Shown here in pieces: positions 1 through 42,753 of a DNA stretch of 42,753 nucleotides (positions within the stretch are counted from its first letter, which is position 1; every line of letters begins with the position of its first letter). This DNA comes from a virus (taxonomy: Duplodnaviria; Heunggongvirae; Uroviricota; Caudoviricetes). A program made the translations under genes and the position numbers. The notes beneath the pieces are model-generated. The model saw only the letters and a list, made by a program, of their open reading frames with translations, did not search any database and was not told the DNA's origin. The stretch lies in IMG/VR virus record IMGVR_UViG_2663763477_000009. The stretch is one strand, 5' to 3'.

Positions 1-90
1 GATGGCATCGATCACACTCAGCAGCTGCGTGGACTTCAGGTTGTCCTTCGCTTCGCGCGGGGTATGCCCCTTACTGCTGCCTTTACCCAT
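1..90 (-). CDS. J: Tail tip / host-specificity protein (lambda gpJ-like), first 30 codons only; gene runs off the left edge
   Basis: Reverse complement of 1-90 starts with ATG and reads MGKGSSKGHTPREAKDNLKSTQLLSVIDAI, which I recognise as the N-terminus of lambda-type J proteins; lies downstream of I in the tail operon. Confidence 0.7.
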   Translation of the reverse strand, partial: MGKGSSKGHTPREAKDNLKSTQLLSVIDAI

Positions 91-105
91 TCCTCACGCT
101 CCATA

Positions 106-133
106 AACGACAAAACCGCCCGCAGGCGGTTTC
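106..133 (-). terminator. Stem-loop between I and J (possible attenuator or weak intrinsic terminator)
   Basis: 8-bp stem (aaccgcc/ggcggtt plus one A-T pair) with 4-nt loop; on the minus strand it is followed by UUUUGUCGUUUAU. Confidence 0.3.
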
Positions 134-150
134 TCATAAAACATTTTGCA

Positions 151-798
151 TCAGCGACCAATCACCACAACCTGACCACCGTCCCCTTCGTCTGCCGTGC
201 TGATCTCCTGAGAAACCACACGTGACCCCACGCGCATTTCCCCGTACAGAACAGGCAGAACATTACCCTGGGCAACCATGTTATCCAGTGACGAGAAATA
301 CGTGTTCTGTTTGCCGTTATCTGTACTGGCTGCCGTGGGCGTCCTGGCTTTCGGTGCCAGCATCTGCGCCACACCACCCAGGATCATACTGGCCCCTGCT
401 GCATACATACCCGATACAGCCGCGGCCCCCAGCCAGCCCACAGGGTTCCACCATGCCACCGCAATCAGCGCCGCACCCAGCACCGCCTGAAACACACCGC
501 CACTTTTGGCACCCGCCAGACGCGGAACGATGTGGATCACGGCACCATTTGCCAGCGGTTCATTAAGACGGGCAGATAATTCATTTTCGCCTGCATCACG
601 CCCGGCAATGCGCACCTGATACCAGCCGTCGCTCAGTTTCTGACGAAATGCCGGGAGCTGTGTGGCCAGTGCCCGGATGGCTTCGGCCCCCGTTTTCACA
701 CGAAGGTCGATGCGGCGGCCAAATCGTTGCAAATCCCCGTAAAGGCAGATGCGTGCCATGCCCGGTGACGCCAGAGGGAGTGTGTGCGTCGCTGCCAT
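151..798 (-). CDS. I: Tail assembly protein (lambda gpI-like)
   Basis: 215-aa ORF, Gly/Ala-rich hydrophobic C-terminal half; follows K in conserved lambda tail order. The true start may be an internal Met because the 5' end overlaps K. Confidence 0.75.
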   Translation of the reverse strand: MAATHTLPLASPGMARICLYGDLQRFGRRIDLRVKTGAEAIRALATQLPAFRQKLSDGWYQVRIAGRDAGENELSARLNEPLANGAVIHIVPRLAGAKSGGVFQAVLGAALIAVAWWNPVGWLGAAAVSGMYAAGASMILGGVAQMLAPKARTPTAASTDNGKQNTYFSSLDNMVAQGNVLPVLYGEMRVGSRVVSQEISTADEGDGGQVVVIGR

Positions 799-1439
799 TT
801 GTCGGTGTACCTCTCTCGTTTACTCAGTTGTTCAGGAATATGGTGCAGCAGCTCGCCGTCACCACAGTAAATGGCGGCATGATTCGGCACCGATGAACCA
901 AAACAGCACAGCAGCACATCGCCCGGCTGCGCCGCTGACAACGGCACCTGATACAGCCCTGTGGCCTCCAGATTATCCAGATAGAGATTCTGACCATTAC
1001 GCCACCAGTCGTCCTCACGATGAAAATCTGGCATCTCAATTCCCGCCAGATGGTAAGCGTCCCGGAACAGCGTGTAACAGTCCGTCACCCCGTGCTCAAA
1101 GCGCCGCCCGGTGAGATGCGGCACACAGCGGAACTTGTGAATCGCCCCGCGGCAGACCAGCCACCACGACAAATCACTCTGCACCTGCAGCCGCCGGTCG
1201 GCCTCACTCAGCCAGGGCAGACCACCGGGGTGGCTGTGGACCAGTGCCACAATCTCACCCTGCATCTCTGCCTGCAGCCAGTCCTCCGGAGCCATCCGGA
1301 AATACTCCTCCGGCTCACCGGAAATATTCACGCAGGGAAAATATCTTTCCCCCTCCGGTGTTCTCACCACGAAGCCGCACGACTCCGCTGGCGCACATCG
1401 CCGGGCGTGCGCCAGAATCGCTGATTCTGTCTCTGTCAT
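696..1439 (-). CDS. K: Tail assembly protein K (JAMM/MPN plus NlpC/P60-type domains, lambda gpK-like)
   Basis: HSHPGG JAMM-type metal-binding motif, Cys-containing hydrolase region, conserved position between L and I. Confidence 0.85.
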   Translation of the reverse strand: MTETESAILAHARRCAPAESCGFVVRTPEGERYFPCVNISGEPEEYFRMAPEDWLQAEMQGEIVALVHSHPGGLPWLSEADRRLQVQSDLSWWLVCRGAIHKFRCVPHLTGRRFEHGVTDCYTLFRDAYHLAGIEMPDFHREDDWWRNGQNLYLDNLEATGLYQVPLSAAQPGDVLLCCFGSSVPNHAAIYCGDGELLHHIPEQLSKRERYTDKWQRRTHSLWRHRAWHASAFTGICNDLAAASTFV

Positions 1440-1444
1440 GGGAT

Positions 1445-2143
1445 TTACTGCGAAAGTTTGTTAATGGAAAGGAAGCCGCCAAAGTTGCCGACGTTATTGC
1501 GAAACTTACAGCCACTCAGGCATTTGCTGCATTTATCCTTCGTGATGTCGGACGTTGGCTGGTCATATTCATCCGCGACAGCCGGACCGTGATAACCGCA
1601 CTCATCACCGCGATAGGTCCAGGTGCAGGTATTAGCAAGCATGATGCGCCCCGGAAAAACAGCGCCGTCCGTTTCCGTCGGCGTGGACAGTACAAAGGAG
1701 GCACTGACCGCGCTCAGTTCGCTGCACTGCTCAATACGCCAGCGGCTGATCACCTCCTGCTCCGGATCGGCGTCACTGTTTCCGTTGACGAAGTTCACCG
1801 CATCCAGAAAACGGGCGTAAACCTTACGCCTGACCACCGTTCCGCCGACCAGACTCTGCAGGTCTTCCGCCATCCCGGTGACCATGCCGTGCAGATTAGA
1901 GACTTTCAGCGTTGGCCTTGCACTGGCACCTTTGCCGTTCATCTCAAATCCACTCCCCTGAATGGGATAGGCCTGATACTGCCGACTCTGCCAGGTGACA
2001 GACTCTCCTTTCTCGTTCTGCTCATTGCAGAAAAAGTAGCGATCCCCGCCTACCTCGGTCAGGTCGATTTCCCAGAGCACCACGCTGGCCGACTGCTCCG
2101 CACGAATGCATTCATTCAGCGTTTCCTGTTGTATGTCCTGCAT
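1445..2143 (-). CDS. L: Minor tail protein L (lambda gpL-like)
   Basis: 232 aa, same length as lambda L; Cys cluster near the C-terminus; order M-L-K-I. Confidence 0.85.
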   Translation of the reverse strand: MQDIQQETLNECIRAEQSASVVLWEIDLTEVGGDRYFFCNEQNEKGESVTWQSRQYQAYPIQGSGFEMNGKGASARPTLKVSNLHGMVTGMAEDLQSLVGGTVVRRKVYARFLDAVNFVNGNSDADPEQEVISRWRIEQCSELSAVSASFVLSTPTETDGAVFPGRIMLANTCTWTYRGDECGYHGPAVADEYDQPTSDITKDKCSKCLSGCKFRNNVGNFGGFLSINKLSQ

Positions 2144-2481
2144 CAGATCACCACTTCGTCAAACTGACACGAAAAATCGGTATAGGTGATATGTTCTGTC
2201 GCTGACCACGTTCGACACACCACTCTGATTTTTCTGTTAATACCCGGCGGGCGCCAAAAAAAAGATTTATAGCCTTCATGCCGGGCTAAAAATTTTTCAA
2301 ATGAATCACGTTCATTCGCCTCAACTTTGAAATCACAGGTGAAAACGCGCAGAGAATGATTAAGTCCATTTGGACTTCGTTGCTCATAACCATCACCAAA
2401 TCTTACAGTTTTTATCGATGGTTTATTTTCTGTTTTCATTCCATCCTCTGGTAACCAGTGAAATTCTTCCGTATTAGCCAC
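2143..2481 (-). CDS. M: Minor tail protein M (lambda gpM-like)
   Basis: 112 aa containing a VRFGDGY motif that matches lambda M; lies immediately downstream of the tape measure gene. Confidence 0.85.
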
Positions 2482-5400
2482 TTAACATTCCCCCATCACG
2501 TCGCATATTTAACAGATTGCCCTGCACCCGCTGATCAACCATCCCCATAAGTGCTTTTATTGCCTGAGGGCCAATCTCTCCATTCTGGCCGTCATTTTGA
2601 ATAGTGATTTGGTATACAGGGGCATAGGTAATATCTCCGCCTCCATTACCACTTTTACTATTAATAGCTCTGACACCAAGAGAACCATCGGAAGTTCGTG
2701 TTAATGGCATAATGGCTTCCGGTCCAGCCTCACCAAAAACACCAGCCCCTTTTGCAAAAGCAAAAAATTGCGGGGAATCATAAATACCGTTCGAATACGT
2801 GCTCAATGACGGAGACTCATAAACACCGCCCTTTGCATTCGGAATAAATTTACTAATAGCACTCCCGATAGTTCCTAAAATCCCCCCAGAAGAACTGTTA
2901 CTAATGCTGTCGAAAATCCCAGTAATTGAAGCCTTTAATGCTATTCGACTAAGATCCGAAATCACGGAAGTAGCGAAAGAACGAAAATTTGCCTTGCCTG
3001 TCGTGACAAAATCACCCAGCGCATCGGTCATCCCATCAAACATCTGAGTCGTGGTTGATTTTATCTGCTCACTGATATCCTTAGTGTCATCCAGCCAGTT
3101 ATTGAATCCCTGGGAGGCACCACTAACCCAGTCTCCTGCCTGAATATCGAGCTGCTCGTTTTTCTGTCTGACAATTTCTTTTTCCCGTTCCAGAGCATCA
3201 TTCAGAGCCTGCATTTTCTCTTGAAAAACATGATCTGACATTCCACGGGATTTATCTGCATAGTCACGTTCAAGTTGCAGACGCTGATTGTTATATCCAT
3301 GTTCAATCCGCAGTAATTCCTGCTGGCGTTGCTGATTTTTATCGCCAACCCCATAACCAGCAATCTGAATATCATACCCCTGCTGACGATTATCAATCGA
3401 AGCCTGCAATGAATCACGCCATGCTGTTATTTCGGCGGATTCCTTGATTAGCCTGTTATTTTTTTCAATCGCAACATTTTTCTCCATCAACGTGGTTATT
3501 TCTTCCCGGTGTAAGAGAAGCGATTTCTGATCCTGGGTTAATTTCGATGATGGTCGTGACTCTAGGTCGGCAATCCGCTGACGCCACTTAACCAGTTCCT
3601 GTTCAGAGGAACTTAATTTAACGGTCAACTCAGCTTGTGAACTTAGTAACGCATTCTGTTGATTCAGATGATCAATCATTCGTTGGGCTGCATCATCAGA
3701 ATAACCTTTCGCCTTTGGTTGCTTTGGATCTTTATAACGCTCATTTATTTGAGCGATAAGATTATTATATTCTTCCTTTGAATACTGATTCTTTAGCTTT
3801 TCCAGTTTTGCAAGTTCACTAGCTCTCTGCTGCTCCCGGGTCTGATATTGTTTTGAAAAGGCATCTGCTCTCTGTCTGAGTTCAATTCCTTCCTGTTGTC
3901 GCTTGTTGTAATCGTTTATTGATGAATTTAGTACGTCCTGAGCAATTTTTTCTGCTTGAAGTACGCCCAATTGCTGCTTTAATCGTGCCAGCCTTTTATT
4001 TTGAGCTCCGCCATCTCCAATGCCACCTAACCCGAAAACTCCGGGTCGGGTATTTTTTTCTATTTCATCAATTTGACGGAGAACATCTGAGATTTTTTGA
4101 TCAAGGGAGGCCTCACGGCCAATATCCAGCATGGAATCCCATGCCCATTTTGCGGAGTCTGCGACAGCTTTCCATGCAGTCTCAAGATAACCAAGATTTT
4201 CTTTAATCTGGTTGGTGCGCTGGATCATTGAGGATGAGTATTCTTCTGTCGCAATGCGGGCGGCCTCCTGCTGGTTCCCTTCATCCTGTAGCGCCTTAAT
4301 CTGGTTATAAGTCGCAAGTGTCAGAAAATGGTACTGATCATTAAGTTTTGATATGGCACTGACAGGATCCTTTGCAATTTCATTGAAGTCATTAACCAGT
4401 TGTTCGGTTGATATTCCTGTTACTTCGCTCGTTTTTACTATCGCTGTCGTCACTTGCTCCAGCGAACTGCTCGCTACCTTTCCCGAACGCACAAGCTGAT
4501 TTAATACTGCCGCCGCAGCACCAGTTGTCGAATCAGCCGCATTCCCGGCACGTTGAGCTATATCGCCCAATTGCCCGCTGGTTGTCCCCAACTGATTTCC
4601 GGTAAGAATAAGAGATTTATTAAATTCGTCCTGCTCCTGAGAGCCTTTATAGTAAGCCAGTCCTAAGACCCCAACGGCTGCTGCGGCCAGGGTAAAAGGA
4701 TTAATTAATCCCAGCACATAAGAACCTACACCTTTGATCGCCGGGCCAATCCCACCGAACATATCTTTTAGCTGGCCGCCCTGCTGCATTAACACCATAA
4801 ATGGCGACTGACCAGTGGACAACCCAACAACAATATCCGTCATTTGTACAGGCAACATGCGCATAGCAAAAGCCGTTTGTTTTGCCGACATTCCGGTTTT
4901 GCTTAATTGTGATTGAGTAACCTCAAGCTCACTCCGCATAGCACGAAGTTTTCCAGAAAGCTCCTCATACATTTCAGGAGAAAGCATCCCCTTAGCTTTT
5001 GCTTCATTGAGCTGTTTCTGTTGTTCTACCAGACGATTAAAAGCAGTTCCGACAGGATCAAGTTGAGCAATCAGACGTTGCAAAGCAACAACCTGTTCAT
5101 CATGCGCTTTTGCTGCTTCTCGCTCTGCCTGAGCCTCTCCGGTAAGCTCTCGCCGTGTTTCCTGTATTTTTCGGCTATAATTCTCAAACTGAGAACCATT
5201 TATTTTCCCGGATGCAAACGCAGCATTAAGTTCATCATGCTGTTGTTCAAGATTTCTTAGCGCCGCAGCCAGAGGGTCGATCTTGTCCAGCATTCTTTGA
5301 AAGGCCTGAGCCTGCGCTTCCTGCTGGGCGGCAGCAAGTTTTCCGGCCTTCTCGGCTTCTCTCTGCGCTTGCGCAACCCCGCTCAATTCCTCTGTGGTTT

Positions 5401-5707
5401 CATTAAGTTTACGGACAAGAAATTCATATTCTTCTTTATCAATAAGCCCTTTATCGAAAAATTTCTTTAATTCAGAATAGCGTCGACCGACAGTATCAAT
5501 TGCGGCACCAACTGGATCAATAGCTGCTTTTAATTTTGCGAGCGCGTTCTTCTCATCTTCTGTTGCCTTAGTCACTTTCCCTGCGCTATTTGCAGCAGTT
5601 TCCCCAGCCTGCGTCATTTTGACTAATGAGGAGGTCAGATTGTCAGCATTATTTTTCGCTCCAGTGCTATCAATAATTATTGCGAGACGCGAGGTTTGCT
5701 CTGCCAT
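2474..5707 (-). CDS. H: Tail length tape measure protein
   Basis: 1077 aa, long Ala/Gln/Glu-rich coiled-coil N-terminal region and Gly-rich hydrophobic segments, located between the G/T chaperone and M; AGGAG RBS upstream of the ATG. Confidence 0.9.
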
Positions 5708-5724
5708 TTATTAAAACTCCTGAC

Positions 5725-5752
5725 AACAAAAAACCCACCGCGAAGTGGGTTT
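5725..5752 (-). terminator. Stem-loop between the chaperone genes and the tape measure gene
   Basis: 8-bp stem aaacccac/gtgggttt with a 6-nt loop; on the minus strand it is followed by UUUUGUUGUC running into the AGGAG RBS of the tape measure gene. Confidence 0.35.
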
Positions 5753-5872
5753 CAGGCGACATAATAGTAGATATAGCGATTACGAGGCCACGCAATGCTT
5801 TTCTCCAGGAGCATCATCGATTTAATTAAAGACACCATCACATCTCTGTAACAGAGTGTACGTAATTAACAA

Positions 5873-6106
5873 CTACACACACTGCTCCTGAAAATACTGG
5901 TCATCCAGTGCAAAGATCACTGCTTCAAATTCATCGCGCTCAATCAATACCGGATGAGTGGCTAAATATTCATTTATCTCTGTCAGAGATAAAGGCAAAG
6001 GCACCCCAGCCATTCCAGCATAACGTCGGGCACGGGATATTACCGAATAGGCGTACAACAACTCCTTAAGCACCGGGTCTATTTCTGGTTCCGGTATCGG
6101 TGGCAA
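5873..6106 (-). CDS. T: T-like C-terminal segment of the tail assembly chaperone, expected to be made as a G-T fusion by -1 programmed frameshift
   Basis: ORF in the -1 frame relative to G, lying between G and the tape measure gene as in lambda G/G-T; the track start is a TTG and the frame stays open upstream to within about 30 nt of the G stop. Confidence 0.5.
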   Translation of the reverse strand: MPPIPEPEIDPVLKELLYAYSVISRARRYAGMAGVPLPLSLTEINEYLATHPVLIERDEFEAVIFALDDQYFQEQCV

Positions 6107-6189
6107 CCTGAGTTTTTCTCGCTTCCATCTTGCCTTTTCCCCCCTTTCTCCCCCGAACTCCGATAACCACCGCTGGGCAGCTATGGCTT

Positions 6190-6642
6190 TTATATCGTAT
6201 CCTGCTTCTGCTGCTCTTTACCCTGGGCGATGCTGGCTGCTTCTGCAAGGATCTGCCAGTACAACTCTGGATTCTGCTTAAGCAGCGCGATCCCTCGTTC
6301 TGCCGTATATTCCAGTGCAACCTCAACACCATTAACCAGTTCACCAACCCCTTTCCAGTCTTTCAGCAGATAACGAGCGGCATTATCAATGAGTAAATCA
6401 TCAACAGAATCCACCTCGGAAACCTTTGAAATATCAAACTCCTTCGTTCCGACGTGCAAACTGGCATCCATTTTCTCAATGTGGCGACGGATTAATGCAT
6501 TACGGGAGCGATACTGATCGTTATCGCTGCTTGCCACCAACAGTTTTAACCCGTCTACAGGTTTTAAGTCCTTCATTGGCGTAAACCAGCGTTCTCCACC
6601 AATGATAATTTTCTGATTAAGAATAAACATCCATAACCTCAT
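6190..6642 (-). CDS. G: Tail assembly chaperone (lambda gpG-like)
   Basis: 150-aa acidic protein directly downstream of the major tail gene and upstream of the T frame. Confidence 0.75.
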   Translation of the reverse strand: MRLWMFILNQKIIIGGERWFTPMKDLKPVDGLKLLVASSDNDQYRSRNALIRRHIEKMDASLHVGTKEFDISKVSEVDSVDDLLIDNAARYLLKDWKGVGELVNGVEVALEYTAERGIALLKQNPELYWQILAEAASIAQGKEQQKQDTI

Positions 6643-6690
6643 TCAATGCGTCCCCCTGTAGGGCAGTACCACAGGAGGAATAACGGAAAA

Positions 6691-7653
6691 TCAACTAATC
6701 GCCTCAGCACTGGCTTTTGCGATCACGGCAGCCGGGGAATTTTTTTTTCTGGTTATCGTAGGTGCTTCATCTGCTGCGGTAATGCTCAATTGAACCTGGA
6801 TAATGTCGCTATTACCCCCATCAGGCCATTCACCTGACACCTGAACCTTCGGGAAACTGAAAGTGTATGCCCCCTCTCCATTCGAAAGCGTGAAGCTGAA
6901 CGGAACTGTTTCTCCAGTCAGTGTTTTACTCCAGATTTCCCACGCGGCTTTAGACCATGAAAGCGTCACCGTACCGGACGGTGTAAAAGTAGTCGGAATA
7001 TTTGCTCCTGCATAAGGCGAGCCAGTCCCGATACAACGCTGTGTCTGGAGTTTGTTATCGAACTGAATATCAAAACTGTCGATACAAAAACCGTTACCTC
7101 CGGCAACACCATTCAGGCTTACTGCTGAAACCTCCTTAAACGAATAACGTAGCTTTCCTGCACTATCCACAGGTTCGCCTTTGATAAAATTCGTATCATC
7201 GGCCTTTGATTCCCAGTCCAGTCCGGCAAAGGTTACGGTCGCTGTAATATCGCCGTCGTTAGGGATCTGCATTTTCCATGAGCCAACCTGCGCTCCTCTG
7301 ACGACAGAGGCAATTCCGACATCGGACGCATAGGTCGCCAGAGAAAATGTTATTCGCTCATTCCCCATTGTCAGAGAATCGCCTGACCATTCCGCGCCGA
7401 AACAGGATGCAAGAAAATCATCATGTTGACCCCAGCGAAATTTGGTACCAACATCACCGCCGACATCCACAGTGCCAGGCGTCGCCCCCTGAGCCATCCG
7501 GGAGCCACCAATCTCATTATTTTCGCCTTTATTCTGGGTGGGTTTTACTCCCCAGCTTGTGCGTTTTAATAAACTCCAGTCACCACTTGCTGGCGTAGTG
7601 CCTGCAACCGTCTCCCGGATAAATGCCGAGATAACCTTTGCACCTGAACTCAC
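6691..7653 (-). CDS. V: Major tail protein (gpV-like), apparently with a C-terminal Ig-like extension
   Basis: 320 aa with a Thr/Ser/Gly-rich beta-type composition; GTG start preceded by AGGAGG; position upstream of G/T. Confidence 0.75.
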   Translation of the reverse strand: MSSGAKVISAFIRETVAGTTPASGDWSLLKRTSWGVKPTQNKGENNEIGGSRMAQGATPGTVDVGGDVGTKFRWGQHDDFLASCFGAEWSGDSLTMGNERITFSLATYASDVGIASVVRGAQVGSWKMQIPNDGDITATVTFAGLDWESKADDTNFIKGEPVDSAGKLRYSFKEVSAVSLNGVAGGNGFCIDSFDIQFDNKLQTQRCIGTGSPYAGANIPTTFTPSGTVTLSWSKAAWEIWSKTLTGETVPFSFTLSNGEGAYTFSFPKVQVSGEWPDGGNSDIIQVQLSITAADEAPTITRKKNSPAAVIAKASAEAIS

Positions 7654-7679
7654 AGGAGCCTCCTATGTCATTAATTGCG

Positions 7680-8072
7680 CTAGAGCGCGCGATATGGAAT
7701 TTGAAGATTAAGCTGGAACCAGCCATTCTTTTCGCCAACGGCTATTGAGGAAACAGCCTGGTAACTGAGACGATCGTCATCCTGAAACTCAAACAGTTCC
7801 CGCAATTTATCGGCTGTCTCAGTAATGAGTTTTGAACCAGAACCTGCGGGGACAAATAACTGAATAATGATTATCCCCGTGCGATAAACAACCGGCCCCG
7901 CGCCAATTTCATTAACTCCAGCCTGCCCGGGAATATTACTTAACCGCGCCCAGATTAACTTACCGGAAGGATCGAACGTTGGCCCGTTCGGATACAATAC
8001 GTCTTTTCCATCAATAATCGTCTGTGCCGTCATTCTGGAAATAACCGTATTTCTGATTTCAGTAAACTTCAT
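7680..8072 (-). CDS. Tail terminator / tail-tube-proximal neck protein (putative)
   Basis: 130-aa ORF immediately upstream of the major tail gene; assigned by position in an HK97/lambda-like neck module. Confidence 0.45.
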   Translation of the reverse strand: MKFTEIRNTVISRMTAQTIIDGKDVLYPNGPTFDPSGKLIWARLSNIPGQAGVNEIGAGPVVYRTGIIIIQLFVPAGSGSKLITETADKLRELFEFQDDDRLSYQAVSSIAVGEKNGWFQLNLQIPYRAL

Positions 8073-8449
8073 TTGTAAGCCTGTAAAACACCATGAAAAG
8101 CGTTGGCATACACGCCAGTTGGCGCTTGTTGTGAATGACCGTTTTCAAGAGCCTCTGCATAAGGAAGGTTATTCTGGATATAAATAACCCCGTAATTTGC
8201 AGCTTTCGAAATAACCCCGATCCCACGCTGAACAGCAATCGTACCGTTCGGATCCACGTTATCAGATATACCAAAATCGGGATGCTGTAACGACACCAGG
8301 TTGTTATTTCTGAAACGTCCGGTATCAACCGGAGCAGCAATATCAATAGCAGTAAGAATCTGCATAGCGATGTAGCGAATCTTCAGCCCTACATCTTCCT
8401 CAATCATCCCGGCAAATATTGACGGTTCTATATCCCATGCCTTTGCCAT
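8069..8449 (-). CDS. HK97 gp10-like tail completion / neck protein (putative)
   Basis: 126 aa, overlapping stop/start with neighbours; assigned by position. Confidence 0.45.
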   Translation of the reverse strand: MAKAWDIEPSIFAGMIEEDVGLKIRYIAMQILTAIDIAAPVDTGRFRNNNLVSLQHPDFGISDNVDPNGTIAVQRGIGVISKAANYGVIYIQNNLPYAEALENGHSQQAPTGVYANAFHGVLQAYK

Positions 8450-8833
8450 TTACGCTCTCCTTAACTGGATAGAGTAAACTGATGCGGAAGGATCTACACT
8501 TGCTGTAATTACCTCGTATCGTTGTAACTGCCTTGATACAGGATCATAAATCTCAATAATATGGTCGACAGCTGGTTTATCCGTAACCTCGCATACCAGA
8601 GCGGTTAATTTAAGGTCACCATGCAAAATATTAATCCCATCAATTCTGCCCAGCTTATAACGTGTCAACACGCCTCGCCCGGTATAGATTGCGGTGGATT
8701 CGCCGCCAGTTTCCGTCACAGGATCCCAGTGCCGGTGCGTAACGTAAGAACCAGAAAAATCACTCACGGCGTCCGCTAAATCCTCATCAAAAGCAGCGGC
8801 AACCTCTGACTGAATCTCTTCACGAAGCCCCAT
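8450..8833 (-). CDS. Head-tail adaptor / head closure protein (putative)
   Basis: 127 aa, translationally coupled to neighbours; assigned by position. Confidence 0.45.
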   Translation of the reverse strand: MGLREEIQSEVAAAFDEDLADAVSDFSGSYVTHRHWDPVTETGGESTAIYTGRGVLTRYKLGRIDGINILHGDLKLTALVCEVTDKPAVDHIIEIYDPVSRQLQRYEVITASVDPSASVYSIQLRRA

Positions 8834-9228
8834 TATCCCCCCCTCACAACCCTGACTTGTGAGCGACTAAGTCCGTACGGTTTCAGCAGTGCTATCGCAA
8901 GCTGTAAATCGGGTTCAAGCAATGCAGTGCTGTTTGCTGGCAACTCAGAAAATGATTTCGATACACTGACCCCGTCAGCCGACACGGCTTTACTGATAAC
9001 AACGCCAGAATCATTTTTCTGCTGAAACAACTTACCGAATGAGGCAATTCTGGCTGCATATGCTCCCGCAAGTTTTACCTCTTCCGGAATACGGGATGGG
9101 TTAATTTTCAGGTTGAAGCCATTAAGCCAGGCATTAGCCATTAAAACAGCTTTATTTTTAGCGTTCTCACTCGTCCAGGCGTTCCCAAACGCATTATCAA
9201 CGTCATCACAGGTCACGTAAGTGATCAT
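8833..9228 (-). CDS. Head-tail connector protein (gp6-like, putative)
   Basis: 131 aa, AGGAG RBS, first gene of the neck module after the capsid gene. Confidence 0.45.
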   Translation of the reverse strand: MITYVTCDDVDNAFGNAWTSENAKNKAVLMANAWLNGFNLKINPSRIPEEVKLAGAYAARIASFGKLFQQKNDSGVVISKAVSADGVSVSKSFSELPANSTALLEPDLQLAIALLKPYGLSRSQVRVVRGG

Positions 9229-9231
9229 GTG

Positions 9232-9408
9232 TTACTCCTGAGTTTTCCAGCCCATAGCCTTCCAGTTGTCAACTTCATCAGGATGAACATTAGCGATAGT
9301 TGGTGCGCCGGGAAACATCTGATAATCGGTCACCATAACCACTAACTCAATTTGCGTTTTTTGTGCGGCTTCACGCTGTGCTCTTTGCTCTTTAGTTAAT
9401 CCGGCCAT
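9232..9408 (-). CDS. Small hypothetical protein (58 aa) between the capsid and connector genes
   Basis: ATG preceded by a G6 run; reads MAGLTKEQRAQREAAQKTQIELVVMVTDYQMFPGAPTIANVHPDEVDNWKAMGWKTQE; below the ORF-track length cutoff. Confidence 0.3.
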   Translation of the reverse strand: MAGLTKEQRAQREAAQKTQIELVVMVTDYQMFPGAPTIANVHPDEVDNWKAMGWKTQE

Positions 9409-9417
9409 ATGCCCCCC

Positions 9418-9440
9418 ATTAAAAATGGGGCCGAAGCCCC
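9418..9440 (-). terminator. Intrinsic terminator just downstream of the major capsid gene
   Basis: On the minus strand GGGGC-UUCG-GCCCC (GC stem with UUCG tetraloop) followed by AUUUUUAA; begins about 10 nt after the capsid stop. Confidence 0.55.
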
Positions 9441-9450
9441 GTTTGAATGT

Positions 9451-10590
9451 TTAACCAAGAATCAGACAACCATGTGCCGGCTTCACTGATGAAACACCCC
9501 ATGCCAGTCCAACTTCATAGCGCACCTGGCGATACTGACGATACAGTGCAATCTGGAACGTAATCCCTGAAATCGGGTCCGTAACATTCATTACATCATC
9601 AGCATTATCGCCACCTTCCGGCATTGCCGGAGTACGGGATGCCAGCAGAAACGCGTTGCGATCAAACGCCATATTTGCAGTAAAGGCCCCAACAACTGTG
9701 ATGGCAGTATCATCGGCCAGATCCTGACGCAGTCCGGGCGCTGCAAGAGTAATCAGATTGCTGGTCGCTGCTGCCACAACATACTGATTCGGATCACCAG
9801 CGAACGTAACAATCTGACCTGCAGAAATACTCCCCGAACCAGTATCAATGGAAATAAGAACATCGCCTTCTTTTTTCTCTCCATTCACGAGATAACCAGT
9901 TGCAGCAACCTTTGGCGCTCGTTTCACACCTGCCGAACTGTGAATATTGAATCCCTCCAGACGCCCCAACACGCCCTCACGCAGTAGCTGTTCAGTGCCG
10001 GATTCATTCACTTTAAACAATACAGACTGTTTTCCGCGCAAATTAGCAATGGCAGTGGAGCCAAGCACCATCTGCAGATCGGTTGTCGGTGCGCCGTTAT
10101 CCTCCAGAACCTGACGAGCCAGAGCAGCATCAGAAAGATCATCTTTAACACCAAACGGCGTTGTCCCTGCGGTTCCCACGGCGCGGGAAGCACCGAAATA
10201 CAACGCACCAAGATCAGCCTCAACCTCGTTTGCAAGGGCGCGAAAAGCCTGCTTGAACTGATCAGCCAGAATGGTGTTGTAAGTCCCTGAAGGGCCAAGA
10301 GCCAGTTGTTCTTCACCATTCCATTTAACCGGTGCCATTTTGGATTTAGTAATTTTTACATCAACAGTGCCAATATTTTGATCACCGGTATTCGGAGCTG
10401 ACGGCCCCGGTACGATATCTTCGGTTTTCGCCTCAGGCGCAACTGGCGCGGTTACCGTCTGATCTTTTGCTGCGGCGTCAGCTTTTGCGTTTTTTGCTAC
10501 CGCAGGGATAAAACCTACCTGCTCACGGGATACAACATCCAGGGCGGTATAAATAGTCGGGATCAACCCGGTCAGGGTATTTCCAGCCAT
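9451..10590 (-). CDS. Major capsid protein
   Basis: About 380 aa from the internal ATG (MAGNTLTG...); large Ala/Gly/Thr-rich protein downstream of the scaffold gene in a portal-F-scaffold-capsid module. The track start at 10683 is probably an upstream alternative start. Confidence 0.8.
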   Translation of the reverse strand: MAGNTLTGLIPTIYTALDVVSREQVGFIPAVAKNAKADAAAKDQTVTAPVAPEAKTEDIVPGPSAPNTGDQNIGTVDVKITKSKMAPVKWNGEEQLALGPSGTYNTILADQFKQAFRALANEVEADLGALYFGASRAVGTAGTTPFGVKDDLSDAALARQVLEDNGAPTTDLQMVLGSTAIANLRGKQSVLFKVNESGTEQLLREGVLGRLEGFNIHSSAGVKRAPKVAATGYLVNGEKKEGDVLISIDTGSGSISAGQIVTFAGDPNQYVVAAATSNLITLAAPGLRQDLADDTAITVVGAFTANMAFDRNAFLLASRTPAMPEGGDNADDVMNVTDPISGITFQIALYRQYRQVRYEVGLAWGVSSVKPAHGCLILG

Positions 10591-10688
10591 AATTAAATAT
10601 TCCTTAAAAATTTGCGTAATTGTGAATAGATGGAGTAATGAGCTATCCAGCCCTGACACCAGCTCCCATCCGGAAGCTGACAAATGTG

Positions 10689-11453
10689 TTAATCAACGAT
10701 TGTGATACCGTCTTTCAATGCGTTTTGCTTACCTGCAACATCCAGTGCATCAAAAGCAGAGCGTTTCATCGTTTTCTGACCAATATCATGCTGTGTCGGA
10801 CGGGAGCCGCCGCCATTGTTGCCACTGGCTTTCAGGATGTAGTCTTTCTGAGGGTAATTTTCGACAAGGAACTCCAGCGCCTCATCAAACTGCGCCAGTT
10901 CGCCAGGCTTCGCGCGGGAATAAATTTTGTTGCCGGAAGCGTCATAAGCAACGATCCTCCCTTCTTCCACTTTGAATGCCTGCCCGAAGCGGGCTTGTAA
11001 TAAATCTGCCGGGATCGCAATTTTATCGGCAATATATTTTGAACCCGCAAAACTACCGCCAATCATAGAATCGTAAAGCTGCTTCTCCAGCATCTGAGAG
11101 CGTTGCTTTTCTTCATCTAATTGCTGCTGAAAATTTTTCGTAATTTCTGCCTTAACCTGGTCAACCTGTCCCGCATCGAGCAGCTTTTTCTGGTCGATTT
11201 TTGACAGCATTTCCAGTGCCTCGATCGCCTTCTTCGGGTCTTCGATAGCGGCAAACTTAGCCAGTTTTTCCTCTGCAGCTTCTTTAGCCAGGCGATGATT
11301 TTTTGCCTCGCCATTAAGCTCTGTAATTTTTTTTGTCGCCAGCGGTGCATCGAAGCCAATTTCTTTACCATCGTCGTGCACATAAACTGGCAGGCCAGCA
11401 GTATCAATTTCTGCGTATTGTTTTCCGTTAATCTCGACCGTTTTCAGTTTCAT
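10689..11453 (-). CDS. Head scaffolding protein (putative)
   Basis: Highly charged, Lys/Glu/Ala-rich alpha-helical protein between the head morphogenesis and capsid genes; likely start MKLKTVEING. Confidence 0.55.
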   Translation of the reverse strand: MKLKTVEINGKQYAEIDTAGLPVYVHDDGKEIGFDAPLATKKITELNGEAKNHRLAKEAAEEKLAKFAAIEDPKKAIEALEMLSKIDQKKLLDAGQVDQVKAEITKNFQQQLDEEKQRSQMLEKQLYDSMIGGSFAGSKYIADKIAIPADLLQARFGQAFKVEEGRIVAYDASGNKIYSRAKPGELAQFDEALEFLVENYPQKDYILKASGNNGGGSRPTQHDIGQKTMKRSAFDALDVAGKQNALKDGITIVD

Positions 11454-11557
11454 ATTAGTACCTGGTTTAAGTCTTCCGACAGTTACGCTGCTCACCATCC
11501 GGATCGCAGCAATAAAAAAGGCCACCCGAAGGTAGCCTGTTGTAATAAATGATTTAT

Positions 11558-12673
11558 TTAAATCCCTGCTTTTCTGAATACCTGTGCATCACGCTCACGG
11601 AGCTGCTTCAGCGTCAGCCATTCGCCTTTATCGGTGTAAAATTCATCTGGCGACATACCACCATCCCGAATCAGCTTTGCTCGGCTTTCCCCCACAATCT
11701 GTTTTTGTCTGGTGTAAGGCTGACGCAAAAACCATTCCCTGTAGGTTGTATCTCCGGCCACCACGCCATCCATGCTGGCCCGCTCAGCCGGGGAAATATC
11801 GCGAACATCAATACCCAGTTCCTTCGCTGATTTCAGAATGAACGTTTCCGTTGAGCGGCAGCAGAAATGAATTTTTCCCGGCCCCTGCAAATAAGGCACG
11901 CTGTGACCTACAGGTTTATTATTCAGCGTATATTTGAGGCGATCCCTGATTCGACATTGTGGCGTAGTACGATTATCAAGCGTTGATAACCATTGCTTAC
12001 CCTTAATCAAATCATTATTCGCGCTGGCAAAACTCTCACGGGCAGTAGCAGCAAGATGTCCAACCGCTGTTTTTGCAATGCTGGCCGCATTAGCCCGGCT
12101 CATCTGCAATGCACCATCCTGAAATCCCTTACTGACATGTCCCCGAATTTTTCTTGCGATCTGCTCATTGGTATCCCCCAGCAAAAAACCCTGACGCACT
12201 GTATTTGTTATGCGTCTGAGCCGATCCGCCTCAAGATCTGAGGCCCACTCACTGAGCAGTCGTCCCTGGAATGGTCGCGCCATTGCAGCGGCATAAAGTG
12301 CATCAGGAGAGATACCAACCAGAGGGTGAACATCAGCAACAAAATCAGGTAGCATAGAATCAAACAGACTTAACTGATAACCAGCCTCATAAATTGCCAG
12401 CTCGTTCAGCTCTCCGGAGAGACTGGTAAACATGCTGTTAATAGCAGTGCGGTTAACCTCTCTGACGCTCGCCAGAAGTGACTCCAGGCGCTTAACGGTA
12501 AAACTACCTGGATCGAGGCTGTCCAGTGCTATCAGCAGGCGAGCAGTAAGTTCCGCATCGCTGTCATTCAGTATTTTCACCATTCTGGCAGCCACGCCAG
12601 TGCTATAGCGGGATATCCAGACTGCATGAGCAATTGATTCATCACGCAGCCGTTCATTCACGGTTTGCATCAT
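11558..12673 (-). CDS. Head morphogenesis protein (Mu gpF / SPP1 gp7-like minor capsid protein)
   Basis: 371 aa directly downstream of and overlapping the portal gene, as F-like genes typically are. Confidence 0.75.
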   Translation of the reverse strand: MMQTVNERLRDESIAHAVWISRYSTGVAARMVKILNDSDAELTARLLIALDSLDPGSFTVKRLESLLASVREVNRTAINSMFTSLSGELNELAIYEAGYQLSLFDSMLPDFVADVHPLVGISPDALYAAAMARPFQGRLLSEWASDLEADRLRRITNTVRQGFLLGDTNEQIARKIRGHVSKGFQDGALQMSRANAASIAKTAVGHLAATARESFASANNDLIKGKQWLSTLDNRTTPQCRIRDRLKYTLNNKPVGHSVPYLQGPGKIHFCCRSTETFILKSAKELGIDVRDISPAERASMDGVVAGDTTYREWFLRQPYTRQKQIVGESRAKLIRDGGMSPDEFYTDKGEWLTLKQLRERDAQVFRKAGI

Positions 12674-14060
12674 TGATTTCCATCAGCATTACACTCTGAT
12701 TTTTTAATTCATCGATCACTTCCTCTGGACGGGAATCCTGATCGATAAATTTCAACGCCTGCAACACCCGAACCGCATCAATCTGACGTATATCACCGCC
12801 CTGACGCAATGACTGAACAGCCAGCGCGGAGGATGAGTCAAACACCTGGGCAGATACATCCAGTTCAGTGCGCACATCCACATTGCCACCGCAACTCTCT
12901 CCGATCCATTCCGCCATTATCTGGAGAATATTATCGAGGGCATCTTCGAGGGAGTTCGCCATTGTATAAAGCGGCGAGTTTTCCTGCATTCGCTCTTCAT
13001 TAGTCTGATCAACAGATTTGGTGGATGTATTTTCAGCACGCAGAAGTTTAGCGCCGGCATGACGCATCTGATTTTCCAGCTTCTCAAGTGATGTTTCGCC
13101 AGATTCTATCGCTGCGCCACTATGTTCAACATATTCGAGGCCATTTTTTGTTCTGTCCTCAAAAATCGTAGCGGTGGATGCACCAACCGTCAGTTCTTCA
13201 TTCCTGTCCAGCCCGTAGGCCACCAGCAATGGAACGCGGGCAACATGAAGAATATTGTCCTGCTCGCTCTGGCTTTGCCAGTGCTTGATATTCAGCAAGC
13301 CAAGATTAAGCAATGGCGGTGTACCACGCATAAATCCTGTTTTCTTCGTGTACAGTGTTACCAGAGGAATATCATCACGGCTGGTATTCCATGACTCATG
13401 AAGCGTCCAGACAGATTCGCCATTAGTGCCTTCGCTACGTCGATAAATTTCAACTCGACGGGGCATAATATGGCGGATCTGCTCCACCTTCTTCTGCCCG
13501 AAATCATCACCATCAATAATGATGACCTCTTTTATACGCAAATCAGTGAGAACAACTTTCCCTTTTTCAACTTTCGATTTCCATCCAATAACCTGGCGTG
13601 GATTCAGCATCGTAACGTACGGACGACCACCGGTCGCGTTTTCATCGGCTTTTGTCCGAATCTCTTTCATATCCGTTCGTGGATAGTCCACCAGCGCATG
13701 TGCCACACCATACTGAAATGCGAGGCTGAAAAATTGCTGCGCCCACACATCCAGTCGGCTCCCCTCCATGTCGATATTTTCTGCATATTCCCTGATTTTT
13801 GCCGGCGTTTCCTCACTCAATACTGTCGGCTCTGCAAATATGCGCCCAATATTTTGCTTGATGCTTTCTTCATACACAGGAAGTAGCGTAGCCACAGACA
13901 GGCGTTTTTTATAAGCGTCTTCATCTTCGTTAGGCCATTTTGGGAGATAATTTTCCCCCTGCCTGCGCATTTCAAGCGTACCGCCCATCAGTGCGTCGTT
14001 AATATCCCACGCCTCCAGCATATCGTTATAGTCGAGGTTGGGTGTTGATATATCAGCCAT
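12654..14060 (-). CDS. Portal protein
   Basis: 468-aa acidic protein immediately downstream of the large terminase gene. Confidence 0.85.
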   Translation of the reverse strand: MADISTPNLDYNDMLEAWDINDALMGGTLEMRRQGENYLPKWPNEDEDAYKKRLSVATLLPVYEESIKQNIGRIFAEPTVLSEETPAKIREYAENIDMEGSRLDVWAQQFFSLAFQYGVAHALVDYPRTDMKEIRTKADENATGGRPYVTMLNPRQVIGWKSKVEKGKVVLTDLRIKEVIIIDGDDFGQKKVEQIRHIMPRRVEIYRRSEGTNGESVWTLHESWNTSRDDIPLVTLYTKKTGFMRGTPPLLNLGLLNIKHWQSQSEQDNILHVARVPLLVAYGLDRNEELTVGASTATIFEDRTKNGLEYVEHSGAAIESGETSLEKLENQMRHAGAKLLRAENTSTKSVDQTNEERMQENSPLYTMANSLEDALDNILQIMAEWIGESCGGNVDVRTELDVSAQVFDSSSALAVQSLRQGGDIRQIDAVRVLQALKFIDQDSRPEEVIDELKNQSVMLMEINDANRE

Positions 14061-14062
14061 AA

Positions 14063-15373
14063 TTAAATCCGAAGTGATGTGACTCTTCCGGTCGGTTTGA
14101 CAATAGGGAATTGCTTAACGATGAAATAACCTCCGGCATCATTCGGGTGATCATTGCCAGATTTTTTATCAGGCTCCCCCTTCTCATCCCAGACCTGTTG
14201 CTCCAGAGATTCGGCATATAACGGGCAACGCTTCACATTAACTTTATAGCGACGCTCACCATTGGCATTGCAGAACATTGCATTCATTGAGTTAACGCGA
14301 TCTTTTACTGGCGGGTTCGAGCTGTTCACCACAACGTTAAAACCAGCCTGCTTAAGCTGGGCTATATCCGTCGTACTTGCGTTACTTGATTTTCTGGAAT
14401 CCCCGGAAGCATCTGGATAAATATAAATTTCCCTCACTTTCCGGTAATCATTCCCATCATACAGCCAGAAGCGTTCTTTAATGATGCGGATCATATCCGG
14501 CGTATCGTAGGCATTGATGATTTCAGTTACCGCACATGGAAGCCCCAAACGCAGCACATGGACGATTCCCGCCATCTTTCCAACGTTAAAATCCATCCCA
14601 ATATAAATCGGCTCCCCTGGCTGCTCCACTTCTTCGCAATTATTCAGTTTCCGGTCAAACTGATGGTAAACAGTACCACTTGTCAGGTTAGTAAACTGTC
14701 CTCGAAGATAGGCTTTAATCAGCTCTGGAGGGTATGATTCAAGAAGCGAAGGAATGTAATCTGCTGGCAGGTTCTTTTCATTATCGAAAGTAGATGCCTG
14801 CACCAGACCATACAGTGAGGCCAGCTCTGTTTTTTCACGCACGGCTTTAACAAACTGCTCGTAGACAAATTTGAATCCTTCCGGCGTGGTTGTAACGTCA
14901 ATACCGTTGCGAAGTCCATCAATCTTATAACGCATACGTGCAATTATCTTGCGCCACGCCGTTCTGGCTTTTTCCTTCGGCAAAATGTCCAGTTCATCCA
15001 CCAACGCATTACCAATTTTGAAACCGACGATCGTTTGTGGCTTCTCCATCGATCTGCAGATAGTGGTTCCCCGATACTGGCGTCCGTAATAAAAGTGAAC
15101 CTCTTTATTTCCCTCATTAATTTTTACGTTCAATCCCCAGTCAGCAGCAACTTCTTCCACTGTAGGGTAAAAAATATCGCGAATTTGGGGATACGTTGGC
15201 GCAAAATATCCCTGATTTATACCTGGATGCTCCCAAATCCCCTTGCATATGCCGCCACACCCAACCCATGTTTTGCCCGAGCCAAAACCAGCAATATAGG
15301 CTTTAAATTTATGGGGCATTGAAAGAAATCGCGCCTGAGGCACATTAAGCGTCGGAGAGATCATCTTCATCAC
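14063..15373 (-). CDS. Terminase large subunit
   Basis: Walker A-like GFGSGKT near the N-terminus, acidic nuclease-type C-terminal half, lies upstream of the portal gene. Confidence 0.9.
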   Translation of the reverse strand: MMKMISPTLNVPQARFLSMPHKFKAYIAGFGSGKTWVGCGGICKGIWEHPGINQGYFAPTYPQIRDIFYPTVEEVAADWGLNVKINEGNKEVHFYYGRQYRGTTICRSMEKPQTIVGFKIGNALVDELDILPKEKARTAWRKIIARMRYKIDGLRNGIDVTTTPEGFKFVYEQFVKAVREKTELASLYGLVQASTFDNEKNLPADYIPSLLESYPPELIKAYLRGQFTNLTSGTVYHQFDRKLNNCEEVEQPGEPIYIGMDFNVGKMAGIVHVLRLGLPCAVTEIINAYDTPDMIRIIKERFWLYDGNDYRKVREIYIYPDASGDSRKSSNASTTDIAQLKQAGFNVVVNSSNPPVKDRVNSMNAMFCNANGERRYKVNVKRCPLYAESLEQQVWDEKGEPDKKSGNDHPNDAGGYFIVKQFPIVKPTGRVTSLRI

Positions 15374-16439
15374 TCCTTACTCTGGCATCAACCACATTAA
15401 TATTGATCGCCACAGGCTGGGGATGTTCATTATCTTCCACCGTTTCGATCTCTTTGCGCAGCTTCTGGTTTTCCATTCTGCGCCGTTCAATTTCCAGTTC
15501 CCGTAGCCGCTTATCTGCACATAAAGCCCCGCCAGCAGAAAACAAACGCAACAATTCACGCCGGGCGGCAGCCTTATCCTCCAGCAGGATCTCAACGCCG
15601 AATTTTCCGAATTTTGCCCCTGCATATAATTGCCGCGCATCCCCATCAAGCAGAGTGGTATCAGCCATATAAAGCTGTCCCGTTCCCTCACCGCAGCACT
15701 TCGGGCAGTCCGGATTGGGTATGGCGTTATCAACAAAGCCGAGGCCTCCATATTCCGGTTCGGGTTTGCCATCTCTGGAAGCCTGCGCCGCTGCCTTGTC
15801 GAATTCTGCTATATCGCGCCACTGGTAGAGATGATTCTCGACCCAGCAATAACGGCAGTTAACACGGCGAAATTGTGCAAGCTGATTGGGGTCGGCCAGG
15901 ACAATAGCCATCAACTGACTCACTAGTAAATCCAGGTCTGCGGTATAGCGTTTCTGGTACTGATTGCGGAAGTAGCTGATAGCGCGAAAAACCCTGGCAT
16001 TTCTAAGCATACGACTGGCGTTGCTGTTAGCTGTCGCACCTTGCCCCTCATAACCGGCTAGTCGGTACGCCTCTGTCGGCTTTTTACCCTGAGCAACAAG
16101 CATCGCAAACTTAGCCTGCTGGTCAGAAATGCCGAATTCATCGGGACAGAACGAAAATTCCTCCGCGTCGCCCTCATTCAGGCCCGCATCGAATACTGGC
16201 TTTTTTTCCTGAGATTTTTCGTTCCGCTTTTGTGCAGTCTGCGCAGATTTTTTCTGCGCACTTTTTTGCGCAGTTTTGCACATTTCTGTCTGCGCATTTT
16301 TCGGAGTTTTTTTGATGTAACGACGGGCTGTTGCGTAATTCAGTCCCCTTGCTTCACACCATGCCACCGGAGATATACCGGAGCGGGTGTATTCAGCAAT
16401 ATACTCCTGCTGCAACGCCCCCCAGTCCGGTCTGCTCAT
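15345..16439 (-). CDS. Terminase small subunit (putative, N-terminal HTH)
   Basis: 364 aa, overlaps the start of the large terminase gene; N-terminal DNA-binding-like region and Cys-containing C-terminal region. Confidence 0.55.
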   Translation of the reverse strand: MSRPDWGALQQEYIAEYTRSGISPVAWCEARGLNYATARRYIKKTPKNAQTEMCKTAQKSAQKKSAQTAQKRNEKSQEKKPVFDAGLNEGDAEEFSFCPDEFGISDQQAKFAMLVAQGKKPTEAYRLAGYEGQGATANSNASRMLRNARVFRAISYFRNQYQKRYTADLDLLVSQLMAIVLADPNQLAQFRRVNCRYCWVENHLYQWRDIAEFDKAAAQASRDGKPEPEYGGLGFVDNAIPNPDCPKCCGEGTGQLYMADTTLLDGDARQLYAGAKFGKFGVEILLEDKAAARRELLRLFSAGGALCADKRLRELEIERRRMENQKLRKEIETVEDNEHPQPVAININVVDARVRSDEDDLSDA

Positions 16440-16442
16440 CAG

Positions 16443-16694
16443 TTAGTCCTGATTTTTATCCACCCTGAGTAGTTCGCGCAGAGCAAAGGCATCCCCTTTT
16501 CTGGCAAGCTTAAACAATGCCGCTCGTAACTCGGCTTCACCTTTCGCTCTGCCCTTACGGATGGCCGCATAAAAATCTGTCATTGCTTCCCGATTTTCTT
16601 TCAGTCGGTTCAGATCAACATCCAGAACGTCAGCGATTTGTTGTGCAGTCATCCGGCACGCTGCCAGAGACTCGACTTTCGAATACGGAATCAT
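16443..16694 (-). CDS. Small hypothetical protein, possibly DNA-binding
   Basis: 83-aa basic helical ORF immediately upstream of the terminase genes. Confidence 0.4.
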   Translation of the reverse strand: MIPYSKVESLAACRMTAQQIADVLDVDLNRLKENREAMTDFYAAIRKGRAKGEAELRAALFKLARKGDAFALRELLRVDKNQD

Positions 16695-17580
16695 TTGTCA
16701 CCCCCATTGATATGCAGGGTGTCTTCTTCCTGTATTTTTCGTGAAGGATTTTTACTGCAGCGTTGTTCCAGGTGACCTGATGGTGAATGCGTTTATGACT
16801 GGCACCCATAAGTGAGATTTTTACGCACGACGGCGCATACATGACGGAGTAAAAACTTTTAACGTAGGTTCCGGAATCCAGATACAGCTCGGTCATTCCG
16901 CCGCTGTTTTTCTGCGTCTGTTTCTGCCCTAACTGGACAGCACCGATCGTCATAAACAATTCACCACAGCGACCGAGATTCGTGTACGTATTCACATCCT
17001 CGTTAATGCGCCCCATGAATGAGAACGGTCGATCAACCGAACAGATAAAGCTGTTCATTGCCTTGCGTTTCACCCACGAAGCATGGCCGCCATTGTCACC
17101 AAGAAAATCCCCGCCCTGCGACATAGCGATGGAAAGAGCAGGTATTGATTCGTAGTACGCAAGCATTTCAGAAAGGATCTCATCCAGTTTCCTTATCGGG
17201 AAATAGGCCTGGTCATAGTTGCGATCCACCCGAAACTGGAACTCGTGATAATCATCATCGAGCTGAATGAAGTATTTACACCCGACCAGTTTTGCCTGGT
17301 CGAAACAGGCATTACGGGCGTAAAAAATTGAGCGGCGGTCACTAAAATTATCGGCTTCGTCAAAACGACTAGCAATATCGGCTTTGGAAAATACCAGCAC
17401 CTGTTCACCAAATTCAGCCATGTACTGATGCCGTGTCTTATCTTCATCATCAACAACGATAAAAATTTTCCCGGTATAGCCAGCACGACGCAACGTCCGG
17501 TAAGTCAGAACTTTGTCCGGTCGCCCGTGAGTCAGAATAAAGGCGCAAAAATCATCACGCATATTCCTCCTCCCCGCCAT
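16630..17580 (-). CDS. Hypothetical protein with GT-A-like features (possible nucleotide-sugar transferase)
   Basis: 316 aa with an N-terminal ILTHGRP...IFIVVDDED segment and a downstream QLDDDY (DxD-like) motif; functional call is tentative. Confidence 0.35.
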   Translation of the reverse strand: MAGRRNMRDDFCAFILTHGRPDKVLTYRTLRRAGYTGKIFIVVDDEDKTRHQYMAEFGEQVLVFSKADIASRFDEADNFSDRRSIFYARNACFDQAKLVGCKYFIQLDDDYHEFQFRVDRNYDQAYFPIRKLDEILSEMLAYYESIPALSIAMSQGGDFLGDNGGHASWVKRKAMNSFICSVDRPFSFMGRINEDVNTYTNLGRCGELFMTIGAVQLGQKQTQKNSGGMTELYLDSGTYVKSFYSVMYAPSCVKISLMGASHKRIHHQVTWNNAAVKILHEKYRKKTPCISMGVTNDSVFESRVSGSVPDDCTTNR

Positions 17581-18343
17581 GCATGATCTCCACCATGCGC
17601 TGCGTCATTCGGACAAATCCATTTTCAATAGCCTGCTGATAATCAATGATCACCAGCGCCGACTCCTCGAAAAGGCACTGAATTTCAGCGGGGGCATGAG
17701 CGTAATAGTCCGCAATTCTGCTGAAATTAAACACCGTGTGACGTTCTGCTGCACACAGGAGGAATTTCTCAATATCAGGATCAAGGGACGCCGAACGTAT
17801 CCGGCTGATCAGCTCCTGAGTTTTCGTATCGTCGTACAGTTCACTGATATCCGGTTTACCGCCTGACGGCTCATAAACAGGCGTATCAATTTTCGTCGTA
17901 TACGGCTCCTCCTCATTTCCTGTACCGGGCAAAACATCCGTCAACAGTTCATCAATTTCTGCCGGGATGAAGCCTGTCAGGGAGACATCAAAATCAGCAT
18001 TGATTAGGTCCGACAGCTCCATCCGCAACAGATCTTCATCCCAGCCAGCATTCATCGGCAGGCGATTATCTGCCAGGCGGTACGCCTTTTTCTGCTCATC
18101 CGTCAGGCCAGACAGAACAATGACCGGAACAGAATCCATTTTGAGCATTTCAGCCGCCATAACACGACCGTGACCCGCAATAATTTCGCCCTTTTCGTCA
18201 ATCAGCACCGGATTAGTCCAGCCGAATTGCTTAATACTTTCTACCAGTTGTGCCACCTGCTCAGTACTGTGCGTCCTGGCGTTGTGCGCATACGGTGACA
18301 ATTCTTGTAATGGGCGATAGACTATCTTTAATTTCTCGCTCAT
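17555..18343 (-). CDS. ParB/Srx-like nuclease domain protein
   Basis: N-terminal region IVYRPLQELSPYAHNARTHS...IIAGHGR typical of the ParB N-terminal fold; acidic C-terminus. Confidence 0.75.
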   Translation of the reverse strand: MSEKLKIVYRPLQELSPYAHNARTHSTEQVAQLVESIKQFGWTNPVLIDEKGEIIAGHGRVMAAEMLKMDSVPVIVLSGLTDEQKKAYRLADNRLPMNAGWDEDLLRMELSDLINADFDVSLTGFIPAEIDELLTDVLPGTGNEEEPYTTKIDTPVYEPSGGKPDISELYDDTKTQELISRIRSASLDPDIEKFLLCAAERHTVFNFSRIADYYAHAPAEIQCLFEESALVIIDYQQAIENGFVRMTQRMVEIMHGGEEEYA

Positions 18344-18480
18344 ACAGCCTTGCTTTATGAATAAAACGCACCCCAGCAGCCAGTGCTACTGGGGGCGGAG
18401 GTGTTGCTGGTAAAGTTAGGTATTGGATCAATGAGTGAGTCAACATAATATTAAACTCACAATTATAAATCAGCCATATA

Positions 18481-19956
18481 TTAGGAGCGCCAAAAAAAAC
18501 CTGAAAACAATATAATAACAGGATAAATTTCAAGGCGACCAAGAATCATAGCTATGCACATTAAATATTTTGCAATGTCATTAAGCACTCCGAATGACGA
18601 TGCAGTAGCCCCAAAACCTAATCCCATATTATTAATACATGCAGCCACTGTTGCAAATGATGTAAGAAAATCATATCCCATACCATTTAACACCAGTATA
18701 AAAAACACCGTGAAGAGAGTATAAAGAAAAAAGAAACTCCATACAGACCTCATTACACGATCTGTAACTATCTTCCCTCCTACATTTACACTCAACAACG
18801 CTCTGGGATGAGAAAGCTGATTTATCTCGTGTTTGCTTTGTTTGAAAAGTATAAGAAATCGAAGTGACTTAATTCCACCACAGGTTGAACCTATACATCC
18901 CCCAAAGAAACTTGACAACAGCAAAAACACTATCGTGTGCGTGGGCCAGTTTGCATAATCCTGCGTAGCTAAACCATTATCAGTGAGCATGGAGCTGGCA
19001 AGAAAAAACGAATGAATAAAACTTCCATGCAAGTCATACATACCTATATGCCAGACCTGGAAAGAGGTAACAATGATCACCCCTAAGGCTATTAACAGAA
19101 AGAAACGAAGTTCAATATCTCTGATTAAAGGTTTTATCGTTTTTCTGCTAATAACAATATACCAAAGAGTGAAGTTGAAAGCCGATAGCAGGGAAAAAGA
19201 ACCAGCCACCAGCTCAACCAAATAGTTATTAAAATATCCGATACTCTCGCTATGAGTTGAGAAACCACCAAGCGAAACTGTGGAAATCCCGTGACAAATA
19301 GCATCAAACAAAGGCATTCCTGCAAGTCTATAACAGACAATACAAGCAATACCTAATAAAGAATAAGTTATCCACAGTGTCCGTGACGTATCGGCCAGGC
19401 GGGGAGTGAGTTTGTCATCCTTAAATGGCCCCGGCATTTCTGACTGATAAAGCTTTGCACCACCAATACCCAATAATGGCAATACTGCAACCGCCAGAAC
19501 AATAACTCCTAAACCACCTATAAAATTTAACTGTGACCGATAGTACAAATATGCCCGAGGTAATGAACTAACATCATCAATTACAGTTGCTCCTGTTGTT
19601 GTTATTCCAGAAACCCCTTCAAACAGAGCATCAATGAACGTTAAATTAAGTTCTGAGTCAATCCATAAAGGGAATGCACTAATAACAGAAAACAAAATCC
19701 AAAACATTACAATTATAATAAACCCATCACGGGTACGTAATTGAATGCCAGATTTCTTAGTTGTATACCACGCTCCGCCACCAATGCAAAAAAATATAAC
19801 GAAAGTTATAAAGAAAACGAACAGGCTTTTTTCTTTATAAAACAATGCTACAACCATTGGTGGCAACATTGAAAGACTATAGAGCCAAACCAGGAACCCA
19901 CACATATGAGTAACAACTCTTACATGAGATGTATTCATATCTAAATATTCTTTCAA
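18481..19956 (-). CDS. trkG: Trk-family potassium uptake membrane protein TrkG (copy 1, full length)
   Basis: 491-aa polytopic membrane protein that I recognise as the prophage-borne TrkH paralogue TrkG. Confidence 0.9.
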   Translation of the reverse strand: MKEYLDMNTSHVRVVTHMCGFLVWLYSLSMLPPMVVALFYKEKSLFVFFITFVIFFCIGGGAWYTTKKSGIQLRTRDGFIIIVMFWILFSVISAFPLWIDSELNLTFIDALFEGVSGITTTGATVIDDVSSLPRAYLYYRSQLNFIGGLGVIVLAVAVLPLLGIGGAKLYQSEMPGPFKDDKLTPRLADTSRTLWITYSLLGIACIVCYRLAGMPLFDAICHGISTVSLGGFSTHSESIGYFNNYLVELVAGSFSLLSAFNFTLWYIVISRKTIKPLIRDIELRFFLLIALGVIIVTSFQVWHIGMYDLHGSFIHSFFLASSMLTDNGLATQDYANWPTHTIVFLLLSSFFGGCIGSTCGGIKSLRFLILFKQSKHEINQLSHPRALLSVNVGGKIVTDRVMRSVWSFFFLYTLFTVFFILVLNGMGYDFLTSFATVAACINNMGLGFGATASSFGVLNDIAKYLMCIAMILGRLEIYPVIILFSGFFWRS

Positions 19957-20075
19957 TTATAACCACCTTGCTGCAATATTATGATTATACTGTATAAAAT
20001 TTAACTCCTCTTAGATCTTACTTCACTGTTCCTTATGAAACAATCATCAAAATGAATCATATTGTAGTTAAGATT

Positions 20076-20552
20076 TTACTTTAAACACTGCTCGGTTATG
20101 TATTGCTGAGCACCTTCAAGTTGGGCCTGCATCATTACCAGTCGTTCCCGGAGGGTGAAATAATCCCGTTCAGCGGTGTCTGCCAGTCGGGGGCTGGTTG
20201 CATTATCCACGCCGGAGGCGGTGGTGGCTTCACGCACTGACTGACAGACTGCTTTGATGTGCAACCGACGACGACCAGCGGCAACATCATCACGCAGAGC
20301 ATCATTTTCAGCTTTCGCATCAGCTAACTCCTTCGTGTATTTTGCATCGAGCGCAGCAACATCACGCTGACGCATCTGCATGTCAGTAATTGCCGCGTTC
20401 GCCAGCTTCAGTTCTCTGGCATTTTTGTCGCGCTGGGCTTTGTAGGTAATGGCGTTATCACGGTAATGATTAACAGCCCATGACAGGCAGACGATGATGC
20501 AGATAACCAGAGCGGAGATAATCGCGGTGACTCTGCTCATTGCTGCCCCCAC
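20076..20552 (-). CDS. rzpR: Spanin inner-membrane subunit Rz (copy 1; without an adjacent holin/endolysin)
   Basis: 158 aa with an N-terminal TM segment and coiled-coil periplasmic domain; Rz1 is embedded in the +1 frame. Confidence 0.85.
20135..20320 (-). CDS. rzoR: Spanin outer-membrane lipoprotein Rz1 (copy 1), embedded in Rz
   Basis: 61 aa with lipobox VVGC and a Pro-rich tail ([14 protein letters not shown]), entirely inside the Rz frame. Confidence 0.8.
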
Positions 20553-20583
20553 AAACAGACTTCACGCTCAATCTCACGACGAG

Positions 20584-22053
20584 TCATGAGACCTTTCCAT
20601 TGCTTACCGCCAGCATATGTCCAGCGACGTAGCTGACAAGAATCATAGCTATGCACATTAAATATTTTGCAATGTCATTAAGCACTCCGAATGACGATGC
20701 AGTAGCCCCAAAACCTAATCCCATATTATTAATACATGCAGCCACTGTTGCAAATGATGTAAGAAAATCATATCCCATACCATTTAACACCAGTATAAAA
20801 AACACCGTGAAGAGAGTATAAAGAAAAAAGAAACTCCATACAGACCTCATTACACGATCTGTAACTATCTTCCCTCCTACATTTACACTCAACAACGCTC
20901 TGGGATGAGAAAGCTGATTTATCTCGTGTTTGCTTTGTTTGAAAAGTATAAGAAATCGAAGTGACTTAATTCCACCACAGGTTGAACCTATACATCCCCC
21001 AAAGAAACTTGACAACAGCAAAAACACTATCGTGTGCGTGGGCCAGTTTGCATAATCCTGCGTAGCTAAACCATTATCAGTGAGCATGGAGCTGGCAAGA
21101 AAAAACGAATGAATAAAACTTCCATGCAAGTCATACATACCTATATGCCAGACCTGGAAAGAGGTAACAATGATCACCCCTAAGGCTATTAACAGAAAGA
21201 AACGAAGTTCAATATCTCTGATTAAAGGTTTTATCGTTTTTCTGCTAATAACAATATACCAAAGAGTGAAGTTGAAAGCCGATAGCAGGGAAAAAGAACC
21301 AGCCACCAGCTCAACCAAATAGTTATTAAAATATCCGATACTCTCGCTATGAGTTGAGAAACCACCAAGCGAAACTGTGGAAATCCCGTGACAAATAGCA
21401 TCAAACAAAGGCATTCCTGCAAGTCTATAACAGACAATACAAGCAATACCTAATAAAGAATAAGTTATCCACAGTGTCCGTGACGTATCGGCCAGGCGGG
21501 GAGTGAGTTTGTCATCCTTAAATGGCCCCGGCATTTCTGACTGATAAAGCTTTGCACCACCAATACCCAATAATGGCAATACTGCAACCGCCAGAACAAT
21601 AACTCCTAAACCACCTATAAAATTTAACTGTGACCGATAGTACAAATATGCCCGAGGTAATGAACTAACATCATCAATTACAGTTGCTCCTGTTGTTGTT
21701 ATTCCAGAAACCCCTTCAAACAGAGCATCAATGAACGTTAAATTAAGTTCTGAGTCAATCCATAAAGGGAATGCACTAATAACAGAAAACAAAATCCAAA
21801 ACATTACAATTATAATAAACCCATCACGGGTACGTAATTGAATGCCAGATTTCTTAGTTGTATACCACGCTCCGCCACCAATGCAAAAAAATATAACGAA
21901 AGTTATAAAGAAAACGAACAGGCTTTTTTCTTTATAAAACAATGCTACAACCATTGGTGGCAACATTGAAAGACTATAGAGCCAAACCAGGAACCCACAC
22001 ATATGAGTAACAACTCTTACATGAGATGTATTCATATCTAAATATTCTTTCAA
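20584..22053 (-). CDS. trkG: TrkG copy 2 with a replaced C-terminus (last 19 aa exchanged for 17 unrelated aa at the duplication junction)
   Basis: Identical to copy 1 until ...CIAMIL, then diverges where the unit joins the endolysin 3' fragment. Confidence 0.8.
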
Positions 22054-22172
22054 TTATAACCACCTTGCTGCAATATTATGATTATACTGTATAAAATTTA
22101 ACTCCTCTTAGATCTTACTTCACTGTTCCTTATGAAACAATCATCAAAATGAATCATATTGTAGTTAAGATT

Positions 22173-22649
22173 TTACTTTAAACACTGCTCGGTTATGTAT
22201 TGCTGAGCACCTTCAAGTTGGGCCTGCATCATTACCAGTCGTTCCCGGAGGGTGAAATAATCCCGTTCAGCGGTGTCTGCCAGTCGGGGGGAGGCTGCAT
22301 TATCCACGCCGGAGGCGGTGGTGGCTTCACGCACTGACTGACAGACTGCTTTGATGTGCAACCGACGACGACCAGCGGCAACATCATCACGCAGAGCATC
22401 ATTTTCAGCTTTCGCATCAGCTAACTCCTTCGTGTATTTTGCATCGAGCGCAGCAACATCACGCTGACGCATCTGCATGTCAGTAATTGCCGCGTTCGCC
22501 AGCTTCAGTTCTCTGGCATTTTTGTCGCGCTGGGCTTTGTAGGTAATGGCGTTATCACGGTAATGATTAACAGCCCATGACAGGCAGACGATGATGCAGA
22601 TAACCAGAGCGGAGATAATCGCGGTTACTCTGTTCATTGCTGACCCCAC
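22173..22649 (-). CDS. Spanin inner-membrane subunit Rz (copy 2, part of the lysis cassette)
   Basis: 158 aa; differs from copy 1 at three residues; its start overlaps the endolysin stop. Confidence 0.85.
22232..22417 (-). CDS. Spanin outer-membrane lipoprotein Rz1 (copy 2), embedded in Rz
   Basis: 61-aa lipoprotein; one Ala-to-Pro difference from copy 1. Confidence 0.8.
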
Positions 22650-23131
22650 AAACAGATTTCACGCTCAATCTCACGACGAGTCATGAGACCTTTCCATTGC
22701 TTACCGCCAGCATATGTCCAGCGACGTAGCTGATCACATGCGCCTTTGATATCGCCCTGGTTTATTTTGCGAAGAAGCGTCGATGTTCTGAAATTGCCAG
22801 CACCCACGTTGTAAACGAATGAGTAAAGAGCGCCGCGCGTTGTTTCCGGTATATCGACTTTGATGTACGGGTTAATTTGTCTGGCGACAGTGGCAAGGTC
22901 TTTATTCAAGAGTGTTTTGCATTCTGCTTTGGTATACGTTTTACCGAGCATGATGTCTTTTCCTGTATGCCCGTGACATACAGTCCATACACCAACAATA
23001 TCTTTGTATGGTATGTAGCTGACACCTTCCAGACCATCGTTACCACTTGGGCCAGTGATTAACACTGATGCTATAGCAATTGCTCCGCCACCAATAGCAG
23101 CAGCAACGACTTTTCGTAATGATGGAGGCAT
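22634..23131 (-). CDS. SAR endolysin (phage-21 R-type lysozyme)
   Basis: 165 aa with an N-terminal Gly/Ala-rich signal-anchor-release segment ([18 protein letters not shown]) followed by a lysozyme domain. Confidence 0.85.
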
Positions 23132-23346
23132 TATTCACCTCTCGCAGCCTTGCGCTTATCTTCTTTAATCTTGAAATAAAGGTTTGTCAGGTACGTCAGC
23201 AGGCCAAATACCAGACTACCCAGCACACCGATTGCAGCCCACTGTGACGGAGTTACTCTATCGAGCAACTGTAAAAACCAGTAGCCAGCACTGCCTGCGG
23301 AGGTGCCGTAGGCAATGCCTGTTGAAATTTTGTCCATGGATTTCAT
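23131..23346 (-). CDS. Pinholin (phage-21 S-type) with a dual-start motif
   Basis: Reads [14 protein letters not shown]... with two TM segments; Met1 and Met4 give the antiholin/holin pair; the track ORF extends a further 19 codons upstream. Confidence 0.8.
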
Positions 23347-23445
23347 AGCCTCACCTCCGCACGGAACGGATGGCATAGTTATTATGTGTAGGCTTTCAGA
23401 CACATCAATCAGAGCCTTAATTGATATATATGCTGGAGACGATGC

Positions 23446-23472
23446 AATATAAAAAGCTCGCCGTAGCGAGCT
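23446..23472 (-). terminator. Intrinsic terminator between the lipoprotein morons and the holin gene
   Basis: Perfect 7-bp stem agctcgc/gcgagct with loop cgta, followed on the minus strand by UUUUAUAUU. Confidence 0.5.
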
Positions 23473-23597
23473 AATAAAATGTATTTCTCTGATATTATGT
23501 TTATTTGTATTAGCTCAGACTTGACATCACAGGTTTCGTATATAGAACATCATCAAATCTGTCAGTTTGCTATGAATGAGATATAGTAATTGAAGAG

Positions 23598-23993
23598 CTA
23601 ACCTCGCATGTCAAAGCCAGATTTCTGAAAATCTCTGTAGACTTCCGGATTGTTGAAGGCCGGAAATTTGGCTTTATGAGCTGCGGACTTTATCGCTTCG
23701 CAATAGGCTTTATCACCGTTACTGGTAGATATTTTTAACGCCGTGCCATCCTGAGAGAATTCCATATGCAACCTGCATTTTTTCCCTTTCCAGTTATGCG
23801 GCTCATCAAGTTTGGCATTAATTGCAGCTCTGATTCCCCGCGCTTGCGCCCCCCATTCATCCTGATCATCCCAGCGTCCTGAACTGCAACTACCTGTAGC
23901 AGTAGTTTTGTGGCAATCTGAAGGGTGTAAAGGTGTGCATCCCGCAACAAAACCGACCCAAAAAGTCAACATAACGATTTTCTTTAATCCCAC
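23598..23993 (-). CDS. Outer-membrane lipoprotein with a TolA domain-III-like C-terminal domain (divergent paralogue)
   Basis: GTG start with GAGGAG RBS; signal peptide plus lipobox VAGC; C-terminal domain aligns with the pattern of the downstream paralogue (KxCxLxM...G...L...CEAIKSAAHKAKFPAF...EVYRDFQ). Confidence 0.7.
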   Translation of the reverse strand: MGLKKIVMLTFWVGFVAGCTPLHPSDCHKTTATGSCSSGRWDDQDEWGAQARGIRAAINAKLDEPHNWKGKKCRLHMEFSQDGTALKISTSNGDKAYCEAIKSAAHKAKFPAFNNPEVYRDFQKSGFDMRG

Positions 23994-24143
23994 TTCTTGC
24001 TCCTCAATCCATTAAAATCTCAGCAATAGTAGTTGTTACGTCCGCCACTGGCTCAGAGCTGACTATCCGCTAAATTTAGCTCAGTGCCGTAGCTGTGTCA
24101 GAACAAACCTAAGCCGAAACCGTTTATTACAAAACAATAAATA

Positions 24144-24572
24144 TCAGGGTTTAAAATCCAGCACCCCATTTTGAAATACTTTATATACTTCCGGCGAAGG
24201 GGGGGCAGGTATATCAGCATTCTTTATCGCATTCATCGCTTCACGACATAAATCGAGGTCTCCACTTTCTCTTTTAACCTCCAGTAGAAGGCCATTCGGG
24301 GCCATATGCATTCTCAGTGTACACTCTTTTCCTGAATACTTACTCGCATCCCCGAACTGTTTTTCGATGGCGCTCTTGATTTGATGGGCATACAGACGGA
24401 TATCCTCACTAACATCAGAAGTACGTTCAGATGAACTCACATACTGTGTCTCTATTGCTTTATCGGAGTAATATGATGTACGGTCATGATAATTTGTCGA
24501 TACAGCATCAGTGCACCCGATAATAATCCCACTAATAATCAACGTAAGAATTGATGCGCTACGAAAACCCAT
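24144..24572 (-). CDS. Outer-membrane lipoprotein with a TolA domain-III homologue
   Basis: Signal peptide plus lipobox IIGC; the C-terminal 85 aa (YAHQIKSAIEKQFGDASKYSGKECTLRMHMAPNGLLLEVK...PSPEVYKVFQNGVLDFKP) closely parallel my recollection of the C-terminus of E. coli TolA. Confidence 0.75.
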   Translation of the reverse strand: MGFRSASILTLIISGIIIGCTDAVSTNYHDRTSYYSDKAIETQYVSSSERTSDVSEDIRLYAHQIKSAIEKQFGDASKYSGKECTLRMHMAPNGLLLEVKRESGDLDLCREAMNAIKNADIPAPPSPEVYKVFQNGVLDFKP

Positions 24573-25508
24573 TTTTCCTCACATATGTCATATAGTAAAG
24601 GATTATATATACCGTTGTTTTGGACGCTCAAACAGCGAATCAGATCAAATAAAACGCACATTTGTTAACATTTACACAAAGTCTGCGTGGGATATTCTGA
24701 AAGAATATCCATAATGTGGAGAGAATCTATTGAAGTGCATGGTGCCGGGTGCCTCCCGGTGAACAAAATGTTCGTGATACCTGTCGGCGACAGAAAAGGT
24801 TAATGGTATCACCCCACCGCACAGGGGGATTCACCATGCAGGAGTTTTCTTAGCAAACTCACTGCGCGCCCGGCAACTCCCAACCACATAAAATGCGGAG
24901 TTTGTGGCATTTATGCATATAACTCGCAGGAATTATCTTAAAAAACTGATGTCGATCCGGATTAAAAAGAAGCAGGTCATCATCAGATGACTGGAAAAAA
25001 GGAAAACAAAAAATACTCATCATACAGTTTTGATTGCAGGGATGAGCCTGCTATGCACAATATGCAGAATATAAGCAAGATAAAAATATGCAGGCATATT
25101 ATTTCGGATCTTGTTATTAACACAACCTTTTTAATAATCATTTGGCATACAATAAACCAGCCCAAAAAGAACCGCCTAAACAGGCGGTTGGTCAATACAA
25201 AGGATGCTTCGTCTTTATTATAGTAATCTGAGGCGTCGGGTGTCTTGTATCAGACAACATATTGTCCCGCTAAACAGCGAATTACAAACCACCCTGCAAT
25301 GATCTCTCATCTCATTTTATATGAGTTGACGACATCAGGATAACGCATCATCAGCCCCTGCCAAGAAATATCAAAACTCCCGCCAGCAATGTGTTATCAC
25401 AATATTGTAAAAAAAACACAGCACCGAAACTATAACTGGTCTCTGTTATAATTTGGAGCAGAAAGACCAGTTGCCCAACTAGCAGCATTCTCCCCTGCTT
25501 TCCTGACG

Positions 25509-25537
25509 TAAAAAAACCGCATTAAGCGGTTTTTTTA
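25509..25537. terminator. Bidirectional intrinsic terminator hairpin (candidate tR' of the late operon)
   Basis: A7-accgc-attaa-gcggt-T7: a GC stem flanked by an A-run and a T-run, about 80 nt downstream of the Q-like gene. Confidence 0.55.
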
Positions 25538-25616
25538 CGATGTCCATGTCTGCAATCCGCCTCGCGATACAGCTTTGCGAAGCATAGCAAAATTGAAGCA
25601 GTTTATACGTAAGAAA

Positions 25617-26159
25617 TCAAGCCATTTTCTCAGCAAATGATTCACGCATGGGAATATATAGGGCATACTCAGCAACAGCTAACCAATTAGCAATCCGTTT
25701 TTCGCATGTGCTAAAACACCACTCTGGGTGTGCATCATTTAGCAATTCAGCCATTTTGCGCTTAGTCATCCCCCGCCCTTCATAGCGTTGCCGGAGAATG
25801 CAAATCAATCCTGGATGCTCTGCCAGCACCTCACTTATGACTCGATCAATACATAACGCCTCTGCATCAGTACAATGCGCCAGCCAGCTCTTTTGCTTGC
25901 CGTTGATCATCTCTCGCAAAAACGCTTCCAGCTCAGCTTTCTCTATTCCCGCTTTTTTCATTCTGCGCAGGGCTTCATTAATGGCTGTTTTCGTCAGTTT
26001 TTTGGATGCCAACAACTGATTGAACATATTCCCTGACCTGCCACCGCCAATATACGACCAGCGCCCCCACATACGTAGTTTTCCCTGAATCCAGACACTT
26101 TCCAGCGTGGTGAGGCGAAGGTGTTCTCCGCTTTTTCCTGTATTCGTTGGGTAAATCAT
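25617..26159 (-). CDS. Late-gene antiterminator Q-like protein (putative)
   Basis: 180 aa, Cys pairs, located at the end of the nin region directly upstream of the late/lysis region; assigned mainly by position. Confidence 0.5.
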   Translation of the reverse strand: MIYPTNTGKSGEHLRLTTLESVWIQGKLRMWGRWSYIGGGRSGNMFNQLLASKKLTKTAINEALRRMKKAGIEKAELEAFLREMINGKQKSWLAHCTDAEALCIDRVISEVLAEHPGLICILRQRYEGRGMTKRKMAELLNDAHPEWCFSTCEKRIANWLAVAEYALYIPMRESFAEKMA

Positions 26160-26446
26160 AAATGACCTTTCTTTCTCCAGATTTCTTGTGTGCGAAAAAC
26201 CCCTTCAGCATGCATCAGGCGCAATTCTTCTTTGGTGTAATCGCTGGTTTTTACCCGCCCGTCGATTAGATCGTGGCATGAGCTACAGGCTATCGCCGCC
26301 TGCATATCATGTGGTTTTGTCGCTGTTCCGCACGTCCCCGCCAGCCTGTAATGCGCCAGCACAGAGGTTTCGGGATTGTGATTGCAGTAGCCAGGGATTC
26401 TGATCTGGCACATCTGGCCTTTAGCCGCTTTACGTAAATTCACCAT
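26156..26446 (-). CDS. YbcO-like nin-region protein (DUF1364, zinc-binding)
   Basis: 96 aa with the pattern CQIRIPGYCNHNPETSVLAH...CGT..KP...AIACSSCHD that I recognise from the DLP12 ybcO family. Confidence 0.65.
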   Translation of the reverse strand: MVNLRKAAKGQMCQIRIPGYCNHNPETSVLAHYRLAGTCGTATKPHDMQAAIACSSCHDLIDGRVKTSDYTKEELRLMHAEGVFRTQEIWRKKGHL

Positions 26447-27045
26447 TACGCAAACTCCAGTAGTTGTGCGGCCACATTTTCAACTTCCTCCTGAGAGGAG
26501 AATTTACGGAACAGAATCCAGTTCCACAGCACATTCAGTACAGATTTATAAACCTGCTGAAACTCGACTTCGTCCATATTCGCAAAAGCGATGGATTTTG
26601 CCCGACGCCCACGGCTACCGTCCGGATAAATATGCTCGGTGTAAAATCCGGCCTGAATGGTTACCCACTCGCGGAAAGCCTCAAACGACTTTAGCAACGC
26701 CGTATCCCGGGTTCTACGAGTCGCAACGGTGTTAAGGTATTGCTCTGCGGCATCACTCAGGGCTGGCGTGTGTTCCCGACCAACTGATTCGCACAGGTAA
26801 TCAACGAAACCAGACAGCAGTTCTCGTTCGCGAGGCGTGATCGCCCCACCGACCGGAGTCCAGTAATCGAAACCCAGTTGCAGGAGTTTGAAAAAACGCT
26901 TGTGGAATGCGTAGTTACACACACGCTTAAAGTCTGCGTGTATCCACTCACCTATTTTGATTTGATGCAGAAAATCGCAACTCTCCGGCGTCGCCGGGAG
27001 AAGTAATCCGGAAGAGGTTTGTTTGACCAGTTGTATATGCGCCAT
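26446..27045 (-). CDS. nin-region hypothetical protein (DUF1367-like)
   Basis: 199-aa ORF translationally coupled to the ybcO-like gene. Confidence 0.5.
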   Translation of the reverse strand: MAHIQLVKQTSSGLLLPATPESCDFLHQIKIGEWIHADFKRVCNYAFHKRFFKLLQLGFDYWTPVGGAITPRERELLSGFVDYLCESVGREHTPALSDAAEQYLNTVATRRTRDTALLKSFEAFREWVTIQAGFYTEHIYPDGSRGRRAKSIAFANMDEVEFQQVYKSVLNVLWNWILFRKFSSQEEVENVAAQLLEFA

Positions 27046-27325
27046 TTCTCAATCTCTCGATGGCGCAGCGCAGCAGATGCCAGTTGTTCAGGCTGACGAA
27101 TAAAGTATAAATAAACTGGCTATGGTGTAAAGCCCCACATAGCATGAACAAACACTACATATCAAATAGCTGGTACAAGGATAGAAATACGACACTTATT
27201 ATTAAAAACGATTAGATAAATTACATTTTAATGTTATGCAAAAGTTCTTTTTTATCATAACATTTCAATAAAAGCATTACAGATGCAATCATCCCGTCAT
27301 CATCAATTATTTAAGGTGGTTAAAC

Positions 27326-27412
27326 ATGGAAAATAACAAGTTCGCACATCTCGCTCCTTTTTTATCCGTAATCCTTTTCGCTTGTTGTTTTATATGGGCA
27401 TTATTTTTATAA
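27326..27412 (+). CDS. Small hydrophobic peptide (28 aa), candidate membrane peptide or type-I-toxin-like
   Basis: ATG preceded by AAGGTGG at about 6 nt; reads MENNKFAHLAPFLSVILFACCFIWALFL (one predicted TM helix); sits in an AT-rich intergenic region. Confidence 0.35.
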   Translation: MENNKFAHLAPFLSVILFACCFIWALFL

Positions 27413-27820
27413 AGTAGCCACATGATAAGTTGCTGGAATCATATTTCCCACTCAAGTCATTAACATTTGATAAGATATATCTAAAAGGACGCCTTTACAT
27501 TATTTATGCGTATATAATTTATTTATATACACAGTAAAGGTATCCTGGGAAAATATTTATCGTTAAAAAATACATCATAAATAATTAAGCTGAAATTTCA
27601 GAACACAACTAATACACACAATAAGGTTCAGTAACAGTAATCTATGTGGACTACATCGAGATTTTTTGATTAAACTTTAATAACTTATTCCTAACACACA
27701 GAATGCATAAACTAAAAGTAAAACAAATAGTTATACGAAAAACAACCATATTTATTCTATCTTCTCCTCTAATCAACATATCAATTATGTGTTTCATAAC
27801 AGCTTGACATAACCCTCCAA

Positions 27821-27843
27821 AAGATGCATTTTTAATGCATGTT
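27821..27843 (+). promoter_or_regulatory. NsrR-type operator (11-1-11 inverted repeat) upstream of the yeaR-like gene
   Basis: AAGATGCATTT-T-TAATGCATGTT, close to the NsrR consensus as I recall it; a TTGACA hexamer lies just upstream at about 27804-27809. Confidence 0.5.
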
Positions 27844-27858
27844 TTGGAGGAGGTGGTT

Positions 27859-28197
27859 ATGACACACAAGAGAATTCCTAAAGATTGGGTAATCAAACGC
27901 TCAACTCCGTTCTTCACAAAAGAGAACGTACCTTCAGCGTTATTAACACATCATAATACAGCAGCAGGTGTTTTTGGGCAGTTGTGCGTAATGGAAGGCA
28001 CTGTAACATATTATGGTTTTACTGATGAGAATGCTACTGAACCGGAGATAAAAGTAGTCATTAATGCTGGCGCTTTTGCAACAAGCCCACCACAATACTG
28101 GCACCGTGTTGAACTAAGCGATGATGCTCAGTTTAATATTAACTTTTGGGTCGCTCCAGACTTTTCGGGCGAAAAAGTCTATAGCACCAAAAAATAG
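27859..28197 (+). CDS. YeaR-like protein (DUF1971 family)
   Basis: 112 aa from the ATG after a GGAGGAGG RBS; RSTPFFTKENVP...GQLCVMEGTVTYYGF...FNINFWVAPDF parallels the chromosomal YeaR sequence as I recall it. Confidence 0.75.
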   Translation: MTHKRIPKDWVIKRSTPFFTKENVPSALLTHHNTAAGVFGQLCVMEGTVTYYGFTDENATEPEIKVVINAGAFATSPPQYWHRVELSDDAQFNINFWVAPDFSGEKVYSTKK

Positions 28198-28226
28198 ATG
28201 ATCATATTAAAAATGCTTTAACAGTC

Positions 28227-28263
28227 AGACCCGGCAGGGCTATCCCCGACGGGTCTCATTTTT
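28227..28263 (+). terminator. Terminator-like hairpin after the yeaR-like gene
   Basis: Stem agacccg/cgggtct around a structured loop, followed by TCATTTTTG. Confidence 0.4.
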
Positions 28264-28817
28264 GTAAATATATTGGTTCTACATTGACAGGAGACTTCAA
28301 CCATAAGAAGTAATCTGAATACTTGAGCAATAAATTTACTTAAGATTAATGAGCGCACCTTGCCGGACAAAGATAAACCAAGGTAACACCTTTTTTCTAG
28401 CCAGTATGTAATCAATCAGAAAGCCGCTCCATAAGAACAACAGCAAGACAATAAATTGCCATTACAGCCGCAATAGCCAGCGCACATTTGAGAACCAGCA
28501 CGACAACCCCCTGTATTAGACGCACACCAGTCCTGATAAATATGAGGCTGTCTCGTCAGTGATTCAATACAACTATTGGGTATAGTTTCTGTGATTTTAT
28601 TCTGTAGAAATGGAACACAACAACCAGTCACCACCAGCACTTCCTTAAATGCTCTAAGTCAGAAACAAGCCAACATTTTAGTCCGCTTTGAGCGATCTGC
28701 AGACATTGCTAGCAGCCTTCTGTGTGAATTCTCAGGGAGCAGGTCGGCATAGCATCACGTTGAGGCTCTTACCCTACTTGTTCACACCAACCCTAACTCC
28801 ACAGACTGATTCATAAA

Positions 28818-29819
28818 TTAGTAATCTGCGTGTTTCGCACTTTTCAGAAATGCTTTCATATTTTCATTAGGTCGCTCAATTTCGAAGTTACTTCCATATA
28901 ACTCTTGTAATTTTGGCCATAACTTACTTAATAACCCTCTCCTGCGATAAAATGGATGTATCCAAACGGTAGATAGGTACGGAGAATTTGCATTTGAATT
29001 GTTTATTGTGACCAGCCCAACTAAACATTGTCGATAACCACTATTATCCATTGATTGTATTTCTTCGACGAATGGATACGCGATTACATCAGTCCAACCA
29101 TGATCGGTTGTATCCCATTGCATTCCGTCATGACATTCCTTCGACTGATAGCGGCGTAAAGCTACACACGCGAGCTTTTGCCAATCTGGAGAATTAATTG
29201 TGATCTCTTCATCGTATGACGCGCCTATTGGAGCGGGTATTGGTCTGATTAATCCAGCATGGCATTCATCATAGAACTTCATGTTTCCCTCAGAAACGTT
29301 GTGTACGTTGGGTTGCTCCATGTGTGCGCCATTCAAAAATAGCTCTGATAGTAGTGTATCTACACTGTAATCTTTATTGATTATTGTCGGCTTAGAGTTT
29401 TTCTTATTAAGGCCGCGAGTAACGATTTTTTGATCAATGTTAACAACATGGAATAATCCGTCGGGGAGGCTAGCGAACCACGATGGGGCATCGGACCAGA
29501 ATAGCATGCCTTTTGTACTTCTTAAGAGTTTAATTAAGTTAATACAAGCTTCTTCACTAGTCTTGCCGTTGATGCGAAGTATGTTAGGACTAAAGTAATA
29601 TTCATCCATATCAGGGAATGCAGCTTCGCAAAACTCCTGTACATAATTTAGCACCTGGATTCTACAGAGATCATCATAGCTGGTAATAACTAAGGGGGTA
29701 TCTTCATTACTATTATGATTATCAATAATGCAATCTATAGCGAGACTTACTGCTTTGCGTATCACTTCAGTTGAATCTAACGACTCTAAAAATTTTGTCT
29801 TTCGTGTGCGAATATCCAT
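28818..29819 (-). CDS. Cargo gene B: hypothetical protein with a GNAT-like C-terminal region
   Basis: 333 aa in an AT-rich block; C-terminus VWIHPFYRRRGLLSKLWPKLQELYG resembles the GNAT acetyl-CoA-binding motif; start lies 15 nt after the stop of gene A. Confidence 0.6.
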   Translation of the reverse strand: MDIRTRKTKFLESLDSTEVIRKAVSLAIDCIIDNHNSNEDTPLVITSYDDLCRIQVLNYVQEFCEAAFPDMDEYYFSPNILRINGKTSEEACINLIKLLRSTKGMLFWSDAPSWFASLPDGLFHVVNIDQKIVTRGLNKKNSKPTIINKDYSVDTLLSELFLNGAHMEQPNVHNVSEGNMKFYDECHAGLIRPIPAPIGASYDEEITINSPDWQKLACVALRRYQSKECHDGMQWDTTDHGWTDVIAYPFVEEIQSMDNSGYRQCLVGLVTINNSNANSPYLSTVWIHPFYRRRGLLSKLWPKLQELYGSNFEIERPNENMKAFLKSAKHADY

Positions 29820-29834
29820 GTATGACCTGCGCTA

Positions 29835-30857
29835 TTAAAATTCATGAATGAACGGTTTGTCATCTGGTTGCAAAATGGTGGTTTTATTCGTTGCTACATT
29901 TAAACTGTTGTAGAGCATAATTGCCAGGTTCGATGCATTTTCAATCAGCGTTTCAAGATCCTGGTCTGTAATCACTACGAGGTTCCCTTCTTTATCCTTT
30001 CCACCACGATGCACTAAGTGATTTCGATTGAGGGTTGCCAATTCAATAGCTTCTATCGGACAGTCTTTTTGTACTTTTATATCGAATGTAGCTTCATAGC
30101 GGTCGATTACCTTTTTAGTGCTATGCCAGCTTGCACTGATCAAGTGTTCCTTGATTGACCTGATTAGCTCTCCCCTAATTTTCTCGATGGGTTCACCCTT
30201 GAAAGGCAACGCAGCAATATCTTTGCTTACTTTAAATTCAGTCTTACCTTTTTCTATACAATTGGCTATGTAGACATCATCTTTCTCTATAGAATTAATG
30301 AATAGCTCAACATAAAGCGTTTCCAAAGCTGTAATAACATTCGTGTAGAGCAAACTAAGCAAGTGGTTTTTTTGCTGTTGTTCAGTTTTATCTTTTGCAA
30401 GTTTTTTTATTTTATCGATATTATCAATGAATTTTAAATACGGATTACCGGAAGACGTTACAGCGTCGTAGATATCATCATCGTACCAATCATCTATATT
30501 ATTTGAGTTTCCAGACCAGTCAAAACATTGTGTTTGTAATTCATCTACTAATTCCTCAATATACTCAGATTTAACATATTGACCGAAGATGGATTGTAGT
30601 TCTTCGCTCGCATCATACGGCCCGCCATATATGTAAGCATAGCCACCTTCTCTACTTTCATACGGACAAGCATTTGCCGGATCTTCAAAGTTTTCAAAGA
30701 ACCAGTTTTTCATTACTTCGAGTTGATCTTTTTTGCTTATGTATTTTAAAGATTTTAGTGGAACTTTCTTTCCATTAACCTCGAAAACAATTTTCACGAT
30801 GTAACGCTCCCTTGTATCAATTGCGCAACTATTATACCACAGCGAAATACAGGGCAT
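29835..30857 (-). CDS. Cargo gene A: hypothetical protein with a HEPN-like R-N-x3-H motif near the C-terminus
   Basis: 340 aa from the ATG preceded by AGGAGG; motif LATLNRNHLVHRGG in a helical C-terminal region; AT-rich codon usage unlike the flanking prophage genes. Confidence 0.6.
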   Translation of the reverse strand: MPCISLWYNSCAIDTRERYIVKIVFEVNGKKVPLKSLKYISKKDQLEVMKNWFFENFEDPANACPYESREGGYAYIYGGPYDASEELQSIFGQYVKSEYIEELVDELQTQCFDWSGNSNNIDDWYDDDIYDAVTSSGNPYLKFIDNIDKIKKLAKDKTEQQQKNHLLSLLYTNVITALETLYVELFINSIEKDDVYIANCIEKGKTEFKVSKDIAALPFKGEPIEKIRGELIRSIKEHLISASWHSTKKVIDRYEATFDIKVQKDCPIEAIELATLNRNHLVHRGGKDKEGNLVVITDQDLETLIENASNLAIMLYNSLNVATNKTTILQPDDKPFIHEF

Positions 30858-30995
30858 AACCTGCCTCCTTAAACTAACATACCATGAGCCAGCAATGTCC
30901 GCTATTGGCACAAAGCGGACAACCACGCTAGCTCTCCCCTGTGCCAGAAAAATGTCAATTTACATATGAACTAATGCTCTTTGATCTAGTAACGT

Positions 30996-31412
30996 CTATA
31001 AATACCGAAGATTTCCTTGATAAAATGCCAGTACACGTTTCATAACTTCACTCTTCCGGCACTCGCGACAGATTATGTTCTGACGCCTGTCATAGCGGCG
31101 TATTTCTCCGTCTGGTAATGACCAGATAAGGTCAGGATCAACCACAACCGTTTTTTTCACCTTTGCCCTGGATAGTTTTTTGCGGGCGTTTTTCCAATCC
31201 TTACGAGCCTGTTCAGACGGGAATAACCCATAGCCAGAGTTGTATACATCGCCACTGGCAACCAACTCTCTGGCAAGAATGCTCATCAGATATCTTGTCG
31301 CACCTGTCTTGGCCTCCAGTTGCCTTAACGTCTCGCGCCCACTCTGGCGTACCAACTCAACAACCTGCTCCTTAATTTTTTCACGCTCTTCCTGTGTAAA
31401 AACTTTTGCCAT
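30996..31412 (-). CDS. Hypothetical protein (basic, C-terminal Cys pair)
   Basis: GGAGG RBS before the ATG (MAKVFTQEE...); backbone-like composition; immediately upstream of the AT-rich cargo genes. Confidence 0.45.
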   Translation of the reverse strand: MAKVFTQEEREKIKEQVVELVRQSGRETLRQLEAKTGATRYLMSILARELVASGDVYNSGYGLFPSEQARKDWKNARKKLSRAKVKKTVVVDPDLIWSLPDGEIRRYDRRQNIICRECRKSEVMKRVLAFYQGNLRYL

Positions 31413-31427
31413 AAGCGCCTCCGGCAA

Positions 31428-32189
31428 TCACTTTTCCGACACAATACGACCGGAGGAATCGACAATCTGTCGAACAATATCCCGGTGCTTGTTCAGCTCC
31501 CGCAGCGCGGCGCAGACTCGCTCCCACTTCTGGACATGATTTTTCGCCCGACGCAGTTCGCGGTTTGCCATATGCAGCGATGGTAAAACTAGGTCATCCG
31601 CTTGCGTTTCAGTAAACGATGGCAGCGACTGCACAATGTCCGCCACAGTTTCTGTTTTAATATCTTCCTGTGTTGCCGCTTCCTGTACTGGTAACGCAAC
31701 ACCGGCTGGCTGAGGAAAGGCTTTACCATCAGTTTCCGCTACCGATGCAGCTTTCGGCTCTGCTGGTAAATTATCGCCCGGCATGCAGTAACGAAATTTA
31801 CTGTTCTGGTTTACGCGAATCAGGCGTCCTTTGCTGATTGCCATTGCCAGCGTTGAAGCAACTTTGCGGGATGTTGTACCGAACAGCGTAGCCAGTTCAT
31901 CCGCCGTTTGTGGTCCGCGTTGTTCAATCGTCGCGGTTAAATCGCACTCTGAGATTTTCACTACAGTTGCCGTGGTGGTTTCTTCCGGCAGTTCTGCCTG
32001 CATTGGCTGTTCCTGCTGAACGTTGTTATCAGCCACACGCCAGGTGTACGCGCTTTTATCAACGAAACCAGCTTTTTTCAGTTCCCATAGTTCGTTCAGC
32101 ACTTCTTCACGACTGATATCAAGTCGCGCAGCAAGTTCTATGGATGTGGCTTTTCCCATTGCTTTCAGTGCGTCAAAAACAGTCTCCAT
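31428..32189 (-). CDS. Hypothetical winged-helix-like DNA-binding protein, downstream of the DnaC-like gene
   Basis: GGGAGG RBS before the ATG ([13 protein letters not shown]...); N-terminal HTH-like segment, acidic middle region. Confidence 0.45.
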
Positions 32190-32211
32190 AAAAATTTCCT
32201 CCCGGTAAAAA

Positions 32212-32952
32212 TTACTTCTCAATTCCTGGCTGGACGACATTCGGACGCCAGCTCTCCCAGTTAAAATTCACCCAGCGCCCGCCGTTCATGGTCATGCGAT
32301 CCATAATCCGCTCGCCGAGCAATGTTTTCATGGCCTCATAGTTCAGGTTTGTCAGCATCCCCACGCTGCGCATCGACGCTGTCCGGCGATCAACAATCTG
32401 GTGCAGCACCACCTGCTCGTTTTTCGTCTCGCGCTGAATGCCAATTTCATCAAGAACCAGCAGATCCACTTCGCATAGTTCCCGCAAAAATTTTTCGCCT
32501 GACTGCCCATCGTCATAGCTGGCGTGCAGGGCACTCATAACATCAGCCACGGTAACCACAATCACTGTCTGACCGTCTTTCAGCAGGCGATTCCCGATAG
32601 CTGCCGCTAAGTGGTTCTTCCCGGTACCAGGTTTTCCGCTGAACGCAAAATTTGTACACCCGGTCATCAGTTCATCAGCGATGGATTTCGCCTGACTCAA
32701 CGCGTATCGCTGCGCTTCGTTCTGCACCTGGTAATTCGAAAACGAGCATTTGCGGTGCAATGGCTGGATGCCTGAGCGATTCAGAATTTTTTCCACCCGC
32801 AACTGACGATTCTGACGGTTGATCTCCTCACAACGTTTCTGGCCTTCGGAAAGTTGCCACTCGCGCCACTCCGCTACCGTCTTGAATGGCGCGGTTACAT
32901 GTGACGGGGCCAGTCTGCGGATACGTTCAAGAACGTCGCCTGTCGCAATATT
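32212..32952 (-). CDS. ydaV: DnaC-like helicase loader (lambda P functional analogue), YdaV-like
   Basis: Walker [10 protein letters not shown] and Walker B LLVLDEIG; an internal ATG (MKNIATG...) preceded by AGGGGGGAA; C-terminal 246 codons of a continuous 536-codon ORF. Confidence 0.8.
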
Positions 32953-33771
32953 TTTCATGGTCCGTTCCCCCCTGAAGCCTGGCGGGATCGCACTGTCCGG
33001 CAACGAGACGGTGTTAACCTGTCGGAGCAACGTCTCAGGTCGAACACCTTTCGGCGCGAACAAGCCCTGGTATTCATTGGCGATGCTGTGTCGAATCACC
33101 TGCTCAGGTGAAAAACCCTGCTGGCGGAATTTTTCCAGCTCCCGTATCGCCCCGTTAGCGCCCTGCTCCGTTCGAATCGGTTTTCGCAATGCCTGGCGAA
33201 ATTCAACCCACTCACGCCAAAGCGAGACAGAAATCCAGTTCGGCAAAGCAATATCCAGAGGGTCAAACTTTTTGACACCTCGATTCCCCCGGGGGGGATT
33301 TAGGGGGGGATCTGTTTTTAGATCTTTATCTGTATCTTTATTAGTTGCCTTTGTGTTGACATCATGTTCAAACACCACTTCAACATCTGTTTGAACACCT
33401 GTTAAATTTCTCTCTTGTTTTGTTTGAACATCTGCTTCCTTTCTGCTTCTTCTGGCCTGAACAGATGCTTTTCCTGCGGCTGATTTTTTGGTTAATTTTT
33501 CCCTGACTGATGCCAGATCTTCCTCAATCCGAAGATGCACCCATTCCTCGCCGTTATCGCAAAAAAACTCCTGCAAGGATGGTTCAACATCAGCCCATCG
33601 CTCGTTAGTCAGACGGGCAATTTTTGCCAGCCTGTTTTTAGGTATTGGCTTTCCTGTTTGCCAGTAATTGAACATCAGCAACAAATACGCACCATGCTCC
33701 TCTGCTGACAAATGCATGGTGTCAGCCAGGTAATCAGCTATGTACAGTTGCATGTATGGTAATGCGGCCAT
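32953..33771 (-). CDS. ydaU: Replication initiation protein (O-like), YdaU-like; reads through into ydaV without a stop in this window
   Basis: N-terminal segment MAALPYMQLYIADYLADTMHLSAEEHGAYLLLM; iteron-like repeats inside its coding region. Confidence 0.7.
33285..33470. repeat. Putative replication origin inside the O-like gene: iteron-like repeats plus C/G homopolymer tracts
   Basis: Three or more copies of TGTTTGAACA and its complement, repeated ATCTG elements, and the tract cccccggggggg-atttag-ggggggg. Confidence 0.45.
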
Positions 33772-33834
33772 AATTGCCCCGTATGATGCTGCCCGGTGGC
33801 TTAGAATAAGCACAAACAGCATGGAAACTTTTGC

Positions 33835-34257
33835 TTAATGAACAATGACAGAATCGTCGGAAGACCCGCCGCCGCTGAAATGCGCTTTCCGGTAAACGGC
33901 TTGGACTGCATCATCATGCGCATCAATTGCCGTACTTAACGCTTCCTGCGCCGCCAGTAATGCACGGCGTTCCAGGGTATCGAAGATGCAGAGTCGGTGA
34001 CGCAGCTCGCGCGGAAGGATTGCCAGAATTGCTGGGATCAGCTTCTGAATTTTTTCTCTTTGCGTTTTCGTTTCACCTTTCAACCAACGGTGATAGATAT
34101 TCTGCTGATTATTCCAGTCCTTGCCTGGTACCAGGGGCAATTCGCCGCCCCCCTGGCGCAGATATTCTTCAGTAATGGCATTGGCTACCCATGCCTGCCC
34201 TTTTTCGGCTGCCAGGGCTAACAACACTGACTCGATGTGCTCATGCTTGATTTTCAT
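33835..34257 (-). CDS. ydaT: YdaT (cII-position protein of the Rac immunity region)
   Basis: 140 aa, matching the remembered YdaT length; directly downstream of ydaS. Confidence 0.75.
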   Translation of the reverse strand: MKIKHEHIESVLLALAAEKGQAWVANAITEEYLRQGGGELPLVPGKDWNNQQNIYHRWLKGETKTQREKIQKLIPAILAILPRELRHRLCIFDTLERRALLAAQEALSTAIDAHDDAVQAVYRKAHFSGGGSSDDSVIVH

Positions 34258-34508
34258 GAATCAACTCCCATCAGCTTTTTCGTAGTAGTTTTATTTCTGC
34301 CAATAGTTAAAATTACATCAGCAGAAAATAATCCGTTTGATGCATGAGCGATTTTTTCAGCGTAATTTGTTTCGCCGGTATATTCTGTGCGAGGCAATTT
34401 TCCGTTATCCATCCATTTGTAGATTGCTCTTTGGCTGACACCACAAACGTCGGCCACAACAGAAACGCGAACAGTTTTGATTACATCTTCAAGTGTTTTC
34501 TGGTTCAT
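34254..34508 (-). CDS. ydaS: YdaS (Cro-like HTH protein)
   Basis: HTH segment VCGVSQRAIYKWMDNG; divergent from racR; start taken as MNQKTLED (the track ORF extends further upstream). Confidence 0.7.
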   Translation of the reverse strand: MNQKTLEDVIKTVRVSVVADVCGVSQRAIYKWMDNGKLPRTEYTGETNYAEKIAHASNGLFSADVILTIGRNKTTTKKLMGVDS

Positions 34509-34569
34509 ATCACCCTCACAATGTGAACTTTGAGTACATGCTATAACAGAACTGACAGTACATTCAAGA
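34509..34569. promoter_or_regulatory. Divergent racR/ydaS promoter-operator region (OR-like)
   Basis: Two direct AGTACAT repeats about 24 bp apart (around 34534 and 34558) in the 60-80 bp between divergent repressor-like and Cro-like genes. Confidence 0.4.
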
Positions 34570-35007
34570 GTGAATATCATTGAACTTATGGTTCATGAAG
34601 ATAAAGCGCGTAAAGAGTTCGCCAGTAGGCTTGCGCTAGCCTGTGAAAACGCTGGTTATGAACAACATGGAAGGCAGGCAGAAATTGCCCGTCGAATGAA
34701 ATTAACACCAAAAGCGGTTAGCAAATGGTTTAATGGCGAAACAATTCCTCGCCGAGAGAAATTAAGGGAATTAGCAACACTCATTGGAACAACACCAACC
34801 TATCTTTTGGGAGAGGATACAGAAGAAAGTGGACAGGTACGTTTCTATCAGGAGTTAAATCCAAGACAAAAAATCATCATTGACCTTCTGGACGAGCTCC
34901 CTGACAGTGAGACAGATGAACTTTTAAAAACTCTTGAGGAGAAAAAACAGAAGTACAATGCAATTTACGAAGAGCTAGCACGAAAGAAAAAACAAAAAGC
35001 CTCTTAA
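34570..35007 (+). CDS. racR: Prophage repressor RacR (cI-like, HTH)
   Basis: HTH segment RQAEIARRMKLTPKAVSKWFNG; divergent from ydaS; the track start is a GTG and the first ATG is 18 nt further in. Confidence 0.75.
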   Translation: MNIIELMVHEDKARKEFASRLALACENAGYEQHGRQAEIARRMKLTPKAVSKWFNGETIPRREKLRELATLIGTTPTYLLGEDTEESGQVRFYQELNPRQKIIIDLLDELPDSETDELLKTLEEKKQKYNAIYEELARKKKQKAS

Positions 35008-35068
35008 ACCAGCATAAATCCGGTAGCGTCCCCCTCCGGGTTTGTGCTTCACTTTATCCCATCTCATT

Positions 35069-35125
35069 TTTTTACACACAAAATGTACTTATAGTACTTT
35101 ACATCAATGAACACAAAGTACATTA
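35069..35125 (+). promoter_or_regulatory. Early-left promoter/operator candidate (OL/PL-like)
   Basis: Cluster of GTAC-centred inverted repeats (AAATGTACTT / AGTACTTTACAT / AAAGTACATT) with TTTACA and TATAGT hexamers, between racR and the rightward early genes. Confidence 0.35.
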
Positions 35126-35297
35126 TATACCTACCAACCCACCCCGCCCCACAGAACGCAGGGCAATACTTCGAGTTACCAGGCAGTGGTCAGGGGTTAA
35201 GTAGCCAGCCCGAGGCGTATGAACATGACGGCAGGGTTCAGATTTTGCAGTGCAGCAGGTTTCAGTTCCGCCACCCGGCGTTAAGGGGAGAGATAAG

Positions 35298-35432
35298 ATG
35301 GTGCATTACGAAGTAGTTCAGTATTTGATGGATTGTTGCGGTATCACTTACAACCAGGCTGTGCAGGCTTTACGCAGCAACGACTGGGATCTCTGGCAGG
35401 CAGAAGTCGCTATACACAGCAACAAGATGTGA
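35298..35432 (+). CDS. Small Rac early protein (YdaF/YdaG family, 44 aa)
   Basis: GGGGAG RBS before the ATG; reads MVHYEVVQYLMDCCGITYNQAVQALRSNDWDLWQAEVAIHSNKM. Confidence 0.5.
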   Translation: MVHYEVVQYLMDCCGITYNQAVQALRSNDWDLWQAEVAIHSNKM

Positions 35433-35442
35433 GATTCGCAAA

Positions 35443-35598
35443 ATGCAAAAAATCGACCTCGGCAACAACGAATCCCTGGTGTGCGGCGTGTTCCCCAACC
35501 AGGATGGAACGTTCACTGCCATGACGTATACCAAAAGCAAAACATTTAAAACCGAAACTGGTGCGCGCCGATGGTTGGAGAAGCACACAGTAAGCTAA
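35443..35598 (+). CDS. Small Rac early protein (YdaF/YdaG family, 51 aa)
   Basis: Reads MQKIDLGNNESLVCGVFPNQDGTFTAMTYTKSKTFKTETGARRWLEKHTVS; below the track cutoff; convergent with sieB. Confidence 0.45.
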   Translation: MQKIDLGNNESLVCGVFPNQDGTFTAMTYTKSKTFKTETGARRWLEKHTVS

Positions 35599-36083
35599 CG
35601 ATTAAAACGTCTACTCCTGCTGTTCCAGAATAACTTCATAAAATGGGAGTATTTTTCGGTGACGAGATAATAAGAACAGTTTGCGCTATCACTCTGATGT
35701 TGAATGATGCCCTTCCGTTCTAATTTTTTCATAACCGGGTTACGGCAAGGAGAAGTGATAATAAGATTTCCTGTTTTAAGGAAATCTTTAAATACAGCGA
35801 TTTCTTTCTCAGATAAACGAAGCAATACTCGTTGCTCTGGTAGTAATGAATAATGCTTTTGAATATGTGCTCGCAATCTTGAGAAGGAAATGGCGACCAC
35901 GAAAGAAAAGGCAAAAACGATAATCTGAAAGAGCCAAGGTATTTCAGTATAAGCATTGAATGCGACAGTAAACTCTTTCGGTATCAGCCAGAGAGTGAGA
36001 CCAAAAATGATAATCGTATACATAAGTATTTCGAGTGGCTCGTTAGCAAAAAGTTTCAACAATGGAGTAAATACATCCAACAT
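35595..36083 (-). CDS. sieB: Superinfection exclusion protein B
   Basis: 162 aa from the internal Met (MLDVFTPLL...), with hydrophobic TM segments; same size and position as Rac SieB. Confidence 0.8.
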   Translation of the reverse strand: MLDVFTPLLKLFANEPLEILMYTIIIFGLTLWLIPKEFTVAFNAYTEIPWLFQIIVFAFSFVVAISFSRLRAHIQKHYSLLPEQRVLLRLSEKEIAVFKDFLKTGNLIITSPCRNPVMKKLERKGIIQHQSDSANCSYYLVTEKYSHFMKLFWNSRSRRFNR

Positions 36084-36524
36084 ATCAATAACTCTCAACT
36101 GTAAGGGTATTGAAATGTTAACACAAGCTCTCGCTGTAGGGGTATAGCCGAGACCACCGAAGCCCGGAGGTGGTGAAATAAAACCGGGCACAACACGAAG
36201 GCGCATTTCCGATATCCATAAAGAGTCGGTCTTGTCTGTTAAATTTAAATGGTGGGAGTGCGCCTCCGGTTGTAAATAACGACATTGCTGTGTGTAGTCC
36301 TGGCGGCATCAGTTTTTTTCTTGAAGTTCGGCTGATGTCCGCCCTTTTTAAAGTGAATTTTGTGATGCGGTGAATGCGGCTAAGCGCACGTGGCACAGTT
36401 AAAAGTCATGTTAGTCCTTATTGGTTTGGGTGGGAAAGCCGACTGTAATTGTTAACTGGTTGCAGTCACCTGGAGGCACCAGGCACCGCATCAACAAAGT
36501 TCATTTGTAAAAATGGAGATAATT

Positions 36525-36746
36525 ATGATTGCACATCACTTCGGAACTGATGAAATACCACGTCAGTGTGTGACTCCTGGCGATTATGTTCTTCATGAAG
36601 GCCGGACATATATTGCCTCGGCAAACAATATTAAAAAGCGAAAACTATATATTCGTAACCTGACCACAAAAACATGCATTACTGACCGCATGATTAAAGT
36701 CTTCCTCGGTCGTGATGGTTTACCTGTAAAGGCGGAGTCATGGTGA
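36525..36746 (+). CDS. kilR: Cell-division inhibitor KilR
   Basis: 73 aa reading [46 protein letters not shown]..., recognised as KilR; its TGA stop overlaps the ydaE ATG. Confidence 0.85.
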
Positions 36747-36916
36747 TGACTAAGAAAATAAAATGTGCTTACCACCTTTGCAAAAAAGACGTTGAAGAAA
36801 GCAAAGCTATTGAAAGAATGCTTCACTTCATGCACGGGATTTTATCAAAAGACGAACCGAGAAAATATTGCAGTGAAGCTTGTGCCGAAAAAGACCAGAT
36901 GGCACATGAACTTTAA
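36746..36916 (+). CDS. ydaE: YdaE (small zinc-binding protein)
   Basis: 56 aa reading [56 protein letters not shown]; below the track cutoff. Confidence 0.7.
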   Translation: MTKKIKCAYHLCKKDVEESKAIERMLHFMHGILSKDEPRKYCSEACAEKDQMAHEL

Positions 36917-36990
36917 TTAATTGACTATTCGAAACTGAATTTATGCCAGAAATGGCAGGTATTCGCTCAACCTTAATTAAGGAGAAAAAC

Positions 36991-37266
36991 ATGATTACCA
37001 ATTATGAAGCCACTGTTGTAACTACCGATGACATTGTTCACGAGGTGAATCTGGAAGGAAAGCGCATTGGCTACGTAATTAAAACAGAAAATAAAGAAAC
37101 CCCATTCACTGTGGTTGATATCGATGGTCCATCAGGCAACGTAAAAACACTTGATGAAGGTGTCAAAAAAATGTGCCTGGTGCATATCGGAAAGAATCTG
37201 CCCGCAGAAAAAAAAGCCGAATTTCTGGCAACTCTAATTGCAATGAAATTAAAAGGTGAAATCTGA
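36991..37266 (+). CDS. racC: RacC
   Basis: 91 aa from the ATG after a GGAGAAAA RBS (MITNYEATVVTTDDIVHEV...); directly upstream of recE. Confidence 0.8.
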   Translation: MITNYEATVVTTDDIVHEVNLEGKRIGYVIKTENKETPFTVVDIDGPSGNVKTLDEGVKKMCLVHIGKNLPAEKKAEFLATLIAMKLKGEI

Positions 37267-37367
37267 AAGAAATAGCCTGCGTATGGCGCAGGCTATGAAC
37301 AGTGTGTATCCGGCAAGATCATTCACTGAACAAAACGAATTTTAATCTGAGTTGAGGTTAAAAAACA

Positions 37368-39968
37368 ATGAGCACAAAACCACTCTTCCTGTTACGGAAA
37401 GCGAAAAAATCATCCGGTGAACCTGACGTCGTCCTGTGGGCAAGCAACGATTTTGAATCGACCTGTGCCACTCTGGACTACCTGATCGTTAAGTCAGGTA
37501 AAAAACTGAGCAGCTATTTTAAAGCTGTTGCCACGAATTTTCCTGTCGTTAATGACCTGCCCGCTGAAGGTGAGATCGATTTTACCTGGAGTGAACGCTA
37601 TCAACTCAGCAAAGACTCCATGACATGGGAACTAAAACCGGGAGCAGCACCAGACAACGCTCACTATCAAGGCAATACCAACGTCAACGGCGAAGACATG
37701 ACTGAGATTGAGGAGAATATGCTACTCCCAATTTCTGGCCAGGAACTGCCCATTCGTTGGCTTGCTCAACACGGCAGCGAAAAACCGGTAACGCACGTTT
37801 CACGCGACGGACTCCAGGCATTACACATTGCTCGGGCTGAAGAACTACCGGCTGTTACTGCCCTGGCTGTTTCCCACAAAACCAGCCTGCTCGACCCGCT
37901 GGAAATTCGCGAACTCCACAAACTGGTTCGTGACACTGACAAAGTTTTCCCTAATCCTGGTAATTCAAACCTGGGACTGATAACTGCTTTTTTCGAAGCA
38001 TACCTGAACGCTGACTACACCGATCGAGGACTGCTGACAAAAGAGTGGATGAAGGGTAATCGTGTTTCACACATCACTCGCACGGCTTCCGGTGCTAATG
38101 CTGGCGGCGGAAACCTCACCGATCGCGGCGAAGGTTTCGTACACGATCTGACGTCACTGGCGCGGGACGTAGCCACTGGCGTACTGGCCCGTTCAATGGA
38201 TCTGGACATCTATAACCTTCATCCGGCACACGCTAAACGCATTGAGGAAATTATCGCTGAAAATAAACCGCCCTTTTCTGTTTTCCGCGACAAATTCATC
38301 ACCATGCCTGGCGGGCTGGATTATTCCCGCGCCATCGTGGTTGCGTCCGTAAAAGAAGCACCAATTGGGATCGAGGTCATCCCCGCGCACGTCACTGAAT
38401 ATCTGAACAAAGTACTGACTGAAACCGATCATGCCAACCCTGATCCGGAAATCGTGGATATTGCCTGCGGTCGCTCCTCTGCCCCGATGCCGCAGCGAGT
38501 AACAGAAGAAGGAAAACAGGATGATGAAGAAAAACCGCAACCATCTGGAACAACGGCAGTTGAACAGGGAGAGGCTGAAACAATGGAACCGGACGCAACT
38601 GAACATCATCAGGACACGCAGCCGCTGGATGCTCAGTCACAGGTAAATTCTGTTGATGCGAAATATCAGGAACTGCGGGCAGAACTCCATGAAGCCCGGA
38701 AAAACATTCCATCAAAAAATCCTGTCGATGCCGATAAATTGCTTGCTGCATCACGTGGTGAATTTGTTGACGGAATTAGCGACCCGAACGATCCGAAATG
38801 GGTAAAGGGGATCCAGACTCGCGATTGTGTGTACCAGAACCAGCCAGAAACGGAAAAAACCAGCCCGGATATGAATCAACCTGAGCCAGTAGTGCAACAG
38901 GAACCGGAAATAGCCTGCAATGCCTGCGGCCAGACTGGCGGGGATAACTGCCCTGACTGTGGTGCGGTGATGGGCGACGCAACATACCAGGAAACATTCG
39001 ATGAAGAGAGTCAGGTTGAAGCTAAGGAAAATGATCCGGAGGAAATGGAAGGCGCTGAACATCCGCACAATGAGAATGCTGGCAGCGATCCGCATCGCGA
39101 TTGCAGTGATGAAACTGGCGAAGTCGCAGATCCCGTAATCGTAGAAGACATAGAGCCAGGTATTTATTACGGAATTTCGAATGAGAATTACCACGCGGGT
39201 CCCGGTGTCAGTAAGTCTCAGCTCGATGACATTGCTGATACTCCGGCACTGTATTTGTGGCGTAAAAATGCCCCCGTGGACACCACAAAGACAAAAACGC
39301 TCGATTTAGGAACCGCTTTCCACTGCCGGGTACTTGAGCCGGAAGAATTCAGTAACCGCTTTATCGTAGCACCTGAATTTAACCGCCGGACAAACTCCGG
39401 AAAAGAAGAAGAGAAAGCGTTTCTGAGGGAATGCGCAAGCACAGGAAAAACGGTTATCACTGCCGAAGAAGGCCGGAAAATTGAACTCATGTATCAGAGC
39501 GTTATGGCTTTGCCGCTGGGGCAATGGCTTGTTGAAAGCGCCGGACACGCTGAATCATCAATTTACTGGGAAGATCCTGAAACAGCAATTTTGTGTCGGT
39601 GCCGTCCGGACAAAATTATCCCTGAATTTCACTGGATCATGGACGTGAAAACTACGGCGGATATTCAACGATTCAAAACCGCTTATTACGACTACCGCTA
39701 TCACGTTCAGGATGCATTCTACAGTGACGGTTATGAAGCACAGTTTGGAGTGCAGCCAACTTTCGTTTTTCTGGTTGCCAGCACAACTATTGAATGCGGA
39801 CGTTATCCGGTTGAAATTTTCATGATGGGCGAAGAAGCAAAACTGGCAGGTCAGCTGGAATATCACCGCAATCTGCGAACCCTGGCTGACTGCCTCAATA
39901 CCGATGAATGGCCAGCTATTAAGACGTTATCACTGCCCCGCTGGGCTAAGGAATATGCAAATGACTAA
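37368..39968 (+). CDS. recE: Exodeoxyribonuclease VIII (RecE), full length
   Basis: 866 aa with an acidic/Pro-rich linker and a C-terminal nuclease domain; its stop overlaps the recT start. Confidence 0.9.
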
Positions 39969-40770
39969 GCAACCACCAATCGCAAAAGCCGATCTGCAAA
40001 AAACTCAGGGAAACCGTGCACCAGCAGCAATTAAAAATAACGACGTGATTAGTTTTATTAACCAGCCATCAATGAAAGAGCAACTGGCAGCAGCTCTTCC
40101 ACGCCATATGACGGCTGAACGTATGATCCGTATCGCCACCACAGAAATTCGTAAAGTTCCGGCGTTAGGAAACTGTGACACTATGAGTTTTGTCAGTGCA
40201 ATCGTACAGTGTTCACAGCTCGGACTTGAGCCCGGTAGCGCCCTCGGTCATGCATATTTACTGCCTTTTGGTAATAAAAACGAAAAGAGCGGTAAAAAAA
40301 ACGTTCAGCTAATCATTGGCTATCGCGGCATGATTGATCTGGCTCGCCGTTCAGGTCAAATCGCCAGCCTGTCAGCCCGTGTTGTCCGTGAAGGTGACGA
40401 GTTTAATTTCGAATTTGGCCTTGATGAAAAGTTAATACACCGCCCAGGAGAAAACGAAGATGCCCCTGTTACCCACGTCTATGCTGTCGCAAGACTGAAA
40501 GACGGAGGTACTCAGTTTGAAGTTATGACGCGCAAACAGATTGAGCTGGTGCGCAGCCAGAGTAAAGCTGGTAATAACGGGCCGTGGGTAACTCACTGGG
40601 AAGAAATGGCAAAGAAAACGGCTATTCGTCGCCTGTTCAAATATCTGCCCGTATCAATTGAGATCCAGCGTGCAGTATCAATGGATGAAAAGGAACCACT
40701 GACAATCGATCCTGCAGATTCCTCTGTATTAACCGGGGAATACAGTGTAATCGATAATTCAGAGGAATAA
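39961..40770 (+). CDS. recT: Single-strand annealing protein RecT
   Basis: 269 aa from [14 protein letters not shown]...; recognised as RecT; the track ORF begins at an upstream alternative start. Confidence 0.9.
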
Positions 40771-40825
40771 TTCAGCCTGGCGGTGTAATGCACCGCCAAC
40801 TTGAAATATTTTTATGAGAAAAATT

Positions 40826-40975
40826 ATGAGATATGACAATGTTAAACCATGTCCATTTTGTGGTTGTCCATCAGTAACGGTGAAAGCCATTTCAGGATAT
40901 TACCGAGCGAAGTGTAACGGATGCGAATCCCGAACCGGTTATGGTGGAAGTGAAAAAGAAGCACTCGAACGATGA
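40826..40975 (+). CDS. ralR: Restriction-alleviation protein RalR/Lar-like, apparently ending at a premature TGA
   Basis: Reads MRYDNVKPCPFCGCPSVTVKAISGYYRAKCNGCESRTGYGGSEKEALER then TGA; reading through that codon gives 14 more codons (NKRTTGNNNGGVHV) to a TAA, i.e. a 64-codon frame. Confidence 0.5.
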   Translation: MRYDNVKPCPFCGCPSVTVKAISGYYRAKCNGCESRTGYGGSEKEALER

Positions 40976-41012
40976 AATAAACGAACCACTGGAAATAATA
41001 ATGGAGGTGTTC

Positions 41013-41201
41013 ATGTATAAAATTACCGCCACTATTGAAAAGGAAGGTGGCACTCCTACTAACTGGACAAGATATTCAAAATCTAAACTAACGAAATCAG
41101 AATGCGAAAAAATGCTCTCAGGTAAAAAAGAAGCAGGCGTTTCCAGAGAGCAGAAAGTAAAACTGATAAATTTTAATTGCGAGAAACTTCAGTCCTCGTG
41201 A
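41013..41201 (+). CDS. ydaC: YdaC-like small protein
   Basis: GGAGG RBS 5 nt before the ATG (MYKITATIEKEGGTPTNWTRYSK...); lies between ralR and xisR. Confidence 0.6.
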   Translation: MYKITATIEKEGGTPTNWTRYSKSKLTKSECEKMLSGKKEAGVSREQKVKLINFNCEKLQSS

Positions 41202-41300
41202 ATTGCATTGTATTCAAATTAAAACTTCATAGCTGATTATTAATAATCAACATCGGGCGTCAATTTAAGTCTAACATTGGCGCCTGCCAGAGGTGATGCG

Positions 41301-41516
41301 ATGGCACAAGTAATCTTTAATGAAGAGTGGATGGTTGAATACGGCCTGATGCTTCGCACTGGTCTGGGGGCCAGACAAATTGAAGCATACCGCCAGAACT
41401 GTTGGGTGGAAGGCTTCCACTTCAAACGAGTATCTCCTTTAGGGAAGCCAGACAGTAAGCGAGGGATTATCTGGTATAACTATCCAAAGATAAATCAGTT
41501 TATCAAAGACTCATGA
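41301..41516 (+). CDS. xisR: Excisionase XisR (YdaQ)
   Basis: 71 aa from the ATG after a GAGGTGA RBS; directly upstream of, and almost abutting, the integrase gene. Confidence 0.75.
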
Positions 41517-41517
41517 T

Positions 41518-42753
41518 ATGTCTAAATTACCAACAGGTGTCGAGATTCGAGGTAAATACATTCGCATCTGGTTCATGTTTCGAGGAAAACGATGTCGGGA
41601 AACATTGAAAGGCTGGGAGGTTACTAACAGTAACATTAAAAAAGCCGGGAATTTAAGAGCGTTGATAGTTCATGAAATCAATTCCGGTGAGTTTGAGTAT
41701 TTAAGACGTTTTCCCCAGTCCAGCACTGGGGCAAAAATGGTGACAACGAGGGTCATAAAAACGTTCGGGGAGCTTTGTGATATCTGGACAAAAATTAAAG
41801 AAACAGAGTTAACAACAAACACAATGAAGAAAACGAAATCACAATTAAAAACACTCAGGATAATAATTTGTGAGAGTACTCCGATATCGCATATTCGTTA
41901 TAGCGATATCTTAAACTACCGGAATGAACTGCTGCATGGAGAAACGCTTTACCTGGATAATCCAAGATCCAACAAAAAAGGAAGAACCGTGCGCACAGTT
42001 GATAACTATATCGCCCTGCTCTGTTCGTTGTTACGTTTTGCGTATCAGTCGGGATTTATATCAACCAAACCATTTGAAGGAGTAAAGAAATTACAGAGAA
42101 ACAGAATAAAGCCTGACCCGTTATCTAAAACAGAATTCAATGCATTAATGGAAAGTGAAAAAGGACAGAGCCAGAACTTGTGGAAATTTGCCGTATACTC
42201 CGGGCTTCGTCACGGGGAACTGGCTGCTCTGGCGTGGGAGGATGTGGATTTCGAGAAGGGAGTTGTGAATGTCAGAAGAAACCTGACGATACTGGATATG
42301 TTCGGTCCCCCAAAAACAAATGCGGGGATCCGGACGGTAACACTACTGCAGCCTGCTCTTGAAGCACTGAAGGAGCAATACAAACTGACCGGGCATCATC
42401 GCAAAAGCGAAATCACTTTTTATCATCGGGAGTACGGCAGAACCGAAAAGCAAAAACTGCATTTTGTTTTCATGCCCAGAGTGTGTAACGGAAAACAGAA
42501 ACCTTATTACTCGGTAAGCAGTTTGGGTGCGAGATGGAATGCAGCAGTAAAACGTGCTGGTATTCGCCGCCGTAATCCGTACCATACGCGGCATACTTTT
42601 GCCTGCTGGCTGTTGACGGCAGGAGCGAACCCGGCGTTTATAGCCAGCCAGATGGGGCATGAAACTGCGCAGATGGTGTATGAAATTTACGGTATGTGGA
42701 TTGATGACATGAACGACGAACAGGTAGCCATGTTGAATGCGCGGTTATCGTAG
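41518..42753 (+). CDS. intR: Tyrosine integrase IntR
   Basis: 411 aa; C-terminal catalytic region with ...HTRHTFACWLL... and an H-x-x-R/Y-containing tail; terminal gene of the prophage arm. Confidence 0.9.
   Translation: MSKLPTGVEIRGKYIRIWFMFRGKRCRETLKGWEVTNSNIKKAGNLRALIVHEINSGEFEYLRRFPQSSTGAKMVTTRVIKTFGELCDIWTKIKETELTTNTMKKTKSQLKTLRIIICESTPISHIRYSDILNYRNELLHGETLYLDNPRSNKKGRTVRTVDNYIALLCSLLRFAYQSGFISTKPFEGVKKLQRNRIKPDPLSKTEFNALMESEKGQSQNLWKFAVYSGLRHGELAALAWEDVDFEKGVVNVRRNLTILDMFGPPKTNAGIRTVTLLQPALEALKEQYKLTGHHRKSEITFYHREYGRTEKQKLHFVFMPRVCNGKQKPYYSVSSLGARWNAAVKRAGIRRRNPYHTRHTFACWLLTAGANPAFIASQMGHETAQMVYEIYGMWIDDMNDEQVAMLNARLS

Follow-up and report, generated by a model that had tools for sequence, protein, structure and literature searches.

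A full-length Rac-family prophage at ttcA in a draft Escherichia coli contig and its relationship to the Rac remnant of K-12

Gene content and extent of the prophage

The window analysed here, i.e. the whole stretch of 42,753 nucleotides, corresponds to bases 3-42755 of the draft E. coli contig CXGV01000014.1 (assembly GCA_001250855.1), window position 1 being contig position 3, and matches the deposited contig with 100% identity, the one exception being base 20636, an 'N' in the deposit. Once the redundancy of a scaffold-join repeat is subtracted, it consists of about 40.7 kb of a full-length Rac-family lambdoid prophage at ttcA (Table 1). All genes from the small terminase through gpI are present and open, as judged from profile assignments and comparison with the prophage of strain NCTC10444.

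Table 1. Features of the window, with positions counted from its first base
Feature	Coordinates	Strand	Basis or remark
gpJ (tail tip), first 30 codons	1..90	-	translation matches the NCTC10444 gpJ N-terminus; cut by contig/window end
Distal tail I, K (C40 peptidase), L, M, lambda-type	151..2481	-	phrog_32, 30, 18, 14; lengths as in NCTC10444
Tape measure protein, 1077 aa	2474..5707	-	phrog_24
Tail assembly chaperone G (ydaY, 150 aa) and open -1 frame T-like extension to 5873	5873..6642	-	phrog_313
Tail tube (Big2 domain), tail terminator, Neck1, Hc1 head closure, Ad1 adaptor, 58-aa protein	6691..9408	-	phrog_290, 179, 169, 161, 493, 1514
P22-type major capsid, scaffold (DUF6651), Mu-F-like head morphogenesis	9451..12670	-	phrog_283, 784/206, 241; RefSeq names
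Portal (DUF4055), large terminase, small terminase	12654..16439	-	phrog_145, 2/10250, 51
TAGT-family glycosyltransferase (310 aa), ParB_N-domain protein (262 aa)	16630..18343	-	PF20691, E 3.7e-34; PF02195
trkG potassium transporter, complete, 485 aa	18481..19938	-	99.2% identity to K-12; PF02386
Repeat copy 1, 2,097 bp	18540..20636	.	position 20636 'N' in deposited contig
Repeat copy 2	20637..22733	.	truncated trkG; Rz/Rz1 allele identical to NCTC10444
Lysis: 71-aa holin essD, 165-aa endolysin rrrD, Rz with embedded Rz1	22173..23346	-	PF04971, PF00959, PF03245
Two lipoproteins, TolA C-terminal domain	23598..24572	-	PF06519; lipobox sequences; moron slot between Q and holin
Late-promoter region: STnc100 sRNA match 24683-24869; terminator-like hairpin 25189-25170; promoter-like 25246-25217	24683..25246	-	consensus scans only
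Q-like antiterminator (DUF1133), YbcO nuclease-like (DUF1364), DUF1367/NinB-like	25617..27045	-	phrog_753
Low-GC (0.376) cargo island	27046..30995	.	
Cargo island: TehB-like gene	27859..28197	+	
Cargo island: two genes, function not assigned	28818..29819, 29835..30857	-	
Ren-like DUF977 protein, DUF1627 protein	30996..32189	-	phrog_142, phrog_630
ydaU (DUF1376 initiator-like) and ydaV (DnaC-like loader), one 536-aa frame	32212..33822	-	ydaU stop lost
Immunity region: ydaT (CII-like, -), 84-aa Cro-like HTH (-), 139-aa DicA-like repressor (34588-35007, +)	33835..35007		
ydaG, ydaF, sieB (-); kilR, ydaE, racC	35298..37266		98.7% identity to K-12; proteins identical to NCTC10444
recE (866 aa), recT (269 aa)	37368..40770	+	full length, collinear with K-12
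ralR toxin (+), RalA antitoxin sRNA (41019-41197, -), DUF1187 gene	40826..41201		RalA: Rfam RF02694, 225 bits
xisR excisionase, intR integrase	41301..42753	+	within a block 98.7% identical to K-12

The lysis genes essD, rrrD and Rz/Rz1 are identical to those of NCTC10444 and lie downstream of the Q-like gene, as expected of a lambdoid phage; the rrrD endolysin has a hydrophobic N-terminus. The assignment of the Q-like protein itself is at threshold (PF06530, 26.1 bits against a cut-off of 26 bits). No canonical slippery heptamer for a G/GT frameshift was identified by eye, a sequence search against the PDB with the TAGT, Q-like and capsid proteins returned nothing significant, and PADLOC and NCBIfam assigned no defence system to the low-GC cargo genes, sieB, the TolA-like genes or ralR.

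The window is bounded by the intR stop codon on one side and by a cut within J on the other. Most of J, the lom gene, the tail fibre genes stf and tfa, and both att sites fall outside it; the end of the contig accounts for the lack of the tail tip, fibres and att sites. Beyond the window, the source contig continues 3' of intR into ttcA with the att core TTGTTCAGGTTGTATTGTTCTTTCTT, so that attL lies in the contig flank, while attR is on another contig of the draft assembly. An earlier note on this DNA, made from the sequence alone, had taken the window to be an apparently intact prophage, a reading not supported by a stretch that is less than the whole prophage, with J cut after 30 codons and the fibres and att sites absent.

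Relationship to the K-12 Rac element

Carrying out the whole-prophage alignment proposed in that note, we found that K-12 Rac (NC_000913.3 1411899-1434958) matches the window in five collinear blocks of 98.1-99.8% nucleotide identity, with no break in collinearity. Among these, the blocks 18090-20520 and 4773-6532 are 99.2% and 99.8% identical, respectively. The shared genes, in conserved order, comprise on the ttcA side intR/xisR, ralR/RalA, recET, racC, ydaE, kilR, sieB and ydaF/G, and further ydaT/U/V, trkG and rzoR. Thus, the Rac genes that the earlier note recognised (recE, recT, kilR, sieB, ydaT/U/V, intR, trkG and Rz/Rz1) are borne out, but racR and ydaS, which it also listed, are not; racC, ydaE/F/G, ralR and xisR likewise show 98-99.8% nucleotide identity in the K-12 order. 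Membership in the Rac family is indicated by the integration module with its ttcA site, the RecE/RecT arm and collinearity with the late remnants of K-12, namely rzpR/rzoR, trkG, ynaK, ydaY and ynaA.

Three stretches of the window are absent from K-12: 22618-31739, with late regulation and lysis, 6533-18089, with packaging, head and proximal tail, and 1-4772, with the distal tail. The junctions of the blocks are sharp and fall inside K-12 ydaW/rzpR, ynaK/ydaY and ynaA/lomR, and what K-12 retains as ydaW, rzpR, ynaK, ydaY and ynaA are pieces of genes found complete in the window: ydaW is the N-terminal part of the DUF1627 protein (K-12 match beginning at window position 31740), ynaK a part of the ParB_N-domain protein (match beginning at 18090), and ynaA the first ~311 codons of the tape measure gene (match stopping at 4773). 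The structural module (terminase, portal, head, connector and lambda-type tail genes) and the lysis cassette (holin, endolysin and spanins), which had been proposed as additions relative to K-12, are indeed both present, and K-12 has at most fragments of either. K-12 Rac further differs in an IS5 insertion in lomR and in carrying racR/ydaS, where the window instead has the DicA-like repressor and an unrelated Cro-like gene. K-12 Rac is best read as a member of this lineage that has undergone three losses and had its repressor/Cro pair exchanged.

The ParB_N/TAGT pair lies directly upstream of the terminase. With its TAGT-family ('TET-associated') glycosyltransferase, the pair might be a DNA-modification module of the Rac phage lineage, with K-12 ynaK as its relic; we consider this unlikely, and weigh it separately from the question of whether the repeat and gene fusion described below are real. 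If true, this would be a case of a temperate lambdoid coliphage glycosylating its own DNA with no TET or 5-methylcytosine pathway visible.

Immunity region and inducibility

Within the immunity region, window positions 34264-35131 have no DNA match in K-12. In BLASTP comparisons the repressor aligns with RacR at 36% identity over only 33 aa, and the Cro-like protein gives nothing significant against YdaS (E = 0.028). From these comparisons, the region is predicted to be heteroimmune to K-12 Rac.

In profile searches the DicA-like repressor shows an HTH_3 domain alone, with no S24 (LexA-type) peptidase domain, and a scan of the window for the LexA box CTGT-N8-ACAG gave 0 matches; neither type of SOS-responsive switch, i.e. 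a RecA-cleavable repressor or a LexA-controlled antirepressor, was found. Since the repressor lacks the peptidase domain and the window a LexA box, induction by mitomycin C would not be expected and is doubtful for this prophage. The published record on comparable phages includes Sp10, whose repressor also lacks a peptidase domain and which is not mitomycin-inducible (PMC2669165), and KingRac, for which weak induction by mitomycin C was reported (PMC6731689).

Close relatives and known Rac-like phages

The nearest complete genome is that of NCTC10444 (NZ_LR134092.1 ~2711392-2763910), whose ttcA prophage is 99.9% identical over the whole window, the differences amounting to 43 substitutions, an intergenic indel of 1 bp and the repeat. 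The 50 coding sequences that can be compared are all open, and the encoded proteins match exactly or differ by 1-3 residues. Hence the intactness claimed for the genes stands as far as the comparable in-window genes are concerned, which are open and of full length, but not for the replication genes, which are fused. NCTC10444 lacks the 2,097-bp repeat, has ydaU and ydaV as separate genes, and its ParB-like ynaK gene, intact in the window, is interrupted by a nonsense mutation. NCTC10444 further displays the parts that fall outside the window, i.e. J, lom, tail fibre, tfaR, sitABCD and attR, the att core recurring 52.5 kb away, and its prophage is already annotated gene by gene in RefSeq. The structural half of the prophage, taken as at least 80% of window positions 1-25000, occurs in at least 670 of the 5,426 complete E. 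coli genomes. For the structural and lysis genes, pN/pS against a relative of 98.7% identity is about 0.19.

Full-size or transmissible Rac-like phages have been published (PMC5917428; PMC6731689; PMC2669165). KingRac (Frazao et al. 2019, PMC6731689) is a Rac-related phage of 46,834 bp at ttcA with head and tail genes, which produced particles and replaced K-12 Rac upon lysogenisation; its likeness to the window is judged from the published description. Sp10 (CP-933R) of E. coli O157:H7 (Asadulghani et al. 2009, PMC2669165) is Rac-like, located at ttcA, and has intact RecET, a DnaC-type loader and all morphogenesis genes; it excises spontaneously and transfers to K-12 at low frequency. It too is likened to the window by description, and its head gene organisation may differ. 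An O157:H7 Z869 prophage that shares the ydaU-3' allele with the window was considered and set aside, as it lies beside yebY and has another integrase and a lambda-type head; as it is not Sp10, it cannot tie the Sp10 experiments to the phage type of the window. The LT-IIa-encoding Rac-like prophage Rac-SA53 (KU052037.1) shares the intR/xis/recET/kilR arm, the ttcA attachment site and the order of Q, YbcO and DUF1367 with the window, matching 47% of positions 25001-42753 at 92% identity, but has other lysis and structural modules, toxin morons and no trkG. The 'phage' records ON4705xx that match the window proved to be prophages predicted in silico, with host flanks, and not virion sequences.

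A tandem repeat and a gene fusion in the draft sequence

Two features of the window look unusual. One is the tandem repeat, which yields second copies of Rz/Rz1 and trkG and on which the earlier note is silent. The second trkG (20584-22035) spans the repeat junction and lacks its last 19 codons. Exact look-up of the truncated TrkG protein retrieved no record because the gene caller picked another start; the presence of the repeat in the deposited contig was confirmed via the copy-1 Rz protein. The two copies differ at 7 positions. All of these fall in the 443-bp Rz/rrrD part, a sequence with paralogues in other prophages, and none in the 1,654 bp made up of trkG and spacer. The other feature is the fusion of ydaU and ydaV, in which a single private T>G change at window position 32967 turns the ydaU stop TAA into GAA; both the YdaU and YdaV domains are intact within the resulting protein.

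Taken at face value, these features would describe a true tandem duplication, with a second Rz/Rz1 and a TrkG altered at its C-terminus, and a single-chain YdaU-YdaV in a structurally altered, possibly replication-defective prophage. In keeping with this, both are part of the deposited contig, the copy-1 sequence of Rz is a natural allele found in four contigs, and of the five substitutions that cluster near the ydaU stop, four belong to a natural allele patch. However, the repeat junction occurs in none of the 5,426 complete genomes searched, falls on the N of the deposit and coincides with a 39-N scaffold gap in a sister assembly from which the repeat is missing; it does not lie in continuous sequence, as the novel junction of a genuine duplication would. 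The loss of the ydaU stop, for its part, depends on a single private base in a draft assembly. This base sits where a G5 run ends, the kind of context in which Illumina errors typically arise, and among 441 homologue matches no natural ydaU-ydaV fusion was found, the best matches covering at most 60% of the query. We thus regard it as very unlikely that both anomalies are real: the repeat is most likely a scaffolding or assembly artefact (scaffold-join redundancy), the stop loss could be a base-calling error, and together they look like draft-assembly flaws. With the one at a scaffold join and the other at a single private base, biological interpretation should await reads; were the stop loss genuine, replication may be impaired.

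Interpretation and significance

The whole is best explained as a draft-contig copy of a full-length Rac-family prophage at ttcA, a reading to which we assign a probability of roughly 0.85. Gene content, gene order, integrity and the relationship to K-12 are observed directly, while regulation and the ability to make particles are predicted by homology. IntR and XisR would integrate and excise the phage at ttcA, and the DicA-like repressor would be opposed by the Cro-like protein and CII-like YdaT. One early operon would express kilR, recET and ralR, and another the YdaU/YdaV replication genes, the nin-type genes and the Q-like antiterminator. The latter is predicted to switch on a late operon running from the TolA-like lipoproteins through the holin, endolysin, spanins, trkG and the ParB-like/glycosyltransferase pair to the terminase, the P22-type head and the lambda-type tail.

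How active such an element is can be judged in different ways. The earlier note saw a fully intact Rac relative that would excise, lyse and form particles upon mitomycin C treatment. The open in-window genes and the low pN/pS agree with this, as does KingRac, which made particles after mitomycin C and lysogenised K-12 (PMC6731689). However, the 139-aa repressor without an S24 domain, the fused replication genes and the truncation of the window at the tail tip, fibres and att sites speak against it, as do the weak induction of KingRac and the non-inducibility of Sp10, whose K-12 lysogens yielded no visible particles (PMC2669165); we consider it unlikely. A somewhat better, still tentative, possibility is that of a resident prophage retained for its cargo (here trkG, recET, kilR/sieB, ralR and, in relatives, sitABCD) that no longer completes a lytic cycle despite its open frames. 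Its presence at the same locus with at least 99% identity in many strains, the lack of an SOS-responsive repressor and the particle-free Sp10 lysogens would fit, but about 20 kb of virion genes are still open with mostly synonymous change, and related Rac-like phages do transfer.

Full-length Rac relatives have already been described and annotated, and the prophage of the window is an ordinary one. It adds little biology: complete genomes with annotated full-length Rac-type prophages number in the hundreds, and studies of KingRac, Sp10 and the LT-II phages have already addressed their activity. What the base-by-base alignment provides is a view of which three losses, together with an immunity swap, turned such a phage into K-12 Rac, and thereby an account of the K-12 gene fragments ydaW, rzpR, ynaK, ydaY and ynaA.

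Relationship to the K-12 Rac prophage

Alignment with K-12 Rac (BLASTN), a check proposed in the earlier note, yields five collinear blocks and three K-12 losses, bearing out its reading of a Rac early arm joined to structural and lysis modules that K-12 lacks. The K-12 genes ydaW, rzpR, ynaK, ydaY and ynaA are therefore fragments that border the three loss junctions.

Features of the window, with BLASTN identity to K-12 Rac where aligned
Feature	Position	Strand	Remarks
Absent from K-12 Rac: all sequence below 4773	1-4772
ydaY and first third of tape measure gene	4773-6532		99.8%
Absent from K-12 Rac: tail tube to terminase, glycosyltransferase, most of ParB-like gene	6533-18089
ParB_N-domain (262 aa) and TAGT (310 aa) proteins	16630-18343	-	Between trkG and terminase
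Part of Rz, Rz1, trkG, start of ynaK	18090-20520; repeat 20637-22617		99.2%
Tandem repeat, copies 1 and 2	18540-20636; 20637-22733
Absent from K-12 Rac: start of Rz, endolysin, holin, two TolA-like genes, Q, nin-type genes, cargo island, DUF977, most of DUF1627	22618-31739
Two lipoproteins with TolA C-terminal domains	23598-24572	-	Moron slot between Q and holin
STnc100 sRNA match (Rfam, 86.6 bits)	within 24683-25246	-	Downstream of Q-like gene
Promoter-like site	25246-25217		Just upstream of STnc100 match
Terminator hairpin	25189-25170		Just upstream of STnc100 match
Cargo island	27046-30995		GC 0.376; opposite-strand TehB-like gene and adjacent unknown gene pair
ydaT, ydaU, ydaV, start of DUF1627/ydaW	31740-34263		98.1%
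66-bp patch	32963-33028		Four synonymous or spacer substitutions
ydaU stop TAA to GAA	32967
Immunity segment	34264-35131		No K-12 DNA match
ydaG to intR	35132-42753		98.7%
NCTC10444 (L001, NZ_LR134092.1): att core repeat beyond sitABCD	locus 240-4871		Outside the window

Gene content and integrity

Genes were identified with PHROGs, Pfam and the RefSeq annotation of E. coli NCTC10444, the nearest complete genome. The packaging and head genes encode small and large terminase, portal, a Mu-F-like head morphogenesis protein, scaffold and a P22-type capsid protein, and are accompanied by adaptor, head-closure, neck and tail-terminator proteins. The tail genes comprise a Big2-bearing tail tube, the chaperone G (ydaY), which has an extension open in the -1 frame, the tape measure protein, and lambda-type M, L, K and I. 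Upstream of the lysis cassette lies a Q-like antiterminator (DUF1133, phrog_753); the cassette itself encodes a holin of 71 aa, a 165-aa endolysin whose N-terminus is hydrophobic, and Rz, within which Rz1 is embedded.

Over the range of the window NCTC10444 has 50 annotated CDS, and every one is open here; most are identical and the others differ by 1-3 residues. To that extent the element is apparently intact, as first read by eye; the window begins two bases from the contig end, 30 codons into the tail tip gene gpJ, and ydaU and ydaV are fused as written. The ParB-like ynaK is whole (262 aa), while in NCTC10444 it has a nonsense mutation at window position 17812 and is annotated as a pseudogene. 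Comparison with ON470595, a predicted prophage 98.7% identical to the window, gives 83 synonymous and 54 non-synonymous changes across the structural and lysis genes (pN/pS 0.19), which is weak evidence that they have been under purifying selection.

The window matches positions 3-42755 of the draft contig CXGV01000014.1 (assembly GCA_001250855.1, 54,203 bp) at 100% identity, the sole mismatch being base 20636, an N in the deposit. It ends at the intR stop codon, and the contig continues into ttcA and the Rac att core. The differences between the window and NCTC10444 amount to 43 substitutions, a single intergenic 1-bp indel and the 2,097-bp repeat; in NCTC10444 the att core is repeated 52.5 kb away, and the element also carries J, lom, a tail fibre gene, tfaR and sitABCD, all outside the window. 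As the att core repeat lies beyond sitABCD, these iron/manganese transporter genes are inside a Rac-type prophage, downstream of tfaR in the place that pinR and ynaE occupy in K-12.

Prevalence and known relatives

Full-sized Rac-like prophages have been explicitly described (PMC5917428; PMC4632033), RefSeq genomes carry annotations for each gene of the present element, and at least 80% of window 1-25000 and of 25001-42753 occurs in at least 670 and in 124 of 5,426 complete genomes, respectively. Thus, the full-length Rac prophage is already known, both in kind and in sequence. One relative, Rac-SA53, has the early arm in common with the window but differs in its late modules. Matching "phage" records were considered as virion sequences and rejected, being in-silico prophage predictions.

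Anomalies of probable assembly origin

The unusual details of the window, a tandem repeat and a ydaU-ydaV fusion, are probably assembly flaws. As written, the minus strand reads holin, endolysin, Rz/Rz1 and TrkG without its last 19 residues, then 97 nt from the endolysin 3' end, another Rz/Rz1 that carries three amino-acid changes, and a complete TrkG. The seven positions at which the two copies differ all lie in the 443 bp of Rz/endolysin sequence, of which other lambdoid prophages carry paralogues; the 1,654 bp covering trkG and the spacer are identical. The junction base is N in the deposited contig, indicating that a scaffolder made the join; in the sister assembly GCA_001248625.1 the corresponding site in the endolysin 3' end is a gap of 39 N, and there is no repeat; and the junction is absent from all 5,426 complete E. 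coli genomes. Together, these four observations favour an assembly artefact, and a genuine tandem duplication, as the contig is written, appears improbable. The allele adjoining trkG in the sister assembly is that of copy 1.

The loss of the ydaU stop yields a single 536-aa protein in which YdaU (DUF1376) and the DnaC-like YdaV are joined by three linker residues; this frame is also present in the deposited contig. The change, private to the window, is a T>G that closes a stretch of five G, a context typical of Illumina errors; none of 441 database matches is a fused homologue, and the sister assembly has ydaV called as a separate gene (248 aa). The fusion reflects either a miscalled base or a singleton lesion whose effect is uncertain. 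Four nearby substitutions also occur in an allele of other lambdoid prophages and hence form a natural recombination patch; it matches the ydaU/ydaV allele of an O157:H7 lambdoid prophage that is unrelated and sits beside yebY, indicating a short recombination tract between prophages.

Accessory genes and the late-promoter region

The TAGT ("TET-associated glycosyltransferase") assignment rests on PF20691 (E 3.7e-34), and its ParB-like neighbour is the full-length counterpart of K-12 ynaK. No TET or cytosine methyltransferase was found in the window. The pair may serve the Rac lineage as a DNA-modification module. The two TolA-like lipoproteins have lipoboxes IIGC and VAGC; one gene is annotated as a tolA pseudogene in RefSeq, yet possesses a start codon and a signal sequence of its own. 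These lipoproteins could hinder the Tol-dependent entry of colicins or filamentous phages. The layout around the STnc100 match resembles the lambda PR'/tR' late-promoter region.

Of the proteins encoded by the cargo pair, the 333-aa one weakly matches GNAT and the 340-aa one has a weak HEPN/RES N-terminal match; the genes of the island have no PADLOC or NCBIfam matches. ON470595 carries kinase, FtsH-like and S8 peptidase genes in the corresponding position, marking it as a variable cargo slot.

Mode of life and immunity

From homology we infer a lambdoid temperate phage, which would integrate at ttcA via IntR/XisR, be controlled by a repressor/Cro/CII-like switch and express two divergent early operons and a Q-dependent late operon of moron, lysis, packaging, head and tail genes. 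The repressor lacks an S24 peptidase domain, like that of the published relative Sp10, and no LexA box occurs in the window. Sp10 of O157 Sakai, in which every morphogenesis gene is present and the repressor is peptidase-less, is not mitomycin-inducible, though it excises spontaneously and is transferred to K-12 at low frequency (PMC2669165). KingRac is only weakly induced, yet forms particles and lysogenised K-12 in the mouse gut (PMC6731689). From its repressor type, mitomycin C would be expected to raise excision and protected phage DNA little or not at all, and the mitomycin test suggested in the earlier note is therefore a poor discriminator for this prophage.

The earlier note had also placed racR and ydaS here, which the immunity segment contradicts. 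Its 139-aa repressor is 36% identical to RacR over only 33 residues and is DicA-like, and the 84-aa Cro-like protein has no match to YdaS. The phage would be heteroimmune to K-12 Rac.

Follow-up and report, generated by a model that had tools for sequence, protein, structure and literature searches.

A translationally coupled ParB-like protein and TAGT glycosyltransferase gene pair ahead of phage terminase genes: a candidate two-component DNA glycosylation module

The window analyzed here, a stretch of 42,753 nucleotides from a virus of the Caudoviricetes (IMG/VR record IMGVR_UViG_2663763477_000009), belongs to an E. coli prophage and carries two adjoining genes at the head of its packaging genes, and all features described below lie on its minus strand. 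The upstream gene (17555..18343) specifies a protein of 262 aa with a ParB/Srx fold, which corresponds to full-length YnaK and was identified through its ORF, Pfam, PHROG, AlphaFold, and Foldseek. The downstream gene (16630..17562) encodes a GT-A glycosyltransferase of the TAGT family, 310 aa long when read from M7, as assigned from Pfam, PHROG, PGAP, fold, and alignments. These are followed by a small ORF (16443..16694; 83 aa, or 70 aa in PGAP), TerS (15345..16439), TerL (14063..15373), and the portal gene (12654..14060), the packaging genes being recognized through Pfam Terminase_2, Terminase_6N/6C, and DUF4055 and through phrog_51. The small ORF resembles part of a small-terminase family (phrog_309, E 8e-23) and is kept only in enterobacterial versions of the locus (loci L082-L085 and L110). 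Each of the two proteins has more than 7,700 database relatives, so both ORFs are real genes rather than chance reading frames. The initial annotation had placed a 262-aa ParB/Srx-fold protein and a 316-aa GT-A-like protein with a DxD pattern immediately upstream of the terminase genes. The first is borne out by its ORF, ParB_N, phrog_620, and Foldseek alike; the fold of the second and its D108-D109-D110 motif (17251..17259), the DxD motif for metal and nucleotide-sugar, likewise hold, though its length is probably 310 aa, and the placement is correct apart from the one small ORF before TerS.

Read from its first ATG, the transferase ORF spans 16630..17580 and encodes 316 aa. The start is probably M7 (ATG 17562..17560), because homologues align from this residue, PGAP uses the same start, a Shine-Dalgarno sequence, GGAGGAGGA, lies upstream, and the start overlaps the stop of the ParB-like gene. 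At this translational-coupling junction (17555..17574, read from the sequence), the Shine-Dalgarno GGGGAGGAGGA is followed by the overlap ATGCGTGA, in which the transferase gene, from its ATG, overlaps the partner gene at its TGA (17557..17555). At the other end of the transferase, the last ~26 residues form an Escherichia-specific tail that overlaps the next ORF. Between an inserted trkG gene and the partner gene, a pattern scan detected a terminator-like hairpin (18371..18394) with a 10-bp stem containing 7 G-C pairs and a T-rich tail; if it functions as predicted, co-transcription of the module with the lysis genes would need read-through, for example by Q-antiterminated late transcription. 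A promoter scan returned sites that were not above chance expectation.

The transferase matches Pfam PF20691 (TAGT, 'TET-associated glycosyltransferase'), a family reportedly defined by Iyer et al. in 2013 (NAR 41:7635), over residues 14-228 with a score of 118.8 bits, where the cut-off is 27.5 (E 4e-34), and phrog_842 with an E-value of 8e-104; PGAP and NCBI name it 'GREB1-related protein'. Shallow alignments of 13 and 16 sequences underlie the AlphaFold models of the two proteins, and the transferase model is confident for the N-terminal half only, the C-terminal half being of low confidence. In Foldseek searches this model adopts a GT-A fold, matching SpsA, glycogenin, ColGalT1, and SunS in the PDB with a probability of 1.0 and TAGT-domain phage proteins in BFVD (E 3e-19). 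A PDB profile search with the transferase alignment gave no matches. The HMM and structure-based annotation that had been proposed as a check thus points to TAGT (E 4e-34) and a GT-A fold, and no unrelated fold emerged.

Across 38 homologues from bacterial and archaeal viruses, R20, D109, D110, and D195 never vary, and D108 and E194 show a conservation of 90% or more, so that the protein carries the catalytic signature R...DDD...ED (R20 ... DDD ... E194-D195). A signature of this kind, R...DDD...ED[Y/F], is found in phage GT-A DNA glycosyltransferases and in JGT (bioRxiv 10.1101/2023.12.21.572611). The window transferase shares sequence family, GT-A fold, and signature with the TAGT relatives, which comprise the phage 5hmC/5hmU DNA glycosyltransferases, the T2/T6-type second glucosyltransferase, and the kinetoplastid base-J glucosyltransferase JGT. 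Its clade differs from other TAGT members in its obligate non-catalytic partner and in a highly conserved C-terminal region (residues 229-290) that lies beyond the Pfam domain, and T-even-type relatives are only ~23% identical to it. Mean identity of the transferase across bacterial phyla is 54%, with 41% to the copy in a haloarchaeal virus, and the protein is basic (median pI 9.0, net charge +7) whereas its partner is acidic. The PHROG label of phrog_842, the T2/T6-type 'beta-glucosyl-HMC-alpha-glucosyltransferase', was rejected for the window protein, as no hmC pathway or first transferase was found and its nearest T4-like relative, in Aeromonas phage 65, shares 23% identity with it.

The partner (17555..18343) begins with a ParB/Srx N-domain and a short helical segment, continues with an acidic linker modeled at low confidence, and ends in a conserved C-terminal module. 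The N-domain (about aa 5-95; 18059..18331) is recognized by Pfam and NCBIfam ParB matches and by Foldseek. Its score against Pfam ParB_N is marginal (29.3 bits against a cut-off of 26.3, E 9e-7), that against TIGR00180 (38) is far under the cut-off of 58, and the match to phrog_620 'ParB-like partition protein' is strong (E 2e-90). The AlphaFold model, which is confident for the ParB domain and unreliable in its C-terminal parts, such that no conclusion was drawn on the fold of the C-module, matches Noc, ParB-CDP, PadC, KorB, and sulfiredoxin (Srx) with a probability of 1.0 in Foldseek; a free serine kinase is also among the structural matches, and a profile search recovered ParB and Noc from the PDB. 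The partner resembles the CTP-dependent DNA clamps, chromosomal and plasmid ParB, Noc, and KorB, in N-domain fold and G-x-x-R box, with G57-H58-G59-R60 standing where ParB has its GERR box, the arginine of which is absent in 7 of 32 family members. Unlike these clamps it is acidic, and canonical features of partition ParB were not found: Pfam detected neither an HTH nor a C-terminal dimerization domain in the partner, no recognizable DNA-binding domain was found in it, ParA is not annotated in the prophage, and no parS-like palindrome was found near the module, there being no inverted repeat of ≥12 nt within 15300-18500.

The N-terminal part also has kin among DNA methyltransferases. The N-terminal region of PADLOC 'MTase_II' aligns with residues 10-144 (E 1.5e-38) and phrog_498 'DNA methyltransferase' with residues 3-141 (E 6e-51), and in tblastn searches identity to the N-terminal ends of DNA methyltransferases from phages reached 56%; a methyltransferase domain was not found in the partner itself, ParB_N being its sole Pfam match. 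The same ParB N-domain and helical segment occur in ParB-fused orphan DNA methyltransferases such as ORF37 of Streptococcus prophage EJ-1 and gp03 of Verrucomicrobia phage P8625. In those proteins the ParB part is covalently joined to an N6/N4 methyltransferase domain, whereas in the window it is joined to a non-enzymatic C-module and the enzyme is separate and translationally coupled.

Judged by conservation, the core of the partner is this undescribed C-terminal module rather than the ParB domain, mean pairwise identity across phyla being 47% for the former against 29% for the latter. The module, which always accompanies the glycosyltransferase, combines a linear motif with an all-helical domain. 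The near-invariant motif, Y148-T-T-K-I-D-T-P-V-Y157-E-P in the window (17867..17902; peptide PYTTKIDTPVYEPSGGK), has the consensus Y-[T/S]-x-K-[I/V]-x-x-P-x-Y-x-P, was carried by all 34 of the partners compared across diverse phyla, and sits in the low-confidence linker (pLDDT <50 over residues 136-159). A census of 224 partners counted Y in 222, T or S in 221, K and P in all 224, and the second Y in 222; T and S interchange, and non-hydroxyl replacement was not seen. The helical domain (about aa 166-255; 17579..17848) bears the signature FL..AA.RH..F.[YF]..IA..YAH.....Q.L.E.SALVIID...AIE.G. No Pfam family was found for the C-terminal 118 residues, and a profile search of the PDB gave chance-level matches only, while relatives fall into 1,187 clusters among 1.84 billion representative proteins. 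In Vibrio phage pv27 the ParB domain is absent and the C-module stands alone as a 139-aa protein adjoining the transferase (53% identity, E 2e-40). No fusion of C-module and transferase was found among the best 150 representatives, and gene fusion thus lends no support to a physical interaction.

The two genes constitute an obligate, translationally coupled module, which had earlier been treated simply as a pair of neighbors, and without regard to the C-module as the core of the partner. When loci and genomes from many phyla were seeded by the transferase, the partner lay immediately upstream in 40 of 42, one of the two exceptions lying at the end of a contig and the other matching only in part; when seeded by the C-module, the transferase followed in all 80 viral loci, with abutting or overlapping genes (-13 to +11 nt) in 69 of them. 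Enzyme and motif were kept together in each of the 122 loci examined. This diversity derives from the genome scan and the C-module-seeded scan, since a scan of viral contigs with the transferase returned near-identical E. coli prophages only. The module is present in Lactobacillus phages (c5 and phi jlb1), in the haloarchaeal virus HHTV-2 (41% and 43% identity), and, as a near-complete copy of the two-gene stretch, in about 16% of complete E. coli genomes, in Rac-type prophages. In some loci a phosphatase-cytidylyltransferase fusion gene is located between the two genes, which is consistent with supply of a nucleotide-activated donor.

The position of the module is also conserved. TerS and then TerL lie downstream in at least 21 of 24 diverse loci, in both cos and pac phages, and in phage c5 the module directly follows the cos site. 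The ParB-methyltransferase fusion genes of phages P8625 and EJ-1 occupy the same slot, immediately before TerS and TerL. This placement raises the possibility of a direct role in packaging, with the ParB-like protein acting as a nuclease or as a pac/cos-recognition accessory of the terminase, a part that HNH proteins play in certain cos phages, and the transferase glycosylating a virion or other phage protein rather than DNA. Many sources annotate the partner as 'ParB-like nuclease', and other phages are known to encode transferases that glycosylate their virions. The TerL proteins that follow the module, however, belong to several Pfam families (Terminase_6N, Terminase_3, T7-type, and GpA), and the acceptor cannot therefore be one particular terminase; with unrelated terminase families and both cos and pac phages represented, a specific protein partner or virion acceptor is unlikely. 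Between bacterial and archaeal viruses the transferase also keeps a degree of conservation far beyond what a capsid or terminase protein could show, the ParB domain, as the presumed nuclease, is the part that varies most and can be missing, and most phages with the same terminase types lack the module, so that packaging does not require it. A direct packaging role is accordingly improbable.

The gene is widespread in prophages, and a transferase of this fold might alternatively serve lysogenic conversion by modifying an envelope polymer such as O-antigen or teichoic acid and blocking superinfection, in the manner of gtrABC or TarP. TarP is among the reported structural relatives of phage GT-A enzymes (bioRxiv 10.1101/2023.12.21.572611), and one variant locus encodes a TagD-like cytidylyltransferase. 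This reading is very hard to sustain against the remaining evidence: no Pfam-recognizable flippase or GtrA/GtrB-type partner was found in the locus, neither protein matched a membrane-protein family in Pfam, PHROG, or PGAP, the module occurs in an archaeal virus and in phage c5, which is strictly lytic with a complete genome of 31.8 kb, and the transferase is always coupled to a ParB-like protein within a late packaging operon rather than placed as a moron under a promoter of its own.

The reading we favor tentatively, at somewhat short of an even chance, is a two-component system for DNA glycosylation, expressed late, in which the partner would work like the ParB activators of phage thymine dioxygenases. 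It is preferred because the enzyme belongs to TAGT, the ParB part is of the type fused to phage DNA methyltransferases, and the pair heads the packaging operon in very diverse phages. The very high conservation of the transferase fits a universal acceptor such as DNA, and the stop/start overlap with its upstream Shine-Dalgarno, as well as the pairing of a basic enzyme with an acidic protein, argue for a two-component system. In this scheme both proteins would be made together with the packaging proteins. The 310-aa protein would be the catalytic subunit, a metal-dependent GT-A enzyme using a nucleotide-activated sugar, and the 262-aa protein its obligate partner, whose C-module (motif and helical domain) may dock to or activate the basic transferase and whose ParB/Srx N-domain may couple the enzyme to double-stranded phage DNA. 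The product would be sugar-modified phage DNA, formed after replication and before or during packaging, which could shield the genomes of progeny phage against nucleases of the next host. The earlier suggestion that the pair modifies phage DNA, possibly by glycosylation, around packaging is thus the best-supported one, through TAGT membership, ParB-methyltransferase kinship, and the slot, yet no acceptor-making enzyme was annotated or detected in this prophage or in phage c5. Several observations count against DNA as the acceptor: the partner is acidic, with no recognizable DNA-binding domain and no parS-like palindrome; its ParB domain shows little conservation and is missing from the protein of Vibrio phage pv27; and the motif holds three near-invariant hydroxyl residues in a family in which GREB1 glycosylates a protein.

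The model for this scheme comes from a subclass of phage thymine dioxygenases that require ParB-type activators on dsDNA (O'Toole et al., PNAS 2026; PMC13229309). The enzyme 5mYOX176 needs ParB176 on dsDNA only, the pairs are cognate-specific, and the clusters of such ParB-dependent dioxygenases are often found near terminase genes (PMC13229309). In ParB176 the nucleotide-binding domain is followed by a helix-helix segment, a ~50-aa linker, and a C-terminal domain, a DNA-binding domain being absent (PMC13229309). The window partner shows the same architecture, compared by published description for ParB176 and by AlphaFold secondary structure and pLDDT for the window, and likewise stands beside a cognate enzyme in a similar location. 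The two systems differ in that 5mYOX176 is an Fe/2OG dioxygenase and the window enzyme a glycosyltransferase, in partner length (194 aa in ParB176 against 262 aa), and in what is essential: the N-domain is essential in ParB176 and the linker less so, whereas in the window family the linker motif and C-domain form the core and the N-domain can be missing.

The chief difficulty for DNA glycosylation concerns the acceptor. Characterized DNA-acting TAGT members all transfer to a hydroxyl on a hydroxymethyl-pyrimidine or on an already attached sugar; ordinary DNA bases offer no such hydroxyl, which counts against the DNA reading. The 5hmC, 5hmU, or attached sugar used by these relatives is made by TET/5mYOX enzymes or hydroxymethylases of the same genome, whereas no such gene was found with the window module. 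No TET/5mYOX, dCMP or dUMP hydroxymethylase, thymidylate-synthase-type, or C5-methyltransferase gene was found in the prophage (PGAP annotation of the nearly identical EC2 prophage and Pfam scans of the window ORFs), no acceptor-making gene is annotated in the complete genome of phage c5, and none occurs among 46 upstream neighbors in diverse loci. About 65% of phage contigs with such transferases have no neighboring 5mYOX or ThyS gene, a group that was set aside in the survey reporting it (bioRxiv 10.1101/2023.12.21.572611). The more specific proposal that the docked transferase glycosylates ordinary dsDNA, at an unmodified base or a packaging-made DNA end, with no hydroxymethyl-pyrimidine precursor, is doubtful.

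The missing hydroxymethyl base would no longer be a problem if the partner itself were the acceptor, with the invariant Tyr or the Thr/Ser of Y-[T/S]-x-K-I-x-x-P-x-Y being O-glycosylated and the glycosylated acidic ParB-like protein, packaged or DNA-associated for example, constituting the functional product. The motif hydroxyls are kept (Y in 222, T/S in 221, and the second Y in 222 of 224), the motif is held in a probably flexible linker of the kind typical of modification sites, enzyme and motif are co-conserved in all 122 loci, and the combination of basic transferase and acidic partner is what an enzyme and its substrate might show. GREB1, an animal member of TAGT that shares the Pfam family of the window transferase but is a large eukaryotic protein, O-GlcNAcylates ER-alpha at T553/S554 (PMC7968844), showing that the family can use protein acceptors. 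Glycogenin, which modifies its own tyrosine, is among the structural neighbors of the transferase, although it belongs to a different GT family and the match is at fold level only. Conversely, six fixed positions within 12, together with a conserved domain of 90 aa, resemble an element for docking or activation more than a plain acceptor site, a glycosylated ParB-like protein has no known function, and both the constant pre-terminase position and the ParB module common with DNA methyltransferases are left unexplained. On balance, glycosylation of the partner is unlikely, though it is the main rival to the DNA reading. As a protein acceptor, the partner's own Tyr/Thr motif is a serious alternative that the initial annotation did not contain.

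Conservation from Enterobacteria to haloarchaeal viruses needs a universal acceptor, which could also be something other than DNA, such as RNA or tRNA, a defense second messenger, or an NAD-derived signal, the module then acting in anti-defense or host takeover. Ribose hydroxyls are chemically ordinary acceptors, and proteins of the ParB/Srx fold, among which are small-molecule kinases such as free serine kinase, bind CTP, ATP, or GTP (PMC12704722). Weighing against such acceptors, the ParB module is of the type fused to DNA methyltransferases, the only PADLOC defense-model match is the ParB part of methyltransferases, and no characterized family member acts on substrates of this kind. Anti-defense genes are usually early and placed in variable regions, whereas this module heads the packaging operon. 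The probability of such an acceptor is small.

The understanding of phage DNA glycosylation is confined to cases in which a hydroxymethyl-pyrimidine is synthesized beforehand. Against that background, a large subset of the unexplained transferases with no neighboring 5mYOX or ThyS gene proves to be a well-defined two-gene module that extends from E. coli prophages to a haloarchaeal virus. If ordinary dsDNA were the acceptor, a previously unknown DNA modification would be present in Rac-type prophages and in more than a thousand phage lineages that infect bacteria and archaea; DNA as acceptor would imply new chemistry, with a bearing on restriction evasion, type IV restriction systems, and biotechnology. 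If the partner were the acceptor, phages would possess a self-contained protein-glycosylation switch. Either outcome would extend ParB-like activation of DNA-modifying enzymes from dioxygenases to glycosyltransferases. The obligate module, the undescribed C-module of the partner, and the fixed pre-terminase place are new here, and a literature search found no paper that links ParB with TAGT or GREB1 and a glycosyltransferase in the way this module does.

The full-length partner also clarifies the annotation of E. coli K-12, for which the literature on ynaK yielded nothing on function. K-12-type genomes match the window at 18090..18500 only, where ynaK is annotated, and keep just the 5' part of the gene, a truncated YnaK representing the N-terminal remnant; the K-12 deletion took out the transferase and the head genes. 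The K-12 gene ydaY was considered as a transferase remnant and rejected, as annotation puts it among tail-region genes. With a partner remnant only and no transferase, E. coli K-12 offers a clean background for work on the module, and cultured carriers are available in Lactobacillus phages c5 and phi jlb1 and in HHTV-2.

The 262-aa product of 17555..18343 (-) matches Pfam ParB_N marginally (29.3 bits, cut-off 26.3) and phrog_620 strongly (E 2e-90), and its AlphaFold model resembles Noc, ParB-CDP, PadC, KorB and sulfiredoxin, in keeping with the ParB/Srx fold given to it in the initial annotation. The 316-aa ORF that follows it (16630..17580, -), described there as GT-A-like with a DxD pattern, is confirmed as such: it is assigned to Pfam PF20691 TAGT (‘TET-associated glycosyltransferase’) at 118.8 bits (E 4e-34) and to phrog_842 at E 8e-104, its model adopts a GT-A fold whose top viral structural matches are TAGT-domain proteins, and the DxD corresponds to D108-D110. 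Its product carries the NCBI name ‘GREB1-related protein’. The true start of this transferase is very probably M7 (ATG at 17562), yielding 310 aa, because homologues begin there, PGAP calls the same start, and GGAGGAGGA lies upstream of this ATG. The ATG overlaps the stop codon of the upstream partner gene (ATGCGTGA), an arrangement that indicates translational coupling of partner and transferase. The two proteins differ in charge, with a basic transferase (median pI 9.0, net +7) and a partner that is acidic in both of its parts (pI 4.8 and 4.6). At 16630-16694, the Escherichia transferase carries a C-terminal tail of ∼26 residues that homologues of other genera lack and that runs 23-65 nt into the next ORF, according to the start codon chosen.

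Partner and transferase form an obligate two-gene module. A forward scan with the transferase alignment against one genome per species recovered 42 loci from Enterobacterales, Bacteroidota, Saccharibacteria, Desulfobacterota, Chlorobi, Firmicutes, Planctomycetota, Ignavibacteria and Actinobacteria, and a ParB-like homologue stands directly upstream on the same strand in 40 of them; of the remaining two, one lies at a contig end and the other is a partial match. The reverse scan, using the C-terminal part of the partner against IMG/VR, gave 80 loci, all with the transferase downstream, which abuts or overlaps the partner gene in 69 (-13 to +11 nt) and is separated from it by a single intervening gene in 11. 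The pair is also carried by cultured viruses, namely Lactobacillus gasseri phage phi jlb1, L. delbrueckii phages c5, LL-Ku, phiLdb, Ld17 and PMBT4, Nocardia phage NTR1, and the haloarchaeal virus HHTV-2 (41% and 43% identity).

Several loci depart from the simple two-gene layout. The insert between partner and transferase in the IMG/VR locus L162 (4338-5306) encodes a CobC/PGM-type histidine phosphatase fused to a TagD/RfaE-II-type cytidylyltransferase, which would fit a role in making a nucleotide-activated donor and points to self-supply of this donor in some versions of the module. Among the 80 viral loci, up to nine others have an insert of about this length (∼930 nt), and a weak class-I methyltransferase match was found at the insert position of locus L141. 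Two tandem transferase paralogues follow the partner in a Hyphomonadaceae locus (L114 3581-6161), the partner of an Ignavibacteria locus (L102 189-1739) reaches 516 aa through a long N-terminal extension, and a second ParB-like ORF follows the transferase in locus L117 (6840-7799).

Across 32 diverse loci, mean pairwise identity is 54% for the transferase, 47% for the C-terminal part of the partner, and 29% for its ParB part, where the arginine of the G-x-x-R box is lost in seven. The conserved core of the partner is a linear motif together with a helical domain. The motif, Y-[T/S]-x-K-[I/V]-x-x-P-x-Y-x-P, spans residues 148-159 of the window partner (peptide PYTTKIDTPVYEPSGGK, including Y148, T149 and Y157) and is located in a low-confidence linker of the partner model; among 224 partners, the first tyrosine is kept in 222, T or S in 221, the lysine and proline in all 224, and the second tyrosine in 222. 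The helical domain has the signature FL..AA.RH..F.Y..IA..YAH.....Q.L.E.SALVIID...AIE.G. and, for this C-terminal module as a whole, neither a Pfam family nor a PDB relative was found. The module forms 1,187 clusters among 1.84 billion representative proteins and, in the best 150 representatives, nearly always occupies the C-terminus of proteins of 250-300 aa. In Vibrio phage pv27 (OR413349, 191 kb; L126 4489-4908), a gene encoding the C-terminal module only lies directly upstream of the transferase; its 139-aa product has no ParB domain and shares 53% identity with residues 136-244 of the window partner (E 2e-40). It follows that what obligately accompanies the enzyme is the C-terminal module, with the ParB domain as an accessory. 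The pv27 pair is surrounded by replication genes (primase, exonuclease, helicase) and does not precede terminase genes.

The window, a lambdoid E. coli prophage of the Rac type, has a stretch (16400..18500) that is 100% identical in strain EC2 and matched in 1,610 of 5,426 complete E. coli genomes, with at least 80% of it covered in 867 of these; in K-12-type strains, ynaK, the partner gene, is reduced to its 5′ end, and K-12 has no transferase gene. The late genes, all on the minus strand, begin with the lysis genes, followed by an inserted, host-type cargo gene for the potassium transporter TrkG (trkG, 18481-19956), the ParB-like gene, the transferase, a small ORF (16443..16694), TerS (15345..16439), TerL (14063..15373) and portal (12654..14060). 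TerS and then TerL follow the pair in at least 21 of 24 diverse loci, and in phage c5 the two genes come first after the cos site, as ORF1 and ORF2. This placement could point to a packaging accessory paired with a transferase that acts on a virion protein, yet the TerL proteins that follow span several Pfam families (Terminase_6N, Terminase_3, T7-type, GpA). Because terminase types vary in this way and conservation is very high, we argue for an acceptor that is either universal (DNA) or co-conserved (the partner), not a variable phage or host protein. The packaging reading is thus unlikely, and a role in envelope conversion is highly improbable. The upstream neighbours are mixed, comprising VRR-NUC, SSB, DnaB, Rz and Mor-like activators as well as one N6/N4 methyltransferase and one PAPS reductase.

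Characterised DNA-acting TAGT enzymes place a sugar onto 5hmC or 5hmU, or onto an already attached sugar (bioRxiv 10.1101/2023.12.21.572611). No TET/5mYOX, hydroxymethylase, ThyS-like enzyme or C5-methyltransferase was annotated or detected in the prophage or in the 31.8-kb phage c5, and no TET/JBP enzyme was found among the upstream neighbours of the diverse loci. In a survey by the NEB group, ∼65% of phage contigs with such transferases had no neighbouring 5mYOX or ThyS; ParB-like proteins and terminases were listed there as neighbours, but that group of contigs was not pursued (bioRxiv 10.1101/2023.12.21.572611). A nucleotide or RNA as acceptor is a distinctly unlikely alternative. GREB1, of the same family as the transferase, glycosylates Thr/Ser of a protein (PMC7968844), and the main rival to a DNA acceptor, which we consider doubtful, is that the sugar is received by the invariant Tyr/Thr motif of the partner itself.

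The ParB part is related to DNA-modifying enzymes. The partner resembles the N-terminus of phrog_498 ‘DNA methyltransferase’ over residues 3-141 (E 6e-51) and a PADLOC type II methyltransferase model over residues 10-144 (E 1.5e-38), and with tblastn the ParB part was detected, at up to 56% identity, in 429 phage records, many of these hits being N-termini of DNA methyltransferases. Such a fusion gene takes the position of the pair, directly ahead of the terminase genes, in both Verrucomicrobia phage P8625 and Streptococcus prophage EJ-1; packaging operons of phages therefore start with either a ParB-methyltransferase fusion or a ParB domain and C-terminal module with a TAGT transferase, the two being equivalent in position and in ParB module. 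A precedent for a ParB-like activator comes from a subclass of phage thymine dioxygenases that requires a cognate ParB-like protein, which comprises a nucleotide-binding domain, a helix-helix segment, a ∼50-aa linker and a C-terminal domain, and has no DNA-binding domain; it is needed on dsDNA only, and NTP-site mutants are still active (O’Toole et al., PNAS 2026, PMC13229309). A 2025 survey of the ParB-CTPase fold makes no mention of glycosyltransferases or terminases (PMC12704722). We tentatively favour the view that the pair is a late-expressed two-component DNA glycosylation system, in which the transferase would be the catalyst, the C-terminal module would dock to or activate it, and the ParB module, common to phage methyltransferases, would couple it to dsDNA. 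Should canonical DNA be the acceptor, the finding would be of much higher interest. What was known already is the family, the fold and a loose link between ParB and DNA-modification genes; new are the definition of the obligate module, the undescribed C-terminal partner domain and its motif, the independence of the module from any hydroxymethyl-pyrimidine pathway, its equivalence to the ParB-methyltransferase fusions, and its distribution, which reaches from E. coli prophages as far as an archaeal virus.

Further features of the prophage were observed. A terminator-like hairpin at 18371-18394 (10-bp stem, 7 G-C pairs) follows trkG and would need to be read through for late transcription to get to the module. 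Rz/Rz1 and trkG lie in a tandem direct duplication (18540-20636 / 20637-22733; unit 2,097 nt, 7 internal mismatches), and the TrkG encoded by the copy at 20584..22053 differs in its C-terminal tail, which is shorter (489 aa versus 491 aa), since the 3′ end of this gene contains the duplication junction. When a 301-nt query spanning the junction was compared with 5,426 complete E. coli genomes, none covered at least 80% of it, and the duplication is therefore either a strain-specific event or an assembly artefact. At 32212-33822 (-), one 536-aa ORF joins DUF1376 (YdaU-like) to an IstB/DnaA-type ATPase (YdaV-like), so that the window reads one fused replication protein; in EC2, the corresponding ydaU and ydaV are two genes, each marked as a pseudogene (frameshift, internal stop). 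Two ORFs flanked by the lysis genes and the Q-like region, 23598-23993 (E 1e-14) and 24144-24572 (E 2e-23), both (-), contain TolA C-terminal domains and might act as decoys to counter TolA-dependent entry of phages or colicins. Finally, two adjacent hypothetical proteins, 28818-29819 (333 aa) and 29835-30926 (363 aa), both (-), have weak, sub-threshold matches only, to a GNAT acetyltransferase and a HEPN/RES N-terminal domain; they sit in a low-GC stretch (33-40% GC around 27-31 kb) and may be defence or toxin cargo.

Follow-up and report, generated by a model that had tools for sequence, protein, structure and literature searches.

A head-to-tail Rz/Rz1-trkG repeat in a Rac-like prophage contig, with draft scaffolding as its favoured origin

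The lysis-trkG module and its repeat in the window

The lysis-trkG module of Rac prophages is found in E. coli K-12 (rzpR/rzoR-trkG-ynaK), Shigella sonnei 2015C-3566 and E. coli HKUOPY1 and FORC_081 in the order holin, endolysin, Rz/Rz1, trkG, ParB-like ynaK, TAGT and terminase, and the stretch of DNA analysed here (the window, 42,753 nt) holds a module of the same kind. In all of these the module is present exactly once and none displays a trkG|endolysin junction, unlike the window. For the transporter TrkH, a conserved arginine of helix D4M2 has been assigned a role in gating (PMC5449183). That the window represents a Rac-like lambdoid prophage is indicated by recE/recT, kilR, sieB, an integrase end, the lysis-trkG-ynaK order and the Pfam families of neighbouring genes, with the 866-aa ORF at 37368-39968 matching the annotated Rac prophage of E. 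coli HKUOPY1 (recE, recT, kilR, sieB, racC) at 99.3%.

Self-comparison of the window recovered a direct repeat with an offset of 2097 in perfect register (Table 1), with the genes on the minus strand and each unit running from the final 100 bp of the endolysin gene through Rz (154 aa), which embeds Rz1 (61 aa), to trkG. The copies are identical at 2090 of 2097 bases, and the head-to-tail repeat is confirmed as a property of the supplied string, far beyond chance. All seven mismatches (copy-A coordinates 20194, 20195, 20198, 20529, 20536, 20546 and 20560) are confined to the Rz/endolysin-3' end, and identity between the units is 100% over the last 1654 bp, comprising the 3' part of Rz, the intergenic spacer and trkG codons 1-466. 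Congruent with this, the first-pass annotation of the sequence had described a unit of about 2.1 kb with these contents twice head-to-tail, trkG portions that translate identically (which holds up to residue 466), and an upstream trkG in which the last 19 codons are exchanged for 17 codons of the endolysin 3' fragment, the downstream copy keeping its native end.

Table 1. Features of the repeat region, in window coordinates
Feature	Coordinates	Strand	Basis or remark
Terminator-like hairpin, after native trkG only, outside the repeat unit	18371..18394	-	consensus scan, candidate only
Native full-length trkG, 485 aa	18481..19938	-	end-to-end alignment with Vibrio TrkH 4J9U/3PJZ, E = 2e-121
Repeat unit A (downstream): endolysin 3' fragment, Rz-A/Rz1-A, trkG codons 1-466, running on into the native trkG end	18540..20636	-	seven sites differ from unit B
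Rz copy A, 154 aa, allele MSRV...DNATSP	20076..20540	-	ORF and repeat alignment
Rz1 copy A, 61 aa, A43 in place of P43	20135..20320	-	translation
Endolysin 3' fragment of unit A, orphan, 100 bp	20537..20636	-	repeat alignment
Chimeric trkG', 483 aa: native residues 1-466 plus 17 codons of endolysin fragment	20584..22035	-	ORF translation
Junction, trkG codon 466/467 joined to endolysin 3' fragment	20636..20637	-	no microhomology; 20636 is N in public contig
Repeat unit B (upstream in gene orientation): endolysin last 100 bp, Rz-B/Rz1-B, trkG codons 1-466	20637..22733	-	self-comparison; match to CP022457.1
Rz copy B, i-spanin, 154 aa, allele MNRV...DNAASP	22173..22637	-	ORF; Pfam
Rz1 copy B, o-spanin lipoprotein, 61 aa, other frame within Rz	22232..22417	-	ORF; Rz1 Pfam family in relatives
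Endolysin, complete copy, 165 aa, Phage_lysozyme	22634..23131	-	ORF; Pfam family

The native TrkG tail reads GRLEIYPVIILFSGFFWRS (19 aa), and the 17 aa that end the chimeric copy are read in another frame of the endolysin fragment. Residues 7-485 of native TrkG pair with 4-485 of VpTrkH, GRLE (R468) included, and the alignment thereby retains the four-repeat pore of PF02386 with the C-terminal helix D4M2 and the conserved gating arginine. The string does contain two trkG ORFs, but to call them two transporter genes, as had been done from the sequence initially, is an overstatement: in the upstream protein residues 467-485 are swapped for unrelated sequence, R468 is lost, and with it the arginine-bearing end of D4M2. 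Compositionally, trkG is an AT-rich insert (33-42% GC vs about 48% in the flanks). Scanning for promoters and terminators returned no more hits than shuffled sequence did.

Rz/Rz1 alleles and single-copy relatives

Both copies encode embedded spanins akin to the two-component Rz/Rz1 system of lambda, with an N-terminal membrane anchor in Rz (PF03245) and with Rz1 (PF06085), which lies wholly inside Rz in the other frame, featuring a lipobox-like LVVVGC and a proline-rich region; the PF06085 family was assigned on identical relatives. The first-pass annotation had listed the changes as Rz A3S, S6N and T to A and Rz1 A to P. Counted from the ATG, the protein differences between A and B amount to Rz S2N and T115A and Rz1 A43P, and 'A3S' belongs to the endolysin overlap that precedes the real start of Rz. 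The same annotation had termed the additional spanins an orphan pair, a designation that does not fit, as this pair is in the same late-operon orientation and is not preceded by a terminator-like site.

Judged by sequence comparison, S2N, T115A and A43P are common natural variants and neither copy is unusual. Both copy-A patches recur verbatim in many other lambdoid Rz genes, the seven sites occur in at least six combinations among single-copy Rz-trkG prophages, and each Rz allele is intact, natural and also seen single-copy next to trkG. These observations agree with the initial proposal that the Rz ends are diverged alleles, rather than a fresh identical duplication. Since natural Rz polymorphism accounts for the seven differences, two Rz alleles must have been present among the reads. 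In the gene index, the exact Rz-A protein is restricted to 4 contigs and to only two isolate assemblies, and the exact Rz1-A protein is called as a gene on one other contig, there in a single-copy Rz1-trkG arrangement. Sequencing errors or random mutations were ruled out as the source of the copy-A differences, since both patches are found verbatim in many phage contigs, as was an origin of copy A from copy B recombined with an Rz paralogue of 87-93% identity, because such a donor would add dozens of mismatches.

Related prophages were compared, as the first-pass annotation had proposed. The closed genome of Shigella sonnei 2015C-3566 (CP022457.1) has the same prophage with one module, identical to copy B plus the native trkG end, and differs from window positions 7555-30440 only by 5 scattered SNPs and the 7 A/B sites, with 100% identity to 20637-24000 (unit B and its upstream flank). 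Copy B together with the native trkG end is likewise 100% identical to intact Rac-like prophages of both S. sonnei 2015C-3566 and E. coli, and at least 40 complete E. coli genomes match unit B at 100% from Rz to the 5' part of trkG. The best match of unit A in a complete E. coli genome reaches only 99.2%. The module is single-copy in 10/10 sampled endolysin contexts (from 10,928 index blocks) and in 10/10 sampled loci around the ParB neighbour, and trkG is found more than once in at most 13 of the 1,551 trkG-positive complete genomes. Adjacent units were thus not recovered in the closest closed genome or in the 20/20 sampled contexts. With all relatives examined being single-copy and the junction present in no collection searched, no related genome offers an independent occurrence of the duplication.

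The junction base and neighbouring drafts

The window corresponds to contig CXGV01000014.1 of draft assembly GCA_001250855.1 (window position = contig position - 2), and over 20,465 bp the two display a single difference, N in the contig and T in the window at 20636. This base (L001 position 9905) is the only N within 20.5 kb of the public contig, and coincides with the base that opens copy A at the junction, in what is the sole public record holding the tandem structure. The sequence context is GATTCTTG-x-CAGCTACG, or with a second pair of flanks ...GCTATGATTCTTG-x-CAGCTACGTCGC..., where x denotes the base that is N in the contig; microhomology was looked for at the junction and none is present.

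Searches with exact and N-tolerant patterns returned the junction in 0 of 5,426 complete E. coli genomes and in 0 INPHARED phage and PLSDB plasmid records, and it was not found in IMG/VR, GTDB representatives or JGI metagenomes, even with N permitted at the junction base. Similarly, the chimeric TrkG whose junction codon encodes V (483 or 472 aa, for two start choices) has no exact match in a 153-billion-gene index, and therefore no indexed assembly reads T at 20636. The T, being in no record, is probably a filled-in N. The site is polymorphic among endolysin alleles, with T in copy B and C in L002, L027, L003, L183 and L185. Contiguous sequence through the novel junction, as a real duplication should have, is hence not seen, with N in the source contig and the T version on no record, and the N sits between duplicated blocks as anticipated for a scaffolding artefact. 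A -35-like TTGTCA would also arise at the junction, dependent on the doubtful T.

The two sides of the junction behave differently. On the endolysin side, the contig end falls on a polymorphic site in a break-prone region, and contig ends at polymorphic sites are typical of breaks in graph-based assembly, which counts in favour of an artefact. On the trkG side, no polymorphism was seen at codon 466 in 16 alignments to related loci, ruling out a known polymorphic site there, and no repeat that could account for a contig end was identified.

Similar joins are present in drafts with neighbouring accession numbers, a proximity which suggests that one assembly pipeline may be common to them. Draft L153 contains five single-N joins between non-collinear, flipped tail-gene pieces and a 622-bp exact direct repeat around 'N-76 bp-N', and draft L184 a 1688-bp head-to-tail repeat of two alleles that are 95.9% identical, with a single N directly after the first copy. 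The joins in L153 and L184 are of the kind expected from scaffolding, and in drafts L163 and L002 N gaps interrupt this same 3' region of the endolysin gene. Literature searches for the assembly accessions returned no hits.

Origin of the tandem arrangement

Aggregated, these findings point towards the tandem arrangement being an artefact of the scaffolded draft assembly, without a counterpart in the DNA of the cell, a reading to which we assign a probability of roughly 0.6. The first-pass annotation had itself named an assembly artefact as the case that would overturn its duplication, and with N at the junction and no second occurrence this has become the leading explanation. An artefact is more likely than a real duplication because the N is located exactly at the junction and every related genome examined is single-copy, and also because a real origin needs several rare events in one isolate, namely an illegitimate junction and a foreign Rz tract, with the 10 kb downstream identical to the resident prophage. 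The resident element would be an ordinary Rac-like lambdoid prophage with one endolysin-Rz/Rz1-trkG module (copy-B allele and native trkG end), and the read set would also have included another Rz allele, about 99% identical (copy A), which another related prophage, a subpopulation of recombinants or a mixed sample may have contributed. We infer that the assembler may have kept both allelic versions, each extended through the common trkG sequence, and that the scaffolder would then have placed them end to end with a single N, so that a 2097-bp segment would look duplicated, one trkG 'remodelled' and one spanin pair 'orphan'. SSPACE-type scaffolders can insert a single n between contigs when the gap estimate is non-positive. 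As in other false duplications of scaffolded drafts, near-identical blocks flank an N and the few differences sit where two alleles exist; unlike the typical case, the block is long (2.1 kb) and nothing visible explains why a contig should break at its trkG codon 466 end.

Other features speak against an artefact. Short-read graph assemblers rarely emit 1.65 kb of identical sequence twice unless depth is about 2x, and therefore a real second trkG copy, in tandem or elsewhere, may exist. A scaffolder also needs read pairs linking both ends, a true trkG|endolysin junction would be the simplest account of the upstream unit ending at codon 466, and a real junction with one allele-specific base would likewise appear as two shared graph nodes separated by a single N. 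A genuine, strain-specific tandem duplication in the late operon of a Rac-like prophage, created by homology-free recombination between trkG codon 466 and a point 100 bp before the endolysin end, is nonetheless the less probable origin. Two related phage genomes differing in their Rz allele could have recombined in this way, or a single genome could have rearranged and later acquired its downstream Rz by gene conversion from another lambdoid phage. Such an event gives the simplest structure, with every segment used once or twice and no leftover ends, and accounts for the unit end at codon 466, where polymorphism was not found; head-to-tail units, a homology-free novel junction and a fusion ORF at that junction are shared with genuine duplications by illegitimate recombination. 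The intact, natural state of both Rz alleles, each seen single-copy adjoining trkG, fits as well, Rz alleles evidently swap patches often, given the six combinations seen at the 7 sites, and a phage of about 42 kb would be only modestly burdened by 2.1 kb of additional DNA. Against it weigh the N as junction base in the source record, one copy in all relatives examined, no second occurrence in any collection searched, the requirement for at least two rare events in one isolate, and comparable false-looking repeats in the neighbouring-accession drafts. Moreover, homologous recombination is expected to remove 99.7% identical direct repeats of 2.1 kb if selection does not maintain them, and fresh genuine duplications have identical copies, unlike the two natural alleles of the window with a junction that lacks sequence support in its source record.

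Were the duplication real, Q-antiterminated late transcription would proceed from the endolysin through Rz-B/Rz1-B, a TrkG' crippled at its C-terminus, Rz-A/Rz1-A and the intact TrkG into the packaging genes. It is doubtful, though conceivable, that one homology-free crossover of two Rac-like phages left the prophage carrying two spanin pairs that both function, together with an intact TrkG and another TrkG with its last half-helix and gating arginine replaced. The altered TrkG might then be dead, or a deregulated K+/Na+ pore expressed from the prophage, and the locus would stand as a one-off structural variant in a prophage type that is very common, of modest interest and without a new mechanism, albeit a modest natural experiment on C-terminal truncation of TrkG and on spanin dosage.

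More improbable still is a duplication that is real, but not fixed or not contiguous, in which the contig would mix molecules of a heterogeneous culture (an amplified subpopulation, or two close strains with different Rz alleles) or incorporate a further Rz-trkG module located elsewhere, as in a second Rac-like element. Two Rz alleles must indeed be in the reads, two trkG places are known from few complete genomes (the at most 13/1,551 above), and one long contig of another assembly (L168/L169) has two copies of the ParB of this prophage about 21 kb apart. A near-identical second prophage or a strain mixture would however give bubbles prophage-wide, not one clean 2097-bp unit, and the scarcity of the exact Rz-A protein among isolate assemblies argues in the same direction.

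If the favoured scaffolding artefact holds, the window is a concrete case of false gene gain, a spurious transporter, spanin pair and fusion ORF having been generated where several prophage alleles coexist, and single-N joins in these drafts are to be treated as breaks. Independent of which origin applies, short Rz/Rz1 patches are shuffled among Rac-like and other lambdoid phages, with the adjacent trkG being nearly invariant.

Gene layout of the repeat in a Rac-like prophage

This prophage is of the Rac-like lambdoid type: its 866-aa ORF (37368-39968) and the early region around it align at 99.3% with the Rac prophage annotated in E. coli HKUOPY1, where recE, recT, kilR, sieB and racC are found. 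The late operon runs antiterminator-like gene, two TolA-domain genes, holin, endolysin, Rz/Rz1, trkG, ParB-like gene, TAGT and terminase. Rac-like prophage, lambda-type embedded spanins and TrkG are all ordinary family members, and the duplication is the only unusual thing among the components of the window.

A direct-repeat search and base-by-base comparison (offset 2097) recovered the head-to-tail duplication described in the first-pass annotation, as copy A and, upstream in gene order, copy B. Only seven positions mismatch (copy-A coordinates 20194, 20195, 20198, 20529, 20536, 20546 and 20560), all inside the Rz/endolysin-3′ part, and the other 1654 bp per unit, covering the Rz 3′ end, the spacer and trkG codons 1-466, are identical. 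Congruent with the end swap proposed earlier, the chimeric TrkG′ equals TrkG through residue 466, after which the native 19 residues (GRLEIYPVIILFSGFFWRS) are replaced by 17 codons of the endolysin fragment read in another frame; no microhomology was detected at the junction. The spanin substitutions noted previously were retained in part: counted from the real ATG, Rz S2N and T115A as well as Rz1 A43P are present, while the supposed A3S lies upstream of the Rz start.

Repeat units and genes of the lysis region; genes are listed in transcription order
Feature	Window coordinates	Strand	Remark
Repeat copy A	18540-20636	genes on minus	direct-repeat search
Repeat copy B	20637-22733	genes on minus	direct-repeat search
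Endolysin	22634-23131	minus	
Rz-B	22173-22637	minus	
Rz1-B	22232-22417	minus	within Rz-B
Chimeric trkG′	20584-22035	minus	
Endolysin 3′ fragment	20537-20636	minus	100 bp
Rz-A	20076-20540	minus	
Rz1-A	20135-20320	minus	within Rz-A
Native trkG	18481-19938	minus	

Single-module relatives and natural Rz alleles

The tape-measure protein of the prophage is found in 1,212 index blocks, among them the closed chromosome CP022457.1 of Shigella sonnei 2015C-3566 (PMC10924462). Comparison with Rac-like relatives spoke against two adjacent copies, as this chromosome carries one module. It shows four differing sites to window 20637-30440, and differs from 7555-20636 only at 15841 and the seven A/B sites; thus, copy B and the native trkG end are resident sequence. 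The copy-A Rz tract is the only extra information in the window. A single endolysin/Rz-trkG module was also found in 10/10 distinct endolysin contexts (10,928 blocks) and in 10/10 loci sampled around the ParB neighbour (2,966 blocks). Position 15841 of the window is different in all seven related loci compared there. Separately, four substitutions within 140 bp of a DUF1367 gene (26872-27010) set the window apart from CP022457.1 and the related loci L002 and L163; this protein allele is common to 91 index blocks, and the cluster is another short recombination patch.

Noise as the source of the seven differences was rejected, since both copy-A patches occur verbatim in many IMG/VR contigs (the 5′ patch in 32, the 3′ patch in at least 120), most of them with Rz genes only 87-93% identical overall. 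Scored in single-copy Rz-trkG prophages, the seven-site haplotypes comprise ATAA-GTC, the common copy-B form (100% in at least 40 complete genomes), GGGA-AAG (L002, L003), ATAA-AAG (L027, L184, L185), ATAC-GTC (L183) and GGGC-GTC (L125, L127, L135). GGGA-AAG is also present in L004, a short contig where a trkG match was not detected. Copy A reads GGGC-AAG, a full haplotype recovered in no complete E. coli genome (best match 98.8-99.2%). With the patches found in other phages and site combinations in single-copy prophages, the earlier proposal of two diverged natural alleles was borne out, and the view that Rz undergoes patchwise recombination across the phage population stands. L003, a metagenome contig (ENA ERZ27253073 k141_303564, 1-3295), has a copy-A-type Rz beside trkG, and its endolysin, reduced to the last ~215 bp, lies directly against early genes of opposite orientation (Ead/Ea22, DksA/TraR-type zinc finger, DUF1382); it is a deleted Rac-like remnant with another breakpoint in the endolysin 3′ part.

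Origin of the junction

Exact look-up of the Rz-A protein returned only four contigs in the 153-billion-gene index, including the draft contig CXGV01000014.1 of GCA_001250855.1 (54,203 bp). This contig is identical to window 10076-30540 (window coordinate = contig coordinate - 2) bar one position, an N at the first base of copy A, that is, at the junction (...gattcttgNcagctacg...), and the only N across those 20.5 kb. The window has T here, giving valine in the chimeric TrkG, a protein without record in the gene index under either plausible start; therefore, no indexed assembly reads T at the junction. The window is probably this draft after filling of the N. The site is itself polymorphic among endolysin alleles (T in copy B; C in L002, L027, L003, L183 and L185), and the surrounding 260-bp stretch breaks in other drafts too, with a 250-N gap in L163 (equivalent to window 22957-22700) and a 39-N gap in L002 (22689/22684).

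A 300-bp probe centred on the junction (match, coverage of at least 80%) had hits in 0/5,426 complete E. coli genomes, 0/50,697 phage records and 0/72,556 plasmids, with thousands of matches for either half alone, and neither exact nor N-tolerant junction patterns were found in IMG/VR, GTDB species representatives or JGI metagenomes. Complete E. coli genomes with trkG number 1,551 and have it at 1,564 places in total, so that more than one trkG, of whatever kind, is rare.

Most likely, the duplication is not a real feature, and the adjacency of the copies is a scaffold artefact. This reading rests on the N exactly at the join, on a polymorphic site in a break-prone stretch, on the same signature in prophage repeats of related drafts, and on the several events that a real origin needs; of the marks of a real structural variant, neither read-through of the junction by sequence nor independent occurrence was found. 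Among drafts whose accession numbers are close by (ENA prefixes CW.., CX..), L153 displays five single-N joins of tail-gene pieces, non-collinear and flipped versus the reference, as well as an exact 622-bp direct repeat around 'N-76 bp-N'. In L184, of the same assembly, two alleles that are 95.9% identical lie head to tail as a 1,688-bp repeat, and one N directly follows the first copy.

A genuine duplication in the genome is the less probable explanation, yet one that retains some likelihood, because graph assemblers seldom output 1.65 kb twice without doubled depth, because the trkG-side end at codon 466 meets no polymorphism in 16 alignments to related loci and a search for a repeat there found none, and because a single-base gap would likewise result from a true trkG/endolysin junction in which one allele-specific base separates two shared graph nodes. 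It requires, however, an illegitimate junction as well as import of a foreign Rz tract of at least 440 bp, with no change from the resident prophage over 10 kb or more further downstream. Furthermore, two 99.7% identical 2.1-kb direct repeats would be unstable, which counts against a real origin. The seven differences show two alleles among the reads, without showing their adjacency; heterogeneous or dispersed-copy scenarios are improbable.

At 13565-23234 of L153 (GCA_001261315.1 CXFX01000005.1), the tail genes of this prophage lead, through the five single-N joins, to a second lambdoid prophage whose tail module (1079-aa tape measure) is inverted, representing either a mis-scaffold or a prophage-mediated inversion. 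In another assembly, the 1-Mb contig CASDNO010000023.1 (GCA_949281855.1; 8639-50501, L168/L169) has the Rz-trkG-ParB-to-tail block of this prophage twice, ~21 kb apart. The second block begins right after a truncated tail-tip (gpJ-like) gene, and the first repeats a 257-bp endolysin segment, with one N following at position 8066 of L169. The arrangement could reflect a large partial tandem duplication, a double lysogen or a further assembly problem affecting this region.

Predicted consequences and neighbouring genes

If real, the repeat unit would lie within the Q-dependent late operon. A strong terminator-like hairpin was found only after native trkG (18394-18371), outside the unit, and late transcripts would therefore cross both units. 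Each of the two spanin pairs is intact. Vibrio TrkH (4J9U/3PJZ, E = 2e-121) and TrkG can be aligned from end to end, with the native tail MILGRLEI... against MLFGRLEI.... TrkG′ is devoid of residues 467-485, the end of helix D4M2 including the conserved arginine; in TrkH/KtrB, this arginine and an intramembrane loop together make up the gate (PMC5449183). Thus, TrkG′ would most likely be non-functional or mis-gated. Native TrkG transports K+ in a Na+-dependent manner and is partly silenced by H-NS (PMC9898762), consistent with the AT-richness of trkG (33-42% GC versus ~48% in the flanks).

The trkG 3′ segment was also detected (100% over 150 bp) on large plasmids (118-454 kb) of E. coli, Klebsiella, Enterobacter and Citrobacter; hence, Rac-type trkG also moves beyond Escherichia on plasmids or phage-plasmids. 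Between the antiterminator-like gene and the holin, two adjacent TolA C-terminal-domain genes (PF06519; 131 and 142 aa; minus strand, 23598-23993 and 24144-24572) are kept in all relatives seen, and may be inserted accessory genes, putatively interfering with Tol-dependent colicin or filamentous-phage entry. Directly downstream of trkG (16630-18343, minus), a ParB_N/Srx-like gene (262 aa, ynaK-type) and a glycosyltransferase-like PF20691 'TAGT' gene (310-316 aa) precede the terminase; in the late operon of Rac-like phages, the two may form a pair for DNA modification.

Follow-up and report, generated by a model that had tools for sequence, protein, structure and literature searches.

TolA domain III lipoproteins in the Q-to-holin slot of a Rac-like Escherichia coli prophage: possible decoys for Tol-dependent colicins and filamentous phages

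The Rac-like E. coli prophage analysed here (IMG/VR record IMGVR_UViG_2663763477_000009; the window is the whole stretch of 42,753 nucleotides) carries two genes for short lipoproteins, of 142 and 131 residues, each of which presents a copy of the third domain of TolA (TolAIII) behind a lipoprotein signal. TolAIII is the periplasmic hub to which TolB, colicins A and N and the g3p proteins of the filamentous phages Ff and If1 bind (PMC3365938, PMC4339652). We favour a reading, to which we give a little under an even chance, in which the two proteins would serve as outer-membrane-tethered decoys for group A colicins and for the g3p of filamentous phages, with modulation of the Tol-Pal system through TolB as its main rival. 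Literature and full-text searches turned up no paper on either protein.

In the list of open reading frames both genes are intact at the positions given in Table 1. The first-pass annotation, made from the DNA letters, had proposed that both products resemble TolA domain III, and this is borne out by profile searches, pairwise alignment and structure prediction alike. The Pfam family PF06519 (gathering score 25 bits) matches residues 49-140 of the 142-aa protein with 82.6 bits (E 2.4e-23) and residues 44-125 of the 131-aa protein with 54.6 bits (E 1.3e-14). In a PDB sequence search the 142-aa protein aligns without a gap to E. coli TolA 334-421, with 52/88 residues identical (59%, E ~5e-28), and its terminal LDFKP, which had been likened to the extreme C-terminus of TolA, lies within this alignment; the 131-aa protein aligns to TolA 341-419 with 27/79 residues identical (34%, E ~5e-9). 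Both proteins end where TolA ends and both retain the Cys363/Cys388 pair, the equivalents of which are invariant in the aligned family. Other family searches added little, with Pfam, PHROG and PADLOC yielding just TolA_C, phrog_5772 or nothing, and no PADLOC model covering either protein.

Table 1. Features of the lipoprotein locus, with positions in the window
Feature	Position	Strand	Basis
Q-like antiterminator gene (DUF1133)	25617..26159	-	PF06576, E 2.5e-107; upstream border of slot
STnc100-family RNA element	24683..24869	-	Rfam RF02076, 86.6 bits (gathering score 47)
Promoter-like site TTGAGC-18-TATAAT	24602..24631	-	Consensus scan, 10/12 matches; prediction
142-aa TolAIII lipoprotein gene	24144..24572	-	ORF; PF06519; alignment to TolA; AF2; dN/dS; lipobox
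Promoter-like site CTGACA-17-TAAATT	24073..24101	-	Consensus scan, 9/12 matches; prediction
131-aa TolAIII lipoprotein gene	23598..23993	-	ORF; PF06519; alignment to TolA; AF2; dN/dS
Intrinsic-terminator-like hairpin AGCUCGC-UACG-GCGAGCU then UUUUUAUAUU (U-run)	23455..23472	-	Scan
P21-type holin	23131..23346	-	PF04971, E 2.1e-35; downstream border of slot

AF2 models predict a TolAIII fold of three helices and a three-stranded sheet for both proteins, with pLDDT ~90 at residues 51-142 of the longer and 40-131 of the shorter protein. The best PDB matches of the models are E. coli TolAIII, at TM (target) 0.84-0.96, and the rmsd values span 0.6-1.3 A: 0.6 A to 2x9a_B and 0.6-0.7 A to TolAIII from the g3p complexes for the 142-aa model, and 1.0-1.3 A to 3qdp, 3qdr and 2x9a for the 131-aa model. 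With E. coli TolAIII (PDB 1TOL, 2X9A, 3QDP/3QDR, 1S62) the proteins share the Pfam family, the predicted alpha-beta-beta-alpha-alpha-beta fold, the disulfide cysteines and the C-terminal end.

The likeness stops at this domain. Unlike TolA, both proteins lack the N-terminal transmembrane anchor (domain I) and the long helical domain II, in place of which they have a lipoprotein signal peptide and a linker of 24-34 residues predicted to be disordered, and neither gene lies in a tolQRA-tolB-pal operon. Full-length TolA models reflect this, as the scores against the equivalog NF007065 (107.8 and 53.7 bits) fall below its cut-off of 213; against TIGR02794 (cut-off 59.45) the 131-aa protein scores 47.2 bits, and the 142-aa protein, at 75.6 bits, exceeds the cut-off but covers just model positions 265-362 of 362. 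In the 142-aa protein, a signal peptide (residues 1-19) is followed by a variable, disordered linker (21-54) and the domain (55-142; 24147-24410), and in the 131-aa protein a signal peptide (1-18) is followed by a conserved, Cys-rich linker (20-43; CxPLHPSxCHKTTATGSCSSGRWDDQDEW) and the domain (44-131; 23601-23864). We considered whether the latter linker could resemble the TolB box of colicin E9 (SSGRW...W against DGSGW...W46 of ColE9), but the Trp alone matches and the spacing is off by one, leaving this as a loose idea. The 131-aa gene starts with GTG after GAGGAG, and its plasmid homologues have ATG at the same position.

The lipoboxes IIGC and VAGC, each with Thr at +2, had also been recognised from the translations, and both fit a PS51257-like pattern modelled on the PROSITE rule ([LVI][ASTVI][GAS]C, a basic n-region and the Cys between positions 15 and 35); the lipobox cysteines are Cys20 of the 142-aa protein (codon 24513-24515) and Cys19 of the 131-aa protein (codon 23937-23939). 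This cysteine is invariant across the aligned family, and a lipobox is present in 27/31, 114/120 and 91/121 family members. Asp at +2, which is the Lol-avoidance signal in E. coli, occurs in none of the 232 lipobox-bearing members. The outer membrane, and there its inner leaflet, is the most likely site of anchoring for both proteins, a sorting predicted only from the absence of Asp at +2. Since the lipoprotein signal and short linker replace the TolA anchor, the prediction is that they are suspended from the outer membrane, out of reach of energisation by TolQR.

The two proteins differ in how much of the ligand-binding surface they keep, with the binding sites on TolAIII taken as defined in PMC3365938 and PMC4339652. 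In the 142-aa protein the beta3 edge reads GVLDFKP against APLDFKP in TolA, with L417, D418, F419, K420 and P421 all identical, helix alpha2 is identical at 11/16 positions, the ColA box changes conservatively from LLDIKP to LLEVKR and two of the three cation-pi lysines are retained, so that this protein appears largely to preserve the predicted surfaces of the known TolAIII ligands. The 131-aa protein, by contrast, is altered at both known ligand edges (ALKIST and SGFDMRG).

The first-pass annotation placed both genes between Q and the holin, and the profile matches to their neighbours agree. The upstream gene also matches phrog_753, 'anti-termination protein Q-like' (E 2e-79), and scores at the threshold for Phage_antitermQ, and the holin is followed by a lysozyme gene (22634-23131) and Rz/Rz1, with Phage_lysozyme and Phage_lysis matches on the next two genes; in an identical RefSeq locus the holin/lysozyme region is annotated essD/rrrD. 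We take this slot to be the position occupied by stx in Stx phages. The GC content of the lipoprotein module is similar to that of its flanks. The ~1 kb of non-coding DNA that separates the 142-aa gene from the Q-like gene contains the STnc100 element, of which related late regions have one to three copies; a role as dedicated leader of the 142-aa gene was rejected, as STnc100 recurs at varying places in those regions and is missing upstream of one variant (P0028). In the svsR prophage sRNA paper we found no link to the lipoprotein locus.

The predicted promoter-like sites and terminator give the module a moron-like layout. One site lies ~30 nt upstream of the 142-aa gene and its sequence is kept in a related locus (L022) and in mEp460_ev081, whilst the other lies in the spacer upstream of the 131-aa gene, and its CTGACA block and surroundings are also kept upstream of plasmid copies of that gene. 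Promoter-like matches numbered 11 against 7.6 +/- 2.8 expected from shuffled sequence, a near-equal density. The hairpin and U-run between the 131-aa gene and the holin form a convincing predicted terminator (-13 kcal/mol, z -3.67 versus shuffles), as had been suggested at the outset. Like the Q-to-S morons of lambdoid phages (stx and nanS-p in Stx phages; nmpC in DLP12), the module has a terminator ahead of the holin and lies downstream of Q, tRNAs and STnc100-like elements; it differs from them in its cargo, TolAIII lipoproteins which we have not found described, and in that its own promoter is a prediction. Given that the module is missing from other lambdoid phages and that its genes are found in the slot behind three different Q types, it would seem to be dispensable and mobile.

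The 142-aa and 131-aa genes belong to two separate lineages. They had been called paralogous, and they are indeed homologous (29% identity, E 2e-18), but they did not arise by local duplication because each lineage is found singly elsewhere, and a recent tandem duplication is rejected on this and on the 29% identity. The exact pair occurs in 774 of 5,426 complete E. coli genomes (14%). The 142-aa type is also found solo in the same slot of other lambdoid prophages, and in one variant the next gene downstream encodes a SASA/DUF1737 esterase, presumably nanS-p. The 131-aa type is carried by ~600 plasmids, both I-complex (beside nikB) and pO157-like, with further copies on IncFII-repA plasmid contigs, one of them from Klebsiella pneumoniae. 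On I-complex conjugative plasmids it is inserted between nikB and trbC, and insertion beside the relaxase operon nikAB recurs; it is not a core gene of these plasmids, as in pESBL nikB abuts trbC. This type is also present in Enterobacter and Serratia chromosomes, as a conserved, single, stand-alone gene in an ordinary chromosomal neighbourhood in the former and with one copy beside GmrSD and HEPN genes in the latter, and the protein is 80-88% conserved across genera whose TolA proteins differ. Short TolAIII-domain lipoproteins as a whole form a large, diverse class (585 representatives at E<=1e-3, with a lipobox in most of the full-length short ones). The two genes are not typical cargo of sequenced phages, as one of 50,697 GenBank phage records (mEp460_ev081) carries the genes, and no colicin or bacteriocin gene was seen beside family members in the neighbourhoods examined. 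Both genes are under purifying selection, with dN/dS in the domain of 0.06-0.24 (0.09-0.24 in the 142-aa lineage and 0.06-0.09 in the 131-aa lineage); in the 131-aa linker the range is 0.01-0.10.

How might such proteins act? The first-pass annotation had already suggested a periplasm-facing decoy. Each would present a free-standing TolA domain III to the outer periplasm, with a flexible tether as its attachment. Since this copy of the domain would have neither the inner-membrane anchor nor the link to the TolQR motor, a ligand docked on it by beta-strand addition would be captured, being neither pulled in nor handed on. The ligands that it might trap are group A colicins through their T-domains (the beta2 edge serving for ColA and the beta3 edge for ColN), the N-terminus of TolB when nuclease colicins recruit it, and g3p of filamentous phages through its N1 domain. 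The predicted outcome would be broad tolerance to Tol-dependent colicins together with exclusion of Ff/If1-type phages, to the benefit of the lysogen or, for the plasmid copies, of the plasmid-bearing cell. We infer export, expression in the lysogen, ligand binding and phenotype alike. The pili of I-complex plasmids are the receptor of the TolA-dependent phage If1, and PDB 2x9a is the complex of If1 g3p with TolA. The occurrence of the genes on both prophages and conjugative plasmids is in keeping with a role in exclusion or competition. Affinities also bear on this, as TolAIII is bound at ~1 uM by invaders and at 40-200 uM by TolB (PMC3365938, PMC4339652), and a scarce decoy might therefore catch invaders while leaving Tol-Pal largely undisturbed.

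Besides TolA itself, three kinds of known system offer a comparison, the lambdoid morons discussed above being one. Phenotypes of periplasmic TolAIII itself were reportedly described by Levengood-Freyermuth in 1993. Cor of phi80, N15 and HK022 is a superinfection-exclusion lipoprotein that binds and plugs the receptor FhuA. The same action is given for Llp of T5 in a preprint (bioRxiv 10.64898/2026.03.26.714494). The TolAIII lipoproteins show no sequence relationship to Llp or Cor in the Pfam, PHROG and PADLOC searches, and they would work differently, mimicking a periplasmic co-receptor and titrating the invader, with exclusion in their case a proposal. Closer in interface, and a precedent for the decoy logic, is periplasmic pIII-N1, which titrates TolA and brings about colicin A tolerance and 4-log lower phage uptake (PMC10424213). 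The TolAIII-ligand interface and the expected outcome would be the same, but in mirror image: in the one case pIII-N1, made by the filamentous phage itself, fills the receptor of the host, while in the other a tailed prophage or plasmid would supply surplus receptor domains that fill the binding site of the invader.

Some observations fit a decoy less well. The divergence of the 131-aa protein on both ligand edges, its conservation across genera and its stand-alone occurrence in Enterobacter together suggest an endogenous partner rather than mimicry aimed at invaders. Binding of the TolB N-terminus is likewise to be expected of a free TolAIII, at a possible cost to the envelope, and as the genes lie in the late operon their main expression may fall in lytic growth, when exclusion is of little use. 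These points lead to Tol-Pal modulation, in which the tethered domain would bind the TolB N-terminus or some other endogenous partner at the outer membrane; we think this unlikely, but it is the alternative that fares best. TolB shares the beta3 site with g3p and ColN, the site kept in the 142-aa protein, and mutations of TolA D418 and K420 give a tol phenotype, which means that the beta3 interface controls envelope integrity (PMC4339652). It is rather improbable, in our estimate, that the TolA-TolB-Pal cycle is damped or redirected in this way, with altered outer-membrane stability, vesiculation or division-site capture of Pal. With Q ahead of them and the lysis cassette immediately after them, the genes are expected to receive late read-through, and under Q-dependent late transcription the outer membrane could, at a modest probability, be weakened just ahead of lysis by pinholin, SAR-endolysin and spanin. 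However, the phage already has a full spanin pair in Rz/Rz1, the plasmid and chromosomal copies are unlinked to lysis, and the terminator separates the genes from the holin, as for morons expressed in the lysogen. The weak affinity of TolAIII for TolB would also make high expression necessary. For the 131-aa family a host partner fits the single conserved Enterobacter gene and the constrained linker.

That same lineage is the main subject of a further alternative, which we regard as distinctly unlikely, namely that the TolAIII fold is a generic receptor for beta-strand addition and here binds a partner not yet tied to TolA. A protein of tailed phages, a different class of bacteriocin or a component of conjugation would be examples, each of them a long shot, and the conserved Cys-rich linker may belong to the binding site. 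The 131-aa protein keeps the predicted fold and not the known ligand residues, its linker is more constrained than a mere tether would need, and both the recurrent insertion beside nikAB and the size and diversity of the lipoprotein class are in keeping with such a partner. Against this, gene neighbourhoods differ between the lineages and yield no candidate partner, and beta-strand addition involves mostly backbone contacts (PMC4339652), so sequence divergence is compatible with the known ligands.

It is very improbable that the genes are decaying, functionless fragments of a captured tolA, a reading which draws on the RefSeq/PGAP label of the 142-aa gene in identical loci ('tolA, incomplete, missing N-terminus', a pseudogene) and on the restriction of the match to the C-terminal quarter of the TolA equivalog models. 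We reject it on conservation and dN/dS. The 142-aa gene begins at an ATG of its own with a GAGGA Shine-Dalgarno, and its product has both a signal peptide and a lipobox. More than 770 genomes have the gene intact at 99% identity or above, variants at 66-91% identity keep frame and length, and its architecture is seen again and again in a large family.

Returning to the decoys, we would tentatively propose that these TolAIII mimics represent an unrecognised class of entry-exclusion gene on the mobile elements of Enterobacterales, acting as flypaper for all Tol parasites. The carriers of such a class would, with similar reserve, include lambdoid prophages (the Rac-like ones and others), plasmids of the I-complex and IncFII kinds, and pO157. 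One protein of 130-140 aa might then make a cell broadly tolerant of group A colicins and at the same time immune to pilus-specific filamentous phages, although we would not put this at even odds. It is conceivable too, at a probability somewhat below one half, that the two lineages cover different sets of ligands and that the 131-aa linker adds a second binding site.

Whichever of the decoy and Tol-Pal readings is right, the RefSeq label of 'tolA pseudogene' on the 142-aa gene is misleading. If the proteins are Tol-Pal modulators instead of decoys, they would be regulators of outer-membrane stability carried by mobile elements, of a kind that we have not found described. If they are decoys, then they would be a natural tool with which to dissect TolA-TolB-ligand interactions at the outer membrane, and a sizeable share of natural E. 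coli, comprising the complete genomes that hold the exact pair together with the carriers of pO157-like plasmids and of many I-complex plasmids, would be inherently and broadly tolerant of Tol-dependent colicins and filamentous phages, by a route which is missing from current catalogues of resistance and defence. Such a tolerance would be relevant to colicin- and phage-based decolonisation, to competition in the gut and to how conjugative plasmids might shield their hosts against phages that take advantage of the plasmids' own pili.

The two proteins encoded between the Q-like gene and the holin belong to the TolA_C domain family, yet they are not TolA. Both open reading frames lie exactly where the first-pass annotation had put them, on the minus strand (see table), and the proposed likeness to TolA domain III (TolAIII) is confirmed for each. 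Each scores above the Pfam gathering threshold for the TolA C-terminal domain (PF06519; E 2.4e-23 for the 142-aa protein and 1.3e-14 for the 131-aa protein), matches the NCBI full-length TolA models over their last quarter only, and falls into phrog_5772, a PHROGs group with the function label unknown. In a search of PDB sequences, E. coli TolA 334-421 aligned with the 142-aa protein without gaps (E about 5e-28; 52/88 identical, 59%) and TolA 341-419 with the 131-aa protein (E about 5e-9; 27/79, 34%). Each C-terminal end coincides with the last TolA residue and the Cys363/Cys388 pair is retained, whilst the two proteins share 29% identity with each other. The nearest TolA domains to the 142-aa-type domain are enterobacterial, with E. 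coli's own giving the top percent identity (60%). Neither protein is TolA because both fail as full-length TolA on anchor, domain II and operon. AlphaFold2 models built from family alignments had a pLDDT of about 90 over the domain and <50 over the first 40-50 residues, and their top Foldseek PDB matches were E. coli TolAIII: the 142-aa model superposes on 2x9a_B at 0.6 Å over 88 residues and on 1tol at 0.7 Å, the 131-aa model on 3qdp, 3qdr and 2x9a at 1.0-1.3 Å, with TonB C-terminal domains as only distant followers.

The lipoprotein signals read at first pass also stand, since IIGC (Cys20, 142-aa) and VAGC (Cys19, 131-aa), each with Thr at +2, fit a PROSITE PS51257-like pattern. The lipobox Cys is invariant across the aligned family, and Asp at +2 occurred in 0/232 lipobox-bearing relatives, which predicts sorting to the outer membrane. 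An exhaustive profile search gave 585 cluster representatives, with a lipobox in most full-length short members (115-170 aa); the 'TolAIII lipoproteins' thus form a broad family, named so far by domain alone. Named members come from Enterobacter, Klebsiella, Pantoea, Kosakonia, Serratia, Citrobacter and Rouxiella, some of them on plasmid contigs with IncFII-type repA, one from Klebsiella pneumoniae.

Features of the lipoprotein module and its prophage (window coordinates)
Feature	Position	Strand	Remarks
142-aa lipoprotein gene	24144-24572	-	ORF, ATG start
131-aa lipoprotein gene	23598-23993	-	ORF, GTG start, GAGGAG before start
Cys-rich linker of 131-aa protein	23865-23936		residues 20-43; predicted disordered
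Q-like gene		-	upstream of module; DUF1133, phrog_753
P21-type holin, then lysozyme, Rz/Rz1			downstream of module
STnc100-family RNA element	24683-24869	-	Rfam RF02076, 86.6 bits; between Q-like and 142-aa genes
Promoter-like AAGACA-18-TATAAT with strong hairpin/T-run	25158-25246	-	AACCGCCTGTTTAGGCGGTT; hairpin within about 30 nt
trkG potassium transporter	20584-22053	-	inserted right after Rz/Rz1 lysis genes; Rac hallmark
ORF matching SieB, at least 180 aa	35595-36206	-	Pfam PF14163, E 3e-31; Rac hallmark
RalA antitoxin sRNA	41019-41197	-	225 bits; Rac hallmark
ORFs of 333 and 363 aa	28818-29819, 29835-30926	-	neighbouring; replication genes to hok/nin region

The carrier is a Rac-like prophage, and one identical RefSeq locus has recE, recT, kilR, sieB, ydaT and trkG among its annotated genes. 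The suggested slot between Q and holin was recovered, as was the intrinsic terminator ahead of the holin, a clean hairpin and U-run (-13 kcal/mol, z -3.7); in GC content the module is not distinct from its flanks. The ~1 kb between the Q-like and 142-aa genes contains no convincing ORFs. The promoter-like site and hairpin there, some 400 nt downstream from the Q-like gene, may represent the pR'/tR' target of Q, and promoter-like hexamers, conserved in related loci, are predicted upstream of each lipoprotein gene. The STnc100 element has the behaviour of a late-region repeat: related lambdoid prophages hold 1-3 copies in their late regions, located to one side or the other of the TolAIII gene, and among the compared loci such elements lie in L022 (5704-5877, 6599-6803, 6854-7061) and L017 (5444-5634). 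Elsewhere in the prophage, the 333- and 363-aa ORFs had no Pfam or PADLOC match and may be further accessory or defence cargo. Near them GC falls to 25-34% (27050-27950), and the closest RefSeq locus has a different insert in their place (BCCT transporter, LysR, MFS).

Of 5,426 complete E. coli genomes, 774 carry the 1.4 kb module at ≥80% coverage, nearly always with ≥99% identity; among 50,697 GenBank phage records only mEp460_ev081 has it, with different Q and lysis genes as its flanks. The histories of its two genes are distinct. The 142-aa type is found singly, as variants of 66-91% identity, in other lambdoid prophages, always between Q and holin, behind tRNA genes or STnc100 copies and with three Q families in all; this is the slot of stx in Stx phages. 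One variant immediately precedes a SASA/DUF1737 esterase gene, which we take to be nanS-p. The 131-aa type occurs singly on about 600 plasmids. On I-complex (IncI1/K/B/O/Z) plasmids it lies between nikB and trbC in 5/5 examined (L001, L003, L004, L005, L007), the copy there (L001 6004-6435) being 88% identical and placed directly after the relaxase operon nikA-nikB, but it is accessory, since pESBL is without it. On pO157-like plasmids it is near toxB (L006 7001-7432), on Enterobacter chromosomes it stands alone, and on the Serratia marcescens chromosome a homologue sits between nrdDG and a GmrSD_N + HEPN gene pair (L012/L013 8001-10736), in what looks like a small defence islet.

TolAIII is a hub whose partners bind by β-strand addition: the β3 edge and helix α2 form the site for the TolB N-terminus, ColN and g3p-N1, and ColA takes the opposite β2 edge (375-LLDIKP-380 plus K368, K379, K396) (PMC3365938, PMC4339652, PMC7391070). 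At these sites the 142-aa protein has the terminal LDFKP exactly, as noted at first pass, with 11/16 of α2, LLEVKR at the ColA box and 2/3 lysines; in the 131-aa protein the two edges read ALKIST and SGFDMRG, and 0/3 lysines are kept. The most likely mode of action, which we favour tentatively on this comparative analysis, would be that the proteins are decoys holding Tol-dependent invaders at the outer membrane. A TolAIII copy hung there without domain I or II would have no TolQR coupling, and a docked ligand would be held at the wrong membrane. Carriage on prophages, pO157-like plasmids and conjugative plasmids fits a competition gene. The TolA-dependent phage If1 uses the I pili of the conjugative carrier plasmids as its receptor, and PDB 2x9a is the If1 g3p-TolA complex. 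Levengood-Freyermuth et al. (1993) reportedly saw colicin tolerance caused by periplasmic TolAIII itself. In the reverse titration, periplasmic pIII-N1 on TolA made cells tolerant to colicin A and lowered phage uptake by 4 logs (PMC10424213).

Because TolAIII binds invaders at about 1 µM and TolB at 40-200 µM (PMC3365938, PMC4339652, PMC7391070), few decoys could trap a rare invading molecule with little effect on Tol-Pal. Modulation of Tol-Pal by way of TolB is a possible, if less probable, role: the β3 site doubles as the TolB site, the late operon carries the genes just before the lysis cassette, and the 131-aa lineage in Enterobacter looks like a conserved host-type gene with a constrained linker. 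Across variants, dN/dS is 0.09-0.24 in the domain and 0.5-0.6 in the linker for the 142-aa type, and 0.06-0.09 and 0.01-0.10, respectively, for the 131-aa type. The stronger constraint on the 131-aa linker (CxPLHPSxCHKTTATGSCSSGRWDDQDEW, with two extra Cys) is unexpected given its predicted disorder; its resemblance to the ColE9 TolB box (DGSGW...W46) is loose, matching at Trp residues only. Binding of some other ligand, above all by the 131-aa lineage, is slightly less probable than Tol-Pal modulation. Judged from sequence comparison, both genes are real and under selection. In identical RefSeq loci (e.g. NZ_CP033250.1, L002 12199-13005), PGAP calls the 142-aa gene, though intact, a tolA pseudogene ('tolA, incomplete, missing N-terminus') and places the 131-aa start at an internal ATG, so that the signal peptide loses its basic n-region. 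Both calls seem to be annotation artefacts, the former because the domain dN/dS shows selection. A decaying tolA fragment is very improbable, being contradicted by these conservation data.

As decoys, the TolAIII lipoproteins would have a predicted effect like that of Llp and Cor, two exclusion lipoproteins, but the two groups have no sequence in common, and Llp and Cor plug a receptor whereas the TolAIII lipoproteins would imitate a co-receptor. A 2024 review of superinfection exclusion makes no mention of TolA or decoys, and PADLOC has no model for these proteins. Annotation pipelines already detect the TolA_C domain of the TolAIII lipoproteins, and these proteins are widespread enough to make testing worthwhile.

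What the first reader, a model, noticed from the sequence alone, without database searches (positions are those of the whole stretch)
27300..27412. Unannotated 28-codon hydrophobic ORF with a strong Shine-Dalgarno in AT-rich spacer
ATG at 27326 is preceded by AAGGTGG at ideal spacing and encodes MENNKFAHLAPFLSVILFACCFIWALFL, a short polar head followed by one predicted TM helix. That is the architecture of small membrane toxins of type I toxin-antitoxin loci and of other small regulatory membrane peptides. It lies in an otherwise non-coding AT-rich stretch between the nin genes and the yeaR-like gene, and is too short to appear in the ORF track.
Basis: seen in the sequence. Interest (0 to 1): 0.5.

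Follow-up and report, generated by a model that had tools for sequence, protein, structure and literature searches.

The report
Unannotated conserved 28-residue prophage membrane peptide
The 28-codon reading frame is a real, selectively maintained but never-annotated gene for a tiny membrane peptide, carried with its own conserved control element by prophages in about one fifth of complete E. coli genomes; whether it is a toxin or a harmless membrane regulator is still open.

Summary
In detail: the ORF runs from ATG 27326 to TAA 27412, is preceded by AAGGTGG (27313-27319, 6-nt spacer) and encodes MENNKFAHLAPFLSVILFACCFIWALFL in a 25-33% GC spacer of a Rac-like prophage. An ORF this short is common by chance. 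Its conservation is not. All 281 fetched instances keep exactly 28 codons (27 DNA haplotypes, 21 protein variants). It is the only one of six frames open in every haplotype, and dN/dS between three deep clades is 0.06-0.24. The gene belongs to a self-contained module of about 240 bp (about 27174-27415). The module has a nearly invariant 47-nt block (27196-27242), a poorly conserved leader of fixed length (85-92 nt), a Shine-Dalgarno site and the ORF. It occurs in three genomic contexts, and homology ends at the stop codon. The block is found in 1177 of 5426 complete E. coli genomes and is never annotated. The peptide matches no Pfam, NCBIfam, PHROG or PADLOC family. The type I toxin reading stays plausible (about 0.4). 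It is supported by the module's autonomy, the ultra-conserved upstream element and strand-asymmetric base-pair conservation. It is not demonstrated: no antitoxin RNA with a terminator was found, the mRNA is unstructured and there are no toxicity data. A non-toxic membrane modulator is almost as likely.

The parts
27326..27412 (+). 28-codon ORF plus TAA stop; peptide MENNKFAHLAPFLSVILFACCFIWALFL (polar head residues 1-8, hydrophobic helix residues 9-28 running to the C-terminus)
   Evidence: Intact in 281 of 281 fetched instances and the only frame open in all 27 haplotypes. dN/dS 0.06-0.24 between clades. W vs L046: 10 synonymous and 5 non-synonymous changes, Fisher p=7e-6.
27313..27319 (+). 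Shine-Dalgarno AAGGTGG, 6 nt before the ATG
   Evidence: Relatives have AAGGTGA, AAAGTGA, AAAGCGA or AAGGTAG, so the site is kept but its strength varies.
27243..27312 (+). Poorly conserved leader of nearly fixed length
   Evidence: 79% of columns vary and 10 columns have gaps. Even so, the distance from block to ATG is 85-92 nt in 118 of 118 loci.
27196..27242 (.). Nearly invariant 47-nt block (TTATTATTAAAAACGATTAGATAAATTACATTTTAATGTTATGCAA): control element of the module, more conserved than the ORF
   Evidence: 21% variable columns and pi 0.068, against pi 0.107 for the ORF and 0.26 for the leader. Unique in the window. Every locus found through the block alone has the intact ORF downstream. 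Present in 1177 of 5426 E. coli genomes.
27174..27202 (+). Candidate sense promoter: -35 TACAAG (27174-27179), 17-nt spacer, -10 TATTAT (27197-27202); predicted start near 27210. Low confidence in this window.
   Evidence: The -10 is invariant in all clades. Clade B has TTGCTG-N16/17-TATTAT, its best plus-strand PWM hit. Clade C homology and the IS2 insertion in L036 both place the left edge of the module at about 27166-27174. The stricter consensus scan did not report it.
27231..27263 (+). Hairpin S: ATGTTATG (27231-27238) / CATAACAT (27256-27263), 17-nt loop
   Evidence: 99.7% of cells paired on the plus strand and 91.3% on the minus strand. Three pairs change only to G-U on the plus strand; there are no double compensatory changes.
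27193..27210 (-). Hairpin T: 5-bp stem with 8-nt loop. On the minus strand it reads CGUUU-UUAAUAAU-AAGUG.
   Evidence: It is the only consensus structure RNAalifold finds on the minus strand. Pair types are GC/GU/AU and CG/UG/UA, and 1 of 49 haplotypes is broken. 99.2% paired on the minus strand against 92.4% on the plus strand. It is thermodynamically weak and is not in the MFE fold of the window's own sequence.
27254..27282 (-). Candidate antisense promoter: -35 CTGTAA (27282-27277), 17 nt, extended -10 TGT-TATGAT (27262-27254); predicted start near 27247, reading through the 47-nt block
   Evidence: Best minus-strand PWM hit in the window's module, and found at the same alignment position in clades A and B. 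Poor in clade C. Not reported by the stricter scan. Inferred only.

Best explanation
Shown: 27326-27412 is a real protein-coding gene under purifying selection. It is the coding part of an autonomous cargo module of about 240 bp (about 27174-27415). The module lies on the strand opposite the prophage early-right (nin/Q) operon and has moved between at least three genomic contexts. Inferred from the sequence: the product is a 28-residue peptide whose short polar head (MENNK.AH) stays in the cytoplasm. Its single hydrophobic helix (residues 9-28) ends at the C-terminus, so it must insert into the inner membrane after release from the ribosome. Mechanism I commit to (inference, about 0.4): a type I toxin-antitoxin-like unit. 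The peptide damages or depolarises the inner membrane when made in excess. Its synthesis is held down through the invariant element that forms the -10 region and first ~35 nt of the leader. The most likely agent is a short AU-rich transcript from the opposite strand (about 27247 to 27185) that pairs with the 5' end of the mRNA. Such a unit would stabilise the prophage cargo region or act in abortive infection, like the hok locus that is its immediate convergent neighbour in most relatives. The confidence given is for this toxin-like mechanism. Confidence that it is a genuine selected small-protein gene is about 0.9.
For: Gene reality:
- All 281 fetched instances have 28 codons and a stop; there are 27 haplotypes and 21 protein variants.
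- Only plus frame 0 is open in all haplotypes.
- The antisense 38-aa ORF shares the wobble positions but is broken by stops in clades B and C and in L002.
- Variable sites by codon position are 8/11/19, p=0.025.
- dN/dS between clades is 0.06-0.24; W vs L046 Fisher p=7e-6.
- Only one gap column falls in the ORF (one haplotype, L068, near the stop), against 10 in the 71-nt leader.
- Homology to clades B and C stops right after the stop codon.

Autonomy:
- The same module lies next to DUF1367 + DUF1971, next to DUF1367 or a YdfU-type nin region + convergent hok, next to an S8 peptidase, and in another species beside an integrase fragment and yebY-copD-yobA.

Toxin-like regulation:
- The 47-nt block lies 86-130 nt upstream of the ATG and is more conserved than the ORF.
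- Block and ORF are strictly linked, 118 of 118 loci.
- Hairpin S is kept only on the plus strand and hairpin T only on the minus strand, with GC/GU/AU and CG/UG/UA series.
- A minus-strand promoter-like site is positionally conserved in clades A and B.
- From my own knowledge, the size and architecture equal those of ShoB, TisB, ZorO and DinQ.
Against: - No match to any type I toxin or small-protein family in Pfam, NCBIfam, PHROGs or PADLOC.
- No Rfam family in the region.
- No intrinsic terminator on either strand within the module.
- The candidate antisense RNA is almost unstructured: -2.8 kcal/mol and z +0.9 in the window. Its 5-bp hairpin is too weak for a classical terminator.
- The mRNA shows no significant structure (z -0.46). 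RNAalifold finds no SD-sequestering helix, unlike characterised type I toxin mRNAs.
- The covariation rests on very few independent events (shuffles 14/500), and one haplotype (L008) contradicts the minus-strand reading.
- The promoter assignments are weak in this window and were not found by the stricter scan.
- Specific residues are invariant (P11, S14, C21, W24), and not one of 281 copies is inactivated. Both facts fit a beneficial, non-toxic membrane protein equally well.
- There are no expression or toxicity data.
Confidence: 0.4

Rival explanations
1. A non-toxic small inner-membrane protein, carried as a lysogenic-conversion 'moron'. Its conserved helix binds a larger membrane protein and modulates it. 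The partner could be a transporter, a sensor kinase, a protease such as FtsH, or a phage receptor or injection channel (superinfection exclusion). This would work in the manner of MgtR, KdpF, MgtS, AcrZ or PmrR. The 47-nt block would be a promoter plus an operator for a DNA-binding regulator or H-NS nucleation site, not an RNA target.
For: - Strong purifying selection with invariant specific residues (A7, H8, P11, F12-L13-S14, C21, W24) rather than generic hydrophobicity.
- Never inactivated in 281 copies, even in IS-riddled defective prophages.
- Open, AU-rich translation initiation region without sequestering structure.
- No antisense terminator.
- The block overlaps the predicted -10/+1 region, where repressors usually bind, and contains TAGATAAATT. 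From memory, that is 9 of 10 matches to the H-NS high-affinity motif TCGATAAATT.
- It lies in an AT-rich hot spot that holds other cargo and defence-like genes.
Against: - No partner gene travels with it, and its neighbours differ between contexts.
- Characterised regulatory peptides are usually encoded with or near their targets.
- A promoter or operator more conserved than the coding sequence across clades with saturated synonymous divergence is unusual.
- Strand-specific G-U patterns are not expected for a purely DNA-level element.
- The helical periodicity of conservation is not significant (p=0.2).
Confidence: 0.35
2. The ORF is incidental. The stretch is conserved for nucleic-acid reasons, such as part of the nin-operon leader, terminator or antitermination region, or a non-coding RNA, and no peptide is made.
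For: The adjacent non-coding block is even more conserved than the ORF. The SD is weakened to AAAGCGAG in a common haplotype. Several codons (P11-F12-L13, A25 to the stop) show no synonymous change. There is no experimental evidence of translation.
Against: The substitutions are excess third-position and conservative changes. dN/dS is 0.06-0.24. ATG and TAA are kept at fixed positions, there are essentially no indels, and this is the only open frame of six in all haplotypes. The 84 nt show no conserved RNA structure. The module also exists away from any nin operon (clade C).
Confidence: 0.07
3. A leader peptide or upstream ORF whose translation controls a downstream gene on the same strand. 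In this window that gene would be the DUF1971/YeaR-like gene 447 nt downstream.
For: No terminator was found between the ORF and the DUF1971 gene in this window. They are on the same strand and at a fixed distance in clade A (447 or about 503 nt).
Against: In clades B and C nothing follows on the same strand. The ORF abuts a convergent hok terminator, an S8 peptidase gene or an integrase fragment. The DUF1971 gene has its own perfect -35 (TTGACA, 27804-27809) and its own operator-like palindrome.
Confidence: 0.04
4. The 5' remnant of a longer ancestral gene, truncated when cargo DNA was inserted.
For: Homology between clades ends within a few bases of the stop codon.
Against: The last five codons and the TAA stop are themselves conserved in all three clades despite unrelated downstream DNA. 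tblastn finds no longer homologue in phage or plasmid collections at E up to 10. Purifying selection persists.
Confidence: 0.03

Closest known systems
Short type I toxins with a distant 5'-leader target (TisB/IstR-1, ZorO/OrzO, DinQ/AgrB, ShoB/OhsC of E. coli)
   Same: A 26-29 residue peptide with one hydrophobic helix. A stand-alone locus. A leader of about 90-120 nt whose most conserved element lies about 100 nt upstream of the start codon, which is where those antitoxin RNAs pair (my own knowledge of these systems). Hints of transcription from both strands.
   Different: No sequence similarity to any of them (no Pfam or NCBIfam hit at E up to 10). No sRNA gene with a terminator. The mRNA is not detectably structured and the SD is free. 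The peptide is uniformly hydrophobic, not amphipathic and charged like TisB, ZorO or DinQ. Toxicity is untested.
hok/sok (Hok/Gef family), the immediate neighbour in most relatives
   Same: Same prophage cargo hot spot between the replication and nin genes. A small membrane peptide. A possible cis-antisense regulator overlapping the 5' part of the mRNA.
   Different: Hok is about 50 aa with a periplasmic Cys-containing tail, needs mok for translation, and has a long folded mRNA with an fbi element and a strong terminator. The present ORF is convergent to hok, is retained where hok is absent (this window), and is unrelated in sequence.
Small regulatory inner-membrane peptides (MgtR 30 aa, KdpF 29 aa, PmrR 29 aa, MgtS 31 aa, AcrZ 49 aa)
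   Same: A short polar N-terminus followed by one helix that runs to or near the C-terminus. Residue-specific conservation within the helix.
   Different: Those peptides are chromosomal and encoded with or co-regulated with their targets. This one is on mobile DNA, has no constant neighbour, and has an unusually conserved upstream element. No homology was detected.
Prophage morons (e.g. lambda bor/lom, HK97 gp15; emrE-ybcL-ybcM of DLP12 and relBE-hokD of Qin at the equivalent position)
   Same: An AT-rich insert with its own expression signals, oriented against the phage operon and located at a cargo hot spot between the replication and nin genes. Retained in defective prophages.
   Different: Far smaller than described morons. 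It also behaves as the constant border element of the hot spot while the neighbouring cargo varies.

Membership tests
Type I toxin-antitoxin system (generic definition) | Small (<60 aa) hydrophobic peptide with a predicted transmembrane helix | tested here: met
   28 aa; residues 9-28 are uninterrupted hydrophobic residues. Read from the sequence; no TM predictor was run.
Type I toxin-antitoxin system (generic definition) | An antisense or divergently encoded small RNA complementary to the toxin mRNA | tested here: inconclusive
   There is a positionally conserved minus-strand promoter-like site in clades A and B. A hairpin is maintained on the minus strand through GC/GU/AU and CG/UG/UA series. 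Against this, there is no terminator, no Rfam hit, the candidate RNA is unstructured, and few independent substitutions underlie the signal.
Type I toxin-antitoxin system (generic definition) | Toxin mRNA translationally inert through stable 5'/3' structure or a sequestered SD | tested here: not met
   MFE z-score -0.46. The consensus fold is -6.9 kcal/mol with no helix covering the SD or ATG.
Type I toxin-antitoxin system (generic definition) | Growth arrest or membrane damage on over-expression, neutralised by the RNA | not testable with these tools
   Needs experiments.
Known type I toxin and small-protein sequence families (Hok/Gef, Ldr, Ibs, ShoB, TisB, DinQ, ZorO, Fst and NCBIfam small-membrane-protein models) | Significant match to the family profile | tested here: not met
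   No Pfam hit at E up to 10. NCBIfam gave only a sub-threshold Lp6.6 lipoprotein hit (E 0.05-0.75). PHROGs gave only a spurious Rz-like hit at E 0.24. PADLOC gave nothing.
Bacterial lipoprotein or signal peptide | A lipobox [LVI][ASTVI][GAS]C conserved before an invariant Cys, with a mature domain after it | tested here: not met
   LFAC in this window becomes FVLC, FVFC or FVSC in relatives, so the -1 residue is not small. Only 7 residues would follow the Cys.
Prophage moron / autonomous cargo gene | A self-contained unit with its own expression signals, composition unlike the flanking phage genes, and presence or absence independent of neighbours | tested here: met
   GC is about 30% against about 50% for the nin genes. 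The module boundaries are shared by three contexts. It is oriented against the nin/Q operon. Promoter function itself was not tested.
Bona fide protein-coding gene | Frame conservation, purifying selection at the protein level and a translation start signal | tested here: met
   (see the report). An SD is present in all clades, though of variable strength. Translation itself was not tested.

The most novel reading that the evidence does not exclude
The module is a previously unrecognised type I toxin-antitoxin family, present in about 22% of complete E. coli genomes and in another enterobacterial species. Its antitoxin would be an unusually AU-rich, nearly unstructured cis-antisense RNA lacking a classical terminator. 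That RNA would pair with the extreme 5' end of the toxin mRNA, about 90 nt from a freely accessible ribosome-binding site. It would therefore act through mRNA decay or transcriptional interference, not through occlusion of a ribosome-binding or standby site. The module would mark and stabilise the border of a prophage defence and cargo hot spot next to hok.
Probability: 0.3. Interest if true: 0.65.

Novelty: new member of a known kind. Interest (0 to 1): 0.5.

Why it matters
A gene present in more than a thousand complete E. coli genomes, and in Shigella, E. ruysiae and one other enterobacterial species, is missing from every annotation examined. It is also absent from Pfam, NCBIfam, PHROGs and a 15-billion-sequence protein collection, simply because it is 28 codons long. 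It sits at the constant edge of a prophage hot spot whose variable side carries hok, a YeaR-like gene and several defence-like gene sets. It could therefore be relevant to prophage maintenance, phage exclusion or membrane physiology of lysogens. If it proves to be a toxin with an antisense regulator, it adds a new and very widespread type I family with an atypical regulatory geometry. If it is a modulator, it is a handle on an unknown membrane target. Either way it is cheap to test: strains with 100% identical sequence are in public collections, e.g. NCTC9066.

Tried and rejected
1. The antisense 38-aa ORF 27307-27423 (minus strand) has wobble positions that coincide with those of the plus ORF, so it could mimic the third-position signal. 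I rejected it because it is interrupted by stops in clades B and C and in L002.
2. Lipoprotein or signal-peptide reading, prompted by weak Lp6.6 and Rz-like hits. Rejected because the lipobox is not conserved and the mature part would be only 7 residues.
3. Homology to K-12 Qin rem, or to the ydfU-rem-hokD spacer at the equivalent position. No DNA similarity was found.
4. Known RNA families. Only chance-level miRNA and snoRNA hits appeared.
5. Repetition of the 47-nt block elsewhere in the prophage, for example at the immunity region, which would point to a phage repressor operator. There is no second copy.
6. Helical periodicity of conservation as evidence for a binding face. Not significant (p=0.2).
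7. A conserved SD-sequestering or long-range mRNA fold. Only weak AU pairing was seen, with no covariation.
8. Inverted repeats between the ORF body and downstream DNA appear in all three clades. They are T-run/A-run matches in AT-rich DNA and are not homologous, so I treated them as chance.
9. Literature. Peptide strings are absent from 8 million papers and from the supplements of the Sakai small-gene Ribo-seq study. Nothing specific came up for DUF1367 with small proteins.
10. The search for homologous proteins, the search of protein representatives, the look-up of encoding contigs and structure prediction cannot take a 28-residue query. Wider protein-level searches were therefore limited to tblastn and pattern scans.

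Full report
**1. The observation**

The window is a complete Rac-like lambdoid prophage. Reading right to left on the minus strand it has integrase, recE, the immunity region, replication genes, cargo, the nin genes, a Q-like gene, lysis genes, trkG, and head and tail genes.

The ORF is exactly as reported. ATG is at 27326 and TAA ends at 27412. It has 28 codons encoding MENNKFAHLAPFLSVILFACCFIWALFL, preceded by AAGGTGG at 27313-27319 with a 6-nt spacer. It lies in an 813-bp spacer of 25-33% GC. The spacer separates the first nin gene (DUF1367, 26446-27045, minus strand) from a DUF1971/YeaR-like gene (27859-28197, plus strand).

An ORF of this length means nothing alone: 84 ORFs of at least 20 aa overlap 25000-30000. 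The test is conservation.

**2. It is a real, selected coding sequence**

The spacer matches 850 complete E. coli genomes, and nothing is annotated over the ORF in any listed genome. About 366 of these genomes match only window 27050-27413, at about 76% identity. In other words, homology ends at the ORF's stop codon.

I collected instances from several sources:
- E. coli genomes and four phages.
- One genome per species, which gave Shigella flexneri and Escherichia ruysiae.
- IMG/VR.
- Metagenomes.

All 163 assessable loci carry an intact 28-codon frame. A second search used only the upstream non-coding block as bait. It returned 118 assessable loci, and all 118 have the intact ORF 85-92 nt downstream.

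Over all 281 fetched instances (some contigs were fetched twice) there are 27 ORF haplotypes and 21 protein variants, and none is disrupted. Plus frame 0 is the only one of six frames open in every haplotype.

There are three deep clades:
- Clade A is the window type.
- Clade B reads MENNKSAHY...
- Clade C comprises L046 and L089-L091.

Nei-Gojobori dN/dS between clades is 0.06-0.24. For the window against L046 there are 10 synonymous and 5 non-synonymous differences over 16 and 68 sites (Fisher p=7e-6). Variable sites fall 8/11/19 on codon positions 1/2/3 (p=0.025).

A 38-aa antisense ORF (27307-27423) shares the same wobble positions. It is broken by stops in clades B and C and in L002, so it is not the constrained frame.

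The ORF has essentially no indels, whereas the 71-nt leader has 10 gap columns. I put the probability that this is a genuine protein-coding gene at about 0.9. What is missing is direct evidence of translation.

**3. Anatomy of the module**

Conservation is sharply structured:
- A 47-nt block (27196-27242) is nearly invariant: 21% variable columns, pi 0.068.
- The following leader (27243-27313) is almost free to vary (79% variable, pi 0.26) but keeps its length.
- The ORF is intermediate (45% variable, pi 0.107).

The left edge of the module is defined twice, and both place it at about 27166-27174. Clade C homology starts at about 27174. An IS2 insertion in L036 sits about 30 nt upstream of the block and leaves the module intact. 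The right edge is the stop codon.

The module occurs in different surroundings:
- DUF1367 on the left with DUF1971 on the right (this window).
- DUF1367, or a different nin set (a protein of about 90 aa, YdfU-like and RusA), on the left with a convergent hok gene 107-124 nt downstream.
- An S8 peptidase gene on the right.
- In clade C, beside an integrase fragment next to yebY-copD-yobA. That flank is only 83% identical to E. coli, so this is another enterobacterial species.

The module is therefore autonomous. It is not a leader for a downstream gene, not a truncated larger gene and not part of hok. The block alone is found in 1177 of 5426 complete E. coli genomes, at 1241 places and at most 2 per genome.

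**4. What the peptide looks like**

The polar head is MENNK.AH and is conserved. Pro11 follows, and then a hydrophobic run extends to the very C-terminus. M1, N3, N4, H8, P11, L13, S14, I16, F18, W24, F27 and L28 are invariant across the 21 variants; A7, F12, L17, C21 and A25 each differ in only one (E2 is G in three).

By the positive-inside rule the head should be cytoplasmic. Because the helix is C-terminal, insertion must follow release from the ribosome. Both points are inference from general knowledge.

The peptide matches no known family:
- Pfam, NCBIfam, PHROGs and PADLOC give no hit.
- The exact sequences are absent from a 15-billion-protein collection.
- tblastn against phage and plasmid collections finds only the family itself.

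A lipoprotein reading fails because the lipobox is not conserved.

**5. How it is controlled: evidence and limits**

No stringent sigma-70 promoter or terminator is found in the module. A softer PWM scan gives two candidates.

The first is a sense promoter whose -10 (TATTAT, 27197-27202) is invariant. Its -35 is good in clade B (TTGCTG) and poor here (TACAAG), and it coincides with the left edge of the module. It predicts an mRNA 5' end near 27210 and a leader of about 116 nt.

The second is a minus-strand promoter-like site, TGT-TATGAT at 27262-27254 with -35 CTGTAA. It lies at the same alignment position in clades A and B and is poor in clade C. It would send a transcript through the block.

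Two small helices show opposite strand preference:
- Hairpin S (27231-38 / 27256-63) is paired in 99.7% of cells on the plus strand and 91.3% on the minus strand.
- Hairpin T (27193-97 / 27206-10) is paired in 99.2% of cells on the minus strand and 92.4% on the plus strand. Its pair series are GC/GU/AU and CG/UG/UA. It is the only consensus structure RNAalifold finds on the minus strand.

This is what overlapping sense and antisense RNAs would produce, and it would explain why the block is more conserved than the protein. The case is thin, however:
- Few independent substitutions underlie it (14/500 shuffles).
- One haplotype (L008) contradicts it.
- Hairpin T is too weak to be a normal terminator and is not in the window's own MFE fold.
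- The candidate RNA is essentially unstructured.
- The mRNA has no significant structure (z -0.46) and no helix over the SD.
- Rfam finds nothing.

A DNA-level operator or H-NS site overlapping -10/+1 is a live alternative.

**6. Mechanism and rivals**

I commit, at about 0.4, to a type I toxin-antitoxin-like unit. In this model a membrane-inserting peptide is harmful in excess, and it is restrained through the invariant 5' element, probably by an antisense transcript.

The closest rival (about 0.35) is a non-toxic membrane modulator or exclusion factor of the MgtR/KdpF/AcrZ kind, carried as a moron.

Three minor rivals are disfavoured by the data above:
- Incidental ORF (0.07).
- Leader peptide (0.04).
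- Truncated gene (0.03).

The generic type I definition is only partly met. The small hydrophobic peptide criterion is met. The antitoxin RNA is inconclusive. The structured inert mRNA criterion is not met. Toxicity is untestable here. Membership of any known toxin family is not met. I therefore do not file it as a member of a known family. At most it works like one.

**7. Novelty and score**

I found no annotation, family model or paper for it. Bulk small-ORF catalogues may list it, but I could not query them.

It is a new member of a known kind: small membrane-protein genes, possibly type I toxins, on prophages. It is notable for its prevalence and for its very conserved control element. Interest 0.5.

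Noticed in passing
window 27804-27861: The DUF1971/YeaR-like gene has a perfect -35 (TTGACA, 27804-27809). It also has a 17-nt inverted repeat, CCTCCAAAAGATGCATT / AATGCATGTTTTGGAGG (27814-27830 / 27834-27850, 94% complementary), whose right arm contains the gene's GGAGG Shine-Dalgarno. The core AAGATGCATTT-T-TAATGCATGTT resembles, from memory, the 11-1-11 NsrR operator that controls chromosomal yeaR-yoaG. This suggests a nitric-oxide-responsive prophage copy, or an SD-sequestering hairpin.
   Followed up: no
window 27046-27145 (minus strand): The about 100 nt upstream of the first nin gene are almost invariant, even in prophages where that gene is different (DUF1367 versus a protein of about 90 aa plus a YdfU-like protein). 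They contain a strong promoter-like site on the minus strand, TTTACA-16-TATACT (27131 to 27104, 10 of 12 matches). The nin/Q operon may have its own promoter or another conserved leader function.
   Followed up: partly
window 28818-30926 (minus strand); L003, L004, L036: The slot next to the module is a variable cargo and defence-like hot spot. This window has a 333-aa protein with a sub-threshold GNAT hit and a 363-aa protein with a sub-threshold HEPN/RES N-terminal domain hit; neither matches PADLOC. Relatives carry an AAA ATPase with DUF262, an S8 peptidase with an FtsH-like protein, or a 752-aa ATPase-like protein.
   Followed up: partly
window 18481-22649: A tandem duplication with a 2097-bp period (100% identical over the 300 nt compared). 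It gives two TrkH-family (trkG-like) genes of 491 and 489 aa, each followed by a 158-aa Rz-type lysis gene.
   Followed up: partly
window 28416-28640 versus L047 3565-3861; L002: The sequence beyond hok in hok-type relatives reappears in this window just past the DUF1971 gene. The L002-type phages have both DUF1971 and hok. The window's arrangement therefore looks like small ORF - DUF1971 insertion - hok deleted.
   Followed up: no
L090 2501-3738; L046: The clade C copy of the module lies beside an integrase fragment next to yebY-copD-yobA in a non-E. coli enterobacterium. From memory, this is the ryeA/ryeB (SdsR) small-RNA locus described as an insertion hot spot for foreign DNA in Salmonella.
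   Followed up: partly
L036 1520-2793; L001 511-1739: IS2 (IS3-family) copies interrupt relatives close to the module. In L036 the insertion is about 30 nt upstream of the conserved block and leaves block and ORF intact. In L001 it splits the lysozyme gene rrrD.
   Followed up: no

Follow-up and report, generated by a model that had tools for sequence, protein, structure and literature searches.

An STM1808-type DUF1971 gene with a putative NsrR-repressed promoter in a Rac-like lambdoid prophage of Escherichia coli

Introduction

Enterobacteria meet the nitric oxide (NO) of their hosts first of all with genes under the control of NsrR. Lambdoid prophages, in turn, are known to carry morons and host-regulated cargo, such as bor and lom of lambda, the Fur-controlled stx1, and sodC of Gifsy-2-type prophages. 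The locus described here raises the question of whether a prophage can also bring along a gene of the NO response with its own NsrR operator. It lies in a stretch of viral DNA of 42.7 kb (IMG/VR record IMGVR_UViG_2663763477_000009), all of which was analysed and which is referred to below as the window. An original prediction, made from the letters of this DNA alone, held that a small YeaR-like gene is inserted here as a self-contained unit, and suggested that the prophage captured it together with an operator close to the NsrR consensus of the chromosomal yeaR-yoaG promoter. We here ask what the gene is, where its promoter came from, and whether the site before it looks like one that NsrR would use.

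Results

The locus and its host prophage

The window represents an essentially complete Rac-like lambdoid prophage of E. coli (Table 1). The DUF1971 ORF is the single plus-strand ORF between the DUF1367/YbcO/DUF1133 block and a pair of hypothetical genes, and nowhere in the window is there a plus-strand phage gene upstream of the cassette that could supply it with read-through transcripts. The prediction was right about the basic layout: a 112-aa DUF1971/YeaR-like protein is encoded opposite to the neighbouring phage genes (27859–28197, plus strand; PF09313 over profile positions 1–80 of 80, with E = 2.3e-26 and 92 bits where the cut-off is 23.1), and its own −35 hexamer, a strong ribosome-binding site and a terminator-like hairpin are all in place. 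The GC content is 41% in the cassette vs. 49% in the adjacent nin genes. The cassette therefore has the marks of a phage moron, namely a consensus −35 (in a promoter that is predicted), a terminator-like hairpin, a deviant GC content and variable presence among related phages.

Table 1. Coordinates of the features discussed in the text, in positions of the window.
Feature	Position	Strand	Remarks
Integrase gene	41518–42753		in window
recE/recT		+	in window
Replication, nin, Q-like, lysis and tail genes		−	in window
DUF1367, YbcO and DUF1133/Q-like genes		−	one flank of the DUF1971 ORF
333-aa and 363-aa hypothetical genes		−	other flank of the DUF1971 ORF
−35 hexamer TTGACA	27804–27809	+	read directly; sigma-70-type, predicted
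Extended quasi-palindrome	27805–27864		from −35 to start codon; arm complementarity
Candidate NsrR operator, 11-1-11 inverted repeat AAGATGCATTT-T-TAATGCATGTT	27821–27843		centre 27 nt before ATG; NsrR matrix
Candidate −10 CATTTT	27827–27832	+	17 nt after −35, inside left half-site; placed by spacing
Alternative −10 TTTAAT	27831–27836	+	21 nt from −35
Shine-Dalgarno GGAGGAGG	27846–27853	+	5 nt before ATG; read directly
CDS, 112-aa DUF1971 protein, STM1808-type orthologue	ATG 27859, stop 28195–28197	+	Pfam PF09313
Lineage-specific 3' flank	28198–28396		between recombination junctions 28194/28197 and 28397
Terminator-like hairpin AGACCCG...CGGGTCT	28227–28256	+	7 G+C-rich and 3 inner pairs

The surroundings offered little else. 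Pfam recognised no ORF downstream of the DUF1971 gene, and the 333-aa and 363-aa genes next to it had no defence-system match in PADLOC. NU14 and FDAARGOS_1370 have a hok/sok-type locus just downstream; for the window this was rejected, since none of the small ORFs downstream of the gene matched the Hok/Gef Pfam family and an Rfam search of 27000–29000 returned nothing relevant; its sole match, to mir-616, is a chance one that reflects the palindrome described below.

The protein is of the STM1808 type

The original prediction called the gene a paralogue of YeaR. Its membership of DUF1971 bears this out, but the gene does not derive from yeaR: the window protein shares 41–42% identity with YeaR of E. 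coli K-12 vs. 79–82% with the STM1808-type chromosomal orthologues of other Enterobacteriaceae. Twelve stand-alone proteins of 111–114 aa from Salmonella, Klebsiella, Raoultella, Kluyvera and Vibrio are 73–82% identical to it, and the Aliivibrio fischeri protein of PDB entry 3DL3 is ≈80% identical. The Salmonella orthologue (79% identity) follows nhaB-dsbB, as seen in Salmonella enterica subsp. diarizonae, and this is where STM1808 lies in strain LT2. His32 and His82 are invariant columns in two alignments of the orthologues, the window protein included. Both residues of STM1808 are reportedly essential for zinc binding and NO resistance, and STM1808 itself is reportedly an NsrR-regulated zinc protein without which Salmonella cannot grow under nitrosative stress or infect systemically. 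A later article gives STM1808 as NsrR-regulated with a role in virulence (PMC7527575, citing Karlinsey 2012), and for both enterobacteria and Photobacterium a "tehB homolog" has been predicted to be part of the NsrR regulon (Rodionov 2005).

On sequence similarity the gene is thus assigned to the STM1808-type orthologous group. The chromosomal synteny of this group (downstream of dsbB in Salmonella, Citrobacter and Klebsiella) is absent from the prophage gene, as expected for a mobilised copy. In PHROGs the gene falls into phrog_34268, a family of unknown function.

Some genomes label the protein as "TehB family". Haemophilus-type TehB (PDB 3M70; PRK12335) does carry a homologous N-terminal DUF1971 domain (E = 5e-11), whereas the window protein has no methyltransferase domain and reaches only 49 bits against the 303-bit cut-off of the NCBIfam model PRK12335 (TehB). 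The label is therefore misleading, and the naming of the protein needs correction.

Promoter, ribosome-binding site and terminator

The TTGACA hexamer is unchanged in 25 of 25 prophage copies. Two candidates can be proposed for the −10. In CATTTT the critical A stands at position 2 and the critical T at position 6; it has equivalents in TATTTT of the Kluyvera-type loci and in the arrangement TTGACG-18-CATATT of Klebsiella; the geometry shared with these loci is a good −35, a spacing of 17–18 nt and a −10 at operator positions 7–12. Most other prophage alleles have A rather than T at 27832, which weakens CATTTT and turns 27831–27836 into a perfect TATAAT. The operator overlaps every plausible −10 hexamer, and with either candidate it would cover the −10 and the probable start of transcription, which is the classical layout for repression.

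A simple scanner called neither a promoter nor a terminator at this locus. Its silence has two causes: no −10 with at least four of six matches is to be found 16–18 nt from the −35, and internal loops interrupt the hairpin. The 81 nt around the hairpin fold with −19.4 kcal/mol (z = −2.1), and a T-run (CATTTTTG) that ends at 28264 follows it. Before the gene, GGAGG ahead of the ATG is kept in the chromosomal orthologues, and the Shine-Dalgarno core and start codon are constant across the 25 prophage copies examined, leaving aside one allele that is shifted by a single base (L109).

An NsrR-type operator that differs from that of yeaR

We scored the window with a palindromised NsrR matrix built from 26 distinct 11-1-11 sites of strain CFT073, which derive from ChIP-seq (Table 4 in Mehta et al., 2015; PMC5320621). 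The 23-mer AAGATGCATTTTTAATGCATGTT reaches 26.9 bits, and the runner-up in the whole 42.7 kb only 11.8. The weight-matrix check proposed with the original prediction thus came out in its favour. When each of the 26 published sites is left out of the matrix in turn they score 6.8–29.7 bits, with hcp at 23.5, yeaR at 20.9 and ytfE (29.7) alone above the window site. The 23-mer has two mismatches to the consensus AAGATGCATTTNAAATGCATCTT, as close as had been claimed; it is the one match with up to three mismatches in 42.7 kb, and none of 100 shuffled windows gave any. By its score the palindrome is among the best NsrR sites known for E. coli and would be expected to bind NsrR.

The same pattern was used to scan IMG/VR, where 35 contigs matched and 17 of them carry this same DUF1971 gene. 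The remaining 18 were discarded as candidates for other NsrR-controlled phage genes, their number being close to chance level by a rough estimate that was not computed.

The claimed resemblance to the yeaR-yoaG operator did not hold. The yeaR operator AAATGGTATTTAAAATGCAAATT differs from the window operator at 8 of 23 positions and lies ≈75 nt before its ATG vs. 27 nt here, while the window operator resembles the ytfE site and the sites that precede the chromosomal orthologues. These differences also bear on the idea that the cassette arose recently by duplication of yeaR with the chromosomal yeaR-yoaG promoter, in which case it would be activated by NarL/NarP as well as repressed by NsrR. The two genes do share a Pfam family and an upstream NsrR-type palindrome, and yeaR too belongs to the NsrR regulon with an operator that overlaps the core promoter (Lin, Bledsoe and Stewart, 2007; PDB 3BB6). 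However, yeaR is co-transcribed with yoaG and activated by NarL, its −35 is weak and its leader long, and nothing of this applies to the prophage gene: no yoaG (DUF1869) follows it, and neither NarL heptamers (TACYYMT) nor an FNR site occur within 27600–27860. The promoter therefore looks activator-independent, unlike that of yeaR. Taken with the 41% protein identity, a copy of E. coli yeaR is refuted by its identity, operator sequence, leader length and missing yoaG and NarL sites, and we attach next to no probability to this origin.

Orthologous loci point to capture of the gene with its operator

If the operator came with the gene, related sites should stand before the chromosomal orthologues. 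We surveyed one genome per species, giving 80 loci, and scored 250 nt upstream of each gene. Of the 80 chromosomal orthologues, 53 are preceded by an NsrR site that scores 18 bits or more and has its centre 27–55 nt before the ATG, whereas among 2200 control segments taken from these loci only 5 reach this score. The positives comprise all Enterobacteriaceae (centres −27 to −39), with the single exception of a Leclercia locus in which an indel has displaced the site, and two Photobacterium; most loci of Vibrionaceae, Shewanella and Oceanospirillales have no site of at least 18 bits.

The chromosomal genes occur in two contexts. The first is that of Salmonella, Citrobacter, Klebsiella and Raoultella, where the gene comes after the dsbB terminator. 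Genes in the second context (Kluyvera, Leclercia, Pantoea, Enterobacter, Pseudescherichia, Silvania and Buttiauxella) show the order TTTACA, 11 nt, operator, GGAGG and ATG, with which the phage layout (TTGACA, 11 nt, operator, GGAGG, ATG) is colinear. The Kluyvera/Leclercia-type promoters also bear an element resembling a Fur box, which the phage copy has lost. Homology to the chromosomal loci at the DNA level, as found by sensitive blastn, runs from about −41 to the stop codon at roughly 70–74% identity, and for a few loci it begins at −67 to −125.

Compared with STM1808 of Salmonella enterica serovar Typhimurium, the prophage gene also encodes a small stand-alone DUF1971 protein (112–113 aa) with both histidines conserved, and it too has an NsrR-type 11-1-11 site just upstream of the ATG. 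STM1808 differs in being chromosomal, downstream of nhaB-dsbB, with a site centred at about −39, whereas the prophage copy lies in a lambdoid prophage, antisense to the phage genes, with a consensus −35 and a site centred at −27. Neighbour joining places the prophage copies in a single clade (monophyletic in 200 of 200 bootstraps), which groups weakly with the Kluyvera/Leclercia type (96 of 200 bootstraps) rather than with the Salmonella type. GC3 is 0.34 vs. 0.44–0.66 in the enterobacterial chromosomal orthologues.

Since sites are conserved upstream of the orthologues and the promoters are colinear, promoter, operator and gene were captured as one unit from a chromosome of the enterobacterial type. 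No recent donor was found among the sequenced genera, the best chromosomal DNA identity being ≈73%, and the capture is thus either old or from an unsampled donor lineage. The original prediction of a gene captured with its operator is supported, as the comparison of orthologues shows the two to travel together; E. coli, which has no chromosomal copy, was not the donor.

Distribution, mosaicism and selection

Of 5426 complete E. coli genomes searched by sensitive blastn, 457 have the CDS, none below 95% DNA identity and 309 of the 457 with at least 99%. No more divergent copy occurs in the 5426 genomes, and E. coli thus has the gene solely as this prophage allele family and not as a chromosomal copy. 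The carriers (≈8% of complete genomes) come from humans, poultry, pigs and wastewater, and strains NCTC9066, NCTC9112 and NCTC10444 are among those with the locus. One genome of Shigella flexneri has the gene, as do three deposited complete phage genomes (vB_EcoS-673R7, -613R10 and -666R9). In the annotation of 673R7 its position is the same, with the replication genes on one side and Q on the other.

The cassette is bounded by mosaic junctions. Prophages of the 673R7/FDAARGOS_1370 type share 25558–28194 with the window and diverge immediately after the stop codon, with a Hok/Gef gene next; the copies L085 and L003 share only this segment. The NU14 prophage matches the window from 28397 on, and hokD replaces the cassette there. 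From the 673R7-type and NU14 junctions it follows that the terminator-bearing segment 28198–28396 is specific to the lineage of the window.

Among the prophage alleles dN/dS is 0.08–0.2, which indicates, albeit from small counts, that the protein is under purifying selection. No disrupted gene copies were seen among those examined.

Variability of the operator

The 70 nt before the ATG were compared across 25 prophage copies, in which they occur in 10 versions. All differences fall within −45 to −10, apart from a change at −59 in three copies and the single-base shift of L109. Between the window and a near-identical Shigella copy (L004) there are 40 differences in 3.2 kb, and 6 of these lie within the 32 nt of 27818–27849 vs. 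1 in the CDS. Over the 101 nt of the regulatory region, just 16 of 456 genomes match the window at 99% identity or more and 293 at 90–95%, and this region is the most variable part of the cassette. The left half-site occurs as AAGATG, AACACG, AAGGTG and AAGGAG. Operator scores across the 25 copies range from 17.6 to 28.9 bits and most are at least 26; the commonest alleles are weaker in the left half-site (AACACG, 20.0 bits; AAGGAG, 17.6 bits).

This variability could mean that control is relaxed rather than tuned. On another view, gene and site would be relics of the capture in a decaying cryptic prophage, unselected in E. coli and with no regulatory or physiological consequence. Many carriers are indeed defective Rac-type prophages, for example LD39-1 with its pseudogenes and an IS2 insertion, and the regulatory region changes much faster than its flanks and is rarely preserved at 99% identity. 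Such a passenger would not, however, be expected to show the intact and highly conserved CDS described above, nor an invariant −35, Shine-Dalgarno and start codon. Every operator variant reaches at least 17.6 bits, above many validated sites, and the gene is also present in the three deposited phage genomes. We therefore regard an inert passenger as unlikely.

An extended quasi-palindrome

The inverted repeat also proved longer than predicted. The 11-1-11 repeat is present as described and forms the core of a 37-nt palindrome at 27814–27850, complementary at 16 of 18 arm positions, whose arms at 27814–27830 and 27834–27850 are 94% complementary, and outer arms at 27805–27814 and 27855–27864 extend it further. 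As RNA the whole quasi-palindrome folds with −26.3 kcal/mol (z = −5.4).

The palindrome extends far past an NsrR site, with one end at the −35 and the other at the start codon, and it might primarily be something other than an NsrR operator: a phage-specific structural element, or the site of another dimeric regulator, in which an NsrR match was inherited and is no longer decisive. As a structural element it could form a 60-nt hairpin in which transcripts started upstream would have their ribosome-binding site and AUG hidden, or it could serve the antisense transcript derived from pR as a processing or pause site. The stability of the fold fits with this, and so does its persistence: all 10 allelic versions fold with −14 to −30 kcal/mol vs. 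−9 to −18 kcal/mol for the chromosomal orthologues, from which the extended structure is absent while every phage allele has it. Moreover, positions 27818 and 27846 change together, from C:G to A:T.

Covariation in the quasi-palindrome nevertheless does not rise above that of shuffles, with one pair changed on both sides, for which reason we do not claim that selection maintains the extended hairpin as an RNA structure. The outer arms do not vary and carry no information either way. It is the 23-mer core that the genera conserve. Given a −35 at 27804, furthermore, transcription would begin within the loop or past it and the mRNA could not form the hairpin, and the upstream plus-strand phage gene needed for read-through does not exist. 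We give this alternative little credence, and continue to read the core as a probable NsrR operator.

The quasi-palindrome may nonetheless have a part in the variability of the region. As a speculation, template-switch mutagenesis within it would explain the clustered multi-base changes, and tuning of repression would, equally speculatively, also fit with the variable operator.

Discussion

The evidence from orthologues, promoter layout and operator score makes it probable, in our judgement, that the locus holds an STM1808-type DUF1971 moron whose native promoter is repressed by NsrR and induced by NO, inserted at a cargo spot near nin and Q of a Rac-like lambdoid prophage. The system might then work as follows. 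In a lysogen, the host iron-sulfur repressor NsrR would bind the 23-bp operator, which overlaps the −10 region and the transcript start of the consensus −35 promoter, and would thereby keep the gene silent. Nitric oxide would nitrosylate the cluster of NsrR and the repressor would leave. A short-leader mRNA with a strong ribosome-binding site would then be made on the strand opposite both early and late phage transcription, and would end at the hairpin with its T-run. The product would be a small zinc-binding protein, the Salmonella orthologue of which is reportedly needed under nitrosative stress and for virulence, and as E. coli is without a chromosomal copy it would be the phage that supplies this member of the NsrR regulon. 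We infer NsrR binding, derepression by NO, the start of transcription and a benefit to the lysogen from features of the DNA and its relatives.

The cassette resembles the classical morons in being an autonomous unit of promoter, gene and terminator between phage modules with deviant base composition, and, like them, it would be expressed from a repressed prophage, is present in some related phages, and appears to be wired to a host stress regulator. It differs in that the regulator would here be NsrR, and we found no published NsrR-controlled phage gene; the literature search likewise gave no paper linking NsrR with DUF1971 or with a prophage copy. It also differs in that the cassette is convergent with pR-driven phage transcription.

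Host-regulated morons are already known, and NsrR control of this gene family is known in Salmonella. The practical significance of the finding is modest. What is most original here is the microdiversity of the operator and the phage-only occurrence of the gene in E. coli. A further-reaching proposal, which we put forward tentatively and which may well prove wrong, is that resistance to host NO is transferable by phages in E. coli. STM1808 would then arrive solely via Rac-like temperate phages, already wired to NsrR, and the diversity, which is limited to the operator (10 or more versions, against a constant CDS, −35 and ribosome-binding site), would represent a lineage-specific tuning of the NO threshold, maybe by template-switch mutagenesis in the quasi-palindrome. 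Whatever its cause, this diversity makes the locus a ready-made allelic series of natural operators for the study of NsrR affinity and promoter overlap.

If borne out, the locus would be a clean natural case of a phage that imports a gene plus an operator plugging into a stress circuit of the host. In this way a phage probably equips around 8% of E. coli strains with a defence gene inducible by NO, and if the gene is both NO-inducible and protective, E. coli's NsrR regulon has a strain-variable component that is supplied horizontally.

Operator variation among the prophage copies

Polymorphism in the regulatory region of the DUF1971 gene (window 27814–27849) is far above that of the coding sequence when the window is compared with the Shigella copy (L004) and with loci L085–L089 and L093–L123. 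Among the E. coli genomes carrying the gene, 309 of 457 have a coding sequence with at least 99% identity to that of the window, and the same identity is reached for the regulatory region in 16 of 456. At least 10 operator versions are found among the prophage copies, that of the window itself being a minority allele.

A quasi-palindrome that folds as RNA with −26.3 kcal/mol has the predicted NsrR site at its core; it is present in every prophage allele but missing from the chromosomal orthologues. No significant covariation was seen in it across the prophage alleles.

Features of the DUF1971 loci and of the neighbouring region of the window
Feature	Locus	Position	Strand	Remark
Quasi-palindrome, ~60 nt	Window	27805–27864		Predicted NsrR site as core; spans −35 to start codon
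Fur-box-like 19-mer	L005–L026	~65–85 nt 5′ of the DUF1971 gene ATG; e.g., L005 3916–3934		Similarity to GATAATGATAATCATTATC
Klebsiella-type DUF1971 copy	L113 (IMGVR_UViG_2767802158_000003)	603–989		Predicted provirus edge
Two adjacent hypothetical genes, 333 aa and 363 aa	Window	28818–30926	−	

A Fur-box-like element in one group of chromosomal orthologues

In the Kluyvera, Leclercia, Pantoea, and Enterobacter group, the orthologues (L005–L026) have a Fur-box-like 19-mer, GATAATGAGATTTATTATC, at a constant position directly 5′ of the −35. Between 13 and 17 of its 19 positions agree with GATAATGATAATCATTATC, while agreement at 15 or more positions was reached in just 2 of 4940 control segments. 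Judged from sequence, this suggests that the DUF1971 genes of these genera are under dual control by Fur and NsrR. The element is gone from the prophage copy, where the top agreement with GATAATGATAATCATTATC is 11/19.

The Klebsiella-type copy in the IMG/VR contig L113 is 78% identical and has an NsrR-type site, AAGATGCATATTAAATACATCTT, scoring 29.4 bits. It is either chromosomal flank swept in by the provirus caller or the product of a second independent capture.

Sequence around the cassette

An AT-rich stretch of ~760 nt (30.5% GC, window 27046–27803) lies 5′ of the DUF1971 cassette and moves together with it. It contains no convincing ORF, and at ~27550–27600 the allele families are separated by an indel or a strongly divergent patch. 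Neither Pfam nor Rfam recognised anything in window 28397–28817, a stretch common to 1850 of 5426 E. coli genomes (88–98% identity), most of which are missing the DUF1971 gene. In the related NU14 prophage its counterpart is adjoined by hokD.

The two hypothetical genes listed in the table are members of phrog_16994 and phrog_17908, both without function annotation. The 333-aa protein has a weak GNAT match and the 363-aa protein a weak match to the HEPN/RES N-terminal domain; a PADLOC search of both genes gave no match. Their location in the cargo region suggests that they are possibly an uncharacterised defence or toxin pair.

Elsewhere in the window, trkG and the adjoining lysis gene are present as two tandem copies (18481–22649), and as one copy in strain LD39-1, where a single segment is matched by both 18540–20636 and 20637–22884.

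Naming of the family

A 'tehB homolog' was listed as a predicted NsrR target (Rodionov, 2005, PMC1274295), and tehA and tehB were tested in a Salmonella nsrR mutant and were not regulated (Gilberthorpe et al., 2007, PMC2884951). The 'tehB homolog' is probably the DUF1971 gene (STM1808) rather than tehB proper. This mix-up of the tehB and DUF1971 names lives on in the 'TehB family protein' label of genome annotations.

Follow-up and report, generated by a model that had tools for sequence, protein, structure and literature searches.

The fused reading frame and its two parts

The window, that is the whole 42,753-nucleotide stretch of viral DNA analysed, carries on its minus strand an open reading frame of 536 codons (32212..33822) that begins with ATG and runs through ydaU and ydaV without a stop, as seen in the ORF listing with its translation. 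The product is deposited as CSU60226.1, a 'putative replication protein' of Shigella sonnei. An earlier note on this DNA had described the uninterrupted frame, leaving its strand out, and the junction residues that it quoted are found in the translation. The components of the frame all lie on the minus strand. The ydaU-equivalent part occupies codons 1-285 (32968..33822) and comprises a DUF1376 N-domain, a disordered linker and a DnaT-like C-domain ending in IPPGFRG. It is followed by GAA (Glu286; 32965..32967), which in the allele comparison stands where every other allele examined has the ydaU stop TAA, and by the two-codon spacer CGG ACC (32959..32964), normally an untranslated intergenic sequence that varies between alleles (CTG, CAG or CGG, then ACC or TCC). 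The ydaV-equivalent part (32212..32958) has its own ATG (32956-32958) and codes for a DnaC paralogue of 248 amino acids, plus a stop.

The junction has the gene-strand sequence GGC TTC AGG GGG GAA CGG ACC ATG AAA. The Shine-Dalgarno-like sequence of ydaV, AGGGGGGAA (32965-32973), recognised from the junction sequence and from its predicted pairing with the 16S 3' end, and the ydaV ATG both lie at the module boundary, where the note had placed them. The base that differs from the other alleles is window position 32967 (C on the plus strand and G on the gene strand; A/T in the other alleles) and is immediately preceded by a run of five G residues (G5).

The DUF1376 domain (PF07120) of the YdaU part covers residues 22-104 (E 5e-26, 91.2 bits against a Pfam cut-off of 30.1), and YdaU matches PHROG 6451 'primosomal protein' with an E-value of 1e-123. 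The model predicts a disordered linker at residues 124-165 and subsequently a confident three-helix C-domain, with a tail that ends in IPPGFRG. The last ~75 residues share 40% identity with the C-terminus of E. coli K-12 DnaT (E 9e-09, pairwise BLASTP) and match weakly the DnaT C-domain structure PDB 2RU8 (E 0.002). The DnaT C-terminal domain PF17948, carried by many relatives, has no match in the window protein at E <= 0.01. The description of the module as O-like holds as an analogy only: Pfam Phage_rep_O (PF04492) gives no match at E <= 0.01, and residues 112-259 match PHROG 678 'replication initiation O-like' partially. Stand-alone YdaU proteins were defined by a length of ~270-350 amino acids and by ...PPGF[RK]G followed by a stop; in the window protein GAA replaces that stop. 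Most YdaU homologues start at codon 18 (window 33771; MAALPYMQLY...). Codon 18 may be the real start and the RefSeq/K-12 start, 17 codons upstream (33771-33822), an over-extension.

In the YdaV part, the IstB_IS21/DnaC-like ATPase domain (PF01695) is found at residues 332-509 (E 1e-19, 71.4 bits against a Pfam cut-off of 24.1) and the Walker A motif GKPGTGKN is present in the translation. Residues 290-529 of the fused ORF align YdaV end to end with DnaC in PDB 6QEL/6QEM (E 2e-75). The score for the NCBIfam subfamily PRK12377 (504.5 bits) passes its cut-off of 389, that for the DnaC equivalog NF005931 (306.9 bits) lies below its cut-off of 357, and PHROG 50 'DnaC-like helicase loader' is matched as well. 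By its profile scores, YdaV is a DnaC paralogue and not the host DnaC. The DnaC-like loader module of the earlier note is confirmed by the ATPase domain, by PDB 6QEL and by PRK12377. Residues 2-57 of YdaV align with the N-terminal segment of DnaC (residues 2-55), solved alone as PDB 6KZA; this segment is the DnaB-binding domain of DnaC.

The linker-coding part of ydaU also contains three exact copies of TGTTCAAACA (33364..33431), two in one orientation and one inverted, within 67 bp and in a dip of 36-37% GC. The 42.7-kb window holds no further exact copies, and ~0.08 are expected by chance. The copies adjoin a GATC-containing AT-rich sequence and two C7 runs. They are kept in K-12, O26 and E. 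ruysiae, which have the same N-domain, and are absent from the alleles with a different initiator N-domain. The origin of lambda sits within the O gene; the ydaU linker likewise combines repeated motifs with an AT-rich stretch, and by this analogy the repeats are candidate iterons of an origin inside the initiator gene. Rac has been reported with an active origin, oriJ (PMC3945230). That the candidate origin is oriJ is a conjecture. The repeats are context and play no part in the loss of the stop.

Reference alleles and the distribution of the open frame

In E. coli K-12 MG1655, ydaU (b1359, 858 nt, 285 amino acids) and ydaV (b1360, 747 nt, 248 amino acids) are separate genes, as the note had correctly stated. 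The start of ydaV lies 6 nt past the ydaU stop and in the same frame, and E. coli O26:H11 11368 has the same layout. In both, ydaV begins 864 nt (288 codons) after the start of ydaU, so that the two genes share one frame in the normal state. The aligned junctions read GGGGG-TAA-CTG-ACC-ATG in K-12 and O26 versus GGGGG-GAA-CGG-ACC-ATG in the window. The nucleotide alignment with the K-12 pair, which had been proposed as a check, therefore places TAA opposite GAA, and relative to all reference alleles the window has T->G at ORF nt 856, which turns codon 286 from TAA into GAA. An in-frame stop followed by two codons and ATG is present in K-12, O26, E. ruysiae, S. flexneri, Citrobacter braakii and a soil MAG; with the genes already arranged in this way, loss of the stop alone suffices for fusion. 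The ancestral layout, ...GFRG-TAA-xx-xx-ATG with the ydaV Shine-Dalgarno sequence within the last ydaU codons, is that of a typical translationally coupled pair.

The read-through aside, YdaU and YdaV have the amino acids of the common E. coli proteins, and YdaU is identical to that of O26. Compared with the O26 allele, the window has 7 differences in 1611 nt: five synonymous changes, one in the spacer and T856G. Over the same 1611 nt the identity with the K-12 Rac pair is 99.2% (13 differences). K-12 Rac and the window have in common the gene order (HTH repressor, ydaS-like, ydaT, ydaU, ydaV, DUF1627, DUF977), the frame relationship and the Shine-Dalgarno sequence and ATG. On the other hand, codon 286 is TAA in K-12, giving two proteins (285 and 248 amino acids), and GAA in the window, giving one 536-codon frame; moreover, K-12 Rac is a 23-kb remnant, whereas the window holds a Rac-type prophage of full length that includes head and tail genes and shares 99.9% identity with its full-length counterpart in E. 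coli NCTC10444. The ydaUVW genes are described as RacR-controlled operon genes without determined function (PMC11014345).

The distribution of the two codons was examined with 45-mers that had the stop position at their centre, which forces each 28-nt seed to span it. The TAA-centred 45-mer matches 1021 of 5426 complete E. coli genomes (1032 places; 962 genomes at ≥99% identity), whereas the GAA-centred 45-mers, in either spacer context, match none of the 5426. The TAA 45-mer serves as a positive control, and the low-complexity filter is not responsible for the empty GAA results. With megablast, the 81-nt junction is found in 694 complete E. coli genomes, none of them identical to the window. 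When metagenome contigs were scanned with a pattern accepting either G or T at the stop, all 37 contigs recovered had T (TAA). The GTDB species representatives of E. coli, E. ruysiae, S. flexneri and Citrobacter braakii and the soil MAG show ...PPGF[RK]G, a stop, two codons and MKNI...; the Citrobacter braakii and soil MAG copies keep the stop at 74% protein identity. Two identical loci from GTDB representatives (L058, L059) carry a frameshift upstream. The same open frame is thus found in none of the reference alleles, since K-12, O26, the complete genomes, the metagenome contigs and the species representatives all keep the stop.

At the protein level, the exact 536-residue sequence occurs on one contig only (CXGV01000014.1, assembly GCA_001250855.1, Shigella sonnei, CSU60226.1), from which the window itself derives. 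Public assemblies contain the exact 248-residue YdaV very often (it is listed in 6294 blocks of the collection), and in the 10 contexts shown ydaU is a separate 285-residue gene or, once, disrupted by an IS. A HMMER search of 1.84 billion representatives gave no YdaU-YdaV fusion, and nothing that spans the two halves, among the best 150 matches; this is telling because both halves of any moderately similar fusion would score and place it at top rank. The word-indexed protein search gave no full-length fusion among the listed matches, all of which are of ≥294 amino acids, the ordinary 285- and 248-residue proteins being absent from them. Recurrence of the fused architecture in independent genomes is accordingly nil across the 1021 TAA-matching genomes, the 37 metagenome contigs and the best 150 HMMER matches. 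Other S. sonnei copies were sought via the neighbouring DUF1627 protein, and the exact DUF1627 protein is also unique to this contig.

Several candidates for a fusion were considered and set aside. YdaU variants of odd length are due to G-run frameshifts, to a ydaV deletion that starts at the stop or to upstream extensions. P0041, with 4 sequences and seen only in Logan run assemblies, is a fused host DnaT-DnaC pair, the fragment P0196 diverges from the DnaC family at its C-terminus, and P0211 (827 amino acids) consists of four tandem DnaC-like ATPase units without DUF1376. Programmed read-through of the wild-type stop was dropped as well: the stop is TAA, the spacer codons vary freely and there is no sign of a recoding signal.

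Origin of the base change

Of the seven differences from the closest alleles, five fall, by allele alignment, in a 66-nt patch on the minus strand (32963..33028; ORF nt 795-860). A second natural allele lineage, represented by E. coli FDAARGOS_943, has another initiator N-terminus and is ~92% identical from nt 497 on. This lineage carries four of the five patch bases together, the CGG spacer codon included, yet has TAA, and the same four-base combination with TAA is also found in metagenome contigs. The cluster as a whole is consequently not novel, four of its changes being a known combination of TAA-bearing alleles; T856G is the sole patch base with no counterpart in any allele examined. Because the four changes co-occur in the second lineage, the patch looks like a short recombination tract or paralogue mixing in the assembly.

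In public data (proteins P0001-P0010), breaks recur at the G5-TAA end of ydaU. P0002 and P0006 have G-run length errors or frameshifts exactly at the ydaU end. Several E. coli assemblies lack ydaV and the 5' part of the DUF1627 gene past the position of the ydaU stop, which results in a 315-residue YdaU variant (P0004; L065 2501-3448).

Further differences are distributed along the prophage. The window contains a 2097-bp tandem duplication (18540-20636 and 20637-22733) whose copies differ at 7 positions clustered near the 3' end; it spans most of trkG, an Rz-like lysis gene and the start of rrrD, is single copy in the NCTC10444 prophage and could be real or an assembly artefact. A ydaY homologue on the minus strand (window ~6192), placed between the tape-measure and tail-tube genes, has AAA->TAA relative to NCTC10444 and hence a premature stop, the second stop-related difference in the prophage. 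The differences from NCTC10444 are clustered (119-181, 1433-1547, 20194-20560 and 26872-27010), with 4-7 substitutions per ~60-370 nt and kilobases of identity between the clusters. Short recombination patches between lambdoid prophages typically give such a distribution, as does paralogue mixing in the assembly.

The locus is probably an ordinary Rac-type lambdoid ydaU-ydaV module in which a private T->G substitution has converted the ydaU TAA into GAA in one isolate. The 52 other substitutions relative to NCTC10444 are 25 synonymous, 15 non-synonymous and 11 intergenic, mostly transitions in the half that was tallied; by their composition they look like natural polymorphism, which counts for a real variant, as do the 99.9% identity with the NCTC10444 prophage and the essentially unaltered Shine-Dalgarno pairing. 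Uniqueness extends to the neighbouring DUF1627 protein, and the prophage lineage is thus simply one that has rarely been sampled.

A sequencing or assembly artefact is possible, if clearly less probable: the isolate would have TAA, and the G would be a consensus error after G5, perhaps made worse by the mixing into this contig of reads that stem from a paralogous ydaU-like prophage copy. The GAA allele is a singleton, missing from more than 1000 genomes and from all 37 metagenome contigs and present on one contig in the protein index, and the stop that it removes is conserved in every other copy examined. The substitution repeats the G of the run before it (GGGGG-T becoming GGGGGG), and in Illumina data post-homopolymer miscalls are favoured in the context of T->G after GGGGG. 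The agreement of four of the five patch differences with another lineage is what would be expected from paralogue mixing in a de Bruijn assembly, P0002 and P0006 err exactly at this place, and the near-identical tandem duplication on the same contig is hard for short reads, which makes the local assembly quality doubtful. The exact protein is present in NCBI, NCBI nr and MetaClust and not in the independent Logan assemblies, a weak point in that Logan contigs are short. On the other hand, consensus substitution errors are rare in deep Illumina assemblies, and the remaining differences of the window are mainly synonymous and transitions, as in real divergence. Furthermore, none of the sampled paralogous lineages has G at the changed position, and therefore mixing alone cannot create it.

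The earlier note had offered two explanations, a lost stop or a fused initiator-loader protein plus an internally initiated loader. The first is borne out by T856G. The second, in which a selected YdaU-YdaV polypeptide together with internally initiated YdaV would be the normal replication machinery of the prophage, is very improbable. It agrees with the open frame, with the intact Shine-Dalgarno sequence and ATG at the domain boundary and with the in-frame spacing of both genes, which is conserved across genera. The PHROG 50 and 27475 profiles (570 and 599 positions) also reach ~255 and ~390 positions upstream of the YdaV match, a hint that some phages may have multi-domain proteins with a C-terminal DnaC-like ATPase. 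Against a selected fusion, the stop is conserved in every other allele, the 74%-identical ones included, the GAA allele is confined to one contig, and no DUF1376/DnaT-DnaC fusion family appears among the best 150 HMMER matches, the junction-spanning P0041 and P0196 having been dismissed. The extension would, in addition, sit on the segment aligned with the DnaC N-terminal domain. As a singleton in a draft assembly, the fusion is not an architecture of this prophage family. The locus is a known gene pair with a private stop-loss allele or a base-call error and not a new kind of replication protein.

Predicted consequences of the stop loss and related replication modules

If the substitution is real, ribosomes translating ydaU would continue via Glu-Arg-Thr into ydaV and produce a YdaU-ERT-YdaV chain. 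The computed mass of the fusion is 61.0 kDa, or 59.2 kDa from Met18, compared with 32.5 or 30.6 kDa for YdaU alone. Free YdaU would no longer be made. With the coupling of termination and reinitiation lost, free 28-kDa YdaV would arise only by de novo initiation at the intact Shine-Dalgarno sequence and ATG. The predicted pairing of this Shine-Dalgarno sequence with the 16S 3' end is -10.2 kcal/mol in the window versus -10.7 in the wild type, and the local mRNA fold (75 nt) is predicted to gain somewhat in stability (-20.5 versus -14.3 kcal/mol). The 288-residue N-terminal extension on YdaV would more probably impair than improve helicase loading, given that the YdaV N-terminus aligns with the DnaB-binding segment of DnaC. 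The GAA allele is most readily viewed as a prophage lesion, neutral or mildly deleterious, and not as a designed fusion.

The closest host counterpart is dnaT-dnaC. The loader DnaC is the end-to-end alignment partner of YdaV and both begin with MKN; the C-termini of DnaT and YdaU are alike and both proteins end in IPPGFRG followed by TAA. The junction DNA is itself recognisably homologous (GGATTCAGAGGGTAACGATGAAAAA in ydaU-ydaV, window 32959-32990, versus GGCTTCAGGGGGTAACTGACCATGAAAAA in host dnaT-dnaC, K-12 L064 860-900). By these likenesses the ydaU-ydaV module of the prophage is evidently a paralogue of the host primosome module. The host pair differs in that DnaT lacks the extra N-terminal DUF1376 domain of YdaU, and in its spacer, which is 2 nt long and out of frame, whereas that of Rac ydaU-ydaV is 6 nt long and in frame. 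A stop loss in dnaT would consequently not fuse the host genes.

The lambda O and P genes occupy the same position in the lambdoid early-right operon, after a cII-like gene, and share with ydaU-ydaV the two-protein logic of an initiator and a loader. The loaders are of different types, a P-type protein in lambda and a DnaC-type AAA+ ATPase in ydaV, and Pfam Phage_rep_O and Phage_lambda_P have no match in the window protein (E <= 0.01). In the wild type, the YdaU N-domain would bind the origin and the DnaT-like C-domain would recruit DnaB bound to YdaV. The wild-type pair is, by analogy, likely a functional counterpart of lambda O and P, with folds that are unrelated or partly related.

It is unlikely, though of some interest, that the G is real and that the lysogen makes a covalent YdaU-YdaV protein which still supports prophage replication. 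In that case, one polypeptide could perform both origin recognition and helicase loading in the YdaU-YdaV family, and it would offer a natural 1:1 tethered complex for structural study of how a DnaT-like tail hands DnaB-DnaC to DNA. The private stop loss or base-call error, occurring in a known prophage replication pair of one draft genome, has otherwise little biological weight. For annotation, CSU60226.1 is to be treated with caution as the read-through of two genes. As initiator and loader genes of this family lie in frame, a stop and two codons apart, single-base events create apparent fusions. The interest for Rac replication may lie in the homology between the ydaU-ydaV and dnaT-dnaC junctions and in the candidate origin inside ydaU.
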